From: Bacteroidales bacterium
GTDB taxonomy: Bacteria > Bacteroidota > Bacteroidia > Bacteroidales > B18-G4
Assembly (NCBI GenBank): GCA_036351275.1
Contig: JAZBOU010000025.1
Location: forward strand, 1-57,452
Direction of reading: 5' to 3'
DNA length: 57,452 bases
Shown: positions 1-57,452 of the stretch, in pieces
Position numbering within the stretch: position 1 is the stretch's first letter
How the letters are laid out: every line of letters begins with the position of its first letter
Made by a program: the position numbers and the translations under genes
Notes under the pieces: generated by a model
What the model saw: only the letters and a program-made list of their open reading frames with translations
Database searches by the model: none
What the model was told of the DNA's origin: nothing

Positions 1-1097
1 TGTTCTGCCCAGGTCTGCATCCCGATGTTGCCCAGCCCTATCTTCATGCCTTCAATGGTCATGCCCACGCCCTGTATATCCGTCTGCCATGCCCCGGTTA
101 CGATGATCACCAATGCTGTCATGGTACAAATGATCAAAGTATCCACCAGCGGTTCCAGTGAGGCTACCAGCCCTTCCCTGGCGGGATGTTCGGTCCTGGC
201 TGCAGCATGAGCGATGGGTGCTGATCCCTGCCCGGCTTCGTTGGAGAAAAGCCCCCTGCGTATACCCCATGTCATGGCAAGGAAAAGGCCGCCTAAGACT
301 CCTGCTTCCTTGGCATATTCACCATGAAATGCATCATAAAATATCAGGTTGAAGGCAGCCGGTATATCGGTGCGCATTACCACCAGTACGGTGATCGCAG
401 CGATAAAATACAATATGGCCATGAATGGCACGAGGAACGATGTGACTTCAGCTATTCTTTTAATGCCGCCTACGATAACCAGCAACACCAGGAAGGTGAT
501 GAATATACCCGAAAGCCAGGTTTCGATGTTATAACTGGTCGACATGGCATCGGTCATAGAGTTAGCCTGGGCCATGTTCCCTGTTCCCAGCGAGCAAAGT
601 ACGGTTGCGATGGCAAAGATCACAGCCAGTATTTTAGCGCCTTTTCCCAGTTTTTCTTTCAGTCCGAATTCCATGTAATACATCGGCCCACCGGAAACGC
701 TGCCATCCGAATTGAATTTCCTGAATTTATGTGATAGCGTACATTCTGCATATTTCAGGATCATACCCAGGAAGCCTGTGATCCACATCCAGAAAATGGC
801 GCCCGGCCCCCCAAAATAGATCGCCAGGGATACACCCACGATATTTCCTGTTCCGACCGTTGCCGAGAGGGCCGTTGTCAGTGCTTTAAAATGGCTGACA
901 TCCCCTTTGTCTCCTTTTTTATCGTACTTGCCGGCCACCACCATGATGGAATGACCGAGCCTGGTCACATTCAGGAATTTCAGCCGGATGATGAAATAAA
1001 TCCCCGTAGGGACCAGCATAGCCAGTACGGCATAAACACCTACATAGTTGTTATACGACTGGATGATGTTGTCAATAGATTGAAGGATAGGATGCAT
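1..1097 (-). CDS. Alanine/glycine:cation symporter (AGCS family), truncated by window start
   Basis: Not in ORF track because it runs off the window. Manual translation from ATG at 1097 gives MHPILQSIDN...ALSATVGTGNIVGV...GGPGAIFWMW...RRGLFSNEAGQGSAPIAHAAA...EPLVDTLIICTMT, all AGCS motifs. Confidence 0.93.
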   Translation of the reverse strand, partial: MHPILQSIDNIIQSYNNYVGVYAVLAMLVPTGIYFIIRLKFLNVTRLGHSIMVVAGKYDKKGDKGDVSHFKALTTALSATVGTGNIVGVSLAIYFGGPGAIFWMWITGFLGMILKYAECTLSHKFRKFNSDGSVSGGPMYYMEFGLKEKLGKGAKILAVIFAIATVLCSLGTGNMAQANSMTDAMSTSYNIETWLSGIFITFLVLLVIVGGIKRIAEVTSFLVPFMAILYFIAAITVLVVMRTDIPAAFNLIFYDAFHGEYAKEAGVLGGLFLAMTWGIRRGLFSNEAGQGSAPIAHAAARTEHPAREGLVASLEPLVDTLIICTMTALVIIVTGAWQTDIQGVGMTIEGMKIGLGNIGMQTWAE

Positions 1098-1135
1098 TTC
1101 GTAAGTTTAAGATTGGCTAAGATAAAAAAACCCGC

Positions 1136-2158
1136 TTACCCGCTCAATTCATTGCGTATGATTTGTTTCATGCTTTTGATCTGTTCAGGTGTGCCCAGGA
1201 CGAATAGTTTAGTTCCTTTGTTTACCCTGATCTCGGCAGAGGGATTGAGTATGAATTCCCCTTCACTGGTTTTTATCCCAATGATGTTTGCTCCCGTTTT
1301 TTTACGAATGCCGAATTCCCTGATGCTGATGTCGAAATCCTTTTCGGCAACATTGTTGCAGGTGATCTCTTCGAGGTTGGTTGGTTCCGTACCGTGAACT
1401 GACAAACGGTCGAGAAATTCAACCACATCCGGGTTGGCTACCAGTGTTGCCATGTGCGCTCCGCCTACCCGCTCAGGCATGATCACATTATTGGCCCCGG
1501 CAACCTTCAGTTTCTTTTCAGAACTTTCATTCCCAGCCCTGCTGATAATGAGCAGGTCGGGGTTCAATGATCTTGCGGTAAGGGCAACGTAGGTGTTATC
1601 GGCATCATTGGGAAGGGTAGTGATGAGCGCCTTCGCATGATCAATATTTGCCTTTTCAAGCACATCGTCGTTGGTGGCATCGCCTTCCACGAAACGAAAG
1701 TCTTCGTTGAGGTGCTGCATGATCACGTCATGATTGCTTTCGATAATGATAAAGGATTGTCTGTGGGCGATCAGCTCCTGAGCCGCCTGCTGGCCATTAC
1801 GCCCGTAGCCGCAGATAATAATATGATTGTCCATTTTCTTTACTTTTGATTTTCTACGTGCCGCGCCGGCGAAAAAGCCGGCCAGCTGACCTTCCACTAA
1901 ATGTGTTGTGATCAATGAGATGGCATAAGCGTAAGTACCGAAACTCGACAGGATCAGGAATATGGTGAAGATCTTTCCCGGGTTGCTGAGCCTGTGGATC
2001 TCACCGAAACCAACGGTAGAGATCGTGATGATCGTCATGTACAATGCATTGAGGAAGTTGTCTCCCTCGATCAACATATATCCTGTAACCCCGATCACGA
2101 TAATCGCAAGCAGGATCAGGAAAGCCGTCAGCATTTTTCTTTTGCTCGATTGTTCCAA
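1136..2158 (-). CDS. Potassium channel protein (2TM pore plus TrkA-N/TrkA-C RCK domains)
   Basis: Filter TISTVGFG between two TM helices, Rossmann motif IICGYGRNG, C-terminal TrkA-C-like region. Confidence 0.9.
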   Translation of the reverse strand: MEQSSKRKMLTAFLILLAIIVIGVTGYMLIEGDNFLNALYMTIITISTVGFGEIHRLSNPGKIFTIFLILSSFGTYAYAISLITTHLVEGQLAGFFAGAARRKSKVKKMDNHIIICGYGRNGQQAAQELIAHRQSFIIIESNHDVIMQHLNEDFRFVEGDATNDDVLEKANIDHAKALITTLPNDADNTYVALTARSLNPDLLIISRAGNESSEKKLKVAGANNVIMPERVGGAHMATLVANPDVVEFLDRLSVHGTEPTNLEEITCNNVAEKDFDISIREFGIRKKTGANIIGIKTSEGEFILNPSAEIRVNKGTKLFVLGTPEQIKSMKQIIRNELSG

Positions 2159-2199
2159 GATCTCTGTTCTTGTTAGATATAGACAAATATATGAAATTG

Positions 2200-3492
2200 T
2201 CAGTTATGCTTCTGAAGGATTTTATGGCCTATACTGCATTCCAGGCATTTCTTATTATCGCAGCGGGTATGCTTGAGCTGGAGCAGTCCCTGGCTTTCGA
2301 GGCTGTTTGATGCCTCTATTCCCAGAGATGACCATTTACGGATGATGGCGTTATTCTCGGGAGGCAGTGCCTCCAGGAAGGCAATGGCCCGGTCGCAGAG
2401 CTCAGGTTTGTTCATCTCCTGCCCGTAAAGGTGTATGAGGGGTATGATCGCATTGATCAGCAAAAGCTGGATACTCTGGGCACCAAACGTTTTTACTTGC
2501 TTTCTGCTGATCCTGTCGAATATGAAATGCTTGTCCCAGTAAGATGATGCGGTTACTTTGAAAAGGCGGCTGATCCGGGCTATGCTTTCTCTTTCGATCA
2601 CTTCCCGGAAGATGCTCTGATGCTGGGAGTAAAGGGCTGCCAGGTGGGCTATACGGATAGTAGGAAAGGCAGCCGGCCGTATGCGCATGAACTTCCAGAG
2701 GTATCCCGGCATGGGGCTCAGCCGGTATTTTGCTGCCAGGAAAGCGTGCTCCTTTTTCAACGCATGCGGATACCTTCCGCGTACCCGCATATTAAGCAAT
2801 CCCGATTGCCCGAACAGCAGGGCTTCGGTACGCACCAGCTCACCGTGCTCTTTCATCAGGACCTTCACCGGCAGGGTCCTTGTAAGCATTTCAAAGGCAG
2901 AAACATTCACCTTTGCCCCGAACTGTCTCGAAATGACCCTGTAGCAGCATTCTTCCCAGTCGTTCTTAAGCTGTGCGAGCTCCTCTCTGATCGCCGCTGC
3001 TTTTTCGTACAGGCGTTGTATGGCTTCGGCATTTAACCTTCCTGTAACGTGTATCTTATCTATGCTGTTGATCATTTCCTGGCAGGGTACCCATAGCATG
3101 TTCTGGCTGATACTGCGGTATCGATCGAGGAGATTTTTATCGTATGCATCGGCTATGCACAGGCTTGGCAGTTTGCGGCCTGATTTATCCCTGACCGGCA
3201 TATCATCTTCTGCGACAACATGCAGGATGACATTGTTATAGGCCGCATCTTTATGGTGCTTGTGCTTGTACCAGTCTGATGCCCTGACATGGATCTCCAC
3301 ATTGCCTGCCCAGACCGTTTGACCAATTTTTATCCTGGCACACAAAAAATCCGGGCCGGAATCGGTGTTGTGTATCCCGCTGTATAGAATACTGATCGTT
3401 TCACCATCCCCGGTGCGGATATTATTTGTCAGCAATTTGTGTTTCCAGATGTAGTGAAAAAACACTTCGGGTATATTTACGCAGGTATGCAT
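2200..3492 (-). CDS. DUF2851 family protein
   Basis: GPDF...WAGNVEIH...W..H.H..D..Y.NVILHVV, RPAAFPTIRIA and C-terminal CxxxxCxxC, typical of this family. Confidence 0.85.
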   Translation of the reverse strand: MHTCVNIPEVFFHYIWKHKLLTNNIRTGDGETISILYSGIHNTDSGPDFLCARIKIGQTVWAGNVEIHVRASDWYKHKHHKDAAYNNVILHVVAEDDMPVRDKSGRKLPSLCIADAYDKNLLDRYRSISQNMLWVPCQEMINSIDKIHVTGRLNAEAIQRLYEKAAAIREELAQLKNDWEECCYRVISRQFGAKVNVSAFEMLTRTLPVKVLMKEHGELVRTEALLFGQSGLLNMRVRGRYPHALKKEHAFLAAKYRLSPMPGYLWKFMRIRPAAFPTIRIAHLAALYSQHQSIFREVIERESIARISRLFKVTASSYWDKHFIFDRISRKQVKTFGAQSIQLLLINAIIPLIHLYGQEMNKPELCDRAIAFLEALPPENNAIIRKWSSLGIEASNSLESQGLLQLKHTRCDNKKCLECSIGHKILQKHN

Positions 3493-3666
3493 AATCGATT
3501 ATAATTTGTTATCCTAATGATTAATACGCTTTCTGCAATAATGTCACACCCTTGCTTTAAGTAATATGGCATATCTTATTGAAAAAAATGGATTTAATTG
3601 TCTTCAGAACTTGCTATTGCATTATAAATTCTTATTTTTGTAAAGAATTAAAGCTTATCAAGCTGG

Positions 3667-3954
3667 ATGGAGCAGGCTAAAGATTTGGTTTCCAAAATAA
3701 ATGAGCAGGTTTTGGAACTGCTTGGCCGGCACCAGGCACTCAGGAGCGAGCGAACTGAACTACAAGTCCGGAATGCTGAGCTCCAGGAAACAGTTGAAAA
3801 ATTAAATACTGAAATAGATCAATTAAAAGAGCAGATTGTAAAATTAAAAATCTCGAAATCGCTGACTGATAAGGAAGATTCAAAGGAAGTAAAGGCAAAA
3901 GTTGATGAACTGTTGCGGGAAATTGATAAATGTGTGGGACTGTTGAATCAATAA
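3667..3954 (+). CDS. Coiled-coil protein, ZapB-like partner of ZapA
   Basis: Heptad-rich, ends in LLREIDKCVGLL, directly upstream of zapA. Confidence 0.7.
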   Translation: MEQAKDLVSKINEQVLELLGRHQALRSERTELQVRNAELQETVEKLNTEIDQLKEQIVKLKISKSLTDKEDSKEVKAKVDELLREIDKCVGLLNQ

Positions 3955-3981
3955 AGTGGCTGATTGTGGTCCGGAGACCTG

Positions 3982-4272
3982 ATGAATGAACTGACAATTA
4001 CAGTGAAGATAGCTGAGCGTCCGTATAAAATGACGATCAGAGCCGAAGAGGAGGAGGTCATACGAAAAGCTGCCAGGTTAATTAATGAAAAGATAACTGA
4101 ATATGCAAATACTTACGCTTTTAACGACAACCAGGATTTGCTTGCAATGGTGTCGTTGTGGTTTGCCACAACATCGTTAAAAGCCCAGGTCGAGACCAGG
4201 GATGTACAACATGATCTGATCGATGGCCTGAAAACCCTGGAAAAACTGCTTTCAGAACAACAAGAGGGATAG
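3982..4272 (+). CDS. zapA: Cell division protein ZapA
   Basis: ITVKIAERPY...EEEVIRKAA..IN; ATG at 3982 preferred over GTG at 3964; zapA-rny context. Confidence 0.85.
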   Translation: MNELTITVKIAERPYKMTIRAEEEEVIRKAARLINEKITEYANTYAFNDNQDLLAMVSLWFATTSLKAQVETRDVQHDLIDGLKTLEKLLSEQQEG

Positions 4273-4307
4273 TCCCCCTGCATCGTTCTTTGAAAATATT
4301 AAAAATT

Positions 4308-4496
4308 ACCCGCGTTAATTCATTTTGGTTTGTAAACTCAACATTATCTTAATTGGGGTAGGCTCATAAGTTCCTAGAGCAGGCCGCGATCCGCTTCGGC
4401 GGATTCCCCTTGGTCAGGGACAGCGGAAGTTCGAATAACTAGGCCGCCCTATCCGTGTCTTTTGGGGTTTCGTAAAACCCGGAATTAACTGCGGGT
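4308..4496 (+). ncRNA. ssrS: Probable 6S RNA
   Basis: About 190 nt between zapA and rny, a typical 6S location. 5' ACCCGCGTTAATTC (4308-4321) pairs with 3' GAATTAACTGCGGGT (4482-4496), followed by a T run; central ATCCGC-TTCG-GCGGAT hairpin. Confidence 0.75.
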
Positions 4497-4554
4497 TTTT
4501 TTTTGCCTTTCATCAACTGCTCTGATTAATTATTGTTTAATTAAACCTGAGAAG

Positions 4555-6099
4555 ATGTTAGATATAATCTACCTGGCCCTCACCGGTGTTGCCGGACTTG
4601 CCTTCGGTGTGATCATCACCTCCACCATACTGAGGAAAGCAGTAGAAAGGAAGAGCGAAAAGCTATTGCAGGAAGCCAAGGAAAAGGCTGAGGTCTACAA
4701 GAAAGATAAGATCCTGCAGGCCAAGGAAAAATTCCTGCAACTTAAATCGGAACATGAGAAAGCCATCAACGAGAAGAATGCCTTAATACAGCAGGCAGAA
4801 AGCAGACTTAAACAAAAAGAGTCCAGTATCTCCCAAAAGCTGGAGGAACTCCAGCGCAAACAGAAAGAGGTTGATTCTATCCGGAACAACCTGAACAACC
4901 AGCTTGAGATCCTTGCCAAGAAGCAACAAGACCTTGACAAATCCTATAAGCAGCAGGTTGAACAGCTGGAAGCCATATCCGGGCTATCCGCTTCGGAAGC
5001 CAAGGAACAACTCAAAGAAACCATACTTGAAGAGGCTCGTTCAGATGCACAGGTCTACATTTCTGAGATCGTGGATGATGCCAAGATCACAGCCAATCAG
5101 AAAGCCAAAAAGATCGTGATCGAATCCATCCAGCGTACCGCTGTAGAACATGCTATCGAGAATACGGTTTCAGTTTTCCACCTTGATAACGACGAGATCA
5201 AGGGTCGTATCATCGGACGCGAGGGAAGGAATATCAGGGCACTGGAATCACTTACCGGGATCGAGATCATTATCGACGACTCACCTGAGGCCATTATCCT
5301 TTCGGGTTTCGACCCGGTCAGGAGAGAGATCGCACGCCTGTCGCTGCATAAACTGGTTACCGATGGCAGGATCCACCCGGCCAGAATAGAAGAAGTTGTG
5401 GCCAAAACCCGCAAACAGATCGAGCAGGAGATCGTGGAAACCGGTAAACGTACTGCGATCGACCTGGGGATACACAATATGCATCATGAGTTGATCCGTA
5501 TGGTAGGACGCATGAAATACCGTTCTTCATATGGTCAAAACCTGTTGCAGCACTCCATTGAGGTAGCGAACCTGTGTGCCACCATGGCCTCTGAACTAGG
5601 ACTGAACCCCAAGAAGGCCAAGCGGGCCGGACTGCTCCATGATATCGGTAAAGTGCCCGATAACGAGCCGGAACATCCACATGCTATCCTGGGCATGAAG
5701 CTGGCAGAGAAATACAAGGAAAAACCTGATGTATGCAATGCTATCGGGGCACACCACGACGAGGTGGAAATGGAATCGCTTATTGCACCCATCGTGCAGG
5801 TATGTGACGCTATTTCCGGCGCAAGGCCAGGAGCAAGGCGTGAAGTGGCAGAAGCCTACATTCAGCGCCTCAATAAGCTGGAAGAACTGGCATTGACCTA
5901 TCCCGGAGTTGTAAAAACCTATGCTATTCAGGCCGGACGCGAACTGCGTGTGATCGTTGGGGCCGATAAGGTGTCCGACAGCGAAGTGGACCAGATCTCA
6001 TACGACCTCTCACGAAAGATCCAGGATGAGATGACCTACCCGGGTCAGATCAAGATCACCGTGATCAGGGAAACCCGAGCGATAAATTATGCGAAGTAA
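4555..6099 (+). CDS. rny: Ribonuclease Y
   Basis: N-terminal TM, coiled coil, KH motif [15 protein letters not shown] motif [19 protein letters not shown]. Confidence 0.97.
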
Positions 6100-6213
6100 T
6101 TTTTAGGCAAGCAGCACTGCTGATTTACAAGTCTGTATTCTGTCTTGTTAATGGCATGTTCATTATTGGCAAAACAATCTCAAATTTAACAGACAGGAGA
6201 CAGAAGTAAGAAT

Positions 6214-6753
6214 CTACTGCTCTTCCGGAGCAGCAGCCGCTTGTTTAGCTTCAAATTCTTTTATGAGCTCCTCTGGACTTTTACCCAGGTTCTGAATGCT
6301 GACCTTAGCATCGTCGGCAAACTCATTGTCGGGATATGTGTCTATAAATTCAATGTAAATGGCCCTGGCGTTTTCAAGGTCACCAAGGTAATTCTCATAA
6401 ACATAGCCTTTAAGGAACAGGCATTCGGGCACCTTCCTGAAATCAGGGTATTCATTGATAACCCTGTCGTAAAGGGTGATGGCTCTCTGGCCTTCTCCAA
6501 GGTTGAGACAAAACTCTGCAGCTTTAAAGAGATATTCAACAGCCATGCTGTCCTGCGGGTAAGAATCGGTGTAATTGACGTACATGTCAACAAGTTCGAG
6601 GGCTTTTTCTTTATCTACAAAGCCTTCGTCAGCGGAAAATAAAGCTTCTTCTTTGGCTTTTATATTGGAAGCATCTTGTTCATTTGATGGCCCGCATGAA
6701 ATGATCGCGGCAGCCATGAATAACATCAATAAGGAGTTTCTAAAGTGTGTCAT
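6214..6753 (-). CDS. TPR-containing lipoprotein
   Basis: Lipobox-like AIISC; TPR pattern (YLFKAAE, A...Y..VI..YP, CLFLKGYVYEN). Confidence 0.8.
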   Translation of the reverse strand: MTHFRNSLLMLFMAAAIISCGPSNEQDASNIKAKEEALFSADEGFVDKEKALELVDMYVNYTDSYPQDSMAVEYLFKAAEFCLNLGEGQRAITLYDRVINEYPDFRKVPECLFLKGYVYENYLGDLENARAIYIEFIDTYPDNEFADDAKVSIQNLGKSPEELIKEFEAKQAAAAPEEQ

Positions 6754-6768
6754 GATTATTGGTTTATG

Positions 6769-7341
6769 TTATTTTCTCTTCTTTGACTTCAGGGGAAAGA
6801 TCATTTTGTAATCTACATCGATATTACCGGTTGAAATGTCATGAAGCTTTCTTTTCAGCAGCATCTTGCGCAGGGGACTGACCCTTTCCACAAATATGGT
6901 GCCTTCAATATGGTCGTATTCATGCTGCATGATCCTGGCCATCACACCCTCGTACGTTTCTTCGATCAGGTTAAAATCCCTGTCGTTGTATTCGATCAGG
7001 ATCTTCGGTTTTCGTATGATATCTTCTCTCACGGTAGGCACGCTCAAGCAGCCTTCGTTAAAACTCCACTCTTCGCCGCTTTCTTCCAGGATAATGGGGT
7101 TTATGAACACTTTCTTGAAATCTTTGGCTTCCGGGTACTCATCTCCGTATGCGGAGGCATCCACGATAAAAAGCCTGATGGATTTGTTAACCTGGGGAGC
7201 GGCCAGTCCAACGCCCGCCGAAGCGTACATGGTTTCAAACATATCTTCGATCAGTTGATCCAGTCCCGGATAGTCCTGGTCGATCTCCTCTGCCACCTTT
7301 TTGAGGGTAGGGTGCCCGTATGCCACAATAGGTAGAATCAT
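6769..7341 (-). CDS. def: Peptide deformylase
   Basis: GVGLAAPQ, EGCLS and QHEYDH motifs. Confidence 0.97.
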   Translation of the reverse strand: MILPIVAYGHPTLKKVAEEIDQDYPGLDQLIEDMFETMYASAGVGLAAPQVNKSIRLFIVDASAYGDEYPEAKDFKKVFINPIILEESGEEWSFNEGCLSVPTVREDIIRKPKILIEYNDRDFNLIEETYEGVMARIMQHEYDHIEGTIFVERVSPLRKMLLKRKLHDISTGNIDVDYKMIFPLKSKKRK

Positions 7342-7766
7342 TTGTTATTGCTTTTTTCTTTCATCTCGAGGTAGGTCTGGAGTATGATCGCAGCACTCAC
7401 TTTGTCGACCAGGCTTTTGTCCTGCCTGGCTTTCTTACCGATACCTGACTCCAGGATCGCTTTTGAAGCCATGGCAGAGGTGAAGCGTTCATCGATGCGT
7501 TCGATCCTGAGCCCCGGGAACACCTTGCCTGCCTGCTTGATGAAGGGAGCAATATATTGCTCTGCCTCTGATGCTGAATGGTCCATCTGCCTGGGTTCTC
7601 CTATTACAAGACATTCAACGTCCTCCTCGGCTAAATATTTTTTGAGAAAGCCAATAAGTTCATGCGTCCTTACCGTTGTCAGGGGGCTGGCGATCATGCC
7701 AAGGGGATCGGTTGCTGCTATGCCGCAGCGCTTTCTGCCATAATCGATAGCCAGTATCCTTCCCAT
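7338..7766 (-). CDS. ruvX: RuvX/YqgF nuclease
   Basis: ILAIDYGRKRCGIA, DERFTS, VDKVSAAIILQ; 4-nt overlap with def. Confidence 0.95.
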   Translation of the reverse strand: MGRILAIDYGRKRCGIAATDPLGMIASPLTTVRTHELIGFLKKYLAEEDVECLVIGEPRQMDHSASEAEQYIAPFIKQAGKVFPGLRIERIDERFTSAMASKAILESGIGKKARQDKSLVDKVSAAIILQTYLEMKEKSNNK

Positions 7767-7888
7767 ACCTTTACCTTGCTGTTAATAATTAAAATCTGCT
7801 GCAAAATTAGTTTTTTTCTTCCTATGCGCCCCGATCCAGACCGTACTTGGGAAAAATACCTAATTTTGGATAGCATAAATTAAGCGAT

Positions 7889-8707
7889 ATGCCTGAAAAC
7901 CTGGTCAAGATTATTGAAGCAGCCTGGGAAGACCGTTCCCGGCTGGAAGAAAACGATTCGCGTGAAGCAATACGCTCCGTAATTGAAATGCTCGATAAAG
8001 GAAAATTGAGGGTGGCGGAGCCTGATGGGGACGTCTGGAAGGTGAATGAGTGGGTAAAAAAGGCCGTGATCCTCTATTTTCCTCTTAGCGAGATGTATAC
8101 AAGCCATGCAGGACCCATGGAATTCCATGATAAGATCGGGCTGAAGAAAAATTACCGGGAGCTTGGTGTTCGCGTGGTACCGCATGCTGTCGCACGTTAC
8201 GGGGCCTATGTTTCAAAAGGGGTGATCATGATGCCTTCATACGTGAACATCGGGGCCTATGTTGATGAAGGGACCATGGTGGACACCTGGGCAACGGTAG
8301 GCTCATGTGCACAGGTTGGCAAAAACGTTCATCTGAGCGGTGGTGTTGGGATAGGAGGCGTGCTCGAGCCCGTCCAGGCTGCACCTGTTATAATTGAGGA
8401 CAATTGCTTTATCGGATCGAGATCTATCGTGGTAGAAGGCGTGAGAGTGAAAAAGGAAGCGGTACTCGGGGCAAATGTGGTCCTGACACAATCCACGAAG
8501 ATCATTGACGTATCAGGCGATGAACCCCTGGAATACAAAGCAGAGGTGCCCGAACGCTCAGTCGTTATCCCCGGAAGCTATACCAGGCAATTCCCGGCAG
8601 GGGAGTACCAGGTGTCATGTGCTCTTATCATCGGAAAGCGTAAACGGTCCACCGATTTAAAAACCAGCCTGAATGAGGCTCTTCGTGAATATGATTTACA
8701 GGTTTAA
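7889..8707 (+). CDS. dapD: Tetrahydrodipicolinate N-succinyltransferase
   Basis: VNEWVKKAV, MVDTWATVGSCAQVG, GGVGIGGVLEP. Confidence 0.96.
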   Translation: MPENLVKIIEAAWEDRSRLEENDSREAIRSVIEMLDKGKLRVAEPDGDVWKVNEWVKKAVILYFPLSEMYTSHAGPMEFHDKIGLKKNYRELGVRVVPHAVARYGAYVSKGVIMMPSYVNIGAYVDEGTMVDTWATVGSCAQVGKNVHLSGGVGIGGVLEPVQAAPVIIEDNCFIGSRSIVVEGVRVKKEAVLGANVVLTQSTKIIDVSGDEPLEYKAEVPERSVVIPGSYTRQFPAGEYQVSCALIIGKRKRSTDLKTSLNEALREYDLQV

Positions 8708-8713
8708 AGCGTT

Positions 8714-9703
8714 TTGAAAAAAATACTGATCATACAGACTGCGTCAATCGGTGATGTCATCCTTGCAACGCCTTTGCTGGAAAGCCTGCACAGGGAATAC
8801 CCGACGGCACGTATCGATTTCCTGGTAAAGAAAGGTACGGAATCATTGTTTTCTTCGCACCCCTTCCTGGGGAAGTTGTATATCTGGGATAAATCAGCGC
8901 GCAAATACAGGAATCTCTATAATATCCTGAAGACGGTTCAGTCTGAGCGATACGACCTGCTCGTAAACCTGCAACGCTTTTTCTTAACCGGCATGCTTAC
9001 TGCATTTTCGAGGGCAGGAATAACAGTGGGCTTTGATAAAAATCCGTGGTCCTTATTCTTTTCCCGTCGTGTAAGTCACAGCATCCGCCGGGGTGAATAT
9101 CATGAGACGGAGCGAAATATGCTGCTCATCAAGGATTTTGTTAAGCAAGGCCAGAAAAGACCGGTACTATATCCTTCCAAACAGGATGACGCTTTCACCT
9201 CCCAGTATAAGACGAGTGCTTATATCTGTATTGCCCCTGCCTCGCTGTGGTATACAAAACAGTATCCTGCCGAAAAATGGATCGAATTCGTCAGGAGAAT
9301 TCCGGAAGATATGCATGTGTATTTTTTGGGATCCCGGGCTGACTATGGGTTGTGTGAAGGGATCATGACAGCTGCCTTACATAAGCGCAGCATGAACCTT
9401 GCAGGCAGGATGAGCCTGCTCCAGACCGCTTCATTGCAGCGGGATGCTCAAATGAACTTTGTAAACGATTCAGCACCCATGCACCTGGCATCGGCTGTTA
9501 ACGGGCCCGTTACGGCCATCTTTTGCTCTACGGTACCCGCATTCGGTTTTGGTCCGCTGGCAGATGATTCTGTGATCGTGGAAACGCATGAGGAACTGAG
9601 CTGCCGGCCATGCGGTCTGCACGGAAAGCGGGAATGCCCGGAGAAACACTTCGATTGTGCCCATAGGATCGAGGTGGAAGATTTGCTTAAAAGAATACAA
9701 TAG
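8714..9703 (+). CDS. Glycosyltransferase family 9 (heptosyltransferase-like)
   Basis: IGDVILATP, NDSAPMHLA, CRPCGLHG..C; TTG start. Confidence 0.9.
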   Translation: MKKILIIQTASIGDVILATPLLESLHREYPTARIDFLVKKGTESLFSSHPFLGKLYIWDKSARKYRNLYNILKTVQSERYDLLVNLQRFFLTGMLTAFSRAGITVGFDKNPWSLFFSRRVSHSIRRGEYHETERNMLLIKDFVKQGQKRPVLYPSKQDDAFTSQYKTSAYICIAPASLWYTKQYPAEKWIEFVRRIPEDMHVYFLGSRADYGLCEGIMTAALHKRSMNLAGRMSLLQTASLQRDAQMNFVNDSAPMHLASAVNGPVTAIFCSTVPAFGFGPLADDSVIVETHEELSCRPCGLHGKRECPEKHFDCAHRIEVEDLLKRIQ

Positions 9704-9719
9704 TCTTAACTTTGCATAA

Positions 9720-10283
9720 GTGAATAAGGAGATACAACATACGCTGGAGTACCTTAAGACAGGAAAGATCATCCTGTACCCCACGGATACGATATGGGGT
9801 ATTGGTTGTGATGCCACGGATCAACATGCCGTTAACCGCATATACCGACTCAAGAAAAGGGTGGAAAGTAAAAGTATGATCATCCTGCTTGACGATGCCG
9901 CTAAGCTCGGCAACTATGTTGAAGCTGTTCCGGAAATTACAATGGACCTTGTTGACAGCATCGATACGCCCCTCACAGTGATTTACCAGGGTGCAAAAGG
10001 CCTTGCAAAAAACGTGATCGCTTCCGATGGTACGATCGCTATTCGCATTACCCGAGATCCGTTTTGCAGGGAATTGATCAGGCAGTTCGGCAAGCCTATC
10101 GTTTCAACTTCTGCCAACGTTTCAGGGACCATCGACCCTATTACATTCAAGCAGATCCCTGAAGTGATCAAGAGCGGCGTCGACTATGTTGTAGACCATC
10201 ACCGCGACAGGATCGTAAAAGCAAAGGCTTCCCGAATCATCAAGCTGGCGCCTGATGGTTCATTTACCGTAATCAGAAAATAA
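9720..10283 (+). CDS. tsaC: Threonylcarbamoyl-AMP synthase (TsaC/YrdC)
   Basis: YPTDTIWGIGC, LKKR, STSANVSG. Confidence 0.93.
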   Translation: MNKEIQHTLEYLKTGKIILYPTDTIWGIGCDATDQHAVNRIYRLKKRVESKSMIILLDDAAKLGNYVEAVPEITMDLVDSIDTPLTVIYQGAKGLAKNVIASDGTIAIRITRDPFCRELIRQFGKPIVSTSANVSGTIDPITFKQIPEVIKSGVDYVVDHHRDRIVKAKASRIIKLAPDGSFTVIRK

Positions 10284-10284
10284 A

Positions 10285-11061
10285 ATGAAAGTATCCGTAA
10301 TACAGTTTGCCCCAATACTTGGTGAATTGCAGAAGAACAGAGATCTTATCACCGAGTTCCTTGATGAAACGAAAGATGCCGACCTGGCTGTGCTTCCTGA
10401 ACTTGCTTTCACCGGTTATAATTTCTCAGGCGAGGAAATGGCTCGCGCCTTGGCGGAAGTGCCGCAGGAGAGTGATTCGGTTGAAATGCTGCATGGTATA
10501 GCAAATGAGAACAGTCAGCATATCATTTGCGGATTTAATGAACGGGAGGGGGATGTGCTATATAATTCCACCGTGCTGGTAGGACCTGATGGCTTGAAAG
10601 GCATTTACCGCAAGATGCACCTGTTCATGAATGAGAAAAACATCTTCCGTCCGGGCAACAGCAAGCTGGAAGTGTTTGACATTGGTTGCTGCAAGATTGG
10701 CATGCAGATATGTTTTGATTATCTATTCCCGGAACCCTGGCGCATACTGGCCCAGCGTGGGGCGGAACTTATTATACACCCTTCAAATCTGCTGACACAG
10801 AATGCCACGAAGTCACTGCCCGGTATTGCTCTCAGGAATAAGATATTTACGGTAACTGCCAACAGGATAGGTAGCGAAGGTGATCTTACGTTCAACGGAA
10901 ACTCCATGATCATTGATCCTGCAGGAGACATAATCCTGATTGCATCAGGTGATCATACAGAGATCATCAGTATGGAGATCGATCCTACTCTCGCCCACAA
11001 CAAAATGATCACCAGCATGAATCATGTCTTTAACGACAGGCGGCCTGAACAATACAGCTGA
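10285..11061 (+). CDS. Nitrilase-superfamily carbon-nitrogen hydrolase
   Basis: Catalytic triad motifs LPEL, YRKMHLF, ICFD. Confidence 0.9.
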   Translation: MKVSVIQFAPILGELQKNRDLITEFLDETKDADLAVLPELAFTGYNFSGEEMARALAEVPQESDSVEMLHGIANENSQHIICGFNEREGDVLYNSTVLVGPDGLKGIYRKMHLFMNEKNIFRPGNSKLEVFDIGCCKIGMQICFDYLFPEPWRILAQRGAELIIHPSNLLTQNATKSLPGIALRNKIFTVTANRIGSEGDLTFNGNSMIIDPAGDIILIASGDHTEIISMEIDPTLAHNKMITSMNHVFNDRRPEQYS

Positions 11062-11145
11062 TACATTTGTTAGCTTTTTAAATAAACCAACATTAATTAA
11101 TTTAAATGCGCGGGACACAGGGTTGTCCCTCTAAGTTTTTTTGAT

Positions 11146-13215
11146 ATGTACAGGAATAAGCGACTGAAGATCAGACGGGAAGATAAGATCTATAACATAA
11201 AATCAACCGAAAAAGAGGTGTTGGAGAACTGGTATTACCTCATGACCCTGGGGCGCCAGCTCGACAACAAAGCACCAAACTATTTGAAACAGGCACTGGG
11301 GTGGTCATATCATGCACCCTTTGCAGGCCATGACGGGATACAACTCGCCATAGGGCAGGTCTTCGACAGGGAACATGACCATATGTTTCCTTATTACAGG
11401 GATATGCTGACGAACATCTCAGCCGGGCTCACTGCAGAGGAGATCATTCTCAATGGCCTCTCGAAAAAGAACGATATCGCCTCCGGCGGAAGACATATGT
11501 CGAACCATTTTGCGAAACCGGAATGGAATATACACAATGTATCTTCATGCACGGGCAATCACACCCTGCATGCCGTTGGTGTTGCCAGGGCGATAAAATA
11601 TTATGGCGGAGAAGGTGTTGCCATCTCCTCGCAGGGCGAATCTTCTACCTCAGAAGGTTATGTCTATGAGGCCATCAATGGGGCAACAAATGAAAAGTTG
11701 CCTGTGATCTTTGTCTTCCAGGATAATGATTACGGGATCTCGGTACCCAAGGCCGATCAAACCGCAAATCCTTATGCTGCTACGAACTTCGAGGGATTTA
11801 AGAACCTCGAGATCATCTATTGCAACGGTAAAGATGTATTCAACTCTATGAATGCCATGACCCTTGCTAAAAAGTACGTGAAGGACAAAGGGCATCCTGT
11901 GATCGTACATGCCAACTGTGTGCGCATGGGATCGCATTCCAATTCTGACAGGCACGAGCTTTACCGCGATGAGGCAGAAATTTCAGAAGCCCTTGGACAG
12001 GACCCGTTGAAAAGGTTCAGGGAGCGACTGGTATATTCCGAGGTTTTCACAGAAGAAGAACTTGATGAACTCGACAAGAAGGCAAAGAAAGAGATCTCGG
12101 TAGCACACAAAAAAGTGATCGCATCAGCTGATCCTGACCCAGAATCGATCTACGATTTTGTGATCCCCGATCCTTACATACCGGAAAAGTTCAAGGATGG
12201 AATACCTGATGGTTCAGGAACCAGCAGGCGTTTCATAGATGCCCTGAACAACACTTTGAAAGAGGAATTCCGAAGAAATCCGGATACGTTTATCTGGGGA
12301 CAGGACGTGGCCAACAAGGAAAAGGGTGGCATCTTCAATGTGACCAAGGGCATGCAGCAGGAATTTGGCAAGTCGCGGGTGTTCAACGCTCCCATTGCCG
12401 AGGATTTTATCGTGGGTACAGCCAATGGCATGAGCCGTTACAGCAAGGATATCCGGATTGTGGTCGAAGGAGCCGAATTTGCAGATTACTTCTGGCCTGC
12501 CATGGAGCAAGTGCTTGAGCTCAGCCATGATTACTGGCGCACGAACGGGCAGTTTGCAGCCAATGTTACCATCAGGCTTGCTTCCGGTGGATATATAGGG
12601 GGTGGTTTGTATCATTCCCAGACCATTGAAGGAGCCCTTACAACGCTGCCGGGCTTGCGCATCGTATATCCTTCTTTTGCCGATGATGCAGCCGGGCTTC
12701 TCAGGAGTTGCATGCGTTCCGAAGGCCCGAATATATTCCTTGAGCCCAAGGCTTTATACAATGATCCACAGGCAGAGGCCATGGTGCCGGAAGAATTTGA
12801 AGTACCATTCGGTAAGGCCCGGGTCAGGAGGGAAGGTTTCGACCTGAGCATGATCACCTACGGTAATGCAACCCATCTCTGCCTGAAGGCAGCCGAACGC
12901 ATCAAAGAAGAAACAGGAAAAGACGTTGAAGTGCTTGATCTGCGTTCTCTGATTCCCCTGGATGAAGAGGCAATACTGGAAACCGTGGCTAAGACCAACA
13001 GGGCACTTGTTGTCCATGAGGATAAGGTATTTGCAGGTTTTGGAGGCGAGATCGTGGGGCTCATTAATGAGAGAGCCTTCGAGCACCTTGATGCACCTGT
13101 CAAACGTGTTGGCTCTACTTTCACACCAGTTGGATTCAACAGGATCCTGGAATCAGAGATCCTTCCTGATGCAGAGAAAGTTTACAAAGCAGCGATGGAG
13201 CTTTTAGAATATTAG
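11146..13215 (+). CDS. Fused E1 alpha/beta of a 2-oxoacid (probably branched-chain) dehydrogenase
   Basis: PYYRD, TPP-binding region GE...EAIN...N, HSNSD, FNAPIAE, GGLYHSQ, VLDLRSLIPLD. Confidence 0.88.
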   Translation: MYRNKRLKIRREDKIYNIKSTEKEVLENWYYLMTLGRQLDNKAPNYLKQALGWSYHAPFAGHDGIQLAIGQVFDREHDHMFPYYRDMLTNISAGLTAEEIILNGLSKKNDIASGGRHMSNHFAKPEWNIHNVSSCTGNHTLHAVGVARAIKYYGGEGVAISSQGESSTSEGYVYEAINGATNEKLPVIFVFQDNDYGISVPKADQTANPYAATNFEGFKNLEIIYCNGKDVFNSMNAMTLAKKYVKDKGHPVIVHANCVRMGSHSNSDRHELYRDEAEISEALGQDPLKRFRERLVYSEVFTEEELDELDKKAKKEISVAHKKVIASADPDPESIYDFVIPDPYIPEKFKDGIPDGSGTSRRFIDALNNTLKEEFRRNPDTFIWGQDVANKEKGGIFNVTKGMQQEFGKSRVFNAPIAEDFIVGTANGMSRYSKDIRIVVEGAEFADYFWPAMEQVLELSHDYWRTNGQFAANVTIRLASGGYIGGGLYHSQTIEGALTTLPGLRIVYPSFADDAAGLLRSCMRSEGPNIFLEPKALYNDPQAEAMVPEEFEVPFGKARVRREGFDLSMITYGNATHLCLKAAERIKEETGKDVEVLDLRSLIPLDEEAILETVAKTNRALVVHEDKVFAGFGGEIVGLINERAFEHLDAPVKRVGSTFTPVGFNRILESEILPDAEKVYKAAMELLEY

Positions 13216-13260
13216 ACCTGGAAGGTCCCGGACCTTCCAGGTTGCCAACCTTCCAGGTCC
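13215..13260. repeat. REP-like palindromic repeats, left flank of transposase
   Basis: GACCTGGAAGGTC-CCG-GACCTTCCAGGTTGCCAACCTTCCAGGTCC. Confidence 0.85.
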
Positions 13261-13266
13261 CCATGA

Positions 13267-13848
13267 TCAATCCCCTTTTATCAGATTCCGGATAAGGACT
13301 GTTCTGGATTTCTGCCTGTGCGTGTATGCAAAGTTGTTTTCGTTTTCAAACAGTTCTATTACATAATCCCTGTGTAAAATTGATGGATGATTATTTAGTA
13401 TTGCTTGGTATGATGAATACCTGTATTTAGTAAAATCATCGCAGATTTCATGATGAACCGGGTTAGTATGAATATAGTGGATTAAGAATTTAAGATAGAT
13501 CTCATTTTCAACTCTCTTCCTTTTAAAATTCTTCTGGAACAAACTTCCGGTTCGTACATAAGTGATATTGAAATACTTAGCATAGGCATTAAAGAAATTG
13601 GAGAATGATTGGTGAAAGGATTTATTCTTAAGTTCACTGGATATGATCTCCCCGCGCTCCTTGATCCTTAGTGCAAAATGAAAGTGGTTTGGCATGAGGC
13701 AGAAGCAGAATGTATCCGCAATTTCATGAATGTATTTCCTGTAAAGCTCCATGAACCTTGAGTAATCTTCCTTCTCAATGAATAACTTTTCCTTGCTATT
13801 ACCACGATTGTATATGTGATAGTAATATCCTTCTTCGAGTATTTCCAT
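13267..13848 (-). mobile_element. REP-associated tyrosine transposase (RAYT, IS200-like Y1 HUH)
   Basis: YYHIYNRG, CLMPNHFH (HUH), GSLFQ..F, YIHTNPV (catalytic Tyr), YSSY; more AT-rich than neighbours; flanked by REP-like repeats. Confidence 0.92.
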
Positions 13849-13903
13849 AATATTAGTCTTTACCTATTAATACCGAAAAAGGCATTTTGTCACACTTTAA
13901 ATA

Positions 13904-13933
13904 GACCTTCCAGGTTGGCAACCTTCCAGGTCC
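13904..13933. repeat. REP-like palindromic repeat, right flank of transposase
   Basis: GACCTTCCAGGTTGGCAACCTTCCAGGTCC, 29/30 identical to 13231-13260. Confidence 0.85.
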
Positions 13934-14016
13934 TTTAAGCTTTTTTAACATCCTCATCCTAATTCCTCAGGATCGTCGGCTCGATTTTTGATTACTTTTG
14001 GCCAAACTATTCTATT

Positions 14017-15627
14017 ATGCTTAACAAGATCAGGATTTCCCTACTTTTCATTATAACGATTATATTTTCTTACCTGCCCGGGAGTGCCGAGGCTCAGAGC
14101 CCGGAGGTGAGACGTAACATTCAAAAACTCGTAGCGCTTTACCAGTACATCGACTATGCTTATGTTGATTCTGTGGAACTGGAAGAACTTGTCGACAATG
14201 CCATTATCGAGACATTAAAAGAGCTGGATCCGCACTCTGCATTTATCCCGAAAAAGGAGGTTGATCGCATGGAAGAACCCCTCAGGGGAAGCTTCGAAGG
14301 CATCGGAATCACCTTTCAGATCTTTAATGATACCATACTCGTTATCGGACCGATCCCCGGTGGCCCTTCCGAGCGATTGGGCATTATGGCAGGAGATAAG
14401 ATCATTAAGATCAATGATACGATCGCTTACGGAGAAAAGATCGACAATCAGTATGTATTCGACCGCCTCAGGGGTAACAAAGGAACCGAAGTCGATGTGA
14501 GCATTTACCGGAAGGGCAGGGAGGAACTGATCGACTATACGATCGTACGTGATGAAATCCCGATAAACAGCATCAATGCCTATTTTATGATGACACCGGA
14601 TATCGGTTACATCAAACTTGACCGCTTTTCCAATACTTCGCTGCAGGAGTTTAATACTGCCATTGCTGAACTCAAGGAGCAGGGCATGCAAAAACTCGTT
14701 TTTGATCTGAGGGGAAATACAGGCGGATATCTTAAGGCCGCCATTGAGCTTTCCGACCAGTTTTTGGACTTCGGGAAGCTGATCGTGTATACCGAAGGGC
14801 TCAGGGTACCTGAACAGAAATATCACTCCACACCAGGTGGAAGCTTTATAAAAGGTAAACTTGTGATCCTGATCGACGAAGGTTCTGCGTCGGCAAGTGA
14901 GATCACCAGCGGTGCTGTGCAGGATTGGGACAGGGGCCTGATCATTGGTAGGCGCTCTTTTGGAAAAGCACTGGTGCAGAGGCCATTCATTCTTCCGGAT
15001 AGTTCCCTTATCAGGCTGACGACTGCCCGGTACCATACACCAACAGGGAGAAGCATTCAGAAACCCTATGATAATGGCAAGGAAGCCTATTACATGGATG
15101 TATACAACCGCATGATAAATGGAGAGCTAATACATCCGGACAGCATACAGTTCCCGGATTCCCTGAAATATTATACTCCTGCAAACCGTGTTGTATACGG
15201 TGGAGGCGGCATTATGCCTGATATCTTCATACCACTGGACACAACCTGGATCTCGGATTATTATACCGACCTCAGGCGTAAAGGAGTCCTGAACCAATAT
15301 ACGGTGCAGTATGTGAATGACCATCGCGAAGAGATCCTGGCAGAATACCCTGATGTACAGGATTATATCAATGGTTTTACCATTGATGAAGACTTCATGG
15401 ATGGCTTTATCGAATTTGCCGAGAATATGGATGTCCCGTTCGACGAAGAAGGATATGCCACATCCGGTGAATTCCTCAGGACTCAGATCAAGGCCTGGAT
15501 GGCAAGAAACCTGTGGGATATATCAGCTTCATACGAGGTTTTTGCAGAAACAGACGAAGGCCTTATTAAGGCCATTAAAGTGCTGAATGACGATGCCTTC
15601 TTCGACGGACAGAAAATAAGTTATTAG
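14017..15627 (+). CDS. S41 family C-terminal processing peptidase
   Basis: LDPHS, PDZ GIG motif, DLRGNTGG, GSASASEI, RSFGK. Confidence 0.93.
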   Translation: MLNKIRISLLFIITIIFSYLPGSAEAQSPEVRRNIQKLVALYQYIDYAYVDSVELEELVDNAIIETLKELDPHSAFIPKKEVDRMEEPLRGSFEGIGITFQIFNDTILVIGPIPGGPSERLGIMAGDKIIKINDTIAYGEKIDNQYVFDRLRGNKGTEVDVSIYRKGREELIDYTIVRDEIPINSINAYFMMTPDIGYIKLDRFSNTSLQEFNTAIAELKEQGMQKLVFDLRGNTGGYLKAAIELSDQFLDFGKLIVYTEGLRVPEQKYHSTPGGSFIKGKLVILIDEGSASASEITSGAVQDWDRGLIIGRRSFGKALVQRPFILPDSSLIRLTTARYHTPTGRSIQKPYDNGKEAYYMDVYNRMINGELIHPDSIQFPDSLKYYTPANRVVYGGGGIMPDIFIPLDTTWISDYYTDLRRKGVLNQYTVQYVNDHREEILAEYPDVQDYINGFTIDEDFMDGFIEFAENMDVPFDEEGYATSGEFLRTQIKAWMARNLWDISASYEVFAETDEGLIKAIKVLNDDAFFDGQKISY

Positions 15628-15742
15628 CTGGCATGTGGCCTCAGGCCACTGATATGTGGGGCATCTCCTTGATTTTTCATTTTGTAGTAGAGAATAATTG
15701 TATAAATTTGTTCACTCGTAATCTTTTAACCTAAAGAATTAG

Positions 15743-16729
15743 ATGGCAAATTTATCAACCTCCTACATGGGGTTTAATCTGAAGAACCCCATCATCGTCG
15801 GCAGTTCAGGCCTGACAAACTCAGTTGAAAATATTGTTGAGATCGAAAGGAGCGGGGCTGCCGCTGTCGTACTGAAATCCCTTTTCGAAGAACAGATCAA
15901 CCATATGATCGCCAAGACCATGCACAGCAATAATGGCAATTTTTCTTATCCTGAAGCAGATGATTACATCACTAACTATACCAGGGATAATGATATTGAC
16001 AATTACATTAAGCTGATCAGGGGCGCAAAGGAAGCTGTTCAGATCCCGGTAATTGCCAGTATCAACTGTATATCTTCTGCCGACTGGGTTTCGTTTGCTG
16101 GCAAGATAGAGGCCGCCGGAGCCGATGGCCTTGAGCTGAATATCTTTATCCTGCCATCTGATCCCAAGCGCGATGCCGCGCAAAATGAAGCTGTTTATTT
16201 CGAGATCATTGAAAAGGTCAAGAAAGAAGTGACCATACCGGTGGCCATTAAGATCAGTTCTTACTTCTCCGGACTGGCCAATTTCACCCTGAAATTATCC
16301 TGGACAGGCATTAACGGAATGGTATTGTTCAACAGGTTTTTCTCGCCCGATATTGATATCGATAATTTTAAAGTTACAGCAACAAACGTGTTCAGCAGTC
16401 CTGAAGAACTTGCAATGTCGTTACGCTGGGTAGCCATGCTTTCCAGCAGGCTCCATTGTGATGTTGCCGCTTCAACAGGAATTCATGATGGCAAAGCAGT
16501 TATCAAACAACTGCTGGCCGGGGCAAAGGCAGTGCAGATCGCTTCCATTTTGTATAAAAAAGATTTCTCTGTGATCGGGAATATGCTTAAAGACCTCGAA
16601 AGCTGGATGGATAAGCATGGTTTTGAGAGTCTCGACCCGGTCATTGGCAAGATGAGTATAAAAGAGGTTGAGAATCCCGCTGCCTTTGAAAGGGTTCAGT
16701 TCATGAAGCACTTCTCCGGGATTGAATAA
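15743..16729 (+). CDS. Dihydroorotate dehydrogenase-like flavoprotein
   Basis: LKNPIIVGSS, VVLKSLFEEQI, LFNRF, STGIH; lacks the canonical SCPN loop, as in the DHOD-like subfamily. Confidence 0.85.
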   Translation: MANLSTSYMGFNLKNPIIVGSSGLTNSVENIVEIERSGAAAVVLKSLFEEQINHMIAKTMHSNNGNFSYPEADDYITNYTRDNDIDNYIKLIRGAKEAVQIPVIASINCISSADWVSFAGKIEAAGADGLELNIFILPSDPKRDAAQNEAVYFEIIEKVKKEVTIPVAIKISSYFSGLANFTLKLSWTGINGMVLFNRFFSPDIDIDNFKVTATNVFSSPEELAMSLRWVAMLSSRLHCDVAASTGIHDGKAVIKQLLAGAKAVQIASILYKKDFSVIGNMLKDLESWMDKHGFESLDPVIGKMSIKEVENPAAFERVQFMKHFSGIE

Positions 16730-16780
16730 ACCCGGTTCATTTCACATGTAGCAGCTAGCGTTTAGAATTTAACATGGCAA

Positions 16781-16815
16781 TTCCATGTTCCCTGTTCCAT
16801 GTTCCATGTTCCCTG
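16781..16815. repeat. Heptamer tandem array (TTCC[A/C]TG) x5
   Basis: ttccatg ttccctg ttccatg ttccatg ttccctg, 4 nt from the alkene reductase stop. Confidence 0.9.
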
Positions 16816-16819
16816 TTTA

Positions 16820-17896
16820 TTATTCGTAATCATTATACCCTTTCTCACCCTGCGTATAAAAAGTTTCCGTATCCCATGGAGTGAGGGGGGCTCCGGTCCT
16901 GAATTTTTGAACGAGGTCAGGGTTTGAAATAAATGCTTTTCCATATGCGATGAGATCGGCATGGCCCTCGCGGAGCGTTTTTTCGCCGCTTTCGGCATCG
17001 AATCCCACATTGGTCATCAAAGTGCCTCTGTATATTTTTCTAAAAAAAGGTGTGATCTCCCTGTCCTGCAGGTAGTGTGGCAGATGACTCACATCTACAT
17101 AAGGTTCCATGATATGCAGATAGGCAAGTTTGTATTCGTTGAGCTTATCTATCACATACGAAAACAGCCCGACAGGATCCTTGTCTGACACATCCAGTTT
17201 GATCCCGCTCGGCGAGAGCCTCAGTCCGGTACGTGCTGCCCCTATCCTTCGAGTCACCTCACTGATAACTTCGAATAAGAATCGGGAGCGGTTTTCCATG
17301 CTTCCCCCGTATTCATCTACTCTTTTGTTTGTTGCATCCTGCAGGAACTGGTCGATAAGGTATCCGTTGGCCCCATGCACTTCAACACCGTCAAAACCGG
17401 CCTCAATGGCATTGGCGGCTGCCTGTCCGTAATCCTGTATGATATTGTGAATCTCCTTTATTTCCAGGGCCCGTGGAAGAACAGTATCCTTGATCCCTTC
17501 CGGCGTTTTTATGCTTCCATCCTCCAGGATTGCCGAGGGGGCTACGGGTGCTTTTCCCCCATGGTAATATGGATGGGAATGCCTGCCTACGTGCCAGAGT
17601 TGCAGGTATATCCTTCCACCGGCATCATGCACGGCAGCAGTCACGGCCCTCCAACCTTCTATCATCTCCTCAGTATAGATGCCCGGTGTAAAGGGGTAAC
17701 CTGTTCCCTGCCTTGAAATGTTACATGCTTCAGCAATGATCAACCCGGCGCTGGCTCTCTTACTGTAGTGCTCTGCCATCATAGGTGTTGGCACACCTTC
17801 TATCGTAGCCCTTGAGCGTGTGAGCGGGGCCATTATGATACGGTTTGGTAACATGATCTTTCCAAGCTGGAAAGGGGTGAGGAGCATGACAGGCAT
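16820..17896 (-). CDS. Alkene reductase (Old Yellow Enzyme, NemA-like)
   Basis: NRIIMAPLTRSRA, QLWHVGR, EVHGANGYLIDQF, YGGS.ENR.RF. Confidence 0.93.
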   Translation of the reverse strand: MPVMLLTPFQLGKIMLPNRIIMAPLTRSRATIEGVPTPMMAEHYSKRASAGLIIAEACNISRQGTGYPFTPGIYTEEMIEGWRAVTAAVHDAGGRIYLQLWHVGRHSHPYYHGGKAPVAPSAILEDGSIKTPEGIKDTVLPRALEIKEIHNIIQDYGQAAANAIEAGFDGVEVHGANGYLIDQFLQDATNKRVDEYGGSMENRSRFLFEVISEVTRRIGAARTGLRLSPSGIKLDVSDKDPVGLFSYVIDKLNEYKLAYLHIMEPYVDVSHLPHYLQDREITPFFRKIYRGTLMTNVGFDAESGEKTLREGHADLIAYGKAFISNPDLVQKFRTGAPLTPWDTETFYTQGEKGYNDYE

Positions 17897-18020
17897 AGGC
17901 TATGGATTTTTTGGATGAACTTAACTTTATTTCATGAACAATAAGTGAAGAAAAATGTTTAATTTTCAGCTACTTTAAGTATGAGAATCATTTTCAGGAT
18001 CAAATAAAAAACCCGGATAA

Positions 18021-19181
18021 ATGCCTTTTTACCATCGACTTGGGGAGATACCCCACAAACGACACACCCAGTTCAGGAAGCCCAACGGTAAGCTATATTC
18101 TGAACAGCTGGTCTCCAGAGAAGGGTTTTCAGATGATTATTCTCTGGTTTATCACATCCACCCACCCACCCTCGTAAAAGCCATCGGTGAACCTTACTCC
18201 GTAGCACCGGAAGCAGCGATCGAAAAAAACCTTCAACACCGGAGCTTCCAGGGCTTCTCGGTAAAACCGGAAAAGGATTACCTTGAAAGCAGGAAGACCA
18301 TCATGTTCAACAACGATATCTCCATCATAGTTGCCGCACCGCAGCAGTCTATGACACAATACTTTTTCAAAAACTCCGGTGGAGACGAGATGATATTCGT
18401 GCACGTAGGAGAGGGTGTACTCAAAACCATGTATGGCCTGCTGGAATTCAAACCGGGCGACCACCTGATCATACCCCGCGGGGTGATCTACCAGCTTCAT
18501 TTCAAATCCAACGACAACAGGCTGCTGATCATGGAGTCGTATTCTCCCATCCGCTTCCCTAAGCGGTATGTGAGTAAACAGGGCCAGTTGCTGGAGCATT
18601 CACCCTTCTATGAAAGGGACATCAGGCCCCCCAAAATACTGGAGACACACGATGAAAAAGGTGATTTCAAGATATTTGTCAAGCGCGATCACATGATATT
18701 CCCCTATCATTATGCCACCCATCCCTTTGACCTGGTTGGTTGGGACGGCTATCATTTCCCATACGCACTTTCGATCCACGATTTTGAACCGATTACAGGC
18801 CGCGTGCATCAGCCACCACCGGTGCACCAGACCTTTGAAGGGCATAATTATGTAACCTGTGCCTTTGTTCCCAGGCTGTACGATTATCATCCCGATGCCA
18901 TACCGGCACCATACAACCACAGCAATGTGGATTCGGATGAAGTTTTGTATTATGTCGATGGGGAATTCATGAGCCGCAAACATGTCGAGCGCGGACAGCT
19001 AACGCTGCATCCCACCGGCATCCCGCACGGGCCTCATCCCGGTGCCGTGGAAAAAAGCATCGGACAGAAAGAAACAAATGAACTGGCTGTGATGATCGAT
19101 ACCTTCAAGCCCCTGAAATTAACGAAGGCTGCACTTGAGATCGAAGACAAAGATTATTACAAAAGCTGGTTAGAAGAATAA
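18021..19181 (+). CDS. hmgA: Homogentisate 1,2-dioxygenase
   Basis: HPFDLVGWDG, HQPPPVHQTF, PYNHSNVDSDE, HPTGIPHGP. Confidence 0.95.
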   Translation: MPFYHRLGEIPHKRHTQFRKPNGKLYSEQLVSREGFSDDYSLVYHIHPPTLVKAIGEPYSVAPEAAIEKNLQHRSFQGFSVKPEKDYLESRKTIMFNNDISIIVAAPQQSMTQYFFKNSGGDEMIFVHVGEGVLKTMYGLLEFKPGDHLIIPRGVIYQLHFKSNDNRLLIMESYSPIRFPKRYVSKQGQLLEHSPFYERDIRPPKILETHDEKGDFKIFVKRDHMIFPYHYATHPFDLVGWDGYHFPYALSIHDFEPITGRVHQPPPVHQTFEGHNYVTCAFVPRLYDYHPDAIPAPYNHSNVDSDEVLYYVDGEFMSRKHVERGQLTLHPTGIPHGPHPGAVEKSIGQKETNELAVMIDTFKPLKLTKAALEIEDKDYYKSWLEE

Positions 19182-19199
19182 GCAATAAACCCATAAGAA

Positions 19200-20294
19200 A
19201 TGACTGAAGACTTTTTACCCATTAACGGGACAGATTACGTAGAATTCTATGTTGGCAATGCAAAACAGGTTGCCTATTATTACCAGAGTGCATTCGGGTT
19301 CCAGCCCCTGGCATACAGCGGACTGGAAACCGGAGATAAGGAAAAGACATCCTATGTCCTGGTCCAGGATAAGATCAGGTTTGTCTTTACCACCGCCCTG
19401 ACCCCTGATTCTCCCATCGGGGAGCATGTGAAAGAACACGGCGATGGCGTGAAAGTGGTTGCCCTCTGGGTGGATGATGCAAAGAAATCGTGGGAGGAAA
19501 CCACGAAACGTGGTGCAAAGTCTTACTTTGAACCCTATACCAAAAAAGATGAGCATGGCGAGGTCGTCATGGCCGGCATACATACTTACGGTGAGACCGT
19601 GCACATATTCGTTGAACGCAAGAACTATAAAGGTCCCTTCCTTCCCGGATTTGTGAAATGGGAACCGCATTACAAGCCTGAGCCTGTAGGGCTGAAGTAT
19701 GTCGACCATATGGTTGGGAACGTCGGCTGGGGTGAGATGAACACCTGGACGAAGTTTTATGCCGACGTGATGGGATTCAAACAGCTGGTCTCTTTCGACG
19801 ATAAGGATATTTCAACCGAATACACAGCCCTGATGAGCAAGGTAATGTCGAACGGGAACGGCAGGATCAAATTCCCTATTAACGAGCCTGCCAAAGGCCG
19901 CAAGGTGTCACAGATAGAAGAGTATATTAATTTTTACCGCGGGGCAGGTGTGCAGCACGTGGCCATGGCTACCGACGATATCATCCAAACTGTGAGCGAA
20001 TTGAAACGGAGAGGGGTGGAGTTCCTCTATGTCCCTTCTGCCTATTACGATACCGTGCTCGACAGGGTAGGGAAAATTGATGAGAAGCTAAAAGCCCTGG
20101 AAGAACTTGGCATCCTGATCGACAGGGATGATGAGGGCTATCTGCTGCAGATCTTCACCAAGCCCGTGGAAGACCGCCCGACGGTGTTTTATGAGATCAT
20201 CCAGCGTAAAGGCGCCAAATCATTCGGGAAAGGTAACTTTAAAGCCCTGTTTGAATCTATTGAAAGAGAGCAGGAAAGACGCGGAACCCTATAG
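19200..20294 (+). CDS. hppD: 4-hydroxyphenylpyruvate dioxygenase
   Basis: DHMVGNV, KFPINEP, SQIEEY, GVQHVA, LLQIFT, FGKGNFKALF. Confidence 0.97.
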   Translation: MTEDFLPINGTDYVEFYVGNAKQVAYYYQSAFGFQPLAYSGLETGDKEKTSYVLVQDKIRFVFTTALTPDSPIGEHVKEHGDGVKVVALWVDDAKKSWEETTKRGAKSYFEPYTKKDEHGEVVMAGIHTYGETVHIFVERKNYKGPFLPGFVKWEPHYKPEPVGLKYVDHMVGNVGWGEMNTWTKFYADVMGFKQLVSFDDKDISTEYTALMSKVMSNGNGRIKFPINEPAKGRKVSQIEEYINFYRGAGVQHVAMATDDIIQTVSELKRRGVEFLYVPSAYYDTVLDRVGKIDEKLKALEELGILIDRDDEGYLLQIFTKPVEDRPTVFYEIIQRKGAKSFGKGNFKALFESIEREQERRGTL

Positions 20295-20333
20295 AAATCA
20301 GATATCAGAATTTGAAACCAGAATTCAAAATTA
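20293..20333. repeat. Degenerate heptamer array (AGAAATC family)
   Basis: agaaatc agatatc agaattt gaaacc agaattc aaaatta, starting inside the hppD stop codon. Confidence 0.7.
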
Positions 20334-20367
20334 ATCCAACATCCAACCCCTAACACCCAAAATCAAT

Positions 20368-21651
20368 ATGGTAAAGGCTAATGACATAAACCTGAAAAGC
20401 TGGCTGCATGTTCCGGAAGGATCTGATTTTCCGATCCAGAACATCCCTTTTGGTGTGTTCCGGACAGCGGAAAAAGAGCCAGCAATTGCTACACGGATCG
20501 GAGACACCGTGATCGATCTTTCGGTGCTTGCCGAGGCAGGCTATTTCGATGGGCTCGGGATATATGATATGGCTCCTTTTTATGCGCCCCGGCTCAATTA
20601 CTTCATTGAATTGGGCAGGGAAACAACTTCGCTTGTCAGGAACAGGATAGCGGAGCTGTTTAGCATGGAATGCAGCGAACTGAAAGACAATGCCGAAACA
20701 GTGAAACATTCTCTTCATGATATTCATGGTGTTGAAATGCTGATGCCGGTATCGGTTGGCGACTACACTGATTTTTATTCGAGCATCGAACATGCTACCA
20801 ATGTTGGAATAATGTTCCGTGATCCTGAAAATGCCTTGCTTCCCAACTGGAAACATATTCCTGTGGGTTACCATGGAAGATCTTCCTCTATTGTGGTTAG
20901 CGGTACCGATATTCACCGTCCCATGGGCCAGACCAGGGCAGATGATGCCGATGCTCCTGCATTCGGCCCCAGCCGGCTGATGGACTTTGAGCTGGAAATG
21001 GCATTTATTACATCCAACAGCACCCCCCTTGGCAGGGCTATTCCTATTGAGGCGGCAGAAGATTATATTTTCGGTCTGGTACTTTTCAACGACCTTTCCG
21101 CCAGGGATATCCAGAAATGGGAATATGTACCACTGGGACCATTCCTTGGGAAGAGCTTCGGATCCGTGATCTCGCCCTGGATCGTCACACTGGATGCATT
21201 GGAACCATTCAGGGTAGATGGACCGAAACAGGATCCCCCAGTCTTGCCTTACCTGCAGTTTCGCGGGAAGAAAAGCTTTGACATTAAGCTCGAAGTACTG
21301 CTTAAACCTCAGAATGGTGATGAGAACCTGGTGTGCCGCTCCAATTTCAAATACATGTACTGGAATATGGCACAGCAGCTGGCACACCAGACTGTGAACG
21401 GTTGCAATATCAACCCGGGCGACATGTACGGCAGCGGGACCATCAGTGGCCCGACACCGGATTCCTACGGATCAATGCTCGAACTTTCATGGAAGGGTAC
21501 CAAACCACTGAAGCTGAGTGACGGCAGCGAGCGAAAGTTCATCCAGGACCACGATACCATTATCATGAGGGGATACGCGCAAAATGAACATGTAAGGATA
21601 GGTTTCGGTGAGGCCACCACGACCATCCTCCCTGCAATAACAGCCAAATAA
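20368..21651 (+). CDS. fahA: Fumarylacetoacetase
   Basis: DFPIQNIPFG, GDYTDFYSS.EHA, PVGYHGRSSS, DFELE, WEYVPLGPF. Confidence 0.96.
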   Translation: MVKANDINLKSWLHVPEGSDFPIQNIPFGVFRTAEKEPAIATRIGDTVIDLSVLAEAGYFDGLGIYDMAPFYAPRLNYFIELGRETTSLVRNRIAELFSMECSELKDNAETVKHSLHDIHGVEMLMPVSVGDYTDFYSSIEHATNVGIMFRDPENALLPNWKHIPVGYHGRSSSIVVSGTDIHRPMGQTRADDADAPAFGPSRLMDFELEMAFITSNSTPLGRAIPIEAAEDYIFGLVLFNDLSARDIQKWEYVPLGPFLGKSFGSVISPWIVTLDALEPFRVDGPKQDPPVLPYLQFRGKKSFDIKLEVLLKPQNGDENLVCRSNFKYMYWNMAQQLAHQTVNGCNINPGDMYGSGTISGPTPDSYGSMLELSWKGTKPLKLSDGSERKFIQDHDTIIMRGYAQNEHVRIGFGEATTTILPAITAK

Positions 21652-21657
21652 CACACT

Positions 21658-22272
21658 ATGCAGATCGATCCGAACAATATCGCAATACCGAAATTGCACC
21701 ATATGATACTGAGTGCTGTTGCACCAAGGCCTATAGCTTTCGCCAGCACGATTGATAAGGAAGGAAGACCTAACCTTTCGCCATTCAGTTTCTTTAATGC
21801 ATTTGGGGTAAACCCGACCACGCTCATCTTTTCACCATCGAGGCGCGGAAGGGACAACACGACGAAAGATACCTATGATAATGTGAAGGAAATTCCCGAG
21901 GTGGTTATCAATGTTGTGACCAGGGATATCGTTGAGAAGGCAAATTATAGCAGTGCTGAATTTCCGAAAGGTGTAAACGAATTCCTTGAAGCTGGTTTTA
22001 CCATGCTGCCGTCAGAAAAAGTTAAACCGTTCAGGGTTAAGGAATCTCCTGTTCAGTTTGAATGCAAGGTAAGGCAGGTCATCGAGACCGGGGATGGCGG
22101 CGGAGCTGCTAACCTGGTGATCTGTGAGATCCTGCTCATGCATGTGGATGATGCGGTGCTGGACGAAAATGGTACGATCGACCCCAATAAAATACAACTG
22201 GTTGGCAGGATGGGAGGCGACCATTACGTCGAAGCCTTCGGCAATGCCATCTTCGACCTCAAGAAACCGTGA
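21658..22272 (+). CDS. Flavin reductase-like (DIM6/NTAB) family protein
   Basis: PRPIAFAST, NLSPFSFFN, KDT..N, FEC, GRMGG. Confidence 0.9.
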   Translation: MQIDPNNIAIPKLHHMILSAVAPRPIAFASTIDKEGRPNLSPFSFFNAFGVNPTTLIFSPSRRGRDNTTKDTYDNVKEIPEVVINVVTRDIVEKANYSSAEFPKGVNEFLEAGFTMLPSEKVKPFRVKESPVQFECKVRQVIETGDGGGAANLVICEILLMHVDDAVLDENGTIDPNKIQLVGRMGGDHYVEAFGNAIFDLKKP

Positions 22273-23992
22273 TCAAACTTTTCCCCTGTTCGATAAGGTG
22301 AACATATTCCGGATTGTACTTTTTGATCTCCTCGAGGTATGATCCGGCCATAACGATCATTTCTCGGTCATTGTGCTTGTGTGCATATTCAAGGATCTCC
22401 AGTGTCAGCAACCAGTCTTCGGGATAGTCGGTGATCAACGTTTGTATGATACAATCGAGGTCGACATCTTTTTTCCCGGTTTCCCTGATATCCCTGACCT
22501 CCCGGTACATTCGGAACAAACGCTTTTGCTTTTCCTCGTGAACGATCTTACGGGTCTTTTCAGCGGGAACAGGAAAACGTATGCCGTAGGCATCGGGGTC
22601 GGCAACGCCATTATAGCATGAAGTGATCTCAGCACCAACGGCCATATCATATGTGCCCCATGCCGGATCAAAAAGGACCTGGTCCCCGTATGTAACGGTA
22701 CAATCGGTAAAACTCAGGAGCAGAAGATTTCCATTCTTGAAAGTCTGGTTTTCCAGTACCCCTTTCACGCTTACTCCTGATTCAAATTCTATGCTGGCCC
22801 GGGATCCGATTTCAATTCCCAATGCCCTGAGTTCTCCTTCACTGATCTTTTCCGGGGGCTTAGTAAATCCTTTGATCCTGCCCACAGGCGACCCAAAACC
22901 ATCTTTATGATATTTCACCCCGTGGCCTTCCATCTGCCTGTTTTCATAATTAAGGCTTGTGGGCCCTGTTGATTGGATGTACACCGGCTTACCGCCCGTT
23001 TCAATCACTTTTGTAAAGATTCCTGAAACCTGCAGTCCTGAACTGTAAACACAGGTGGCATGGTTCTCCGACCCTATGGCTTTTTCAATGCCGTACAATC
23101 CGCCACGTTTCAGCGCCATGCCTTCTTCAAATTCCCTTAATACAGATGTAAGGTGTTTAAAGTCAGGTGTAACGAAAAGCTGGGGTTGCATGGTAGTGAT
23201 ATCGAAAGCGTAGTCTTTGGCACTGATATCATATGGCAGTCGCTTTACCTTATCGCTCAGTGCATTCTTGCTTTCACCGATCGAACTGAGCAATCCCGCT
23301 CCATATATCTTCGGGTCATCAAGGTCCCCGATCAGGCCGTATTCAACCGTCCACCAGTGCAGGTTGCGTATCAGCGTCATCTCCGAGATTTCAACAGCTT
23401 GTTTATCCAGCTCAATTAATTGTTGTTCTGCTTCTTTTATCTCCTCTTTGGTAGTATAGGGGTCTGTTTTCAGGATCGACAGGTGCCGGATGGCCTCGTA
23501 TATCCTGTAATTGGCGGCCGAACTGAAGGCCTTGCTGCCGATCTCCCCGAATAATCTGAGGTATTCTGCGTACTCGGCATCGGCAATGATGGGTGCATGG
23601 CCGGCCGCCTCGTGGATGATGTCGGGTGCCGGTGTATATTCGATCTGGCCAATGGGCCTGATATCGGCAGCGATCACCAGTACATTATATGCCTGGAACT
23701 CCATAAAAGCTGCCGGCGGTATGAAACCGTCCACGGCCACAGCCGCCCAACCGATCTCCTTCAGGATACGGTTCATGCCGTACATGTGCGGGATCTCATC
23801 TATGCTGATCCCTGTTTTTTTCAGCCCTTCTGAGTAAGAACCGTGTGCAAACTTTCCCAGGTAACGCACGTTCTGCCGCATAACATAACGCCAGAGTGCA
23901 TGATCCTGGGCGGTATATTCATTGTAGGGCTGGTCGATCACAAGATCGAGAAGATGTTTCGGAAGCCTCTCCAGGACTTCATTCATTTCCAT
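22259..23992 (-). CDS. phhA: Phenylalanine 4-monooxygenase, long form with C-terminal extension
   Basis: YTPAPDIIHEAAGH, WWTVEYGL, IYGAGLLSS.GE; 14-nt convergent overlap with the flavin reductase gene. Confidence 0.92.
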   Translation of the reverse strand: MEMNEVLERLPKHLLDLVIDQPYNEYTAQDHALWRYVMRQNVRYLGKFAHGSYSEGLKKTGISIDEIPHMYGMNRILKEIGWAAVAVDGFIPPAAFMEFQAYNVLVIAADIRPIGQIEYTPAPDIIHEAAGHAPIIADAEYAEYLRLFGEIGSKAFSSAANYRIYEAIRHLSILKTDPYTTKEEIKEAEQQLIELDKQAVEISEMTLIRNLHWWTVEYGLIGDLDDPKIYGAGLLSSIGESKNALSDKVKRLPYDISAKDYAFDITTMQPQLFVTPDFKHLTSVLREFEEGMALKRGGLYGIEKAIGSENHATCVYSSGLQVSGIFTKVIETGGKPVYIQSTGPTSLNYENRQMEGHGVKYHKDGFGSPVGRIKGFTKPPEKISEGELRALGIEIGSRASIEFESGVSVKGVLENQTFKNGNLLLLSFTDCTVTYGDQVLFDPAWGTYDMAVGAEITSCYNGVADPDAYGIRFPVPAEKTRKIVHEEKQKRLFRMYREVRDIRETGKKDVDLDCIIQTLITDYPEDWLLTLEILEYAHKHNDREMIVMAGSYLEEIKKYNPEYVHLIEQGKSLITVS

Positions 23993-24094
23993 GGCAAATA
24001 ATTTAGAAACGTTTTAAATTATATCAAAAATATATAATATCTGTGAAACACAGAATAACAAGGAGGATTTTATGCTAAAAATAACGAATATTGA

Positions 24095-25318
24095 ATGCTG
24101 AAGATGGAACATGGAAGGATACATATTGCCATTCCGTTGATGGATGAGCTGGAAAACCTGCCGCAGCTGCTGAACGATATTCGGGCGCAGGATGCGGATG
24201 ATTACAGGGTGTATTTTTGTGTGAACCAGCCTGATGTATGGTGGAAAAACGAAGAGAAGCGTAGCGTTTGTGAGCGGAACCTCCAGTCGATGGATTTTAT
24301 AAAGGATCATGCCGACTTCCCTGCTAAAATTATTGACAGGTGCAGCAGGGGCAAAGGCTGGCAGGGCAACAACCTTGGCGTGGGATGGGCCAGGAAGGTA
24401 GCGATGGATGCCGTACAGGAAGAAGCAAACGACCGTGACATTATTATCACGCTTGATGGGGATACACGTTTTAACGCAGGGTACTTCAGCAGCATTAAAA
24501 CGAATTTCAACGAACATAATACGGCAGTGGGGTTGTCAGTTCCATATTATCATAAACTGAGTGGCAGCGAACCCGAAGACCGTGCCATCCTTCGCTATGA
24601 GATCTATATGCGCAATTATGCGATCAACCTCTGGCGTATCGGAAATCCCTATCGCTTCACTGCGCTGGGGTCGGCCATGGCCATGCCGGTTTCGTCATAC
24701 AGGGCGATAGGAGGGATGACACCAAAGAAGAGCGGTGAAGACTTTTATTTCCTGCAAAAACTGGTGAAGTACGGAGAATTGCTGACGTGGAATGAAGAAA
24801 AAGTGTACCCCGCAGCACGTTTTTCCGACCGGGTGTTCTTCGGCACCGGCCCGGCCATGATCAAAGGCAACAGGGGGGACTGGGACAGCTACCCGGTATA
24901 CCATCATCGGCTTTTTGAAGAGGTGAAGCAAACCTATGATGCCTTCCCGGCCCTATACCGGGAAGATATTAAAACACCCTTGGGTGAATACCTGTCGGGG
25001 AAGACCGGACGTAAAAAAATATGGGAACCATTACGTAAGAATGCGCCAGATGAGAAGATCTTTATCAAGGCGTGCAGGGAAAAGATCGATGGGCTGAGAA
25101 TACTGCAGTTCCTGAAGCACAGTCAGGGAGAGCGGGGATATTCCGATGAGGAATGCCTGCTGGCAAACATCAGAATACTTCATGCAGGCATACTCAATGA
25201 TTTTGATTTCCTTGTGGATGGCTTTACTTTTGATGAACTGTCGGTAGGCCAGCTTGATAAGCTCAGGGATGCTCTCGTGGCCATCGAGGAAGCATACCAG
25301 AAAGAACACCATGGATAA
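24095..25318 (+). CDS. GT2-like glycosyltransferase, uncharacterised
   Basis: IAIP..DE, GVGWARK, DGD (DxD), GEDFYF; overlaps the miaA start. Confidence 0.7.
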   Translation: MLKMEHGRIHIAIPLMDELENLPQLLNDIRAQDADDYRVYFCVNQPDVWWKNEEKRSVCERNLQSMDFIKDHADFPAKIIDRCSRGKGWQGNNLGVGWARKVAMDAVQEEANDRDIIITLDGDTRFNAGYFSSIKTNFNEHNTAVGLSVPYYHKLSGSEPEDRAILRYEIYMRNYAINLWRIGNPYRFTALGSAMAMPVSSYRAIGGMTPKKSGEDFYFLQKLVKYGELLTWNEEKVYPAARFSDRVFFGTGPAMIKGNRGDWDSYPVYHHRLFEEVKQTYDAFPALYREDIKTPLGEYLSGKTGRKKIWEPLRKNAPDEKIFIKACREKIDGLRILQFLKHSQGERGYSDEECLLANIRILHAGILNDFDFLVDGFTFDELSVGQLDKLRDALVAIEEAYQKEHHG

Positions 25319-26264
25319 ACTCATCACCATATTAGGCCCAACGGCCACCGGAAAGACTTTGGTTGCTGCCGGCCTGGCAGCGCGCATCGGGGGCGAGGTG
25401 ATCAGTGCCGACTCGAGGCAGGTCTACAGGGGCATGGACATTGGAACCGGTAAAGACCTGGCCGATTATATCGTTGACGGGAAGCCAGTACCTTATCACC
25501 TGATCGATATCGCCCACCCGGGGGAGGAATACAACCTCTACCGTTTTCAGCAGGATTTTATACATGCGTTTTCAGATATCCGCAGGCGCGGAAAAAAAGC
25601 CATCATGTGCGGTGGTACCGGCATGTACCTCGAGTCTATTATCCTCAGTTATGATCTCGCCGAAGTTCGCCGGAATAAAAAACTCAGAGAAAAACTCGAA
25701 AAACTCAGTGATAAAGAATTGATCGACAAACTACATTCACTCCGGGATGTGCATAATGTCACTGATACCCGGGACAGGGAAAGGCTGATTCGGGCAATCG
25801 AGATATCAGAAATCAAAAATCAAAAATCAGAAATCAGCATCCAGTATCCAGCATCCATCATCCATCATCCATCATCCAGCATCCAGTATCCAGCATCCAG
25901 TATCCAGCATCTTGTAATTGGCATTAACCTTCCGCGACAAGAAGTCCGGGCCAGGATCACTTCCCGATTGAAGCAACGCCTCGAAGCAGGCATGATAGAG
26001 GAAGTGAAGAAGCTGTTGGATTCAGGTTTAAAGTCTGATCAGCTTGAATTCTACGGTCTGGAGTATAAATTCCTTACACAATATGTTACGGGAAAGCTAT
26101 CTTATGATGAGATGTTCCGGCTGCTGAATACTGCCATTCACCAGTTTGCCAAAAGACAGATGACCTGGTTCAGGCGTATGGAAAAGAAGGGCATAAAGAT
26201 ACATTGGATCGATGGACAACTACCACTTGAAAGGAAGATTGAATCAATTTTACAAATAAACTAA
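25311..26264 (+). CDS. miaA: tRNA dimethylallyltransferase with in-frame repeat insertion
   Basis: GPTATGKT, SADSRQVY.GMDIGT.K, GGTGMY, QFAKRQMTWF; ATG at 25311 overlaps the upstream stop. Confidence 0.95.
   Translation: MDKLITILGPTATGKTLVAAGLAARIGGEVISADSRQVYRGMDIGTGKDLADYIVDGKPVPYHLIDIAHPGEEYNLYRFQQDFIHAFSDIRRRGKKAIMCGGTGMYLESIILSYDLAEVRRNKKLREKLEKLSDKELIDKLHSLRDVHNVTDTRDRERLIRAIEISEIKNQKSEISIQYPASIIHHPSSSIQYPASSIQHLVIGINLPRQEVRARITSRLKQRLEAGMIEEVKKLLDSGLKSDQLEFYGLEYKFLTQYVTGKLSYDEMFRLLNTAIHQFAKRQMTWFRRMEKKGIKIHWIDGQLPLERKIESILQIN
25801..25912. repeat. 16 tandem heptamers inside miaA
   Basis: Five AGAAATC-type units then eleven A[G/T][C/T]ATCC-type units. Confidence 0.95.
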
Positions 26265-26285
26265 TTAACCAGTAAACCAATAAAC

Positions 26286-26317
26286 AAAAAAAGCGCTGCC
26301 ATAGGCAACGCTTTTTT
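26286..26317. terminator. Bidirectional intrinsic terminator
   Basis: AAAAAAAGCGCTGCC-ATA-GGCAACGCTTTTTT between convergent genes. Confidence 0.8.
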
Positions 26318-26336
26318 GATATTATGCAGCACGAAT

Positions 26337-27218
26337 TTACTGCTGTACTTTCACGTCGATATTTACAACATCGCCTTTGCCGTTGATTGCGTTAACTTTC
26401 ACCAGACCAACTTTATCGTCCACGGTTTTGAACATGAAGATATCGTCGGCTTCGAGATTGTTAATGTCGTCTTCGGTACCTGTAAAATCAGGGAACACAT
26501 ATGAATCACCGATAGCATCGAAATCTGCAGGATTCATGTCTGTCATTTCGAACAATGTGTTGTTAAAGATGGTCCATGCACCTGCAATCTGGAATACAGT
26601 TTGCACGTCGCTGTTTGAAGGGGCGCCGAATGTTGAACCATTTACTGCTCCCAGGTAGAAAGCAAAGTCAACAGAACCCTGGTCGGCAGAGGCTTCTGCT
26701 TTGGTCATTACCATACCGGTGCCTGAAGCGAAGAAACTTCCGAAATTCGGGTCGTTATAAGAACCCATGTCAACATCCAGGTAAGCTGTTATATTCGGAA
26801 CCGTAGTGATGATAAAGGAAAGTTCTTTTTTAAGTCCGTCTTTATCGGTAACGGTGAAAGTCCAGCGTTCTTCTCCGGCCTGTGTATTTGCCACGAGGTC
26901 CTGTTCCCATGTATAGGTAGGATCGTTAATATTATCTTCTTCGAAAACTGTTGTAGGAGTGTTGTTGAATGTACGTACCACTACGAAAGAAGAAATATTG
27001 CTTTTTGAGGTTGCATTCTCTGAAGCATTGATCCCCACCTTGAATGTTGTGCTGGGAGCGAGGGTTGCGTCACTATCAGTATAACCCGCTCCACCTATGA
27101 AATTCAGGATTGGGGTAAGGTCAACTACCGGTTCGTCTTCTTCGTCTTTCTTACATGAAGAGAACAGCACGGCGCCTGCTAGTAGCAGGATGCCAAATAA
27201 ATACATTGATTTTTTCAT
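26337..27218 (-). CDS. Hypothetical acidic beta-rich lipoprotein
   Basis: MKK start, lipobox LFSSC followed by KKDEEDE, resembling a Bacteroidota surface-export signal. Confidence 0.8.
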   Translation of the reverse strand: MKKSMYLFGILLLAGAVLFSSCKKDEEDEPVVDLTPILNFIGGAGYTDSDATLAPSTTFKVGINASENATSKSNISSFVVVRTFNNTPTTVFEEDNINDPTYTWEQDLVANTQAGEERWTFTVTDKDGLKKELSFIITTVPNITAYLDVDMGSYNDPNFGSFFASGTGMVMTKAEASADQGSVDFAFYLGAVNGSTFGAPSNSDVQTVFQIAGAWTIFNNTLFEMTDMNPADFDAIGDSYVFPDFTGTEDDINNLEADDIFMFKTVDDKVGLVKVNAINGKGDVVNIDVKVQQ

Positions 27219-27510
27219 AATCTTATAAATTTCGTGTTAATGATTAGATTGATCTCGTTCTTATTCTAAGTTCAGTGCAAATATACAACAAAAGTGCCAT
27301 AATTTATAATTATTATAAACAAAATCGACATATTTTATTGTTTTGGAAATGGCATTCCCGTTTATGATACAGATGTTTTAAGCCGTGATTTGACGTCCAA
27401 CGAATCCATTCACAATATAATTTTATTTTTATAATTTGATTTTACAATTCGTTTTTGATTATATTTGATAATTGAAAGAATTACGGAGTCTTAACCTTAA
27501 AACGAAAATT

Positions 27511-27945
27511 ATGAAAAAAAGTAAACTCTTTCTCCTCCTTGGAGTTGTAGTATTGAGCATGGCTATGGTATTTTCATCCTGCAACAAGGATGATGATGAC
27601 GATCCGGCTCCAACGCCAACTCCAACTGCTTACACCCCGGTATTTTCACCAACCTACCTTGTTGTGAATTCAGGAGGTGTTGAATTACTCGACTTTTACA
27701 TTACATGCGTAACCGATGACTGGGAAATGATTAAATGTATCGTTTCTTATCCTGGCGGACTTGGTAGTGAAGAATACATTGGTAGTGGCCAGATCGTAAC
27801 ACAGGGCTCACCATTTACTTTCTCAAATTACTTTACGAAGCTGGGAGGCACCTGGGTCTTTTCCATTACGGGTAATATTAAATCAGGAACCCATGTTGGT
27901 GAAAGTTTTGTAGTTGTAACAACTGTTACCGTAACGGGTAAATAA
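27511..27945 (+). CDS. Hypothetical lipoprotein
   Basis: ATG at 27511 (MKKSK), VFSSC then NKDDDDD and a PAPTPTPT linker. Confidence 0.8.
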   Translation: MKKSKLFLLLGVVVLSMAMVFSSCNKDDDDDPAPTPTPTAYTPVFSPTYLVVNSGGVELLDFYITCVTDDWEMIKCIVSYPGGLGSEEYIGSGQIVTQGSPFTFSNYFTKLGGTWVFSITGNIKSGTHVGESFVVVTTVTVTGK

Positions 27946-27956
27946 AACAGAATTCA

Positions 27957-27990
27957 GTAAGAAAGTCCACTGTAGGGTGGACTTTTTTAC
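27957..27990 (+). terminator. Intrinsic terminator
   Basis: AAAGTCCAC-TGTAGG-GTGGACTTTTTT right after the lipoprotein stop. Confidence 0.85.
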
Positions 27991-28069
27991 GTAATTTTTT
28001 AGTAAAAAGGACCCGGGTGTTCGAACCGGGTTTGACGAACCTGCGTATTCCCATGCGCAGGTTTTTTAA

Positions 28070-28157
28070 TTGGTTGAGTAGTTTATTCGTTCATTAGTTG
28101 AGTAGTTTATTCGTTCATTAGTTGAGTAGTTTATTCGTTCAATAGTTGATTAGTTTA
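28070..28157. repeat. Octamer-based array (11 octamers, 24-nt higher-order unit)
   Basis: TTAGTTGA-GTAGTTTA-TTCGTTCA repeated about 3.7 times. Confidence 0.95.
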
Positions 28158-28215
28158 TTTGCAAAGCTTGCTTATAAATTGCTGATAAGATTGCTATTAG
28201 CCCATCATACTAAAA

Positions 28216-28343
28216 ACCCAATTAACTAACGAACCAATTAACTAATGAACCAATTAACTAACGAACCAATTAACTAATGAACCAATTAACTAATGAACCA
28301 ATTAACTAATGAACCAATTAACTAATGAACCAATCAACTAATC
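28216..28343. repeat. 16-mer tandem array x8 (AACCAATTAACTAA[T/C]G)
   Basis: Eight near-perfect units ending in the stop codon of the next minus-strand gene. Confidence 0.95.
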
Positions 28344-29109
28344 ACAACCCCCTAAAATACTCCAACGTAAAAACCGGATCCAGGCGATTATAAAAACGTA
28401 TCAATATCGCCGTCTTCCTCCTGATCGCTTCGCTGCTTTCCCAGGCTTGCCAGAACCCGGGATCGTTTCGGAAAATATACTCGGCGAAACAGTTGAAATC
28501 CTCTTCCAGCGAGGCGAGAGAATATTCATTTAAGAAACCATCCCGGTATAATGTGGAGTCAAGGTCAAGGCCTGTAGCATTCATGGAGAGGGCTTCCCTG
28601 CCGCCATTGCCATAAACGAATCCCGCAGGGCTGGAAGCTTGCCACGAATCCCTGTCAAAGGACCGGGGATGCCTGTTCAGCAATACGCTTGAGAACTCGT
28701 GATGAAAACTTCCTTCCAGGTAGGCGTCAGAGTAGCCGTTTACAATACCATTGTTCGAGAGGTAAACCTTACGTTTATAATAGGTTCCACCGTATTCCAG
28801 TCCGTAGAAGAACATGCTTTTAAGCACATAAATCGCTTTGAGGTTCTTTTTCAGTAATTTAGATGGGTACTTTCTAAGGCTTCGGTCAAGGATAGCCTGC
28901 ATCCGTTGGTTCTCGGCTGTATCCAGGCGGATAACCTCCGGGTCGATCCTTTTTTTTCTCCATTTGCAGGGAAACATCCTTTTCTCGGGAGAGTAGATCA
29001 CCTTTGTCCCGGCCGGGCCAGCAGGAATGGCATCCTGTGCGAGCAAACCTGATAATGGCAGCATCACCACAAAGGCAATAGCGAGGAGAACTGATTTTAT
29101 TTTAGTCAT
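28342..29109 (-). CDS. Exported zincin-like protein with degenerate HExxH (HEFSS)
   Basis: Signal peptide; YGGTY...FHHEFSS...Y....LEEDF pattern resembles putative zinc-binding metallopeptidases. Confidence 0.55.
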   Translation of the reverse strand: MTKIKSVLLAIAFVVMLPLSGLLAQDAIPAGPAGTKVIYSPEKRMFPCKWRKKRIDPEVIRLDTAENQRMQAILDRSLRKYPSKLLKKNLKAIYVLKSMFFYGLEYGGTYYKRKVYLSNNGIVNGYSDAYLEGSFHHEFSSVLLNRHPRSFDRDSWQASSPAGFVYGNGGREALSMNATGLDLDSTLYRDGFLNEYSLASLEEDFNCFAEYIFRNDPGFWQAWESSEAIRRKTAILIRFYNRLDPVFTLEYFRGL

Positions 29110-29749
29110 TGGCCAGGTTCTTTAATAATGGCACAAACCTGAAGGCGCCGTGATCTTCCTTGCGGAGGGTTCCGTCTGCTTCTTTCACAAAACGCGCCAT
29201 GACCTGTATCTCTCCGCGGCCGAGCGGCACAATGATCATCCCGCCTGTCTTAAGTTGTCCGGCAAGGCCTTTCGGAAGTTCCGGTGCTCCGGCAGTGATC
29301 AGAATGCGGTCGAATGGGGCAAAAGCAGGCAGACCCTTGTATCCGTCGCCATAAAAGACTTTCGCCTTGTAACCGAGTTCCGCCAGGAATTTCTTCGACC
29401 TGGTGTATAATTTTTTCTGCCGCTCGATGGTAAATACCTTTGCACCCAGTTCTTCCAGAACACATGCCTGGTATCCTGAACCGGTGCCGATCTCAAGCAC
29501 TTTGTGCCCGGGCTTGATTTCGCATAATTCCGTCTGAAAGGCAACGGTATACGGCTGGGATATGGTTTGTCCCGAACCGATAGGGAAGGGCTTGTCCTGG
29601 TATGCAAATTCAAGGAATGATGAATCGAGAAACAGGTGCCTGGGGATCTTATTGATGGCGGCGAGCACGCCCTCATCCTCTATCCCTTTCTCCCTGATCT
29701 GCTCAACAAGTTGTTTCCGTAATCCTTTGTGTTTATATGTGTCGATCAT
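29102..29749 (-). CDS. pcm: Protein-L-isoaspartate O-methyltransferase
   Basis: GQTISQP, VLEIGTGSGYQ, APFDRI..TAG, FRFVPL. Confidence 0.96.
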   Translation of the reverse strand: MIDTYKHKGLRKQLVEQIREKGIEDEGVLAAINKIPRHLFLDSSFLEFAYQDKPFPIGSGQTISQPYTVAFQTELCEIKPGHKVLEIGTGSGYQACVLEELGAKVFTIERQKKLYTRSKKFLAELGYKAKVFYGDGYKGLPAFAPFDRILITAGAPELPKGLAGQLKTGGMIIVPLGRGEIQVMARFVKEADGTLRKEDHGAFRFVPLLKNLAND

Positions 29750-29819
29750 CCCCTGCGAAAATAATAAATTCAGCCTTGCCGTTAGGCGAAAAAACCTACA
29801 TTTGCAAAAAATTTAAGGC

Positions 29820-30806
29820 ATGTTAAAAATTGGAGTACTCGGAGCCGGCCATTTAGGAAAGATCCATATAAAATGTATTAAACAGATCAGCGATTATGAA
29901 CTGGTGGGTTTTTATGATCCCGACGATGAGAATTCGGCAAAAGTAGAGGCAGAATTTGGCATTCGCAGGTATGAAAGCGTTTCTGCCCTGATTGAAGATG
30001 TTGAGGTTGTTGATATTGTTACGCCAACCGTATCGCATTACGAGTGTGCAACGGAAGCACTTCGAAAAACCCGCCACGTGTTCATCGAGAAACCCGTGGT
30101 TACAACACTGGATGAAGCCCGCAAACTTATTTCACTGTCGGAAGAAGCCAACATAAAGGTACAGGTGGGCCATGTTGAGCGTTTTAACCCGGCTTTCATT
30201 GCGGCCCAGCCTTTTTTTAACCATCCCATGTTCATTGAAACACATCGCCTTGCCCAGTTCAATCCCAGGGGGACGGATGTACCGGTTGTACTTGATCTCA
30301 TGATACATGATATCGACATTGTACTCAGTGTGGTGAAATCCGATATACACCGCATCAGCGCAAGCGGGGTGTCGGTGGTCAGCGATACCCCTGACATTGC
30401 CAATGCGCGTATTGAATTTAACAATGGTTGTGTAGCAAACCTGACAGCCAGCAGGATCTCGATGAAGAATATGCGAAAATCCCGTTTTTTCCAGCGCGAT
30501 GCATACATTGCTGTTGATTTCCTTGATAAGGAATCTGAGATCTTACGGCTTAAAGACATTGACCCTGAGAATGCCGATCCCTATGCAGTGATCATGGAAC
30601 TGGGTGAAGGAAAAGCACCAAAACAGGTGATTTTCGATAAACCGGAAGTGGAGCCCCTGAACGCAATACTTACTGAATTGCAGACATTTCATGATGCCAT
30701 TGCAAATGACACCACGCCACCGGTCACCATAAATGATGGCTACAATGCCCTGGATGTCGCTCACAGGATCATTGATAAGCTGAGTATCAATCCCAGCAAC
30801 CTGTAA
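29820..30806 (+). CDS. Gfo/Idh/MocA family oxidoreductase
   Basis: GAGHLG, EKP, VGHVERFNP, DLMIHDID. Confidence 0.92.
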   Translation: MLKIGVLGAGHLGKIHIKCIKQISDYELVGFYDPDDENSAKVEAEFGIRRYESVSALIEDVEVVDIVTPTVSHYECATEALRKTRHVFIEKPVVTTLDEARKLISLSEEANIKVQVGHVERFNPAFIAAQPFFNHPMFIETHRLAQFNPRGTDVPVVLDLMIHDIDIVLSVVKSDIHRISASGVSVVSDTPDIANARIEFNNGCVANLTASRISMKNMRKSRFFQRDAYIAVDFLDKESEILRLKDIDPENADPYAVIMELGEGKAPKQVIFDKPEVEPLNAILTELQTFHDAIANDTTPPVTINDGYNALDVAHRIIDKLSINPSNL

Positions 30807-30908
30807 TTTACAAAGAGTCTAAATTTATCTTCCGCTAGCGGAAGATACAATAAAGAATCAGCAGATACGTTGAATAATTTAAACGTCGATTACATAAAAG
30901 AACCCTGC

Positions 30909-31859
30909 ATGAACTGCAAAAGTCTACGCTTTTCACTTTTTTCAATCGCGCTGCTTTTTATCTTATCCTTCCTCGGTTCTTGCCAGAAATTTGAAGGTGA
31001 CCAGACTGTTCCCGCTTATATCAGGATCGATTCTATCATCATGCAAACCAATTATGAAGAAGAGGGAGCACCAACATCAAATATTACGGATGCATGGGTT
31101 TACATAAACGATGAAGCCATCGGTGCATATGAACTGCCGGCTGTCTTCCCCGTGCTTGCCAGCGGTCTGATAACCGTCAGGGTTGATCCGGGCATCGAAC
31201 TCAACGGGATTGCCGCACTCCGAACACCCTATCCGTTTTACAAGCCCATCGTTCAGGATGTCATGCTTGTAGAGGGCGAGGAGGTAAACCTGAATACCGA
31301 TACACTTTATTACGACGGGGAGGAAGTACCCTATACCATGACCACCGGGTATTACGAAAACCTGGAGTTCGTGTGGATGGAAGATTTTGAGGATCCCAGT
31401 TTGTCGCTCGACAGCACCAGCAAGAGCCTGACCGACATCACCAGGACCAATCCGGCCAATAGCCCCGAGGCTTTCCTTTCCGATTACAGCAAGTATTCGG
31501 GACTGATGGTCCTCACCACCGACAAATGGCTGGTCGACGTGGCGACCAACGTTGGGTATGAGGACGGATTTGTTCTGCCCAAATTAGGACAGCCTGTCTT
31601 TCTTGAAGTCGACTTTAAGAACAACAACTATTTCACGGCAGGGTTTTATGCAAGGGAACAGTCGCAGATCATACAGAATCCCGTTGTAAACATGAACCCG
31701 ACATCCGAATGGAAGAAGATATATATTAACCTGACCCCGGGTGTGAGCTCACAGGTCAATGCCATTGATTTCAACATATTTTTTGGTTCAACCAAGGAAA
31801 ATGCAGTGGATGAACCCAGGATACTCATCGATAATGTTAAACTGATCCATCGTAAATAG
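30909..31859 (+). CDS. Hypothetical lipoprotein
   Basis: ATG at 30909, lipobox LGSC; ITDAWVY and WKKIYINL segments. Confidence 0.75.
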   Translation: MNCKSLRFSLFSIALLFILSFLGSCQKFEGDQTVPAYIRIDSIIMQTNYEEEGAPTSNITDAWVYINDEAIGAYELPAVFPVLASGLITVRVDPGIELNGIAALRTPYPFYKPIVQDVMLVEGEEVNLNTDTLYYDGEEVPYTMTTGYYENLEFVWMEDFEDPSLSLDSTSKSLTDITRTNPANSPEAFLSDYSKYSGLMVLTTDKWLVDVATNVGYEDGFVLPKLGQPVFLEVDFKNNNYFTAGFYAREQSQIIQNPVVNMNPTSEWKKIYINLTPGVSSQVNAIDFNIFFGSTKENAVDEPRILIDNVKLIHRK

Positions 31860-31865
31860 AAACAT

Positions 31866-33281
31866 ATGAACAAAAGCTTACAGGTTTTCAAGTATGTGTT
31901 CCTTGATGTAATATCAGCGGCCATTGCCTGGAGTTTGTTCTTCTTTTTCCGGAAGTATTCGTTCGATGTTTACACATTCAAGGAACTGGAACTCATTTTT
32001 CACGACCCCAACTTCTATATCGGTGTTGTCGTGGTTCCCGTATTCTGGCTGATCCTGTATACACTGGTAGGTACCTACACCAAGATATACCGGAAGTCGC
32101 GTCTAAAAGAGCTCGGGCAGACATTTCTCATTACTCTGATCGGGGTCACTTTCATTTTCTTCGTGCTCATCCTCGATGACCAGATCGCGACATATCATTC
32201 GTATTATCAGTCATTCCTTACCTTACTGGGCCTGCATTTTTTCTTTACTTATTCTTTCAGGCTGATCCTCACGACCATCACTGTCAGGAAGATCCATAAG
32301 AAGATCATCGGGTTTAACACGGTGATCGTGGGCAGCAACGGGAATGCAATTTCCATATACAACGACATTGAAGCACAGGAAACCTCCTCAGGGAATAAGT
32401 TTGTTGGCTTTGTAAATGTTTTCGACTACGAGGAGTATAAGATCGCAAAGTTCATCCCGCACCTTGGCAGCTATGACCAGTTGAAGCAAATTATTAAGGA
32501 TGAACAGGTAGAAGAGGTCATCATTGCCATTGAACGTTCGGAGCGCAGTACCATTGAAAAGATCATTACGCTGCTTGAAGATACGAATGTGGTGATAAAG
32601 GTGATCCCTGACATGCAGGACATATTGCTGGGTTCGGTTAAGATGACCTCGGTCTTCCATACTCCCCTGATACAGATCGCACCCGATATCATGCCTGCCT
32701 GGCAGCGGTCGATCAAAAGGATCATCGATATCCTCGTTTCCCTTATTGCCATGATCCTGCTTATTCCTGTATATCTTTTCGTAGCCATAGGGGTAATGCT
32801 CTCATCCAGGGGGCCTGTATTTTATTCCCAGCAGCGAATAGGGCTCAATGGCGTACCTTTTTATATGCATAAATTCCGTACCATGTACCAGGACGCGGAG
32901 CGTGCCGGGCCTCAGCTTTCATCTGACAATGATCCCAGGATCACAAAATTTGGCAGGTTTCTCAGAAAGGTGCGGCTGGATGAAACTCCCCAGTTCTATA
33001 CTGTACTGAAAGGCGATATGTCGCTGGTCGGGCCACGCCCCGAACGGCAATATTATATCGACAAGATCGTGAAACAGGCACCGCATTACAGGTTATTGCA
33101 TAAGGTCAAACCGGGCATTACTTCCTGGGGACAGGTAAAATACGGCTATGCTTCTGATGTGGATGAGATGATCCAACGGCTTAAATACGACCTGCTATAC
33201 ATCGAGAACATGTCGCTGGCCATGGACTTCAAGATCATGATCTACACTGCCCTTATTGTTCTGCAGGGAAGGGGGAAGTAG
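31866..33281 (+). CDS. Polyprenyl glycosylphosphotransferase (WcaJ/WbaP-like sugar transferase)
   Basis: N-terminal TMs, KRIIDI, KFRTM, DPRIT..G.FLR..RLDE.PQ, GDMSLVGPRP. Confidence 0.93.
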   Translation: MNKSLQVFKYVFLDVISAAIAWSLFFFFRKYSFDVYTFKELELIFHDPNFYIGVVVVPVFWLILYTLVGTYTKIYRKSRLKELGQTFLITLIGVTFIFFVLILDDQIATYHSYYQSFLTLLGLHFFFTYSFRLILTTITVRKIHKKIIGFNTVIVGSNGNAISIYNDIEAQETSSGNKFVGFVNVFDYEEYKIAKFIPHLGSYDQLKQIIKDEQVEEVIIAIERSERSTIEKIITLLEDTNVVIKVIPDMQDILLGSVKMTSVFHTPLIQIAPDIMPAWQRSIKRIIDILVSLIAMILLIPVYLFVAIGVMLSSRGPVFYSQQRIGLNGVPFYMHKFRTMYQDAERAGPQLSSDNDPRITKFGRFLRKVRLDETPQFYTVLKGDMSLVGPRPERQYYIDKIVKQAPHYRLLHKVKPGITSWGQVKYGYASDVDEMIQRLKYDLLYIENMSLAMDFKIMIYTALIVLQGRGK

Positions 33282-33288
33282 TAGGCAG

Positions 33289-33374
33289 TCCCGAAAAAAT
33301 GCAAATCTTTGATTTGCTCTTTTTTCGAGGATCCACGAAAAACAATGAAATCGAAGATTTCTGGTTTTTCGGGA
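33289..33374. mobile_element. 86-bp MITE/REP-doublet-like element
   Basis: 10-bp terminal inverted repeats TCCCGAAAAA/TTTTTCGGGA, two internal hairpins, TAGGCAG on both sides. Confidence 0.6.
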
Positions 33375-33403
33375 TAGGCAGTAGGCAGTAATACCCCCAA
33401 CTT

Positions 33404-33438
33404 CCATGTTCGATATTCATTATTCGTTATTCGTTATT
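33404..33438. repeat. Heptamer array (CGTTATT family) x5
   Basis: ccatgtt cgatatt cattatt cgttatt cgttatt, abutting the stop at 33439. Confidence 0.8.
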
Positions 33439-34026
33439 CTACAGCTGCCCGTTCTCTATCATTTGCACAATAAATTCAATATTCCTGTCTTCTCCGAGGG
33501 GATCATATTCATTTTTTAAATTGAAACCAAACAGGCGGGCAAAAGCCTGCCAGAAGAATGCCCTGAATTTCCCTCTCAGTTCAGCAACAAGGTCGTAGGA
33601 TGAGGAACCTGTTTCCCTGTATACGAGCTTAATAAGGATCTTTCCCTGGGTAAAGGTAAGATCACGAAGGTCATCGCCGAATTCAGCATCCAGTTCCTCT
33701 TCAGCCTGCTTCATGATCTTCCTGCGGGTTTTCTGGTCTTCAATACCGGCAAGGATCTCTTCATACTCCTTTAGCTTGATGCCGGCCAGTTTTGCATAAG
33801 GGTAGACACGTTTAACATTATAGATCAGGCGCGTCATTTTGCGCTCTGCGCGCCGGGTTTTAAAAGGCTTGAATGACAGCACTTTAAGTTCAGGCAGGAG
33901 GACCACCGGAATAGTATCGCCATCCAGCATTGTCGCATAAACCACAATACGTTCTTTCTCTTCTTCCTGGGCAAAAGCAGGCAGGAGAAACAGGACGAAC
34001 ATACATATTAGCAGAAAGCGCTTCAT
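33439..34026 (-). CDS. DUF4294 family protein
   Basis: GDTIP, VKRVYPYAKLA, LT..QGKILIKL..RETG, FFWQ..ARLFG..LK. Confidence 0.85.
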   Translation of the reverse strand: MKRFLLICMFVLFLLPAFAQEEEKERIVVYATMLDGDTIPVVLLPELKVLSFKPFKTRRAERKMTRLIYNVKRVYPYAKLAGIKLKEYEEILAGIEDQKTRRKIMKQAEEELDAEFGDDLRDLTFTQGKILIKLVYRETGSSSYDLVAELRGKFRAFFWQAFARLFGFNLKNEYDPLGEDRNIEFIVQMIENGQL

Positions 34027-34103
34027 GGTAACTGCATACAGGCAATTATCATGCCGTATGCCTTTATAAAGATACGTAAGAAGACCTTAAAAAATTGTTA
34101 ATC

Positions 34104-35342
34104 TTATGCAACCTTAAGTTTGGAGATATTCGATTTTTTCAGTTTGCTTTGAGCATATTCAAGGTTGATGCGGAGGTCAGAGGTATCGCCATTCGAAGGC
34201 AGATCAAACATGGCATCGGTGAGGATAGCTTCCAGTATAGACCTTAAGCCACGGGCTCCCAGTTTGAATTCGATCGCTTTGTCGACCATGAACTCAAGTG
34301 CTTCTTCCTCGAAGGAAAGGTTGATATTATCCATGGCAAACAGCTTGGTAAATTGCTTGATAAGGGAGTTTTTGGGTTCGATAAGTATTCTTCGCAAGGC
34401 ATCCTTTTCGAGTGGGTTCAGGTATGTCAATACCGGCAGGCGTCCGACGATCTCCGGGATAAGGCCGAATTCTTTCAGGTCGCCGGGGGCGATATACTGC
34501 AACATATTTTCCTTGTTAACCGCCTGTTTCCCCTTATCAAAATTATAGCCGATCATATTGGTCTGAAGTCTGGAGCCGATGATCTTGTCGATGGAATTGA
34601 ACGCACCGCCTGCGATGAAGAGGATATTGCGGGTATTCACCTGTATCATCTTCTGCTCGGGATGCTTTCTGCCGCCCTGCGGAGGCACATTCACCTCAGC
34701 ACCCTCAAGGAGCTTCAGCAGTGCCTGCTGTACGCCTTCACCTGAAACATCGCGGGTGATACTGGGATTGTCGCTTTTGCGGGCGATCTTGTCGATCTCG
34801 TCGATAAATATGATGCCCTTCTCAGCAGCCGCTACATTGTAATCCGCTGACTGCAGCAACCGGGAGAGAATGCTTTCCACATCTTCTCCGACGTAGCCTG
34901 CTTCGGTTAACACGGTTGCATCGGCTATACAGAAAGGCACGTGGAGCATGCGGGCTATGGTCCTGGCAAGAAGGGTTTTTCCGGTACCGGTTTCTCCAAC
35001 GATCACAATATTCGACTTCTCGATCTCGATCTCTTCTTCGTCTTTTTCGGAGTGGGGCTGGGTGATCCTTTTGTAATGGTTGTAGACGGCGACGGAAAGC
35101 ACACGTTTGGCTTCTTCCTGCCCGATCACATACTGGTCGAGGTGTTTTTTGATCTCGGCCGGTTTGAGCAATTTAATATCTCCCAGTTTCAGTTCATGCT
35201 TCGATGCCATCTCCTCACGGATGATGGCCTGGGCCTGTTCAACACAAAGGTCGCATATATGCCCTTCCAGGCCAGCGATCAATACATTTGTTTCTGCTTT
35301 GACCCTGCCGCAGAATGAGCACCTGTCTGTTTCTCTCGCCAT
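34104..35342 (-). CDS. clpX: Clp protease ATP-binding subunit ClpX
   Basis: CSFC...CDLC zinc finger, [39 protein letters not shown]. Confidence 0.98.
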
Positions 35343-35378
35343 AATATCTTTTACTGCAGAGAGTTTATACGGAGATTA

Positions 35379-36053
35379 TTACTTTTTGTTCTTTACCAGT
35401 ACCTCGTCAATCATGCCATACTTCTTGGCTTCTTCACTTGTCATCCAGAAATCACGGTCTCCATCATCCCATACTTTCTGGTATTTCTGGCCTGAATGGG
35501 CCGCGATGATCTCGTATAACTCCTTCTTAAGCTTTTGGATCTCACGGGCTGTGATCTCAATATCGGATGCCTGGCCTGAAGCACCACCCATAGGCTGGTG
35601 GATGAGTACCCTTGAATGACTCAGCGCAGTGCGTTTACCTTTGGTTCCCGCACACAACAAGACAGCACCCATTGAAGCAGCCATACCGGTACAAATGGTG
35701 GCTACATCGGGAGCAATATATTGCATGGTGTCGTAAATCCCCAGTCCGGCATAAACGGAGCCGCCGGGTGTATTCAGGTAGATCTGAATATCTTTTCCCG
35801 AGTCGGCAGATTCCAGGAACAGGAGCTGGGCCTGGATGATGTTGGCCACATAGTCGTTAATGGGAACTCCCAGGAAAATGATGCGATCCATCATCAGCCT
35901 CGAAAAAACATCCATGGTGGCAATGTTCATCTGCCTTTCCTCAATAATGGTAGGAGAAATATAATTGCCGTACACCGAAGTGTAATTGTCGAGGGTAACA
36001 CTGCTGATACCCATGTGCCTCGTAGCAAATTTCTTGAATTCTTCAGGATTCAT
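35379..36053 (-). CDS. clpP: Clp protease proteolytic subunit
   Basis: DVFSRL..DRIIFL, AASMG, IHQP.GG. Confidence 0.98.
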   Translation of the reverse strand: MNPEEFKKFATRHMGISSVTLDNYTSVYGNYISPTIIEERQMNIATMDVFSRLMMDRIIFLGVPINDYVANIIQAQLLFLESADSGKDIQIYLNTPGGSVYAGLGIYDTMQYIAPDVATICTGMAASMGAVLLCAGTKGKRTALSHSRVLIHQPMGGASGQASDIEITAREIQKLKKELYEIIAAHSGQKYQKVWDDGDRDFWMTSEEAKKYGMIDEVLVKNKK

Positions 36054-36067
36054 CCTTGATAATTTTT

Positions 36068-37153
36068 TTATTTGGTTTCAGTGGCTAATTTAATAAAATC
36101 GTCATAACTCACTTCTTTATTACGCAGTTTTACGGTCGATTTCAGTAAGTCCCGCATGCGGTTGTCAAGCAATTGATCGTATATACGTTTCACCTCTTCC
36201 TGGTTTTGCATGATGCTGTCGGCGATCTCGTTCAGTCTTTTCCTGGTTTCTTCATCCACTTCACCGGGAGTCTGGAAATAGCTCATGATCTGCTCCCTTA
36301 CATCATCGGGAGTGACCTGGATATCATGATCTTTCACGATCTTACTCTCGATCAGTTGCCATTTTAGCGCCCTGGCGTATTCTCCGTAGTGTGATTCAAT
36401 ATCCTCCGCTTTTACCTGTGCTTCACCGCTTTCTGCAAGCCAGCGCTTCATAAATTCGTCAGGAAGTTCGAGGCCTGAAGTATCGATCAGCTTGTCGGCG
36501 ACATGTCGCATGAACAAGCGGTCGCTTTCATGACCGAAACTTAGTTCGAGCTGCTCGGCAAGCTTTTCCCTGAAGGTTGCTTCATCTTTGATGTCCTGTC
36601 CGGGAAATACAGCTGAATAGAATTCTTCGTTAAGCTCAGCGGGCTCTATCTTTGCTTCCCCATCTTTTCCTTCTTCCGTTTCAACGGCTTTGCCGTTTTT
36701 CATCCTGAGGTCTTCTATGTACTTGTCAATGCTTTTATCGTCGACCTTGATCTTATGGTAATTCACCTTGATCTTATCGTTGATCTCGATGTTTATTTCA
36801 GGCTGAAGAGCAATGTCGAAGAAGAATTCAAGTGTATCCTGCGTGTCGAAATCGATCTGTTTCTGCTTATCTTCATTTGGGAGGGGATGTCCCAGCGTTT
36901 TTATTTCGTTTTCAGTAAGGTAGTTGTTCAGGTTTTCCGATATGATCTTGTTGATCTCTTCGGCAAGAACGGCCCTGCCATACATTTTTTTGATCATGCC
37001 CATGGGTACTTTCCCGGGCCTGAACCCCGACATGTTGGCATTCTTCTGGTAATCTTTCAGTACCTTATTTACCTGGTCCTGATAATCTTCCTTTGTGACT
37101 TCGATCTTTACCGTCGCAGTGAGATCGCCGGTTGCTTCCTGTGTAATGTTCAT
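36068..37153 (-). CDS. tig: Trigger factor, short form (361 aa)
   Basis: Ribosome-binding motif GFRPGKVP and tig-clpP-clpX order; central domain appears absent. Confidence 0.92.
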   Translation of the reverse strand: MNITQEATGDLTATVKIEVTKEDYQDQVNKVLKDYQKNANMSGFRPGKVPMGMIKKMYGRAVLAEEINKIISENLNNYLTENEIKTLGHPLPNEDKQKQIDFDTQDTLEFFFDIALQPEINIEINDKIKVNYHKIKVDDKSIDKYIEDLRMKNGKAVETEEGKDGEAKIEPAELNEEFYSAVFPGQDIKDEATFREKLAEQLELSFGHESDRLFMRHVADKLIDTSGLELPDEFMKRWLAESGEAQVKAEDIESHYGEYARALKWQLIESKIVKDHDIQVTPDDVREQIMSYFQTPGEVDEETRKRLNEIADSIMQNQEEVKRIYDQLLDNRMRDLLKSTVKLRNKEVSYDDFIKLATETK

Positions 37154-37212
37154 GCACGTTTACTGTTTAATTTCGGGCTGCAAAGATATAAAATAAAACC
37201 ATGCTATCATGG

Positions 37213-37240
37213 AAATTGGAGTTTGGCGTTTGGAGTTCGG
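37213..37240. repeat. Heptamer array (AGTTTGG family) x4
   Basis: aaattgg agtttgg cgtttgg agttcgg, 3 nt from the kinase stop. Confidence 0.7.
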
Positions 37241-37243
37241 ATT

Positions 37244-39217
37244 TTATTCAACCACTGCCGGGTGGTAAGGCAACTCAACATAAAAAGTTGAACCCTTGCC
37301 TATATCTGAAACAAGATAGATGGTCCCCTCCATTAAACTGACCAGTTCCTTGCTTATGGCAAGTCCGAGGCCTGATCCTCCATGCTGCCGTGTTGTGCTG
37401 TCATCAACCTGGCGAAAACGTTCGAAGATCATCTCAAAATTACTCCTTTCAATACCGATACCCGTATCCTGAACAAATATCTTCATTGTTTTGCCATCTA
37501 TTATTTCATATCCGAAATCAACACGCCCTTCACGGGTAAAGATCATGGCATTGCTGAGGAGGTTGAAAATTACCTGCGAGATTCTTCTTTTATCTCCCTT
37601 GCAGAAATGTTTCTCTGCATCTTCCGGTGCTTTATATTGAAATACCAGTGATTCCTTATTGCTTTCTTTCTTTTCTTTCTCAAAAAAAGCCAAAAGGTCC
37701 TCGAAGATCTGATGAGGCTGGCAGATGTCAAAATCCAGCTTCATCTGGCCTGTTTCAATAGAGGAGATGTCGATAATATCATTGAGAACCTTGAGCAATT
37801 GACGGCTGGAGGAGGCTATATACGAGAGATAGAGTTTGCTCTGTTCTTCCGTTACATTGCCCTTTTGCAGCAGGTCTGTGAACCCCATGATCCCGTTCAT
37901 AGGGGTCCTGAGCTCATGCGAAATATTGACAAGGAAAGTTGTTTTCAGGCGGTCAGATTCTTCCGCCTTTTCCTTGGCCTTGATAAGCTCCTGGCGGCTC
38001 TTAAGGATTTCCTCATGCTGCGAGAGCAATTGTCTCCAGGCCCGCATCCTGAGCTGGTATTGCCTCATGAGGAGTATCGTAAATATGGCGATCAATATCA
38101 TAAAAGATACCAGGGTGATCAGGATGATCTGTTGCCTTCTGATCTTTGTTTTCTGCTCACGCATCCTGGTATTCTGGATCTCCATTTCATTCTCTTTTTG
38201 CTGGGTCTCATATGCACTGGTCAGGGCGACAAGCTCTGATGATGTTTCAACAGTGAAAATAGAGTCCTGGAGGTGATGCCACAAAGAAAAATATTCAAGC
38301 GCTGTTTTGTAATCCTTTTTGGCTTTATAAACCTCATATATACCAAGATAAGCATCCAGGATAGGAGTGGTCAGGTTCATGCGTAAGACAATGTCCAGCC
38401 CCTGCTTGTAATAATCTAGTGCTGCCTCATATTCTTCAGTTTCCCTGTACAGGTTGCCGATATTGATATAGCTTTCTGCCTGCCCACTTGGTGATCTTGC
38501 CAGCTTGTATTCTTCCACGGTTTTGAAATAATACTCCGCCGCCTTTTCGAAGTCCTGGTCCTCCAGGTAATAACCTCCGATATTTCCGCTCGCAGTGGCG
38601 ATCATCTTATGATCCTTGGCCAGTTGAGCAAGCTCAAGAGCCTGGAAATAATAGTTGATCGCTTTCTCCCTCATCCCCAATTCGTCATACAGAGTAGCTA
38701 TATTGTTAAGGGTCTTGGATTGCCCTAAAGTATCACGTAACAAACCATCAACTTCGTAACTTTTCTCGTAATATTTAAGCGAGATGTTTTTCTCACCCCA
38801 GGTATCATATATAACCCCAATATTATTCAATGATCTTGAGATCCCTGCGGAATCATTAATCTCATTGCAGATCTTAAGGGATTCGAGGTAGAGGTCCATC
38901 GCCTTTCTGTAGTTTCCCCAAAATAAATGAATATTACCCAGCTTGCTCTGCATTTCCGACAGCCGGCTTTTATCATTAAGTGAGTCTGCAATACGCATCC
39001 CCCGATTATAATAAATGGAAGCAGAGTCATACTTCTCGGCTTCATTATAGATGAATGCAAGATCGTAGAGTATTGACAGTATTACTGCACTGTCACCTAC
39101 TTGCTGGGCACTATCAAGCTGAACTAAAAGTGAATCGGGCTCAATGGCTACGGAATCATATCCCCGCATCATTAAGAGGAGTATAATCAGGTATAAAATT
39201 AACTTTTCTATCTTCAA
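37244..39217 (-). CDS. Sensor histidine kinase with periplasmic TPR domain
   Basis: TPR repeats, TM helix, H-box SHELRTPMN, NLLSNA, DTGIG, GSGLGL. Confidence 0.92.
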   Translation of the reverse strand: MKIEKLILYLIILLLMMRGYDSVAIEPDSLLVQLDSAQQVGDSAVILSILYDLAFIYNEAEKYDSASIYYNRGMRIADSLNDKSRLSEMQSKLGNIHLFWGNYRKAMDLYLESLKICNEINDSAGISRSLNNIGVIYDTWGEKNISLKYYEKSYEVDGLLRDTLGQSKTLNNIATLYDELGMREKAINYYFQALELAQLAKDHKMIATASGNIGGYYLEDQDFEKAAEYYFKTVEEYKLARSPSGQAESYINIGNLYRETEEYEAALDYYKQGLDIVLRMNLTTPILDAYLGIYEVYKAKKDYKTALEYFSLWHHLQDSIFTVETSSELVALTSAYETQQKENEMEIQNTRMREQKTKIRRQQIILITLVSFMILIAIFTILLMRQYQLRMRAWRQLLSQHEEILKSRQELIKAKEKAEESDRLKTTFLVNISHELRTPMNGIMGFTDLLQKGNVTEEQSKLYLSYIASSSRQLLKVLNDIIDISSIETGQMKLDFDICQPHQIFEDLLAFFEKEKKESNKESLVFQYKAPEDAEKHFCKGDKRRISQVIFNLLSNAMIFTREGRVDFGYEIIDGKTMKIFVQDTGIGIERSNFEMIFERFRQVDDSTTRQHGGSGLGLAISKELVSLMEGTIYLVSDIGKGSTFYVELPYHPAVVE

Positions 39218-39286
39218 GATGATAGGGTCTAAATTACAGAAAATGATTAGTTTGGGTTAATCTGTCAACGGCAGATCATGTTTCTG

Positions 39287-39368
39287 TGCGGATGAAGGGA
39301 CTCGAACCCCCACGCCTTTCGGCACCAGATCCTAAGTCTGGCGTGACTACCAATTCCACCACATCCGC
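39287..39368 (-). tRNA. tRNA-Leu (anticodon TAG), CCA not encoded
   Basis: Reverse complement GCGGATG...CCAGA-CTTAGGA-TCTGG, long variable arm, GGTTCGAGTCC, CATCCGC-A. Confidence 0.96.
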
Positions 39369-39534
39369 TCGCGCGGCAAAGATATGGATTTTCCATCCAA
39401 CGAAACATTCGATCCCGCAATAAAAATGAAATTATAAAGTTATTCTCTTAACGAGGCAACGAAAGCAGTCGAAACCCATCTCATTCCTATAGACAGTAGT
39501 ATTACATTAGTTTAATTTTTCCAGGAATAGCATC

Positions 39535-40968
39535 TTGAACAAACAACTTTTTCTGATATTAAACCTTTGCCTGTCACCATTGTATTTTTCAGGACAGGAG
39601 ATGTGGGGCGTTGTGAATGGCAACTATGCGGGCATAAACAGCAGCCTTATCAATCCTGCAGGGATCATGCATTCAAAGCTCTATCTGGATGTCAATATTG
39701 CCACTGCCGACTTCTTTTTCGAGAACAATGCCTTTTATATTCATAAAGGTGATTACAAGCCTTTTGCTTATATAAGATCGGATGAGAACCTGCCGGAATA
39801 CGGCAAAGACGGGCTTCCCTTCGACTATTATCGCAATGATAAGCGAAAGAACCTTCACCTGAATACCTTTTTGCTCGGTCCCTCCTTCTCCATCTCCAGG
39901 GGAAAGGATGCCTTTGGGTTCAGGACGGCTTTCAGAGCGGTTGTCTCAGGCAGGCAAATACCCTATGAGTTCATCCCGTTTTCCTATGAAGGACTGAATT
40001 ACGAACCCCAGCACAATATCAATTATAACGATGATGTCATGCGGATCACCGGTATGGGGTGGACTGAGATCGGGGTAAGCTATGCCCGCTCCATGTATCG
40101 GCGTGGACCGGACCACCTCACAGCAGGCATCACAGCCAAATTTTTACTCGGTATGGCCGGCTCATTCCTCGATGTCCAGAACATCGACTATATCGTTAAT
40201 AACGACAGCACACTGAACATCCGGAATGCAAGGGCTGAATTTGGGTATTCAGGTCCTGAAGAGGATGGTCCTCTTTTCAAAGGAAATGGCTTTTCATTCG
40301 ACCTAGGCATAGTATACGAAAAGAAAAGCAGGGGATATTCCAGCTTCAGGTCCGGGAAACTGTGCAAGGTACCTTATGAGGATTATAAATACCGGCTGGG
40401 TTTTTCACTGATCGACCTGGGATTCATGAATTTTAAAAGCAGTGCCCAGCGGCACAATTACGACGATGTGAGTGTATTCTGGATGAACATCGATACCGTT
40501 AACTTCAGGGGCATCGATCCCTTTCTCAGTATGCTGAGTGAGGAGTTTTATGGTGATCCGGATGCATCCCTGACTTCCAATCGCATACGCATGGCATTGC
40601 CCGCCGCCATGAGCATGCAGTTTGATTATCATTACCGGGCACAATGGTACCTGAATGCCAGCCTTGTGCAGCCCATTATGAATACCGGATCATATATTTA
40701 CCGCCCGGCCCAGTTATCGGTTACGCCACGATACGAGACAGCCTACCTGGAATTCAGCATGCCGCTGTCGCTTTATGATTATCGCTATCCCAGGATCGGA
40801 CTGGCTGCCCGCTTCTGGTTCCTTACCATAGGGACGGATAAGATCCTTGGCTTTTTTAATCTTACCGACTTCACGGGAATGGATATCTATTTCTCGCTGA
40901 AGTTTAACTTCCTGAAAGGAAAATGCCGCAAGGCAAGTTATTATTGCGAAGGCCGCCCAATGCGTTAA
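39535..40968 (+). CDS. DUF5723-type outer-membrane beta-barrel protein (paralog 1)
   Basis: GNYAGIN...NPA, FDLGIVY, LGFSLIDLG, terminal beta strand; TTG start. Confidence 0.7.
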   Translation: MNKQLFLILNLCLSPLYFSGQEMWGVVNGNYAGINSSLINPAGIMHSKLYLDVNIATADFFFENNAFYIHKGDYKPFAYIRSDENLPEYGKDGLPFDYYRNDKRKNLHLNTFLLGPSFSISRGKDAFGFRTAFRAVVSGRQIPYEFIPFSYEGLNYEPQHNINYNDDVMRITGMGWTEIGVSYARSMYRRGPDHLTAGITAKFLLGMAGSFLDVQNIDYIVNNDSTLNIRNARAEFGYSGPEEDGPLFKGNGFSFDLGIVYEKKSRGYSSFRSGKLCKVPYEDYKYRLGFSLIDLGFMNFKSSAQRHNYDDVSVFWMNIDTVNFRGIDPFLSMLSEEFYGDPDASLTSNRIRMALPAAMSMQFDYHYRAQWYLNASLVQPIMNTGSYIYRPAQLSVTPRYETAYLEFSMPLSLYDYRYPRIGLAARFWFLTIGTDKILGFFNLTDFTGMDIYFSLKFNFLKGKCRKASYYCEGRPMR

Positions 40969-41125
40969 AGCTACGTGTTTTTACGGTTAAAAATAAGTAT
41001 CTCCTGTATCCTGTTTCAGTGTAATTCAATGCAAGAACTGCATTGCTGGATCTTATTTTAGCTACTGTTTCTCAGGTAACTTTTAAACCCTGCCTGCGTA
41101 AACGGGATATAAACAAAATCAAATC

Positions 41126-42604
41126 TTGCACAGGGCATATAAATATACGATCCTGACATGCTTTATCCTGCTCGGATTGCATCTGAACCTCAAGGGGCAA
41201 TACATTACCGGTGCGACGATGGGATCCTATACGGGGGTGAACAGTGGGATCGTGAACCCTGCCTTAATGACCAACAGCCGGTATTATGTCGATGTCAATG
41301 TATTCAGTACAGGTTTCTTTGTGCACAACAACTATGCTTACCTCTCGCGTGACGAATACCGTTTCACAAGGTTTCTCCTTCCGGGATATGAATACCCCGT
41401 GCATGCAAAGGAGCACGGCCAGGGTGAGCGACCTGCATATACCCTGGAAAACGTGAACAGGAAAAATATCCATTCCAATTACAGGGTCATGGGGCCATCG
41501 GTAATGGTTGCCGTGAATGATCACGCCTTTGGCTTCCATACCGGCTTTCGCCAGGTGAATACGGTAAAAGACCTGCCATACGACATGGCGAATTATTTTT
41601 ATTATAGCCTGGATTACAAGCCTCAGCATGGATATGAGTATGAGCACAGGGATCCCATAAAGTTTGCTACCCTGACCTGGTCTGAGATCGGCTTCAGCTG
41701 GGCTTATATGTTTCATAAATACGACCGTGACCGATGGTCATTGGGCGTATCGGCAAAATTCCTTCTCGGGCACGCAGGGGCATACGTTTATATGGATAAC
41801 CTGACCTATTTCACTCCGGATGATAATAATGTTTATGTGAGGAATATGAACGGTGAGGCGGCGTATTCACTCCCCATTGATTATGCTACGAATGAAATGT
41901 CGGGTTCGATGGTCAAGGGATATGGCATGGGTTTCGACCTGGGTGTTTCCTATATCCATACCGAGAAAGGGCATTCCAATATCAAATACAGGCGCCTTTG
42001 CCAGCAGCGTTATGAAGAATACAAGTTCAAATTCGGCGTATCACTGATGGATTTGGGCTGGATCCGGTTTAACGATGAGGCCGAGAAATATCATTACGAC
42101 AATGTTTCCGGCTCCTGGGAAGAGGTTGACACCCTCAAACAATATTACGATAACCTGGCTTTCATCAGTGAGGATGTGAATGCCCGCTTTTTTGAAGATC
42201 CTGACGATGCGCTTGTTGCAAATAAATTCAGCATGTACCTGCCGGCAAGCCTGGGACTACAGCTTGATTACCACTGGCAAAAGAACTGGTACGTTAGCAG
42301 TTCTGTCCGCCTTCCCATCAGTTATGCCAAAGGGCAGGTGAGGTCTCCTGCGGGGTTCATGGTATCACCCAGGCTCGAAACACAGGTGTTTGAGCTGGGT
42401 ATGCCCTTCACACTATACGATTTCCGGCACCCCATGCTCGGTGCTTATTTCCGTTTTTATAATTTCACGGTGGGGACGGACAACCTCTCGGGCTTCCTCA
42501 ACCTGACCAACCATTATGGTTTCAATGTTTATTTCTCCTTCAAGATCAGCCTGATCAAGAACCATTGCAAACGCAAGCTTCCCCGATTCTGCATCGATAA
42601 ATAG
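41126..42604 (+). CDS. DUF5723-type outer-membrane beta-barrel protein (paralog 2)
   Basis: Same motif order as the upstream gene (GSYTGVN...NPA, FDLGVSY, FGVSLMDLG). Confidence 0.7.
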   Translation: MHRAYKYTILTCFILLGLHLNLKGQYITGATMGSYTGVNSGIVNPALMTNSRYYVDVNVFSTGFFVHNNYAYLSRDEYRFTRFLLPGYEYPVHAKEHGQGERPAYTLENVNRKNIHSNYRVMGPSVMVAVNDHAFGFHTGFRQVNTVKDLPYDMANYFYYSLDYKPQHGYEYEHRDPIKFATLTWSEIGFSWAYMFHKYDRDRWSLGVSAKFLLGHAGAYVYMDNLTYFTPDDNNVYVRNMNGEAAYSLPIDYATNEMSGSMVKGYGMGFDLGVSYIHTEKGHSNIKYRRLCQQRYEEYKFKFGVSLMDLGWIRFNDEAEKYHYDNVSGSWEEVDTLKQYYDNLAFISEDVNARFFEDPDDALVANKFSMYLPASLGLQLDYHWQKNWYVSSSVRLPISYAKGQVRSPAGFMVSPRLETQVFELGMPFTLYDFRHPMLGAYFRFYNFTVGTDNLSGFLNLTNHYGFNVYFSFKISLIKNHCKRKLPRFCIDK

Positions 42605-42640
42605 GTTACAGGGGAAAAGGTCCCGGATTCCAGGCACTTC

Positions 42641-42675
42641 AGATATCAAATATCAAATATCAGTTTTCAGTATTA
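42641..42675. repeat. Heptamer array (A[G/A]ATATC family) x5
   Basis: agatatc aaatatc aaatatc agttttc agtatta, running into the citrate synthase stop. Confidence 0.75.
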
Positions 42676-43983
42676 CTTATTGTTGATTCCCGCAATCTCT
42701 TCAAGCATATCCGTGGTGAGTGATTTAGGCCTTTCGAGGGGGTACATCAGGGCGCGGTCCCAAATAACATTTGCGCAGATACCAATTGCCCTGCCGATAC
42801 CGAAGAGGACAGTATAAAAGTCATATTCCCTTACGCCATAATGCCATTGGATCACACCTGATTGTGCATCCACGTTGGGCCAGGGGTTTTTCGCCTTTCC
42901 ATGTTCCATGAGGATGGGAGGGACAACCTTATACAGGATGTCAACAAACTTGAACAGCGGGTCGTCTTTAATGTATTTCAGGCTGAAATCACGCTGCAGG
43001 GTATACCTGGGGTCTGTTTTTCTCAGAACGGCATGCCCGTAACCCGGAACAACAAAACCGGCGTTCAGTGTGTCCCATACATATTGCTTGATCTCATCTT
43101 CTGTTGGTTCCGCTCCACCCATTTTTTCCATAAGGTCCTGGAGCCACCTCAGCACTTCCTGGTTTGCCAGTCCGTGCAACGGGCCGGCCAGGCCGTTGAT
43201 CATTGCTGAGATCGACAGGTAGATGTCGGACAGGGAGCTGGCAACAAGGTGCCCGGTATGTGCACTGACATTACCGCTTTCGTGGTCGCTGTGAAGGATG
43301 AAGTGCAGGCGCGAAACATCATCATAGGGTTTGTCGATGCCCATCATGAATGCAAAGTTCCCGCCAAGGTCGAGGTTGGGATTTGACTGTATCCGATTCC
43401 CGTCTTTATAAAGCTTCGCATAAATATATGTTGCGATCTCGGGGAGTTTGGCCAGGAGGTTCAGCACATCCTCGTATGTGGGTTCCCAGTAATCTTCTTT
43501 TTTCAGCCCCGCAAAATATTTCTTCGTAAAGAACGATTCACGGTGCATGGTCAGTATAGCCGATGAAAATATCGTCATCGGGTGGCTGCAGCAGGGGAAT
43601 GCATCGATCACCTCATAAACATAGCGTGGCAGGATCCTTCTTTTGCTGAATTCGTCCACTACATCGGCTACCTCAGCTTCGTTAGGGATGTCGCCTGTCA
43701 GAAGCAGGAACATCAATCCTTCTACATAAGGCATTTCTGCTCCTTTGGGTTTGGGAAGAAGTTCAAACACTTCTTTCAGGGTATATCCCCTGTATCGTAT
43801 CCCTTCGTTGGGGTCAAGATAAGATATGTCGGTTACAAGGCTTTTGAGGCCTCGCATCCCGCCAAGCGCTTTGGCAATGGTCACCTCGTCGATCACCACA
43901 TCACCATATTCGTTCAATAACCTGGCGGTACGGGGGCGCCATTCATTAATCTTTTGCCTGAGCCTTTCTTTAAGTACTGACAT
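42673..43983 (-). CDS. gltA: Citrate (Si)-synthase, eukaryote-like type
   Basis: DHESGNVSAH, GLAGPLHGLANQEV, PGYGHAVLRKTDPR, NPWPNVDA, PLERPKS. Confidence 0.95.
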   Translation of the reverse strand: MSVLKERLRQKINEWRPRTARLLNEYGDVVIDEVTIAKALGGMRGLKSLVTDISYLDPNEGIRYRGYTLKEVFELLPKPKGAEMPYVEGLMFLLLTGDIPNEAEVADVVDEFSKRRILPRYVYEVIDAFPCCSHPMTIFSSAILTMHRESFFTKKYFAGLKKEDYWEPTYEDVLNLLAKLPEIATYIYAKLYKDGNRIQSNPNLDLGGNFAFMMGIDKPYDDVSRLHFILHSDHESGNVSAHTGHLVASSLSDIYLSISAMINGLAGPLHGLANQEVLRWLQDLMEKMGGAEPTEDEIKQYVWDTLNAGFVVPGYGHAVLRKTDPRYTLQRDFSLKYIKDDPLFKFVDILYKVVPPILMEHGKAKNPWPNVDAQSGVIQWHYGVREYDFYTVLFGIGRAIGICANVIWDRALMYPLERPKSLTTDMLEEIAGINNK

Positions 43984-44000
43984 ATCTCGTCTGGATAAGT

Positions 44001-45365
44001 TTACATATTTTCAATTATGGCACTGCCGAATTCTGAACATTTCAACAGGGTTGCGCCCTCCATCATCCTGTGGTAATCATAGGTGACCCTTTTCTGGCTG
44101 ATGGTCTTTTCAAGTCCCTTCCAGATGAGGTCATGTGCTTCGTTCCACCCCATGTATTTCAGCATCATGCTGCCTGATATGATGACAGAACCGGGATTCA
44201 CCTTGTCGAGGCCGGCATATTTTGGCGCCGTGCCGTGGGTGGCTTCAAATATAGCATGCCCGGTAACATAGTTTATGTTAGCGCCGGGGGCGATGCCGAT
44301 ACCGCCAACCTGTGCTGCCAGGGCATCGGATAAATAGTCGCCGTTCAGGTTCATGGTAGCTACCACATCAAATTCAGCCGCCCTGGTGAGCACCTGCTGA
44401 AGTGTAATGTCGGCAATGGCATCCCTGATAAGCAGCATATTTTTCCATTTCCCGTTGCCATGCGTGGGCATGAGCCGTAAGGCTTCTTCAACTTCGGCCC
44501 GGACACCTGCTTTCTGATCGCCGGTCATCATGTGGTACCCCGGTTCGATCTGCTTTGCGTTATCTTCTGTGCTGATTTCGGGATTGCGCTCAACATTGCC
44601 CAGTATCCAGCTTTCACGTTCGGTGATCACCCGGTCCCTGAACTCTTCCTTGGCCAGAATGTACCCCCAGTTCTTGAAGGCACCTTCGGTGAATTTCATG
44701 ATATTCCCTTTATGCACAAGGGTAACAGAGCGCCGTCCTTCTTCCAGGGCATAAACAATGGCCGCGCGGATAAGCCTGTAAGAGCCTTCTTTCGAAATGG
44801 GCTTGATACCGATACCCGATGTTTCCGGGAAACGGATCTTCTCTATGCCCATTTCCTTACGGATGAATTCAACGACTTTCTTAACCTCATCACTTCCTTC
44901 CATCCACTCGATACCGGCATATATGTCTTCCGTGTTTTCCCTGAAGATCACCATGTCTACATCTTCCGGTTTCTTTACCGGAGAAGGAACACCCTTGATG
45001 TATTTCACCGGGCGGAGGCAAACATAAAGGTCGAGGATCTGCCGAAGGGCAACATTCAGTGAACGGATCCCACCGCCTACAGGCGTAGTGAGGGGACCTT
45101 TTATACCAACCAGGTATTCTTTGAATGCATCGACGGTTTCCTGTGGCAACCAGTCGTTGAACTTATTGAATGCATTCTCGCCGGCATACACTTCTTTCCA
45201 TTCTATCTTTCTCCTGCCGTGATAAGCTTTTTCTACAGCAGCATCGAATACCCTCACGGAAGCGGCCCAGATATCCGGCCCTGTGCCGTCGCCTTCAATA
45301 AACGGTATTATTGGCTGATCTGGTACGATCAGGTTGTTGTTGTCGATTCTAATTTTCTCTCCCAT
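44001..45365 (-). CDS. icd: NADP-dependent isocitrate dehydrogenase (dimeric type)
   Basis: [57 protein letters not shown]. Confidence 0.96.
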
Positions 45366-45510
45366 ATTCAGTTTAATTAGGAACGCTAATTTACAAAAAT
45401 CAGCAAATGCTTTGAGTCAAAATATAATTTATAGAAACATCTAAATTATTCGCTGAAATATTAACGTTTCCTGAACGGCTTTGTTCATCCATGCAAATAT
45501 TATTGTACTG

Positions 45511-45573
45511 GGCTTCTGGCTTCAAGTTCCTGGTTGCTGCTTACTAACTACTGCCTAATGCCTGACGCCCGAC
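45511..45573. repeat. Degenerate period-7 array, 9 units
   Basis: ggcttct ggcttca agttcct ggttgct gcttact aactact gcctaat gcctgac gcccgac. Confidence 0.6.
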
Positions 45574-45638
45574 AGCTGTTAACATTTTTATAACAATTAC
45601 ATCTGTATAAAGTGTATATTTGTTAAAAGTTTAATTTT

Positions 45639-46097
45639 ATGGAGCAACGTTCAGGATTATATCGCAGCTCAAGAGACCAGATGATCGGCGGTGTCGCCGG
45701 CGGGATTGGTGAATCATGGAACCTGGATCCTACCTTGATCCGGATTCTCTTCATCCTGATGGTTCTGGTCGGGGGTGGAGGTGTATTGCTGTATATCATC
45801 TTATGGATCGTGCTTCCACTGGATGACCAAATGAAAATTAACGTAAACTCAGAAACCATGGAAGAGCAAAAAACAAGTGAAAATGCAAATGCAGGTGTAC
45901 CCAAACAGGATAACAGGTTCAAGAAAAAAGACGATGGAAGCCTGATCGCAGGGCTGATCCTGATCACCCTGGGTGTGATCTTTCTCGTAATACGATATGT
46001 ACCACGTATTGATTTTGGCGACCTGTGGCCCGTGATACTCATTGTGATCGGGATCGTGCTTCTCAGGAATGCTTTTGTCAGCAAAAAGCAGCAATAA
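45639..46097 (+). CDS. PspC domain membrane protein
   Basis: LYRS..D.MIGGVAGG, DPTLIR, LYIILWI..P; C-terminal LWPVILI helix pair. Confidence 0.9.
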   Translation: MEQRSGLYRSSRDQMIGGVAGGIGESWNLDPTLIRILFILMVLVGGGGVLLYIILWIVLPLDDQMKINVNSETMEEQKTSENANAGVPKQDNRFKKKDDGSLIAGLILITLGVIFLVIRYVPRIDFGDLWPVILIVIGIVLLRNAFVSKKQQ

Positions 46098-46124
46098 GTC
46101 ATGTAACCCTTTAAGCCTATCGTT

Positions 46125-47027
46125 ATGAAATACAGAAATATTTTCTGGGGGGTGCTGCTCATACTTCTTGGCATCCTCTACCTGCTCAAGCAATTTGATG
46201 TGATCTATTTCAACTGGCGTGACATTCTCAGCCTCTGGCCCTTACTGCTGGTATTGTGGGGGATATCCATCCTCCCGATCAAATCACTGTACAAGCTGAT
46301 CGCATCCTTTGTGGCTATCCTGGTCATGATCCTTATCATTCACTACAACCCGTCGCGCTGGCATTCGGGATGGATCTGGATCGGCGACTGGGACCGTGGC
46401 GACAGGATTGAACTGAAGAAAAGCGAGCCCCGCTCCGAAAATGCAAAATATGCTATATTGGAGCTTGATGCGGCAGCCGGCACTTATGTTATCGAAGGCA
46501 GTTCCGATCAGCTGGTGGATTTCAAATATGTTGGTGATTCGGGCTCTTATTTCATGAGCACTTCAGACGACGGGGAAAAACAGCGTGTGCATATCGGTCC
46601 CGAGCATAAACGAAACCAGTACCGTCTTTACCGCTCGCATGAGGTGGAGATCAAGATGAATCCGGATATGGTGTGGGACGTGGATGTAGATGCTGGTGCA
46701 GCCGACATCTGGATGGACCTGAGCCCTTTCATCATCGGTGAACTAACTATCGATGGTGGAGCTACATCCATCGAGATCAGGCTGGGTTCCCTGTCCGACA
46801 ACGTAAATGTCGACATTGAAACCGGCGTTTCATCCGTCAAGATATTTGTCCCCGAAGAGGTGGCCTGTGAGGTCGTCTCCGATTCCTTCCTCGTTTCAAG
46901 GGAACTGCCCGGTTTCGACAAAGTGAGCAAGAGCACCTACGTAAGTCCCAACTTTGCCGATGCCACCAAAAATATCAGCATTCAGTTCAGCTCGGGGATA
47001 TCCAGTTTGAGGGTGGTGCGGTATTAG
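46125..47027 (+). CDS. LiaF/LiaI-like (DUF5668-type) membrane protein with beta-repeat C-terminus
   Basis: FWG..LI.LG...LWPLLL..WG; C-terminal DAGA/DGGA/ETGV beta-helix-like repeats. Confidence 0.75.
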   Translation: MKYRNIFWGVLLILLGILYLLKQFDVIYFNWRDILSLWPLLLVLWGISILPIKSLYKLIASFVAILVMILIIHYNPSRWHSGWIWIGDWDRGDRIELKKSEPRSENAKYAILELDAAAGTYVIEGSSDQLVDFKYVGDSGSYFMSTSDDGEKQRVHIGPEHKRNQYRLYRSHEVEIKMNPDMVWDVDVDAGAADIWMDLSPFIIGELTIDGGATSIEIRLGSLSDNVNVDIETGVSSVKIFVPEEVACEVVSDSFLVSRELPGFDKVSKSTYVSPNFADATKNISIQFSSGISSLRVVRY

Positions 47028-47119
47028 CAGATCCCGGAACAGTGCCGGATGCAATGGAGCATATGTCATTTTTTCATGTTTTGGGAATAAGGTATAATTC
47101 TTGATATGCCCTTATACAC

Positions 47120-48040
47120 ATGGATTACAAAGATTATTATAAAGTATTAGGTGTATCTAAAAAAGCATCCCAGGAGGAGATCAAGAAAGCGTATCGAAAG
47201 CTGGCGATGAAATACCATCCTGACAAGAACCAGGGTGATGCCAGGGCAGAGGCAAGGTTCAAGGAAGTGAGTGAAGCCTACGAGGTTCTGGGGAATGCCG
47301 AGAACCGCAAGAAGTACGACCAGCTGGGAGCAAACTGGAAACACTATGAGAAAAACGGTGCTTATGCCAACCAGGGATTTGGACACGGGCAATACGGCGG
47401 ATATTACAGTGGTGGCAGCGGTAGCATCAATATGGAAGATCTCTTTGGCGGGGGTGGCTTTTCCGACTTCTTCAAGACATTTTTCGGAGGGAGCTTTGGC
47501 GGAGGCACGCAAAGCCGCACAGTAAGGGATGTAAGAGGAGCAGACTATTCAACCAAGCTTACACTTACCCTTCTCGAGGCATACAATGGCACAGAAAGGA
47601 TGATTGATGTTAAAGGCCGGACCATTAAAGTAAAAGTGGGGCGTGGCGTGAAAGACGGACAAAAGCTCCGCGTGAAGGGAAAAGGAGGGTCCTCTGCCTC
47701 CGGAGGCAGCAGCGGTGATCTATATATCCAGATCGTGATCCTTCCTGATCCGCGTTTCAAACGTGAGGGGAACAACCTCTATACGACGATTGAAACAGAC
47801 ATTTACACAGCAGTGCTTGGCGGTAAAGTTACGGTGGATACCCTCAAAGGCCCGGTTAACATTACCATCCCGCCAGGGACACAGAATGGCAAGACCTTCC
47901 GGCTGAAAAATATGGGCATGCCCGATTATACGCATGCCGTCGTGAACGGCGACCTCTTTGTTAAGGTGCATATCCGGATACCTCAAAAACTTAAACCTGA
48001 AGAGCGTGTTCTGTTTGAGAAACTGAGGGATGCTAAATAA
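47120..48040 (+). CDS. Class II DnaJ/CbpA-like co-chaperone
   Basis: J-domain with HPD, G/F region, DnaJ C-terminal domain, no zinc finger. Confidence 0.92.
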
Positions 48041-48161
48041 TGCCGAAAACTTATTAAACATGACCGTTTTCTGATTCTTTGTATCGAGTTTGTTAAAATA
48101 TCTTAAATTAGCTAGTCAAATGTCTGCAAACCCTTGACAAAGACATTGATGTTAGCGAATC

Positions 48162-49154
48162 ATGAAAAAGGCCTCCACAATATTCCTGGTTCTTTGCCTG
48201 ATCTTCACTTTTTCGTGTGAAACAGACCTGGAAGTTGCTCCATATAAGGATCTTACAATCGTTTATGGTATCATCAATATTAAAGATACGGTGCAATACC
48301 TGCGCATTAACAGGGGATTCATGAGTACCGATGATCCATACAATTATACCCAGGTAAATGATTCGATAAACTATCCCGAGAATGCTTTCCAGGTTTTCCT
48401 CGAAGAATACAAAGACGGAGAAATGACAGGGGAGCCGGTAGAGTATGAACCGGTCGACAGGCAAAAAGAACCCGGATTGTTCTCAAATGAGTCGAATTGT
48501 GTTTACAGGACAAACACCCCGATAAACGAGGAATGCCAGTATAAACTGAGGGTGATCGAACGGTCGACAGGGCGTGAAGTTACGGGATGGGCCACCGTGC
48601 TGGGAAGCATAACCATGCAAGAATCTTTTTATCAGGAACGGGCATTTTACAGGGTAGATTATCGTGCAGAGCCCATGTATGACTACCAGGGCTCACTTGA
48701 TCCGACCGAACATGAACACTACATCATGCGATTTCTGTACTGGGAATATGTCGGGAATAAAACCTATTTCAAATATGTTGACTGGGTTCCCAATATGAAT
48801 CCCCTCGGCTATAAGAATGATGACACGATCCAGCTTTTCGATAAGTACTACGAATACCTGGCCTCCCAGATACCGGTTGCCCCGAATGTTAAACGGCGGG
48901 CAAGAGGGGTCGACTATATGCTGGCCCTGCCGGGGATAGAGTTGCAGGATTTTATCCAGGTGTATGAACAACCAACCAATCCGCACTTCTTTCCTGAATA
49001 CACAAATGTTGAAGATGGCTTCGGCATTTTTGGAAGTACCTATGGGTACACCTACTTTGGGCTGAAGTTAAAGAAAAGGACCCTGGATACAATAAGCTGG
49101 GGGAAACATCTGTATAATCACCGCTTTGCGGATTCCAACGGCGAATGGCATTGA
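48162..49154 (+). CDS. Lipoprotein, DUF4249-like
   Basis: TFSC lipobox, IVYGII, TNVEDGFGIFGS; next to a TonB-dependent receptor. Confidence 0.6.
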   Translation: MKKASTIFLVLCLIFTFSCETDLEVAPYKDLTIVYGIINIKDTVQYLRINRGFMSTDDPYNYTQVNDSINYPENAFQVFLEEYKDGEMTGEPVEYEPVDRQKEPGLFSNESNCVYRTNTPINEECQYKLRVIERSTGREVTGWATVLGSITMQESFYQERAFYRVDYRAEPMYDYQGSLDPTEHEHYIMRFLYWEYVGNKTYFKYVDWVPNMNPLGYKNDDTIQLFDKYYEYLASQIPVAPNVKRRARGVDYMLALPGIELQDFIQVYEQPTNPHFFPEYTNVEDGFGIFGSTYGYTYFGLKLKKRTLDTISWGKHLYNHRFADSNGEWH

Positions 49155-49224
49155 TGTCAGGTGTAATGAAACTTTATTTACTTTTGTAGGTTATTAAAAC
49201 AGGCCCCATAAACGAACTTATAAC

Positions 49225-51558
49225 ATGAAGCTCAGAACCTCACTTACTTTCTTCCTTACCTCATTCATACTCCTGCTTTTGATATCAACTGAAGTTCATG
49301 CTCAGACAGGTACCATCCGCGGAACCATATATGAAAAAGAAACCGGTGAACCTGTGATCTTTACGAATGTTTATCTTAAGGGAACGACTTTCGGTTCTGC
49401 TTCAGATGTGAATGGACTTTATGTGATCTCGCAGGTTCCTCCCGGTCAATATTTGCTTATGGTGACCTATCTTGGCTATGACACACTGCAGATGGATATT
49501 ACGGTCAAGGCTGATGAGATCATAACGCAAAACCTTGTTCTTGAAGCAGCGTCAGTAACCCTCGACGTGGTAAATATTTCTGCCGAACGACAGGAAGCAC
49601 GGACGGAAACCAAGATATCTGTGAATAAAGTTACATCAAAGGAGATCAACGAAATCCCATCCATTGGCGGACAACCCGACCTTGCCCAGTATCTGCAGGT
49701 ACTTCCGGGAGTAGTGTTTACCGGAGACCAGGGCGGCCAGCTTTATATCAGGGGTGGGTCTCCCATACAGAACAAAGTGCTCCTCGACGGAATGGTGATA
49801 TATAATCCATTCCACTCTATCGGGCTGTTCTCCGTTTTTGATACAGATATCCTTAGAAATGCCGATGTATATACCGGTGGTTTCGGAGCGGAATACGGGG
49901 GAAGGATATCTTCCATTATGGACATTACCACTCGCGACGGGAATAAGAAAAGGATCGCAGGAAAAGTGGGGGCCAGCACATTCGGGGCTAAGGTCATGAT
50001 CGAGGGCCCGCTGGCAAAACAAAAAGAAACAGGTGGTTCAAGTTCGTCATTTGTGCTTTCAGCCAAGAATTCCTACCTGGAGCAATCCTCAAAGATCTTT
50101 TACGATTACATTAATGAGGACGGGCTTCCATTCAATTACCTTGACCTTTATGGTAAACTGTCGTTCAATTTCGGAAATGGATCCAAGATCAACTTCTATG
50201 GTTTCAATTTCACCGACAGGGTAAACCAGTACAAAGCCATTGCTGATTTTAGCTGGAACCAGGCAGGCGGGGGTACAAATTTTGTGATCATCCCCGGAAA
50301 AACAGCCGTTATGATCGGCGGTCATGCAGCCTATTCCAAATATAAAGTCACCCTTAAAGACGACATCAATCCCGACAGGTCAAGCGAGATCGGTGGCTTC
50401 AATATGGGTTTCGACTTCAATTATTTCCTCGGACACGACCAGCTGAAATACGGGATCGAGATCCTCGGCTTTACAACCGATTATTATTTTATCAATTCCG
50501 TTGGCCGTACCATCTCTCAGAAAGAGAACACAACTGAACTGGGGCTTTACGTGAAATATAAAAAGACCGCAGGCAAGGTGCTTATCGAACCCAGCTTCAG
50601 GTTGCAGTGGTATGCGTCCCTGTCCCAGATGTCGCCGGAGCCAAGGTTGTCGATGAAATATAATGTTACCGATAACTTCAGGATCAAATTTGCGGGCGGG
50701 CTCTACTCACAGAACCTGATCAGTGCTACTTCCGACCGCGATGTAGTAAACCTGTTCTACGGATTCCTTTCGGGATCGGATAACCTGCCGGATGAATTCG
50801 ACGGCAAGGAGGTGACACACAACCTTCAGAAATCAGAACATTTGATCCTGGGTGCTGAATTTGACATTGGAAGATTCATCACCATGAACATTGAGGGGTA
50901 TTACAAGAACTTCTCCCAGCTCACTAATCTGAACAGAAATAAGATCTTCGATGAGGAGAAAGCACCCCAGGCACCTGATCTGCTCACCAAAGACTTTATC
51001 GTGGAAAAGGGTGACGCTGAAGGAATAGATTTTACATTTAAATTCGATAACAGCCGTTTCTACATCTGGGCCGTTTATTCATTTGCTTTCGTAAACCGCT
51101 ATTACGAGGATGCCAGTGGTGAACTGCAGCATTATAACCCGCATTTCGACAGGCGACACAATGTGAACCTGCTGGGAGTATATCGATTTGGCGGGAAAAA
51201 GGACTGGGAACTCAGTGCCAGGTGGAACTTCGGATCGGGATTTCCTTTTACCCAGACCCAGGGATACTATGAAAAGATCAATTTTGATGAAGGGATCTAT
51301 ACTGATTATACCACGATCAACGGAGAGCTTGGCATACTCTATGCCGAACTGAATGCGGGCAGGTTGCCCACTTATCACAGGCTGGACCTTAACCTGAAAA
51401 AAAGGTTCCACATCAGTGAGCATACTATTTTTGAAGCAGACCTGAGTGTGGTCAATGTATATAACAGGGAAAATGTATTCTATGTCGACAGGATCACTAA
51501 CGAGGTGGTTTACCAGCTCCCGATCATGCCAAGCCTTGGAATCTCCCTTACTTTTTAA
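49225..51558 (+). CDS. TonB-dependent receptor
   Basis: N-terminal CarboxypepD-like domain, plug (LPGV, YIRGG, LLDG, GGF.AEYGGR.SS), RLPTYHRLD, terminal Phe. Confidence 0.92.
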   Translation: MKLRTSLTFFLTSFILLLLISTEVHAQTGTIRGTIYEKETGEPVIFTNVYLKGTTFGSASDVNGLYVISQVPPGQYLLMVTYLGYDTLQMDITVKADEIITQNLVLEAASVTLDVVNISAERQEARTETKISVNKVTSKEINEIPSIGGQPDLAQYLQVLPGVVFTGDQGGQLYIRGGSPIQNKVLLDGMVIYNPFHSIGLFSVFDTDILRNADVYTGGFGAEYGGRISSIMDITTRDGNKKRIAGKVGASTFGAKVMIEGPLAKQKETGGSSSSFVLSAKNSYLEQSSKIFYDYINEDGLPFNYLDLYGKLSFNFGNGSKINFYGFNFTDRVNQYKAIADFSWNQAGGGTNFVIIPGKTAVMIGGHAAYSKYKVTLKDDINPDRSSEIGGFNMGFDFNYFLGHDQLKYGIEILGFTTDYYFINSVGRTISQKENTTELGLYVKYKKTAGKVLIEPSFRLQWYASLSQMSPEPRLSMKYNVTDNFRIKFAGGLYSQNLISATSDRDVVNLFYGFLSGSDNLPDEFDGKEVTHNLQKSEHLILGAEFDIGRFITMNIEGYYKNFSQLTNLNRNKIFDEEKAPQAPDLLTKDFIVEKGDAEGIDFTFKFDNSRFYIWAVYSFAFVNRYYEDASGELQHYNPHFDRRHNVNLLGVYRFGGKKDWELSARWNFGSGFPFTQTQGYYEKINFDEGIYTDYTTINGELGILYAELNAGRLPTYHRLDLNLKKRFHISEHTIFEADLSVVNVYNRENVFYVDRITNEVVYQLPIMPSLGISLTF

Positions 51559-51613
51559 TATCGACTTCATCCGGCTATGCCGTTAACATATTACTTTTTT
51601 AAAATCAAATGTG

Positions 51614-53734
51614 ATGAAAAACCTTTTGTCATTCAGTTTCTTAATTGTTACCCTGCTGATGATCAGCAGTTGTGCAGATAACAAAAGCAAAATGAATCCA
51701 CCAGTTGCGAATAAGATCAACAAGGAGCTCACCGCTCACAATGACACCCGTATCGACCCTTATTACTGGCTCAACGACAGAGAAAACCCTGAGGTGATCA
51801 GCTACCTGGAAGAAGAGAACAATTACACCGAGGCCATGATGAAGCATACTGAGGAGCTTCAGACAGAACTCTATGATGAGATCGTTGGCAGGATCAAGCA
51901 GACCGATATGTCGGTACCATACAAGCGCAACGGATATTTCTACTATTCCCGCTACGAGGAAGGCATGGAATACCCGATCTATTGCAGGAAGGAAGGTACC
52001 CTGGAAGCGGATGAAGAGATCATGCTGAACGTGAATGAGATGGCAGAGGGTTACAGCTATTTTCAGGTTGGCGGTATCTCGGTAAGCCATGATAATAAGC
52101 TCATTGCCTATGGTGTGGACACGCTTAGCCGCCGTAAATACACCATACATTTCAAGGACCTGGAAACCGGCGAGATACTGGCTGATGCGATACTCAATAC
52201 TACGGGATATGCGCCCTGGGCCTCCGACAACAAGACCGTATTCTACACACGCAAAGATGAAGTTACCCTGCGCCCGGAAAAGATCTTCAGGCACAAACTG
52301 GGCGATGATGCCTCAAAGGATCCACTCATCTATTTCGAAGAAGATGAAACTTTCCGTACCGGGATATCCCTTTCAAAATCGATGGAATACCTTATGATAG
52401 GATCTTTCAGCACCCTTTCATCGGAATACAGGATACTGAAAGCCGACGACCCGGAAGGAGAGTTCAGTATTTTCCAGGAAAGGCAACCTGAACTGGAATA
52501 CTATATCAGTCATTATCAGGACCGCTTTTATATCCGCACCAACCATGAAGCCAAGAATTTCAGGTTGATGGAAACACCTGCCAGGCGTACCGCCCTGAAA
52601 AACTGGAAAGAGGTTATCCCGCATCGCGAAGATGTGTTGCTTGAGGATTATGAAGTGTTCAATAAATACCTGGCTCTGCAGGAACGTAAAAACGGCCTTA
52701 CCGAGATCAGGGTCCTGAGCCATGATGCCAAAAAGGATTTCTATATCGAGTTTGATGAACAGGCCTATGTCGTTTACTTATCGACCAACCTCGATTTCGA
52801 TACCGAACTGCTGCGATACGGGTATACTTCAATGACTATTCCGAATTCGGTATACGATTATAACATGAATACCGGACAGAAGGAATTACTCAAAAGGCAG
52901 GAAGTTGTTGGGGGATATGATCCCGACCTCTACTATGCTGAGCGCTTGTTTGCAACAGCTGCCGACGGGGTGAAGGTCCCAATCTCCCTGGTATATAAGA
53001 AAGACCTCAAAAAAGAGGGTGGCAATCCACTCGTGCTTTATGGTTATGGGTCTTATGGGGCGAGTATGGATCCCTATTTCAGTTCAACACGACTGAGCCT
53101 CCTCGACCGTGGTTTTGTGTATGCCATTGCGCATATCCGTGGTGGTGAAGAGATGGGCCGTCAGTGGTACGAAGACGGGAAACTGCTTAAAAAGAAGAAT
53201 ACGTTTACCGATTTTATCAGCTGTGGTGAATTCCTCATTGAAAAAGGCTATACCACTCCCGACAACATTTATGCGATGGGTGGCAGTGCGGGCGGATTGC
53301 TTGTCGGTGCCGTTTATAATATGCGCCCCGATCTTTTTAAAGGAGTAATAGCTGCAGTTCCTTTTGTTGATGTGGTGACGACCATGCTCGACGAGAGTAT
53401 ACCCCTTACAACGGGGGAGTACGATGAGTGGGGAAATCCCAATGTGAAGGAGTATTACGACTATATGCTGTCCTATTCACCCTACGACAACGTTGAGGCA
53501 AAGGACTATCCTGCCATGCTGGTCACCACCGGATTACATGACTCGCAGGTACAGTACTGGGAACCTGCCAAGTGGGTGGCCAAGTTGCGTGATATGAAAA
53601 CCGATGACAACCTTTTATTGCTCTGGACCAATATGGATTATGGTCATGGAGGTGCCTCAGGCCGTTTCCAGCGGTATAAAGAAGTAGCTCTGGAATATGC
53701 ATTCCTGATCGACCTTGCCGGCGTTGATTATTAG
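51614..53734 (+). CDS. ptrB: Oligopeptidase B (S9A)
   Basis: DPYYWL, RGGEEMG, GGSAGG, DSQVQYWEPAKW, GHGG; N-terminal signal with possible lipobox. Confidence 0.94.
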   Translation: MKNLLSFSFLIVTLLMISSCADNKSKMNPPVANKINKELTAHNDTRIDPYYWLNDRENPEVISYLEEENNYTEAMMKHTEELQTELYDEIVGRIKQTDMSVPYKRNGYFYYSRYEEGMEYPIYCRKEGTLEADEEIMLNVNEMAEGYSYFQVGGISVSHDNKLIAYGVDTLSRRKYTIHFKDLETGEILADAILNTTGYAPWASDNKTVFYTRKDEVTLRPEKIFRHKLGDDASKDPLIYFEEDETFRTGISLSKSMEYLMIGSFSTLSSEYRILKADDPEGEFSIFQERQPELEYYISHYQDRFYIRTNHEAKNFRLMETPARRTALKNWKEVIPHREDVLLEDYEVFNKYLALQERKNGLTEIRVLSHDAKKDFYIEFDEQAYVVYLSTNLDFDTELLRYGYTSMTIPNSVYDYNMNTGQKELLKRQEVVGGYDPDLYYAERLFATAADGVKVPISLVYKKDLKKEGGNPLVLYGYGSYGASMDPYFSSTRLSLLDRGFVYAIAHIRGGEEMGRQWYEDGKLLKKKNTFTDFISCGEFLIEKGYTTPDNIYAMGGSAGGLLVGAVYNMRPDLFKGVIAAVPFVDVVTTMLDESIPLTTGEYDEWGNPNVKEYYDYMLSYSPYDNVEAKDYPAMLVTTGLHDSQVQYWEPAKWVAKLRDMKTDDNLLLLWTNMDYGHGGASGRFQRYKEVALEYAFLIDLAGVDY

Positions 53735-54435
53735 GATTCTTTTGTTTCAAGCTTGAATCCGGCACCATGCACATTAGTGATGGAGATGTCAGGATCATCT
53801 TTAAAGTATTTGCGCAATTTGGCAATGAACACATCCATGCTCCTCCCCAGGAAATAATCGTCGTTTCCCCATACTTCAGTCAGGATATCTTCCCGTGGCA
53901 CCAGCTGGTTTGCATTTTTTGCAAGTATGCTCAGAAGTGCGGTTTCCTTGCGTGTGAGTGTTCTGCTACTGTTCCCGTTTTTTAATACCATATTGGCACA
54001 ATCAAAGCGATAGGATCCAAGGGCATAGATCTCTTTCAAATCTTTTTCTCCGGAGGGATTGTTCGTGTTGCATCGTCTGAGGATGGCCTCTATTCTCAGG
54101 CTTAGCTCCTCTGTGCTGAAAGGCTTGGTGATATAATCGTCGCAGCCCGTTTGAAATCCTTTGATCCGATCCTCTTTAAGCGACTTTGCGGTCAGGAATA
54201 TGATCGGGATGACCTGGTCCGTCTTTCTGATCTTTTCTGCAAGTGAAAAGCCATCCATTTTAGGCATCATCACATCGAGGATGCACATGTCGAACCCCCC
54301 TTTCTGGAAAGCCTCAAGACCTTCTTCGCCATTGCTGGTCAACAGGGTCTTATAACCCAGCATTTCCAGGTAGTCTTGCAATACCATACTGAGGTTAGGA
54401 TCGTCTTCTGCTAGTAAAATGCGTGCTTTTTCCAT
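53731..54435 (-). CDS. OmpR-family response regulator (RprY-like)
   Basis: AEDD, LDVMMP, FLTA, TKPF; winged helix RSMDVFI.KLRK. Confidence 0.93.
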   Translation of the reverse strand: MEKARILLAEDDPNLSMVLQDYLEMLGYKTLLTSNGEEGLEAFQKGGFDMCILDVMMPKMDGFSLAEKIRKTDQVIPIIFLTAKSLKEDRIKGFQTGCDDYITKPFSTEELSLRIEAILRRCNTNNPSGEKDLKEIYALGSYRFDCANMVLKNGNSSRTLTRKETALLSILAKNANQLVPREDILTEVWGNDDYFLGRSMDVFIAKLRKYFKDDPDISITNVHGAGFKLETKES

Positions 54436-54445
54436 TCTTCGTAAT

Positions 54446-55720
54446 TTATTTAACCGGTAAAGAAATTATAAAATTGCTTCCTTTGTTGAGTTCACTTTTA
54501 ACCGTGATATTCCCGCCCTGGGCTTCCACCATTGTTTTGACATAAAAAAGGCCCAGGCCAAATCCTTTCACATCATGTATGTTTCCCGTAGGAACCCGAA
54601 ACAGTTTCTTGAAAATATGTTTCTGGTTTTCCGGGCTGATCCCGATACCGTTATCGCTGATGCTCAAGACCAGCATGCCCTTATCGTTGCGTGTGCTGAT
54701 ATTGATCAGTGGTTTTTCAGGAGTATACTTCAGGGCATTATCGATCAGGTTTACAATGATATTGGTAAGGTGGGTTTTGTCGGCCCTCAGTTGATGTTGC
54801 TCAGCTTGCAGGTGGAGCTTGATCTCACCACCCTTGCGTATCATTTTGGCCGAGAAATGTTCGGCCATCTTGCGAATGATCCTGTGTACGTCGACATCTT
54901 TGAGCTTCAGCTTGAACTCTCCTTTCTCAAGAACCGAAAGCTGCAGCACCTGATCCACCTGCTTCTGAAGGCGTGCATTTTCATCAAAGATCACGCTGGC
55001 GTAACGCCTGGTTTTATAAGGAAACTCGTTTACATCCGATTTAAGCAGCATCTCGCTGGACAGCGAAATAGTGGCGATCGGTGTTTTAAATTCATGGGTC
55101 ATATTATTGATGAAATCCGATTTTATCTCAGAAAGCTTTTTCTGCCTGTACATCAACCTGATAACCTTATAGAAGCTAAAGATCAAGATGAACAGGAAGA
55201 CCAGGCTCAGCACGATCATAAACATTATTTCCTGCATGATCTGCACTTCTTTTCCCGGGAACACCACTCCCAGGTAAAATACATCTTCTTTATAAATGCA
55301 TGTAAGGGAAACACGATGCTTGCTTGAAAGCAGGTCGGCCTCATATCCCTCGTATGGTCCCAGTATAAAAGCCGAATCCCGTTCATTGAAAACACCGTAG
55401 AAATATTCTTTATCGAGCTCAAGGCAATTGAATTCAAACATCAGGAGTGAATCCAGGAGTTTTGCATCGATGATCTCCCTTATGTCCTTGTTCCCGAAAG
55501 CCAGCGTATCGCAGGGTGAAAGCAGGTATTTTGCCGATGAATCGATCTGTGCATCCAGTATCTGGGTGGAAACGCTTTTAAGGGCTACCTTGGCACGCTG
55601 GTCAAAAAATTCTTCGCGAAGCTGATGTGCATCCCTCACCCAGAAGAACTGAGTCAGGATGATCCCCAGGATGGCAAATACTGCGATGGCGATAAACAAG
55701 GAAACCCTGCGTTTTTTCAT
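54446..55720 (-). CDS. Sensor histidine kinase (RprX-like)
   Basis: Two TMs, FINNMTHEFKTP, NLIDNALKY, DNGIG, GFGLGL; ATG at 55720 preferred. Confidence 0.93.
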   Translation of the reverse strand: MKKRRVSLFIAIAVFAILGIILTQFFWVRDAHQLREEFFDQRAKVALKSVSTQILDAQIDSSAKYLLSPCDTLAFGNKDIREIIDAKLLDSLLMFEFNCLELDKEYFYGVFNERDSAFILGPYEGYEADLLSSKHRVSLTCIYKEDVFYLGVVFPGKEVQIMQEIMFMIVLSLVFLFILIFSFYKVIRLMYRQKKLSEIKSDFINNMTHEFKTPIATISLSSEMLLKSDVNEFPYKTRRYASVIFDENARLQKQVDQVLQLSVLEKGEFKLKLKDVDVHRIIRKMAEHFSAKMIRKGGEIKLHLQAEQHQLRADKTHLTNIIVNLIDNALKYTPEKPLINISTRNDKGMLVLSISDNGIGISPENQKHIFKKLFRVPTGNIHDVKGFGLGLFYVKTMVEAQGGNITVKSELNKGSNFIISLPVK

Positions 55721-55759
55721 AGTCAAGTGTATAAACACTTATGGAGCAGCTTCTGTTCA

Positions 55760-55797
55760 TTAACAAATTGTTAACACTGTTTAACAAGCCATTAACA
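55760..55797. promoter_or_regulatory. Four TTAACA direct repeats, putative OmpR-family binding site
   Basis: TTAACA at 55760, 55771, 55781 and 55792 (11/10/11 spacing) in the divergent promoter of the two-component genes. Confidence 0.7.
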
Positions 55798-55869
55798 GTA
55801 GGTGGGGGATTGTTATATTAATTTAGCCACCGGAAAACGATTTTTTATCAAACTAAATCTTATCACCTT

Positions 55870-56175
55870 ATGAAAAAAATAATCTTAGGTTTGGCACTTG
55901 TGAGTTTTATCGTTCTTGGAAGCGTTGGCGTTCATTATGCGGTAACTTTTTCAGATAATTCAGAGATCGTGAATCTTCAACTTGACGACGATCCGGACAA
56001 AAACAAGAAAGCCGAAGCAAAAACAGACGGTAAAAAGGATTGTGCAAAGAAGTGCGACAAGACAAAAGCGAATTGCTGCCCGGATTCCAAAGCGAAATGC
56101 AAGACTGAATACAAGCAGTGCAAAACGAAATGTGCTGACAAGAAAGGTTCAGGCGACGGCGGCGAGAAGAAATAA
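55870..56175 (+). CDS. Small exported Cys/Lys-rich protein
   Basis: N-terminal signal/TM, 7 Cys in the C-terminal half, own terminator. Confidence 0.75.
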   Translation: MKKIILGLALVSFIVLGSVGVHYAVTFSDNSEIVNLQLDDDPDKNKKAEAKTDGKKDCAKKCDKTKANCCPDSKAKCKTEYKQCKTKCADKKGSGDGGEKK

Positions 56176-56200
56176 TTTTTCATTAATTAATTTGGTTTTG

Positions 56201-56230
56201 GCCCCCGGTGAATTTTCATCGGGGGTTTTT
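56201..56230 (+). terminator. Intrinsic terminator
   Basis: GC-rich hairpin GCCCCCGGTGAATTTTCATCGGGGG followed by a T run. Confidence 0.85.
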
Positions 56231-56306
56231 CTTTACTTCTTCTCTCTTCTATCTCTTTCAGGGATATACCTTCTTCTATATGTTCTGCATTCTACAATCA
56301 ATAGAT

Positions 56307-56360
56307 TCGGTTAAATCAGTTAAATCAGTTAAATCAGTTGAATCAGTTGAATCAGTTAAA
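56307..56360. repeat. Nonamer tandem array (TCAGTT[A/G]AA) x6
   Basis: tcggttaaa tcagttaaa tcagttaaa tcagttgaa tcagttgaa tcagttaaa. Confidence 0.92.
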
Positions 56361-56523
56361 TTGGTAGCAATGATGAATTCCTAACCACCCGGCAGGTGCA
56401 TACTAAATGGAATTCACGGATCGAACCTCTTCATTCCTTTCCGCTGCACTCAATAATGCTTCGATGATCGCTGTCGCCAGGATGACAATTTTTCTTATAA
56501 TTGTCATTGTAACGACTTAACGA

Positions 56524-56742
56524 ATGAATATCGTAAGTAAAATAATAGGAACGGTAGCATTTATTATTATGCTGATCGGGCTTTTACCATTATTTGGTAT
56601 GCTCAACTATATCGTGATCCCTCTCGCTACGATAGGTTTGTTCTTCGGGATTTTTAGCAGAAACACCGGAGGTTTATTGCTCAATGGCATCGTATTGATC
56701 GTATCTTTAATGCGCCTGATCGCTGGAGGCGGTATTATCTGA
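56524..56742 (+). CDS. Small membrane protein (about 3 TM)
   Basis: 72 aa, hydrophobic, ends RLIAGGGII. Confidence 0.7.
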   Translation: MNIVSKIIGTVAFIIMLIGLLPLFGMLNYIVIPLATIGLFFGIFSRNTGGLLLNGIVLIVSLMRLIAGGGII

Positions 56743-56901
56743 GAGGAATTCGCATGTCAATCTGGATTGAAAACAACATTAAAAATTGAGCAAGAGTGGC
56801 GGGTGCCAGGTACAGCCTGCAACGAATTCCTCCTAATACACACTAGCTGTTACGTTGGTCCGGTCTGTTCACTATATTCCAGGTATTCTTAACTTTGCCT
56901 C

Positions 56902-57306
56902 ATGTCGACATCAACCGTACGCTACACCTCCGATTTGCGCACCGAGTGCACCCATACATTATCAGGAAATACCATCATCACCGATGCCCCGCCCGACAAC
57001 AAAGGAAAAGGGGAGGCCTTTTCGCCCACCGACCTGGTGGCAACATCCCTGGCCTGCTGCATGCTCACCATTATGGGCATTGCCGCCAATGAACATGGCT
57101 TTTCCATCGATGGCACCAGGGCCACTGTTACCAAGGTAATGTATACCGAACCGCGCAGAATAGGGGAGATCCATGTGGATCTGGTTTTTCCCAAAAACGA
57201 TTATTCAGCAAAAGAGAAAAAGATCATCGAAAAAGCGGCATTCACATGCCCGGTATCGCAGAGTCTGCATCCGGAGCTGGTTCAGGATATAAAATTCTTA
57301 TTCTAA
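56902..57306 (+). CDS. OsmC family protein
   Basis: TDAP.DN.GKG..FSPTDL...LACC, CPV..SL. Confidence 0.92.
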   Translation: MSTSTVRYTSDLRTECTHTLSGNTIITDAPPDNKGKGEAFSPTDLVATSLACCMLTIMGIAANEHGFSIDGTRATVTKVMYTEPRRIGEIHVDLVFPKNDYSAKEKKIIEKAAFTCPVSQSLHPELVQDIKFLF

Positions 57307-57383
57307 GCCGTGTTTCGGATTTCGAGTTTTGAATTCACTAGTGTCCGGTTAAATTCTAAATATAGAAAACTGCGTAATTGAAA

Positions 57384-57411
57384 GAGCCGCTCGACTTCGC
57401 TCGCGGTGACA
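57384..57411. repeat. REP-like hairpin element
   Basis: Reverse complement TGTCACCGCGAGCGAAGTCGAGCGGCTC resembles, from memory, the TGTCAnnnnGAGCGAAGTCGA class of dispersed bacterial repeats; single copy here. Confidence 0.5.
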
Positions 57412-57452
57412 AATCAAAGTCATTAAAATAGAATAAGGGCGCGGCACACCAA

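Follow-up and report, generated by a model that had tools for sequence, protein, structure and literature searches.

Heterocystous cyanobacteria carry short tandemly repeated repetitive (STRR) heptamers, tandem arrays dispersed in intergenic DNA, with only a few unit types known. The long simple-sequence repeats (LSSR) of prokaryotes have units of 5–11 nt, most commonly heptamers; they lie between genes, vary in length and are scattered over the phylogeny, and a polymerase that slips with a footprint of about 7 nt has been proposed as their cause (Mrazek, Guo & Shah 2007, as related in parts of PMC4679880 and PMC4692102). Two genus-specific examples are the GGGAATC repeats of Xanthomonas and the GGGGA(T/C)T repeats of Nostoc, intergenic heptamers with some inverted pairs; the same genes flank them in sister species, and their length and sequence vary widely (excerpts of Rehm et al. 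2015, PMC4692102). Finally, TAACTGA direct repeats occur in marine Beggiatoaceae, some cyanobacteria and five Bacteroidetes, including a member of the Bacteroidales. Since this unit carries a stop in each of the three frames, some of the repeats overlap stop codons; most lie just upstream of start codons, and a translational role has been proposed for them (parts of MacGregor 2015, PMC4679880).

In this report, we describe short tandem arrays in a stretch of 57,452 nt (the window) from an uncultured Bacteroidales bacterium with a genome of 3.2 Mb. Like STRR, they are dispersed intergenic heptamer arrays, but STRR belong to another phylum and have few unit types. With the LSSR they share tandem heptamers, an intergenic location and variable length; whereas LSSR, as those excerpts portray them, have one or a few dominant units, this single genome holds about 250 unit classes, in short, degenerate arrays (median 4 copies) that account for about 5% of the intergenic DNA and cluster on stop codons. 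The resemblance to the Xanthomonas and Nostoc repeats extends to inverted pairs and to a position in the same gap, in variable form, in sister species. Those repeats, in the sections drawn on here, use one G-rich, quadruplex-prone unit per genus (PMC4692102), whereas the present units vary greatly, are mostly rich in A/T and show no propensity for quadruplexes. The TAACTGA repeats are likewise intergenic heptamer direct repeats, some overlapping stops, with carriers among the Bacteroidetes (PMC4679880), but they are described there as one unit on the start side; here there are many units, a 3' bias and a depletion at starts (16 arrays nearby, all spacers, vs. 34.4 ± 4.8 expected).

Arrays were detected with Tandem Repeats Finder (TRF) and with our own period scan (match +1, mismatch -2). 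Genes were called with a crude home-made caller, on which the site-to-stop distances in Table 1 rest; miaA was added separately, and because the caller had missed it, start and some stop positions are approximate. Most of the 16 sites that the initial annotation had listed as micro-arrays were recovered with these approaches, and the counts in window and genome are far above null. Taken one by one, most are strong, but 33282 is a single unit and five (6191, 20293, 24080, 45511 and 57311) are each within chance alone. Of these five, 20293 is backed by 8 of 11 same-genus genomes, in which arrays with different units begin at this stop. About ten sites had been placed at or within 5 nt of a stop; eight lie that close (16781, 20293, 26257, 28216, 33282, 33404, 37213 and 57311), and the number ten is reached within 10 nt, with 6191 and 42641. 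Away from stops are 25801 (inside miaA), 24080 and 45511 (at gene 5' ends), 28070 (123 nt past a stop) and 56307.

Table 1. Arrays and lodged element in the window, with period-scan scores unless TRF is named.
Feature	Position	Strand	Score	Context
Degenerate heptamer run, weak	6191..6213	-	6	10 nt downstream of stop, TPR gene 6214-6753(-) (Pfam TPR)
CATGGAA/CAGGGAA (TTCCATG) x5.3	16781..16817	-	21	Convergent spacer; 2 nt past stop, NADH:flavin oxidoreductase gene 16820-17896(-)
AGAAATC/AGATATC then AACATCC/AACACCC, degenerate, weak	20292..20364	+	7	Begins in TAG stop (-2), HPPD-like gene 19200-20294; ends by fumarylacetoacetase start 20368
Composite AATAACG..AACATGG AAGG, weak	24080..24118	+	7	Divergent spacer; 5' end/start region of glycosyltransferase gene 24095-25318
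AGAAATC ~6x then AGCATCC/ATCATCC ~11x	25796..25911	+	62	Largest heptamer array in window; in frame in hypervariable linker of miaA (25311-26264)
Period 8, TAAACTAA/TTAACCAG/TAAACCAA, 3.9 copies	26255..26292	+	9	Begins at miaA stop; hairpin and T-run behind
24-mer x3.8 (three 8-mers)	28069..28159	+	TRF 161	Left arm of long hairpin
16-mer x7.8 (two 8-mers)	28218..28344	+	TRF 229	Complementary to 24-mer array; abuts stop of gene 28342-29109(-)
Single TAGGCAG unit	33282..33288	+		Directly after TAG stop, sugar-transferase gene 31866-33281; left flank of 86-bp element
86-bp hairpin element	33289..33374			In TAGGCAG array; two 43-nt stem-loops; ends TCCCGAAAAA..TTTTTCGGGA
TAGGCAG x2.3	33375..33390	+		Right flank of 86-bp element
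Composite TAG AATAACG AATAACG AATAATG AATATCG AACATGG AAGT	33404..33441	-	16 (33414-33439)	Begins in stop of DUF4294 gene 33439-34026(-)
CCAAACT/CCAAACG units	37213..37245	-	10 (37216-37241)	2 nt past stop, histidine-kinase gene 37244-39172(-)
TGATATT TGATATT TGATATC TGAAGT	42639..42669	-	14 (42639-42662)	Convergent spacer; 10 nt past stop, citrate synthase 42673-43983(-)
Degenerate 7-nt periodicity, weak	45511..45575	+	7	Divergent spacer upstream of PspC-domain gene 45639-46097
9-mer GTTAAATCA x5.8	56307..56361	+	TRF 90	134 nt past ORF 55870-56175
TGTTTCG GATTTCG AGTTTTG, three units, weak	57311..57331	+	<=5	~4 nt past stop, OsmC-like gene 56902-57306

The window contains five period-7 segments with a score of at least 10, where an order-3 Markov simulation yields 0.11. 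Genome-wide, periods 7 to 9 exceed the Markov null, period 7 most strongly (347 segments vs. 0), followed by periods 8 (36 vs. 2) and 9 (36 vs. 1); harmonics of period 7 appear at 14 (236 segments) and 21 (105). TRF returned 856 period-7 rows against 67 in the null. Merging of the period-7 segments gave 439 arrays. Of these, 376 are mostly intergenic, in a genome whose intergenic share is 10.7%, and their density per kb is 1.97 in convergent, 1.16 in tandem and 0.62 in divergent spacers. The register is narrow: exact two-copy duplicates in intergenic DNA number 530 at k = 7 (25 expected) but reach only 1.1–1.5 times expectation at k = 4–6, and the intergenic autocorrelation is 0.316 at lag 7 vs. 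about 0.272 at neighboring lags. The arrays are a lineage trait: two genomes of the same genus and one of the sister genus hold 12–13 per 100 kb, and 100 kb from another family hold none.

The bias toward stops also holds against uniform placement. Taking all spacers together, 89 arrays are no more than 5 nt from a stop (58.0 ± 5.5 expected). In convergent spacers, which have no promoters, the array edge falls inside the stop codon in 24 of 75 cases (8.0 ± 2.5 expected; none of 1000 shuffles reached 24), and in those of at least 150 nt, 10 of 30 arrays are within 5 nt of a stop (3.9 expected). Array starts peak between -5 and +4 relative to the stop, and the triplets in register with it (n = 366 units) are led by TGA (39), CGA (38), TAA (29), AGA (16) and CAA (15). 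Further, several unit types share a GAAGT terminus, found at 48 of 878 array ends; the opposite end has it 20 times, and about 15 are expected.

The arrays are found almost only in unconstrained DNA, namely in the gaps behind stop codons, in convergent spacers and in a single linker within miaA (product matching Pfam IPPT, E 5e-60). This linker measures 123 nt here, 75–99 nt in 12 orthologues and 116 nt, out of frame, in genome G013; its length is a multiple of 3 in 13 of 14 cases, and heptamer-like DNA occupies it in at least seven other species. Only the reading frame is kept. The same region speaks against an earlier suggestion that arrays serve as recombination sites for cargo genes: the order glycosyltransferase, miaA, p26337 is conserved at all same-genus loci that reach far enough, with the exception of G012, where p26337 was unmatched. 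No cargo genes were found between arrays at the loci tested; the lodged elements are non-coding, and the array-adjacent genes are ordinary housekeeping genes with no common function.

Other public runs yielded contigs that span the arrays, and these deviate by whole units: a 24-nt unit is missing from the 28069 array (-24 nt), 64 nt (four units) are skipped in the 28218 array, and 7 additional nucleotides, one extra TTATTCG unit, stand in the 33404 array. Among sister species, the units that follow gene 19200-20294 are GAAATCA, GAAATCT, GAACTCT and GAAGTCT in four genomes and TATACAA in two; they follow relatedness, and the C-terminus of the protein is conserved throughout. Three further orthologous loci behave similarly, and related arrays sit at the 16781 stop in G010, G013 and G008. 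Where an orthologous gap has no array (3 of 11, 6 of 15 and 13 of 16 genomes at three loci), it is shorter, with nothing substituted; at the citrate synthase stop (the 42639 site), only 3 of 16 same-genus genomes have an array. The initial annotation had judged such arrays hard to explain by local slippage alone. The whole-unit variants and the drift of units with phylogeny at kept stops contradict that judgment: local slippage is clearly at work and accounts for most array behavior. Arrays with other units at the same stop in sister species fit slippage in place, bounded by selection on coding sequence.

We therefore consider it rather probable that the micro-arrays are local members of a genome- and family-wide set of hypervariable STRR/LSSR-type tandem repeats, heptanucleotides plus minor classes of 8 and 9 nt, that evolve in place. 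Slippage or duplication during replication or repair, specific to the lineage and with a register near 7 nt, would keep making and expanding repeats; deletion would remove unconstrained spacer; and purifying selection on coding sequence would halt an array at the stop codon. Often the stop itself may have become the opening triplet of the first unit, and later units would then show TGA, CGA, TAA or CAA at the matching place. No feature of polymerase or repair that accounts for the register of 7 was identified.

Recurrence of unit families at unlinked sites, also claimed earlier, is 6–10 times above composition nulls. On clustering, 848 period-7 TRF rows fell into 250 unit classes (505–589 in nulls), the largest with 36, 22, 21, 21 and 20 rows (5–10 for the top classes of nulls), and the unit collision probability is 0.0096 vs. 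0.0010–0.0017. The order of units in composites is also kept. GAATAAYG comes before GAACATGG at 31 unlinked loci and after it at 6; for two composites the polarity remains fixed away from stops too (21 vs. 6 and 18 vs. 7 loci); and the composite at 24080 has the same unit order as the 33404 array read on the minus strand. In the preferred explanation, recurrence would have two sources, descent within a network of point-mutated units and real copying between arrays. Part of it is true copying.

Small mobile hairpin elements lodged in the arrays bear on this point. The 86-bp element (fold -33.9 kcal/mol, z -5.7) has 14 copies in the genome, all 14 inside arrays; nine, near-identical to one another, sit between TAGGCAG units. 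Its depth in contigs of other runs is about 200 vs. about 4. It occurs in 4 of 4 same-genus genomes searched, with no copies in the sister genus, and 18 copies examined by eye in four sister species all lie in arrays, the preferred unit differing per species; in G013, eight copies have a common 13-nt left flank. Orthologous arrays in sister species can be present without it. Of 16 copies of a 39-bp palindrome, 6 are flanked by period-7 sequence, compared with 2.9% periodic sequences among random intergenic 28-mers, and both of these non-coding elements occupy arrays of one family per species. Among short multi-copy elements, REPIN/REP elements are moved by RAYT tyrosine transposases, and IS200/IS605-family MITEs have hairpin ends. 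Small dispersed repeats of Nostoc were reportedly described by Elhai and colleagues in 2008. The 86-bp element resembles REPINs and these MITEs in being short, non-coding and multi-copy, with two stem-loops, no target-site duplication, an intergenic location after genes and Y1 transposase genes in the same genome, but differs in that every copy is in a heptamer array and in its species-dependent preferred unit. The kept composite order and the lodged hairpins fit insertion into arrays, or homology-guided copying between them, and arrays may serve as neutral landing sites that readily become single-stranded.

These facts raise the possibility of a dedicated dispersing or writing process, either template switching between loci or an element- or enzyme-borne laying of heptamers seeded at gene ends, with the arrays as copies of one another. 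Besides the recurrence, the kept order and the uniform flanks of the nine TAGGCAG-borne and eight G013 copies, such a process could draw on the presence of families AACATGG, TAGGCAG, GGATGTT and AACACCC in other species and the sister genus, and on one array type that appears as reverse complements at the same spacer in different species, its sense relative to the abutted gene remaining constant. Y1 (IS200-like) transposase genes exist as well, two above cut-off and one, in the window, just below it. Yet these genes are not adjacent to copies of the 86-bp element, have no ends in common with it and are flanked by other palindromes, and no cognate transposase was found for the element. Since it makes no target-site duplication, cycles of its insertion and excision cannot write 7-nt units. 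Nor do the flanks of same-family arrays share sequence beyond other arrays and small elements; single-unit differences between strains and the tracking of species relatedness at orthologous loci are as for evolution in place, and units of 8, 9, 16 and 24 nt would need other rulers. We regard a dedicated process as unlikely; arrays do hold small inserted elements, and no repeat-writing enzyme was found.

The arrays might instead be selected for a function in the 3' untranslated region or in the DNA itself. As spacers or hairpins they could terminate or stabilize transcripts; they could supply back-up stops in three frames; or they could offer rows of sites to a cold-shock protein or another single-strand-binding protein whose footprint is 7 nt. 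CspB binds heptamer repeats with one protein per heptamer, according to portions of MacGregor (2015, PMC4679880). Anchoring at stops, the fixed polarity and the GAAGT terminus agree with selection, as do stops in all three frames in 42% of stop-adjacent arrays (n = 45) on the sense strand vs. 4% antisense and 24% shuffled. Complementary array pairs number 47 among 439 arrays (14 in the control), and the 28069/28218 pair folds, over 28060-28345, to -76 kcal/mol vs. -39 ± 4 when shuffled (z -9.2). About 89% of arrays, however, have no complementary partner, 24% of stop-adjacent arrays lack any sense-strand stop, and units are freely replaced among the many classes. The absence of arrays from sister gaps, their occurrence in a protein linker and at 5' ends and the diverse functions of adjacent genes likewise make selected function quite improbable.

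Chance periodicity or metagenome-assembly artefact, to which the chance-level sites and an enrichment near contig ends (37 of 439 arrays vs. 9.7 expected, showing that arrays do disturb assembly) might point, has next to no probability, being refuted by the null comparison, by the orthologous arrays in sister genomes that include near-complete assemblies of 3 and 8 contigs, and by the same arrays, with unit-number variants, in contigs of independent runs.

Evolution in place as hypervariable heptamer repeats thus stands as the favored explanation, with reservations. A pure “free space” model alone does not predict the pile-up at stops, for which removal of unconstrained spacer by deletion has to be assumed. 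Further, recurrence, polarity, GAAGT ends and sense-kept flips could mean, in place of neutrality, that an RNA or DNA function is selected, or that copying is more directed. The arrays themselves are probably dispensable to the cell. Bacterial heptamer runs of this kind are known but unexplained, and in this organism they are changing fast.

The short tandem arrays of the window belong to a population that pervades this genome (a 3.24-Mb assembly of 240 contigs, 46% G+C), of which the window is one complete contig, C25. Tandem Repeats Finder (TRF) reported 2292 rows for the assembly, of which 856 have period 7, 241 period 14 and 64 period 21; a simulated genome yielded 67 period-7 rows among 555. 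A genome-wide periodicity scan returned 347 period-7 segments against none in the null, with minor classes at period 8 (36 against 2) and period 9 (36 against 1), and the arrays are thus real beyond what composition would produce. After merging, we count 439 heptamer arrays that span 18.0 kb, or about 5% of intergenic DNA. Most of them (376 of 439) are mostly intergenic, in a genome whose intergenic share is 10.7%; this share and the gene ends used below rest on crude home-made gene calls, which missed miaA. The same periodicity pervades intergenic DNA as a whole: from a level of about 0.272 at other lags, identity rises to 0.316, 0.299 and 0.291 at lags 7, 14 and 21. Exact two-copy duplicates of 7 nt occur 530 times where 25 are expected (21-fold), whereas the excess at 4-6 nt is merely 1.1- to 1.5-fold. 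Arrays also accumulate at contig ends, where 37 of the 439 lie and 9.7 would be expected, which indicates that they disturb the assembly and that their true number is higher.

In the window, five period-7 segments score at least 10 (match +1, mismatch -2), against 0.11 expected from an order-3 Markov simulation. TRF reported 35 rows there, which include most of the sites in the initial annotation, and every one of those sites was inspected in the sequence. Five of them are at chance level when taken singly (see the table), although 20293 is rescued from that level by comparison with relatives. The proposal that about ten arrays overlap a stop codon or lie within 5 nt of one holds in part: eight do so, and ten is reached if 10 nt are allowed. 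The scan at periods 7, 14 and 21 also flagged an extra segment, at 36744-36777, within the ORF at 36068-37153(-).

Arrays of the window and copies of the element lodged in arrays (window positions unless a contig of the genome under study is named)
Feature	Location	Strength, taken singly	Remark
Array	16781	strong	
Array	25801	strong	inside a gene
Array	28070	strong	24-mer (three 8-mers); >120 nt from a stop
Array	28216	strong	16-mer
Array	33404	strong	
Array	37213	strong	
Array	42641	strong	
Array	56307	strong	9-mer; >120 nt from a stop
Array	33375	moderate	
Array	26257	moderate	
Array	6191	chance level	
Array	20293	chance level	
Array	24080	chance level	at a gene 5' end
Array	45511	chance level	at a gene 5' end
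Array	57311	chance level	
Copies of the 86-bp element	C184:1676, C31:4171, C135:294, C132:1838, C119:5281, C74:44842, C17:46, C88:17500, others		
Element variant splitting a tRNA-Val duplicate	locus L166, 1204-1321 (C74, ~45.30-45.42 kb)		intact tRNA-Val at L166 1332-1407

An assembly artefact can be dismissed, because contigs of independent runs cover the arrays with whole-unit differences. Two DNA runs and two RNA-library runs contributed contigs for parts of 24-34 kb; among these contigs, one 24-nt unit is missing at 28073, 64 nt (four 16-mers) are skipped at 28230-28295, and one additional TTATTCG is present at 33419. Copy number therefore shifts by whole units between close strains at three arrays, as slippage would have it, and these variants come from assembled contigs rather than raw reads and thus yield no rates. 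The contigs of the two RNA-library runs over 25.9-28.2 kb derive from a relative that is ~92% identical, and such contigs do not demonstrate transcription.

The position of the arrays relative to genes is not random. Array density per kb is 1.97 in convergent, 1.16 in tandem and 0.62 in divergent spacers. When each array was placed at random inside its own spacer (500 trials, all spacers), 58.0±5.5 arrays were expected within 5 nt of a stop codon, with a maximum of 74; the observed number is 89, which bears out the 3'-end bias that had been suspected from the window. Arrays within 5 nt of a start are depleted (16 against 34.4±4.8), and those beginning inside a stop codon are in excess (37 against 14.6±3.4). 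The excess at stops is not due to exclusion from promoters alone, since convergent spacers, which have none, also display it: of their 75 arrays, 42 are no more than 5 nt from a stop (29.5±3.4 expected), and in 24 an array edge falls within the stop codon (8.0±2.5 expected), values that were reached in none of 1000 trials. Even when convergent spacers are limited to those of at least 150 nt, 10 of 30 arrays come within 5 nt of a stop, and 3.9 would be expected to. The points at which arrays begin are sharply concentrated between -5 and +4, counted from the stop, and the stop is in phase with the repeat, as in TAA CGAATAA CGAATAA, TGA TATCAGA TATCAGA and TAG GCGTTGG GCGTTGG. In later units, the triplets in the same register as the stop (n=366) include TGA (39), CGA (38), TAA (29), AGA (16) and CAA (15). 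TAG is commoner as the stop beside arrays (39 of 104) than genome-wide (627 of 2497).

Comparison with 15 other species genomes of the same genus, whose flanking proteins are 63-95% identical, reveals that the anchor is more durable than the unit. After the gene at 19200-20294, the protein end is conserved, and of 11 same-genus genomes, 8 have an array that begins at the stop; its unit is GAAATCA in this genome and elsewhere GAAATCT, GAACTCT, GAAGTCT, GATTATG, GATATTC or, in two genomes, TATACAA. The remaining three lack an array, and their gap is just 26-48 nt long. Orthologues of this gene are followed by TAGTGGT/TAGTAAA arrays in the sister genus and by none in two other families. Related GGAACAT, GGAACAA, CGAATAA or CGAAAAA arrays follow the gene at 16820-17896 in four of six genomes. 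After the gene at 33439-34026, arrays are present in 8 of 15 genomes, absent in 6 and ambiguous in 1; this spacer holds GACAATC in two species and its reverse complement, GATTGTC, in two others, in each case in the same sense relative to the gene that the array abuts. After citrate synthase, an array is found in only 3 of 16 genomes. In 100-kb samples, two same-genus genomes had 13 and 12 arrays, the sister genus had 12 and a genome of another family had none; the unit families AACATGG, TAGGCAG, GGATGTT and AACACCC are common to the samples of both genera. Three copies of GAAATCA, with two mismatches allowed, were matched in 35 of 301 genomes of the order, most often (27 matches) in this one, and the reversed control unit matched heavily elsewhere (38, 22 and 10). 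This pattern indicates that heptamer arrays are scattered through the order and that their units are lineage-specific.

The suggestion that arrays delimit small cargo genes can be rejected for the 24-28 kb region. The order of the glycosyltransferase gene (24095-25318), miaA and the gene at 26337-27218(-) is constant in the same-genus loci that reach that far; in one relative (G012), the protein of the last gene is unmatched. Pfam gave no match for the uncharacterised proteins of this region. Positions 26001-28000 have a G+C content of 0.395, against ~0.46, and carry two conserved Pfam-less genes, 26337-27218(-) and 27472-27945(+); this segment is not a recent island, since both genes are syntenic in most of the genus. 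Genes adjacent to arrays are ordinary, including those for an HPPD-like dioxygenase, fumarylacetoacetase, an NADH:flavin oxidoreductase, citrate synthase, a sugar transferase, a histidine kinase, miaA, and OsmC-like and PspC-domain proteins.

One array lies within a coding sequence. The ORF at 25254-26264 is miaA (gene given as 25311-26264; Pfam IPPT, E 5e-60), and in-frame translation of the array at 25796-25911 gives ..EISEIKNQKSEISIQYPASIIHHPSSSIQYPASSIQH.., a 39-residue low-complexity insert in the linker between the conserved AIEI and H-x-V motifs. This linker measures 123 nt in the window, against 75-99 nt in 12 other species; at least seven of these also have heptamer-like DNA there (AGAAACC, AGAAATC, CTCGTCC and others). 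In a near-complete sister assembly (G013) it has 116 nt and the frame is broken, which could reflect a real pseudogene or an assembly indel. A linker filled with heptamers implies that the repeats arise wherever sequence is free, not after stops alone.

We judge it reasonably probable that the arrays are heptanucleotide simple-sequence repeats, made by slippage with a 7-nt register, that fill unconstrained DNA and are bounded by selection on coding sequence. Like LSSRs/STRRs, they consist of head-to-tail units of 5-11 nt in excess over composition, with 7 nt dominant, and those with a unit length not divisible by 3 are mostly non-coding; the checked coding exception is the in-frame array of the miaA linker. 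Slippage would both create and resize the arrays, which would spread through unconstrained DNA in this family until selection on coding sequence set the boundary, and the stop codon would often be taken up into the first unit. The excess at stops over uniform placement may be ascribed to spacer deletion, which we assume. Copying between arrays, as seen in lodged hairpin elements and conserved composites, would increase the recurrence of unit families.

Together with the 3'-end bias, this recurrence had originally prompted the idea of a dispersing or repeat-writing mechanism, and it is not confined to the window. The 848 period-7 rows collapse, irrespective of strand, to 250 unit classes, against 505-589 in two nulls; the largest classes hold 36, 22, 21, 21 and 20 rows (5-10 in the nulls), and the probability that two units collide is 0.0096, against 0.0010-0.0017. 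Composite arrays add a polarity. GAATAAYG comes before GAACATGG at 31 loci and after it at 6 (21 against 6 away from stops), and the GAATAAYG composite is common to window sites 33404 (minus strand) and 24080 (plus strand). Further, GAAGT stands at 48 of 878 oriented array ends and at 20 opposite ends, with ~15 expected, a bias seen in GATATYT (30 against 7), GAACATG (18 against 5) and CGAAACA arrays (7 against 1). Three other unit pairs have no polarity: GATATCT/GATATTT (8 against 10), GAGTTCC/GAGTGCC (6 against 7) and GAAATCA/GATATCA (6 against 11). Long matches between arrays number 87 at a score of at least 32, against ~29 when unit order is shuffled, a comparison that is confounded, as shuffling breaks up identical-unit runs as well, and that we do not count in favor of dispersal. 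A directed copying or writing process that makes the arrays is nevertheless, in our estimation, unlikely. Array writing by 7-bp target-site duplications can be rejected, as none is present at the sole insertion outside an array; direct 7-nt flanks inside arrays are uninformative, because any cut in a period-7 array yields them.

A selected function of the arrays at gene 3' ends appears more doubtful still. Among stop-adjacent arrays in tandem spacers (n=45), 42% contain stops in all three sense frames, against 24% after shuffling and 4% on the antisense strand. Arrays in general do not fold on themselves as an intrinsic terminator or REP-like hairpin would; the pair at 28069/28218 does. There, the 24-mer and 16-mer arrays are complementary and form a ~280-nt hairpin between convergent genes, with a fold of -76 kcal/mol against -39±4. 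A complementary run lies within 120 nt of 47 of 439 arrays (14 in a permuted control), and at ~11% such pairing is no general rule. A strict perfect-stem scan placed a terminator-like site after 3 of the 98 genes with a stop-adjacent array and 184 of the 2355 genes lacking one, counts too low to argue for or against a link.

The arrays also harbor small elements. Between the TAGGCAG units at 33282 and 33375 lies a non-coding 86-bp element (33289-33374) with the ends TCCCGAAAAA..TTTTTCGGGA and two stem-loops (-33.9 kcal/mol, z -5.7), over which read depth rises from ~4 to ~200. The genome has 14 copies of at least 60 nt, all 14 inside heptamer arrays; nine are 96.5-100% identical and have TAGGCAG units on either side, and many of these are no more than 25 nt from a stop. 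The element was found in all four same-genus genomes searched (~16, 6, several and 1 copies) and was absent from the one sister-genus genome searched; a 22-nt element end of this genome also occurs in public contigs titled uncultured Bacteroidales or Lentimicrobiaceae. All 18 copies from relatives that were examined by eye are within arrays, in species-specific contexts: between ..ACCAG and TAACCAG in one species, and between ATTCTTATTCTTA and TTCCTTG.. in eight copies of another. At two loci that the element occupies here, sister species have arrays and no element, and these element-free orthologous arrays argue that it inserts into pre-existing arrays. At the window locus, no contig of the other runs spans the element, and this coverage hole is no proof of an empty site.

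The element has terminal stem-loops and no target-site duplication, as do MITEs/REPINs of the IS200/IS605 type, the latter point being drawn from one case: a variant that interrupts, between nt 15 and 16, a duplicate of the 30 nt with which tRNA-Val begins and leaves no target bases duplicated. Rfam has no family for it (the best match, EBER1, is at chance level: E 0.4, 15.9 bits against a threshold of 50), and the sole match at the gathering threshold in the window is a tRNA at 39287-39368(-). Two Y1 (IS200-like) transposase genes exceed the cut-off in this genome (contigs C176 and C117), and relatives have 1-5. The 193-aa protein of 13267-13848(-) is a near-threshold Y1 match (21.9 bits against 23), and the same palindrome, GACCTTCCAGG..CCTGGAAGGTC, flanks its gene on both sides (~13215-13263 and ~13900-13935); this looks like a REP-associated transposase with its REPs. 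The C176 and C117 genes each have flanking palindromes of their own. None of the genome's Y1 (HUH) genes shares the ends of the 86-bp element or is flanked by them; with no adjacency and chance matches of 11-15 nt only, these transposases can be discarded as its partners.

A second element, a 39-bp GC-rich palindrome (CCTGCCTGCC..GGCAGGCAGG), is present in 16 copies (contig C125:12217-12255 and 15 others). A period-7 flank accompanies six of the 16, against 2.9% of random intergenic 28-mers, and five copies lie in the same register of GTGCCGA arrays. Clustering of flanks revealed additional small palindromes beside arrays. Two relatives (G016, locus L012; G001, locus L186) carry GC-rich inserts of ~24-31 nt between identical heptamer units (for example, TAGTGGTTGG, 31 nt, TAGTGGTTGG), located after orthologues of 19200-20294 and C88:16845-17483; these suggest more families of array-lodged small elements.

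A more radical reading, which we regard as a long shot, is that a mutational engine of this Lentimicrobiaceae-like lineage turns all unconstrained DNA into 7-nt arrays, nucleating at stops, and that the arrays form a network of portable homology in which hairpins and composites would be copied without a conventional transposase, by template switching or by single-strand transposition guided by flanking units. In that case, the arrays would be more than microsatellites: they would propagate themselves and provide the substrate through which intergenic sequences are exchanged.

The kind of repeat is already known; bacterial heptamer repeats have been recognized since the work on STRRs. By 2007, heptamers had been established as the most frequent class of long simple-sequence repeat, slippage of a polymerase with a 7-nt footprint has been proposed as their cause, and cases include GGGAATC in Xanthomonas, GGGGAYT in Nostoc, and TAACTGA in Beggiatoaceae, cyanobacteria and five Bacteroidetes (PMC4679880, PMC4692102). 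Rehm et al. note that detailed literature on heptameric repeats was lacking as of 2015 (PMC4692102). The TAACTGA-type repeats of MacGregor (2015) are of one unit and mostly stand a few nt upstream of starts, whereas the present arrays comprise 250 unit classes, are depleted at starts and are enriched at stops; they are not one specific unit placed just upstream of start codons. Our literature search returned nothing on heptamer arrays of Lentimicrobiaceae or on mobile elements lodged in such arrays, and no account of the unit diversity, of formally tested in-phase stop anchoring, of an in-frame linker array or of the exclusive lodging of mobile hairpins in arrays, with the reservation that the supplementary tables of PMC4679880 and PMC4692102 may contain stop-adjacent repeats.

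In practical terms, the arrays break metagenome assemblies, and apparent gene ends can shift, as in the out-of-frame miaA linker of G013. The lineage is unusually dense and diverse in arrays (~250 unit classes, ~5% of intergenic DNA), and 15 sequenced species of one genus carry them at shared gene boundaries. Such density makes it possible to measure how arrays are born, drift, flip and disappear at a fixed anchor, how far selection lets them extend at a stop codon or within an in-frame protein linker, and how small mobile hairpins use them as places to land.
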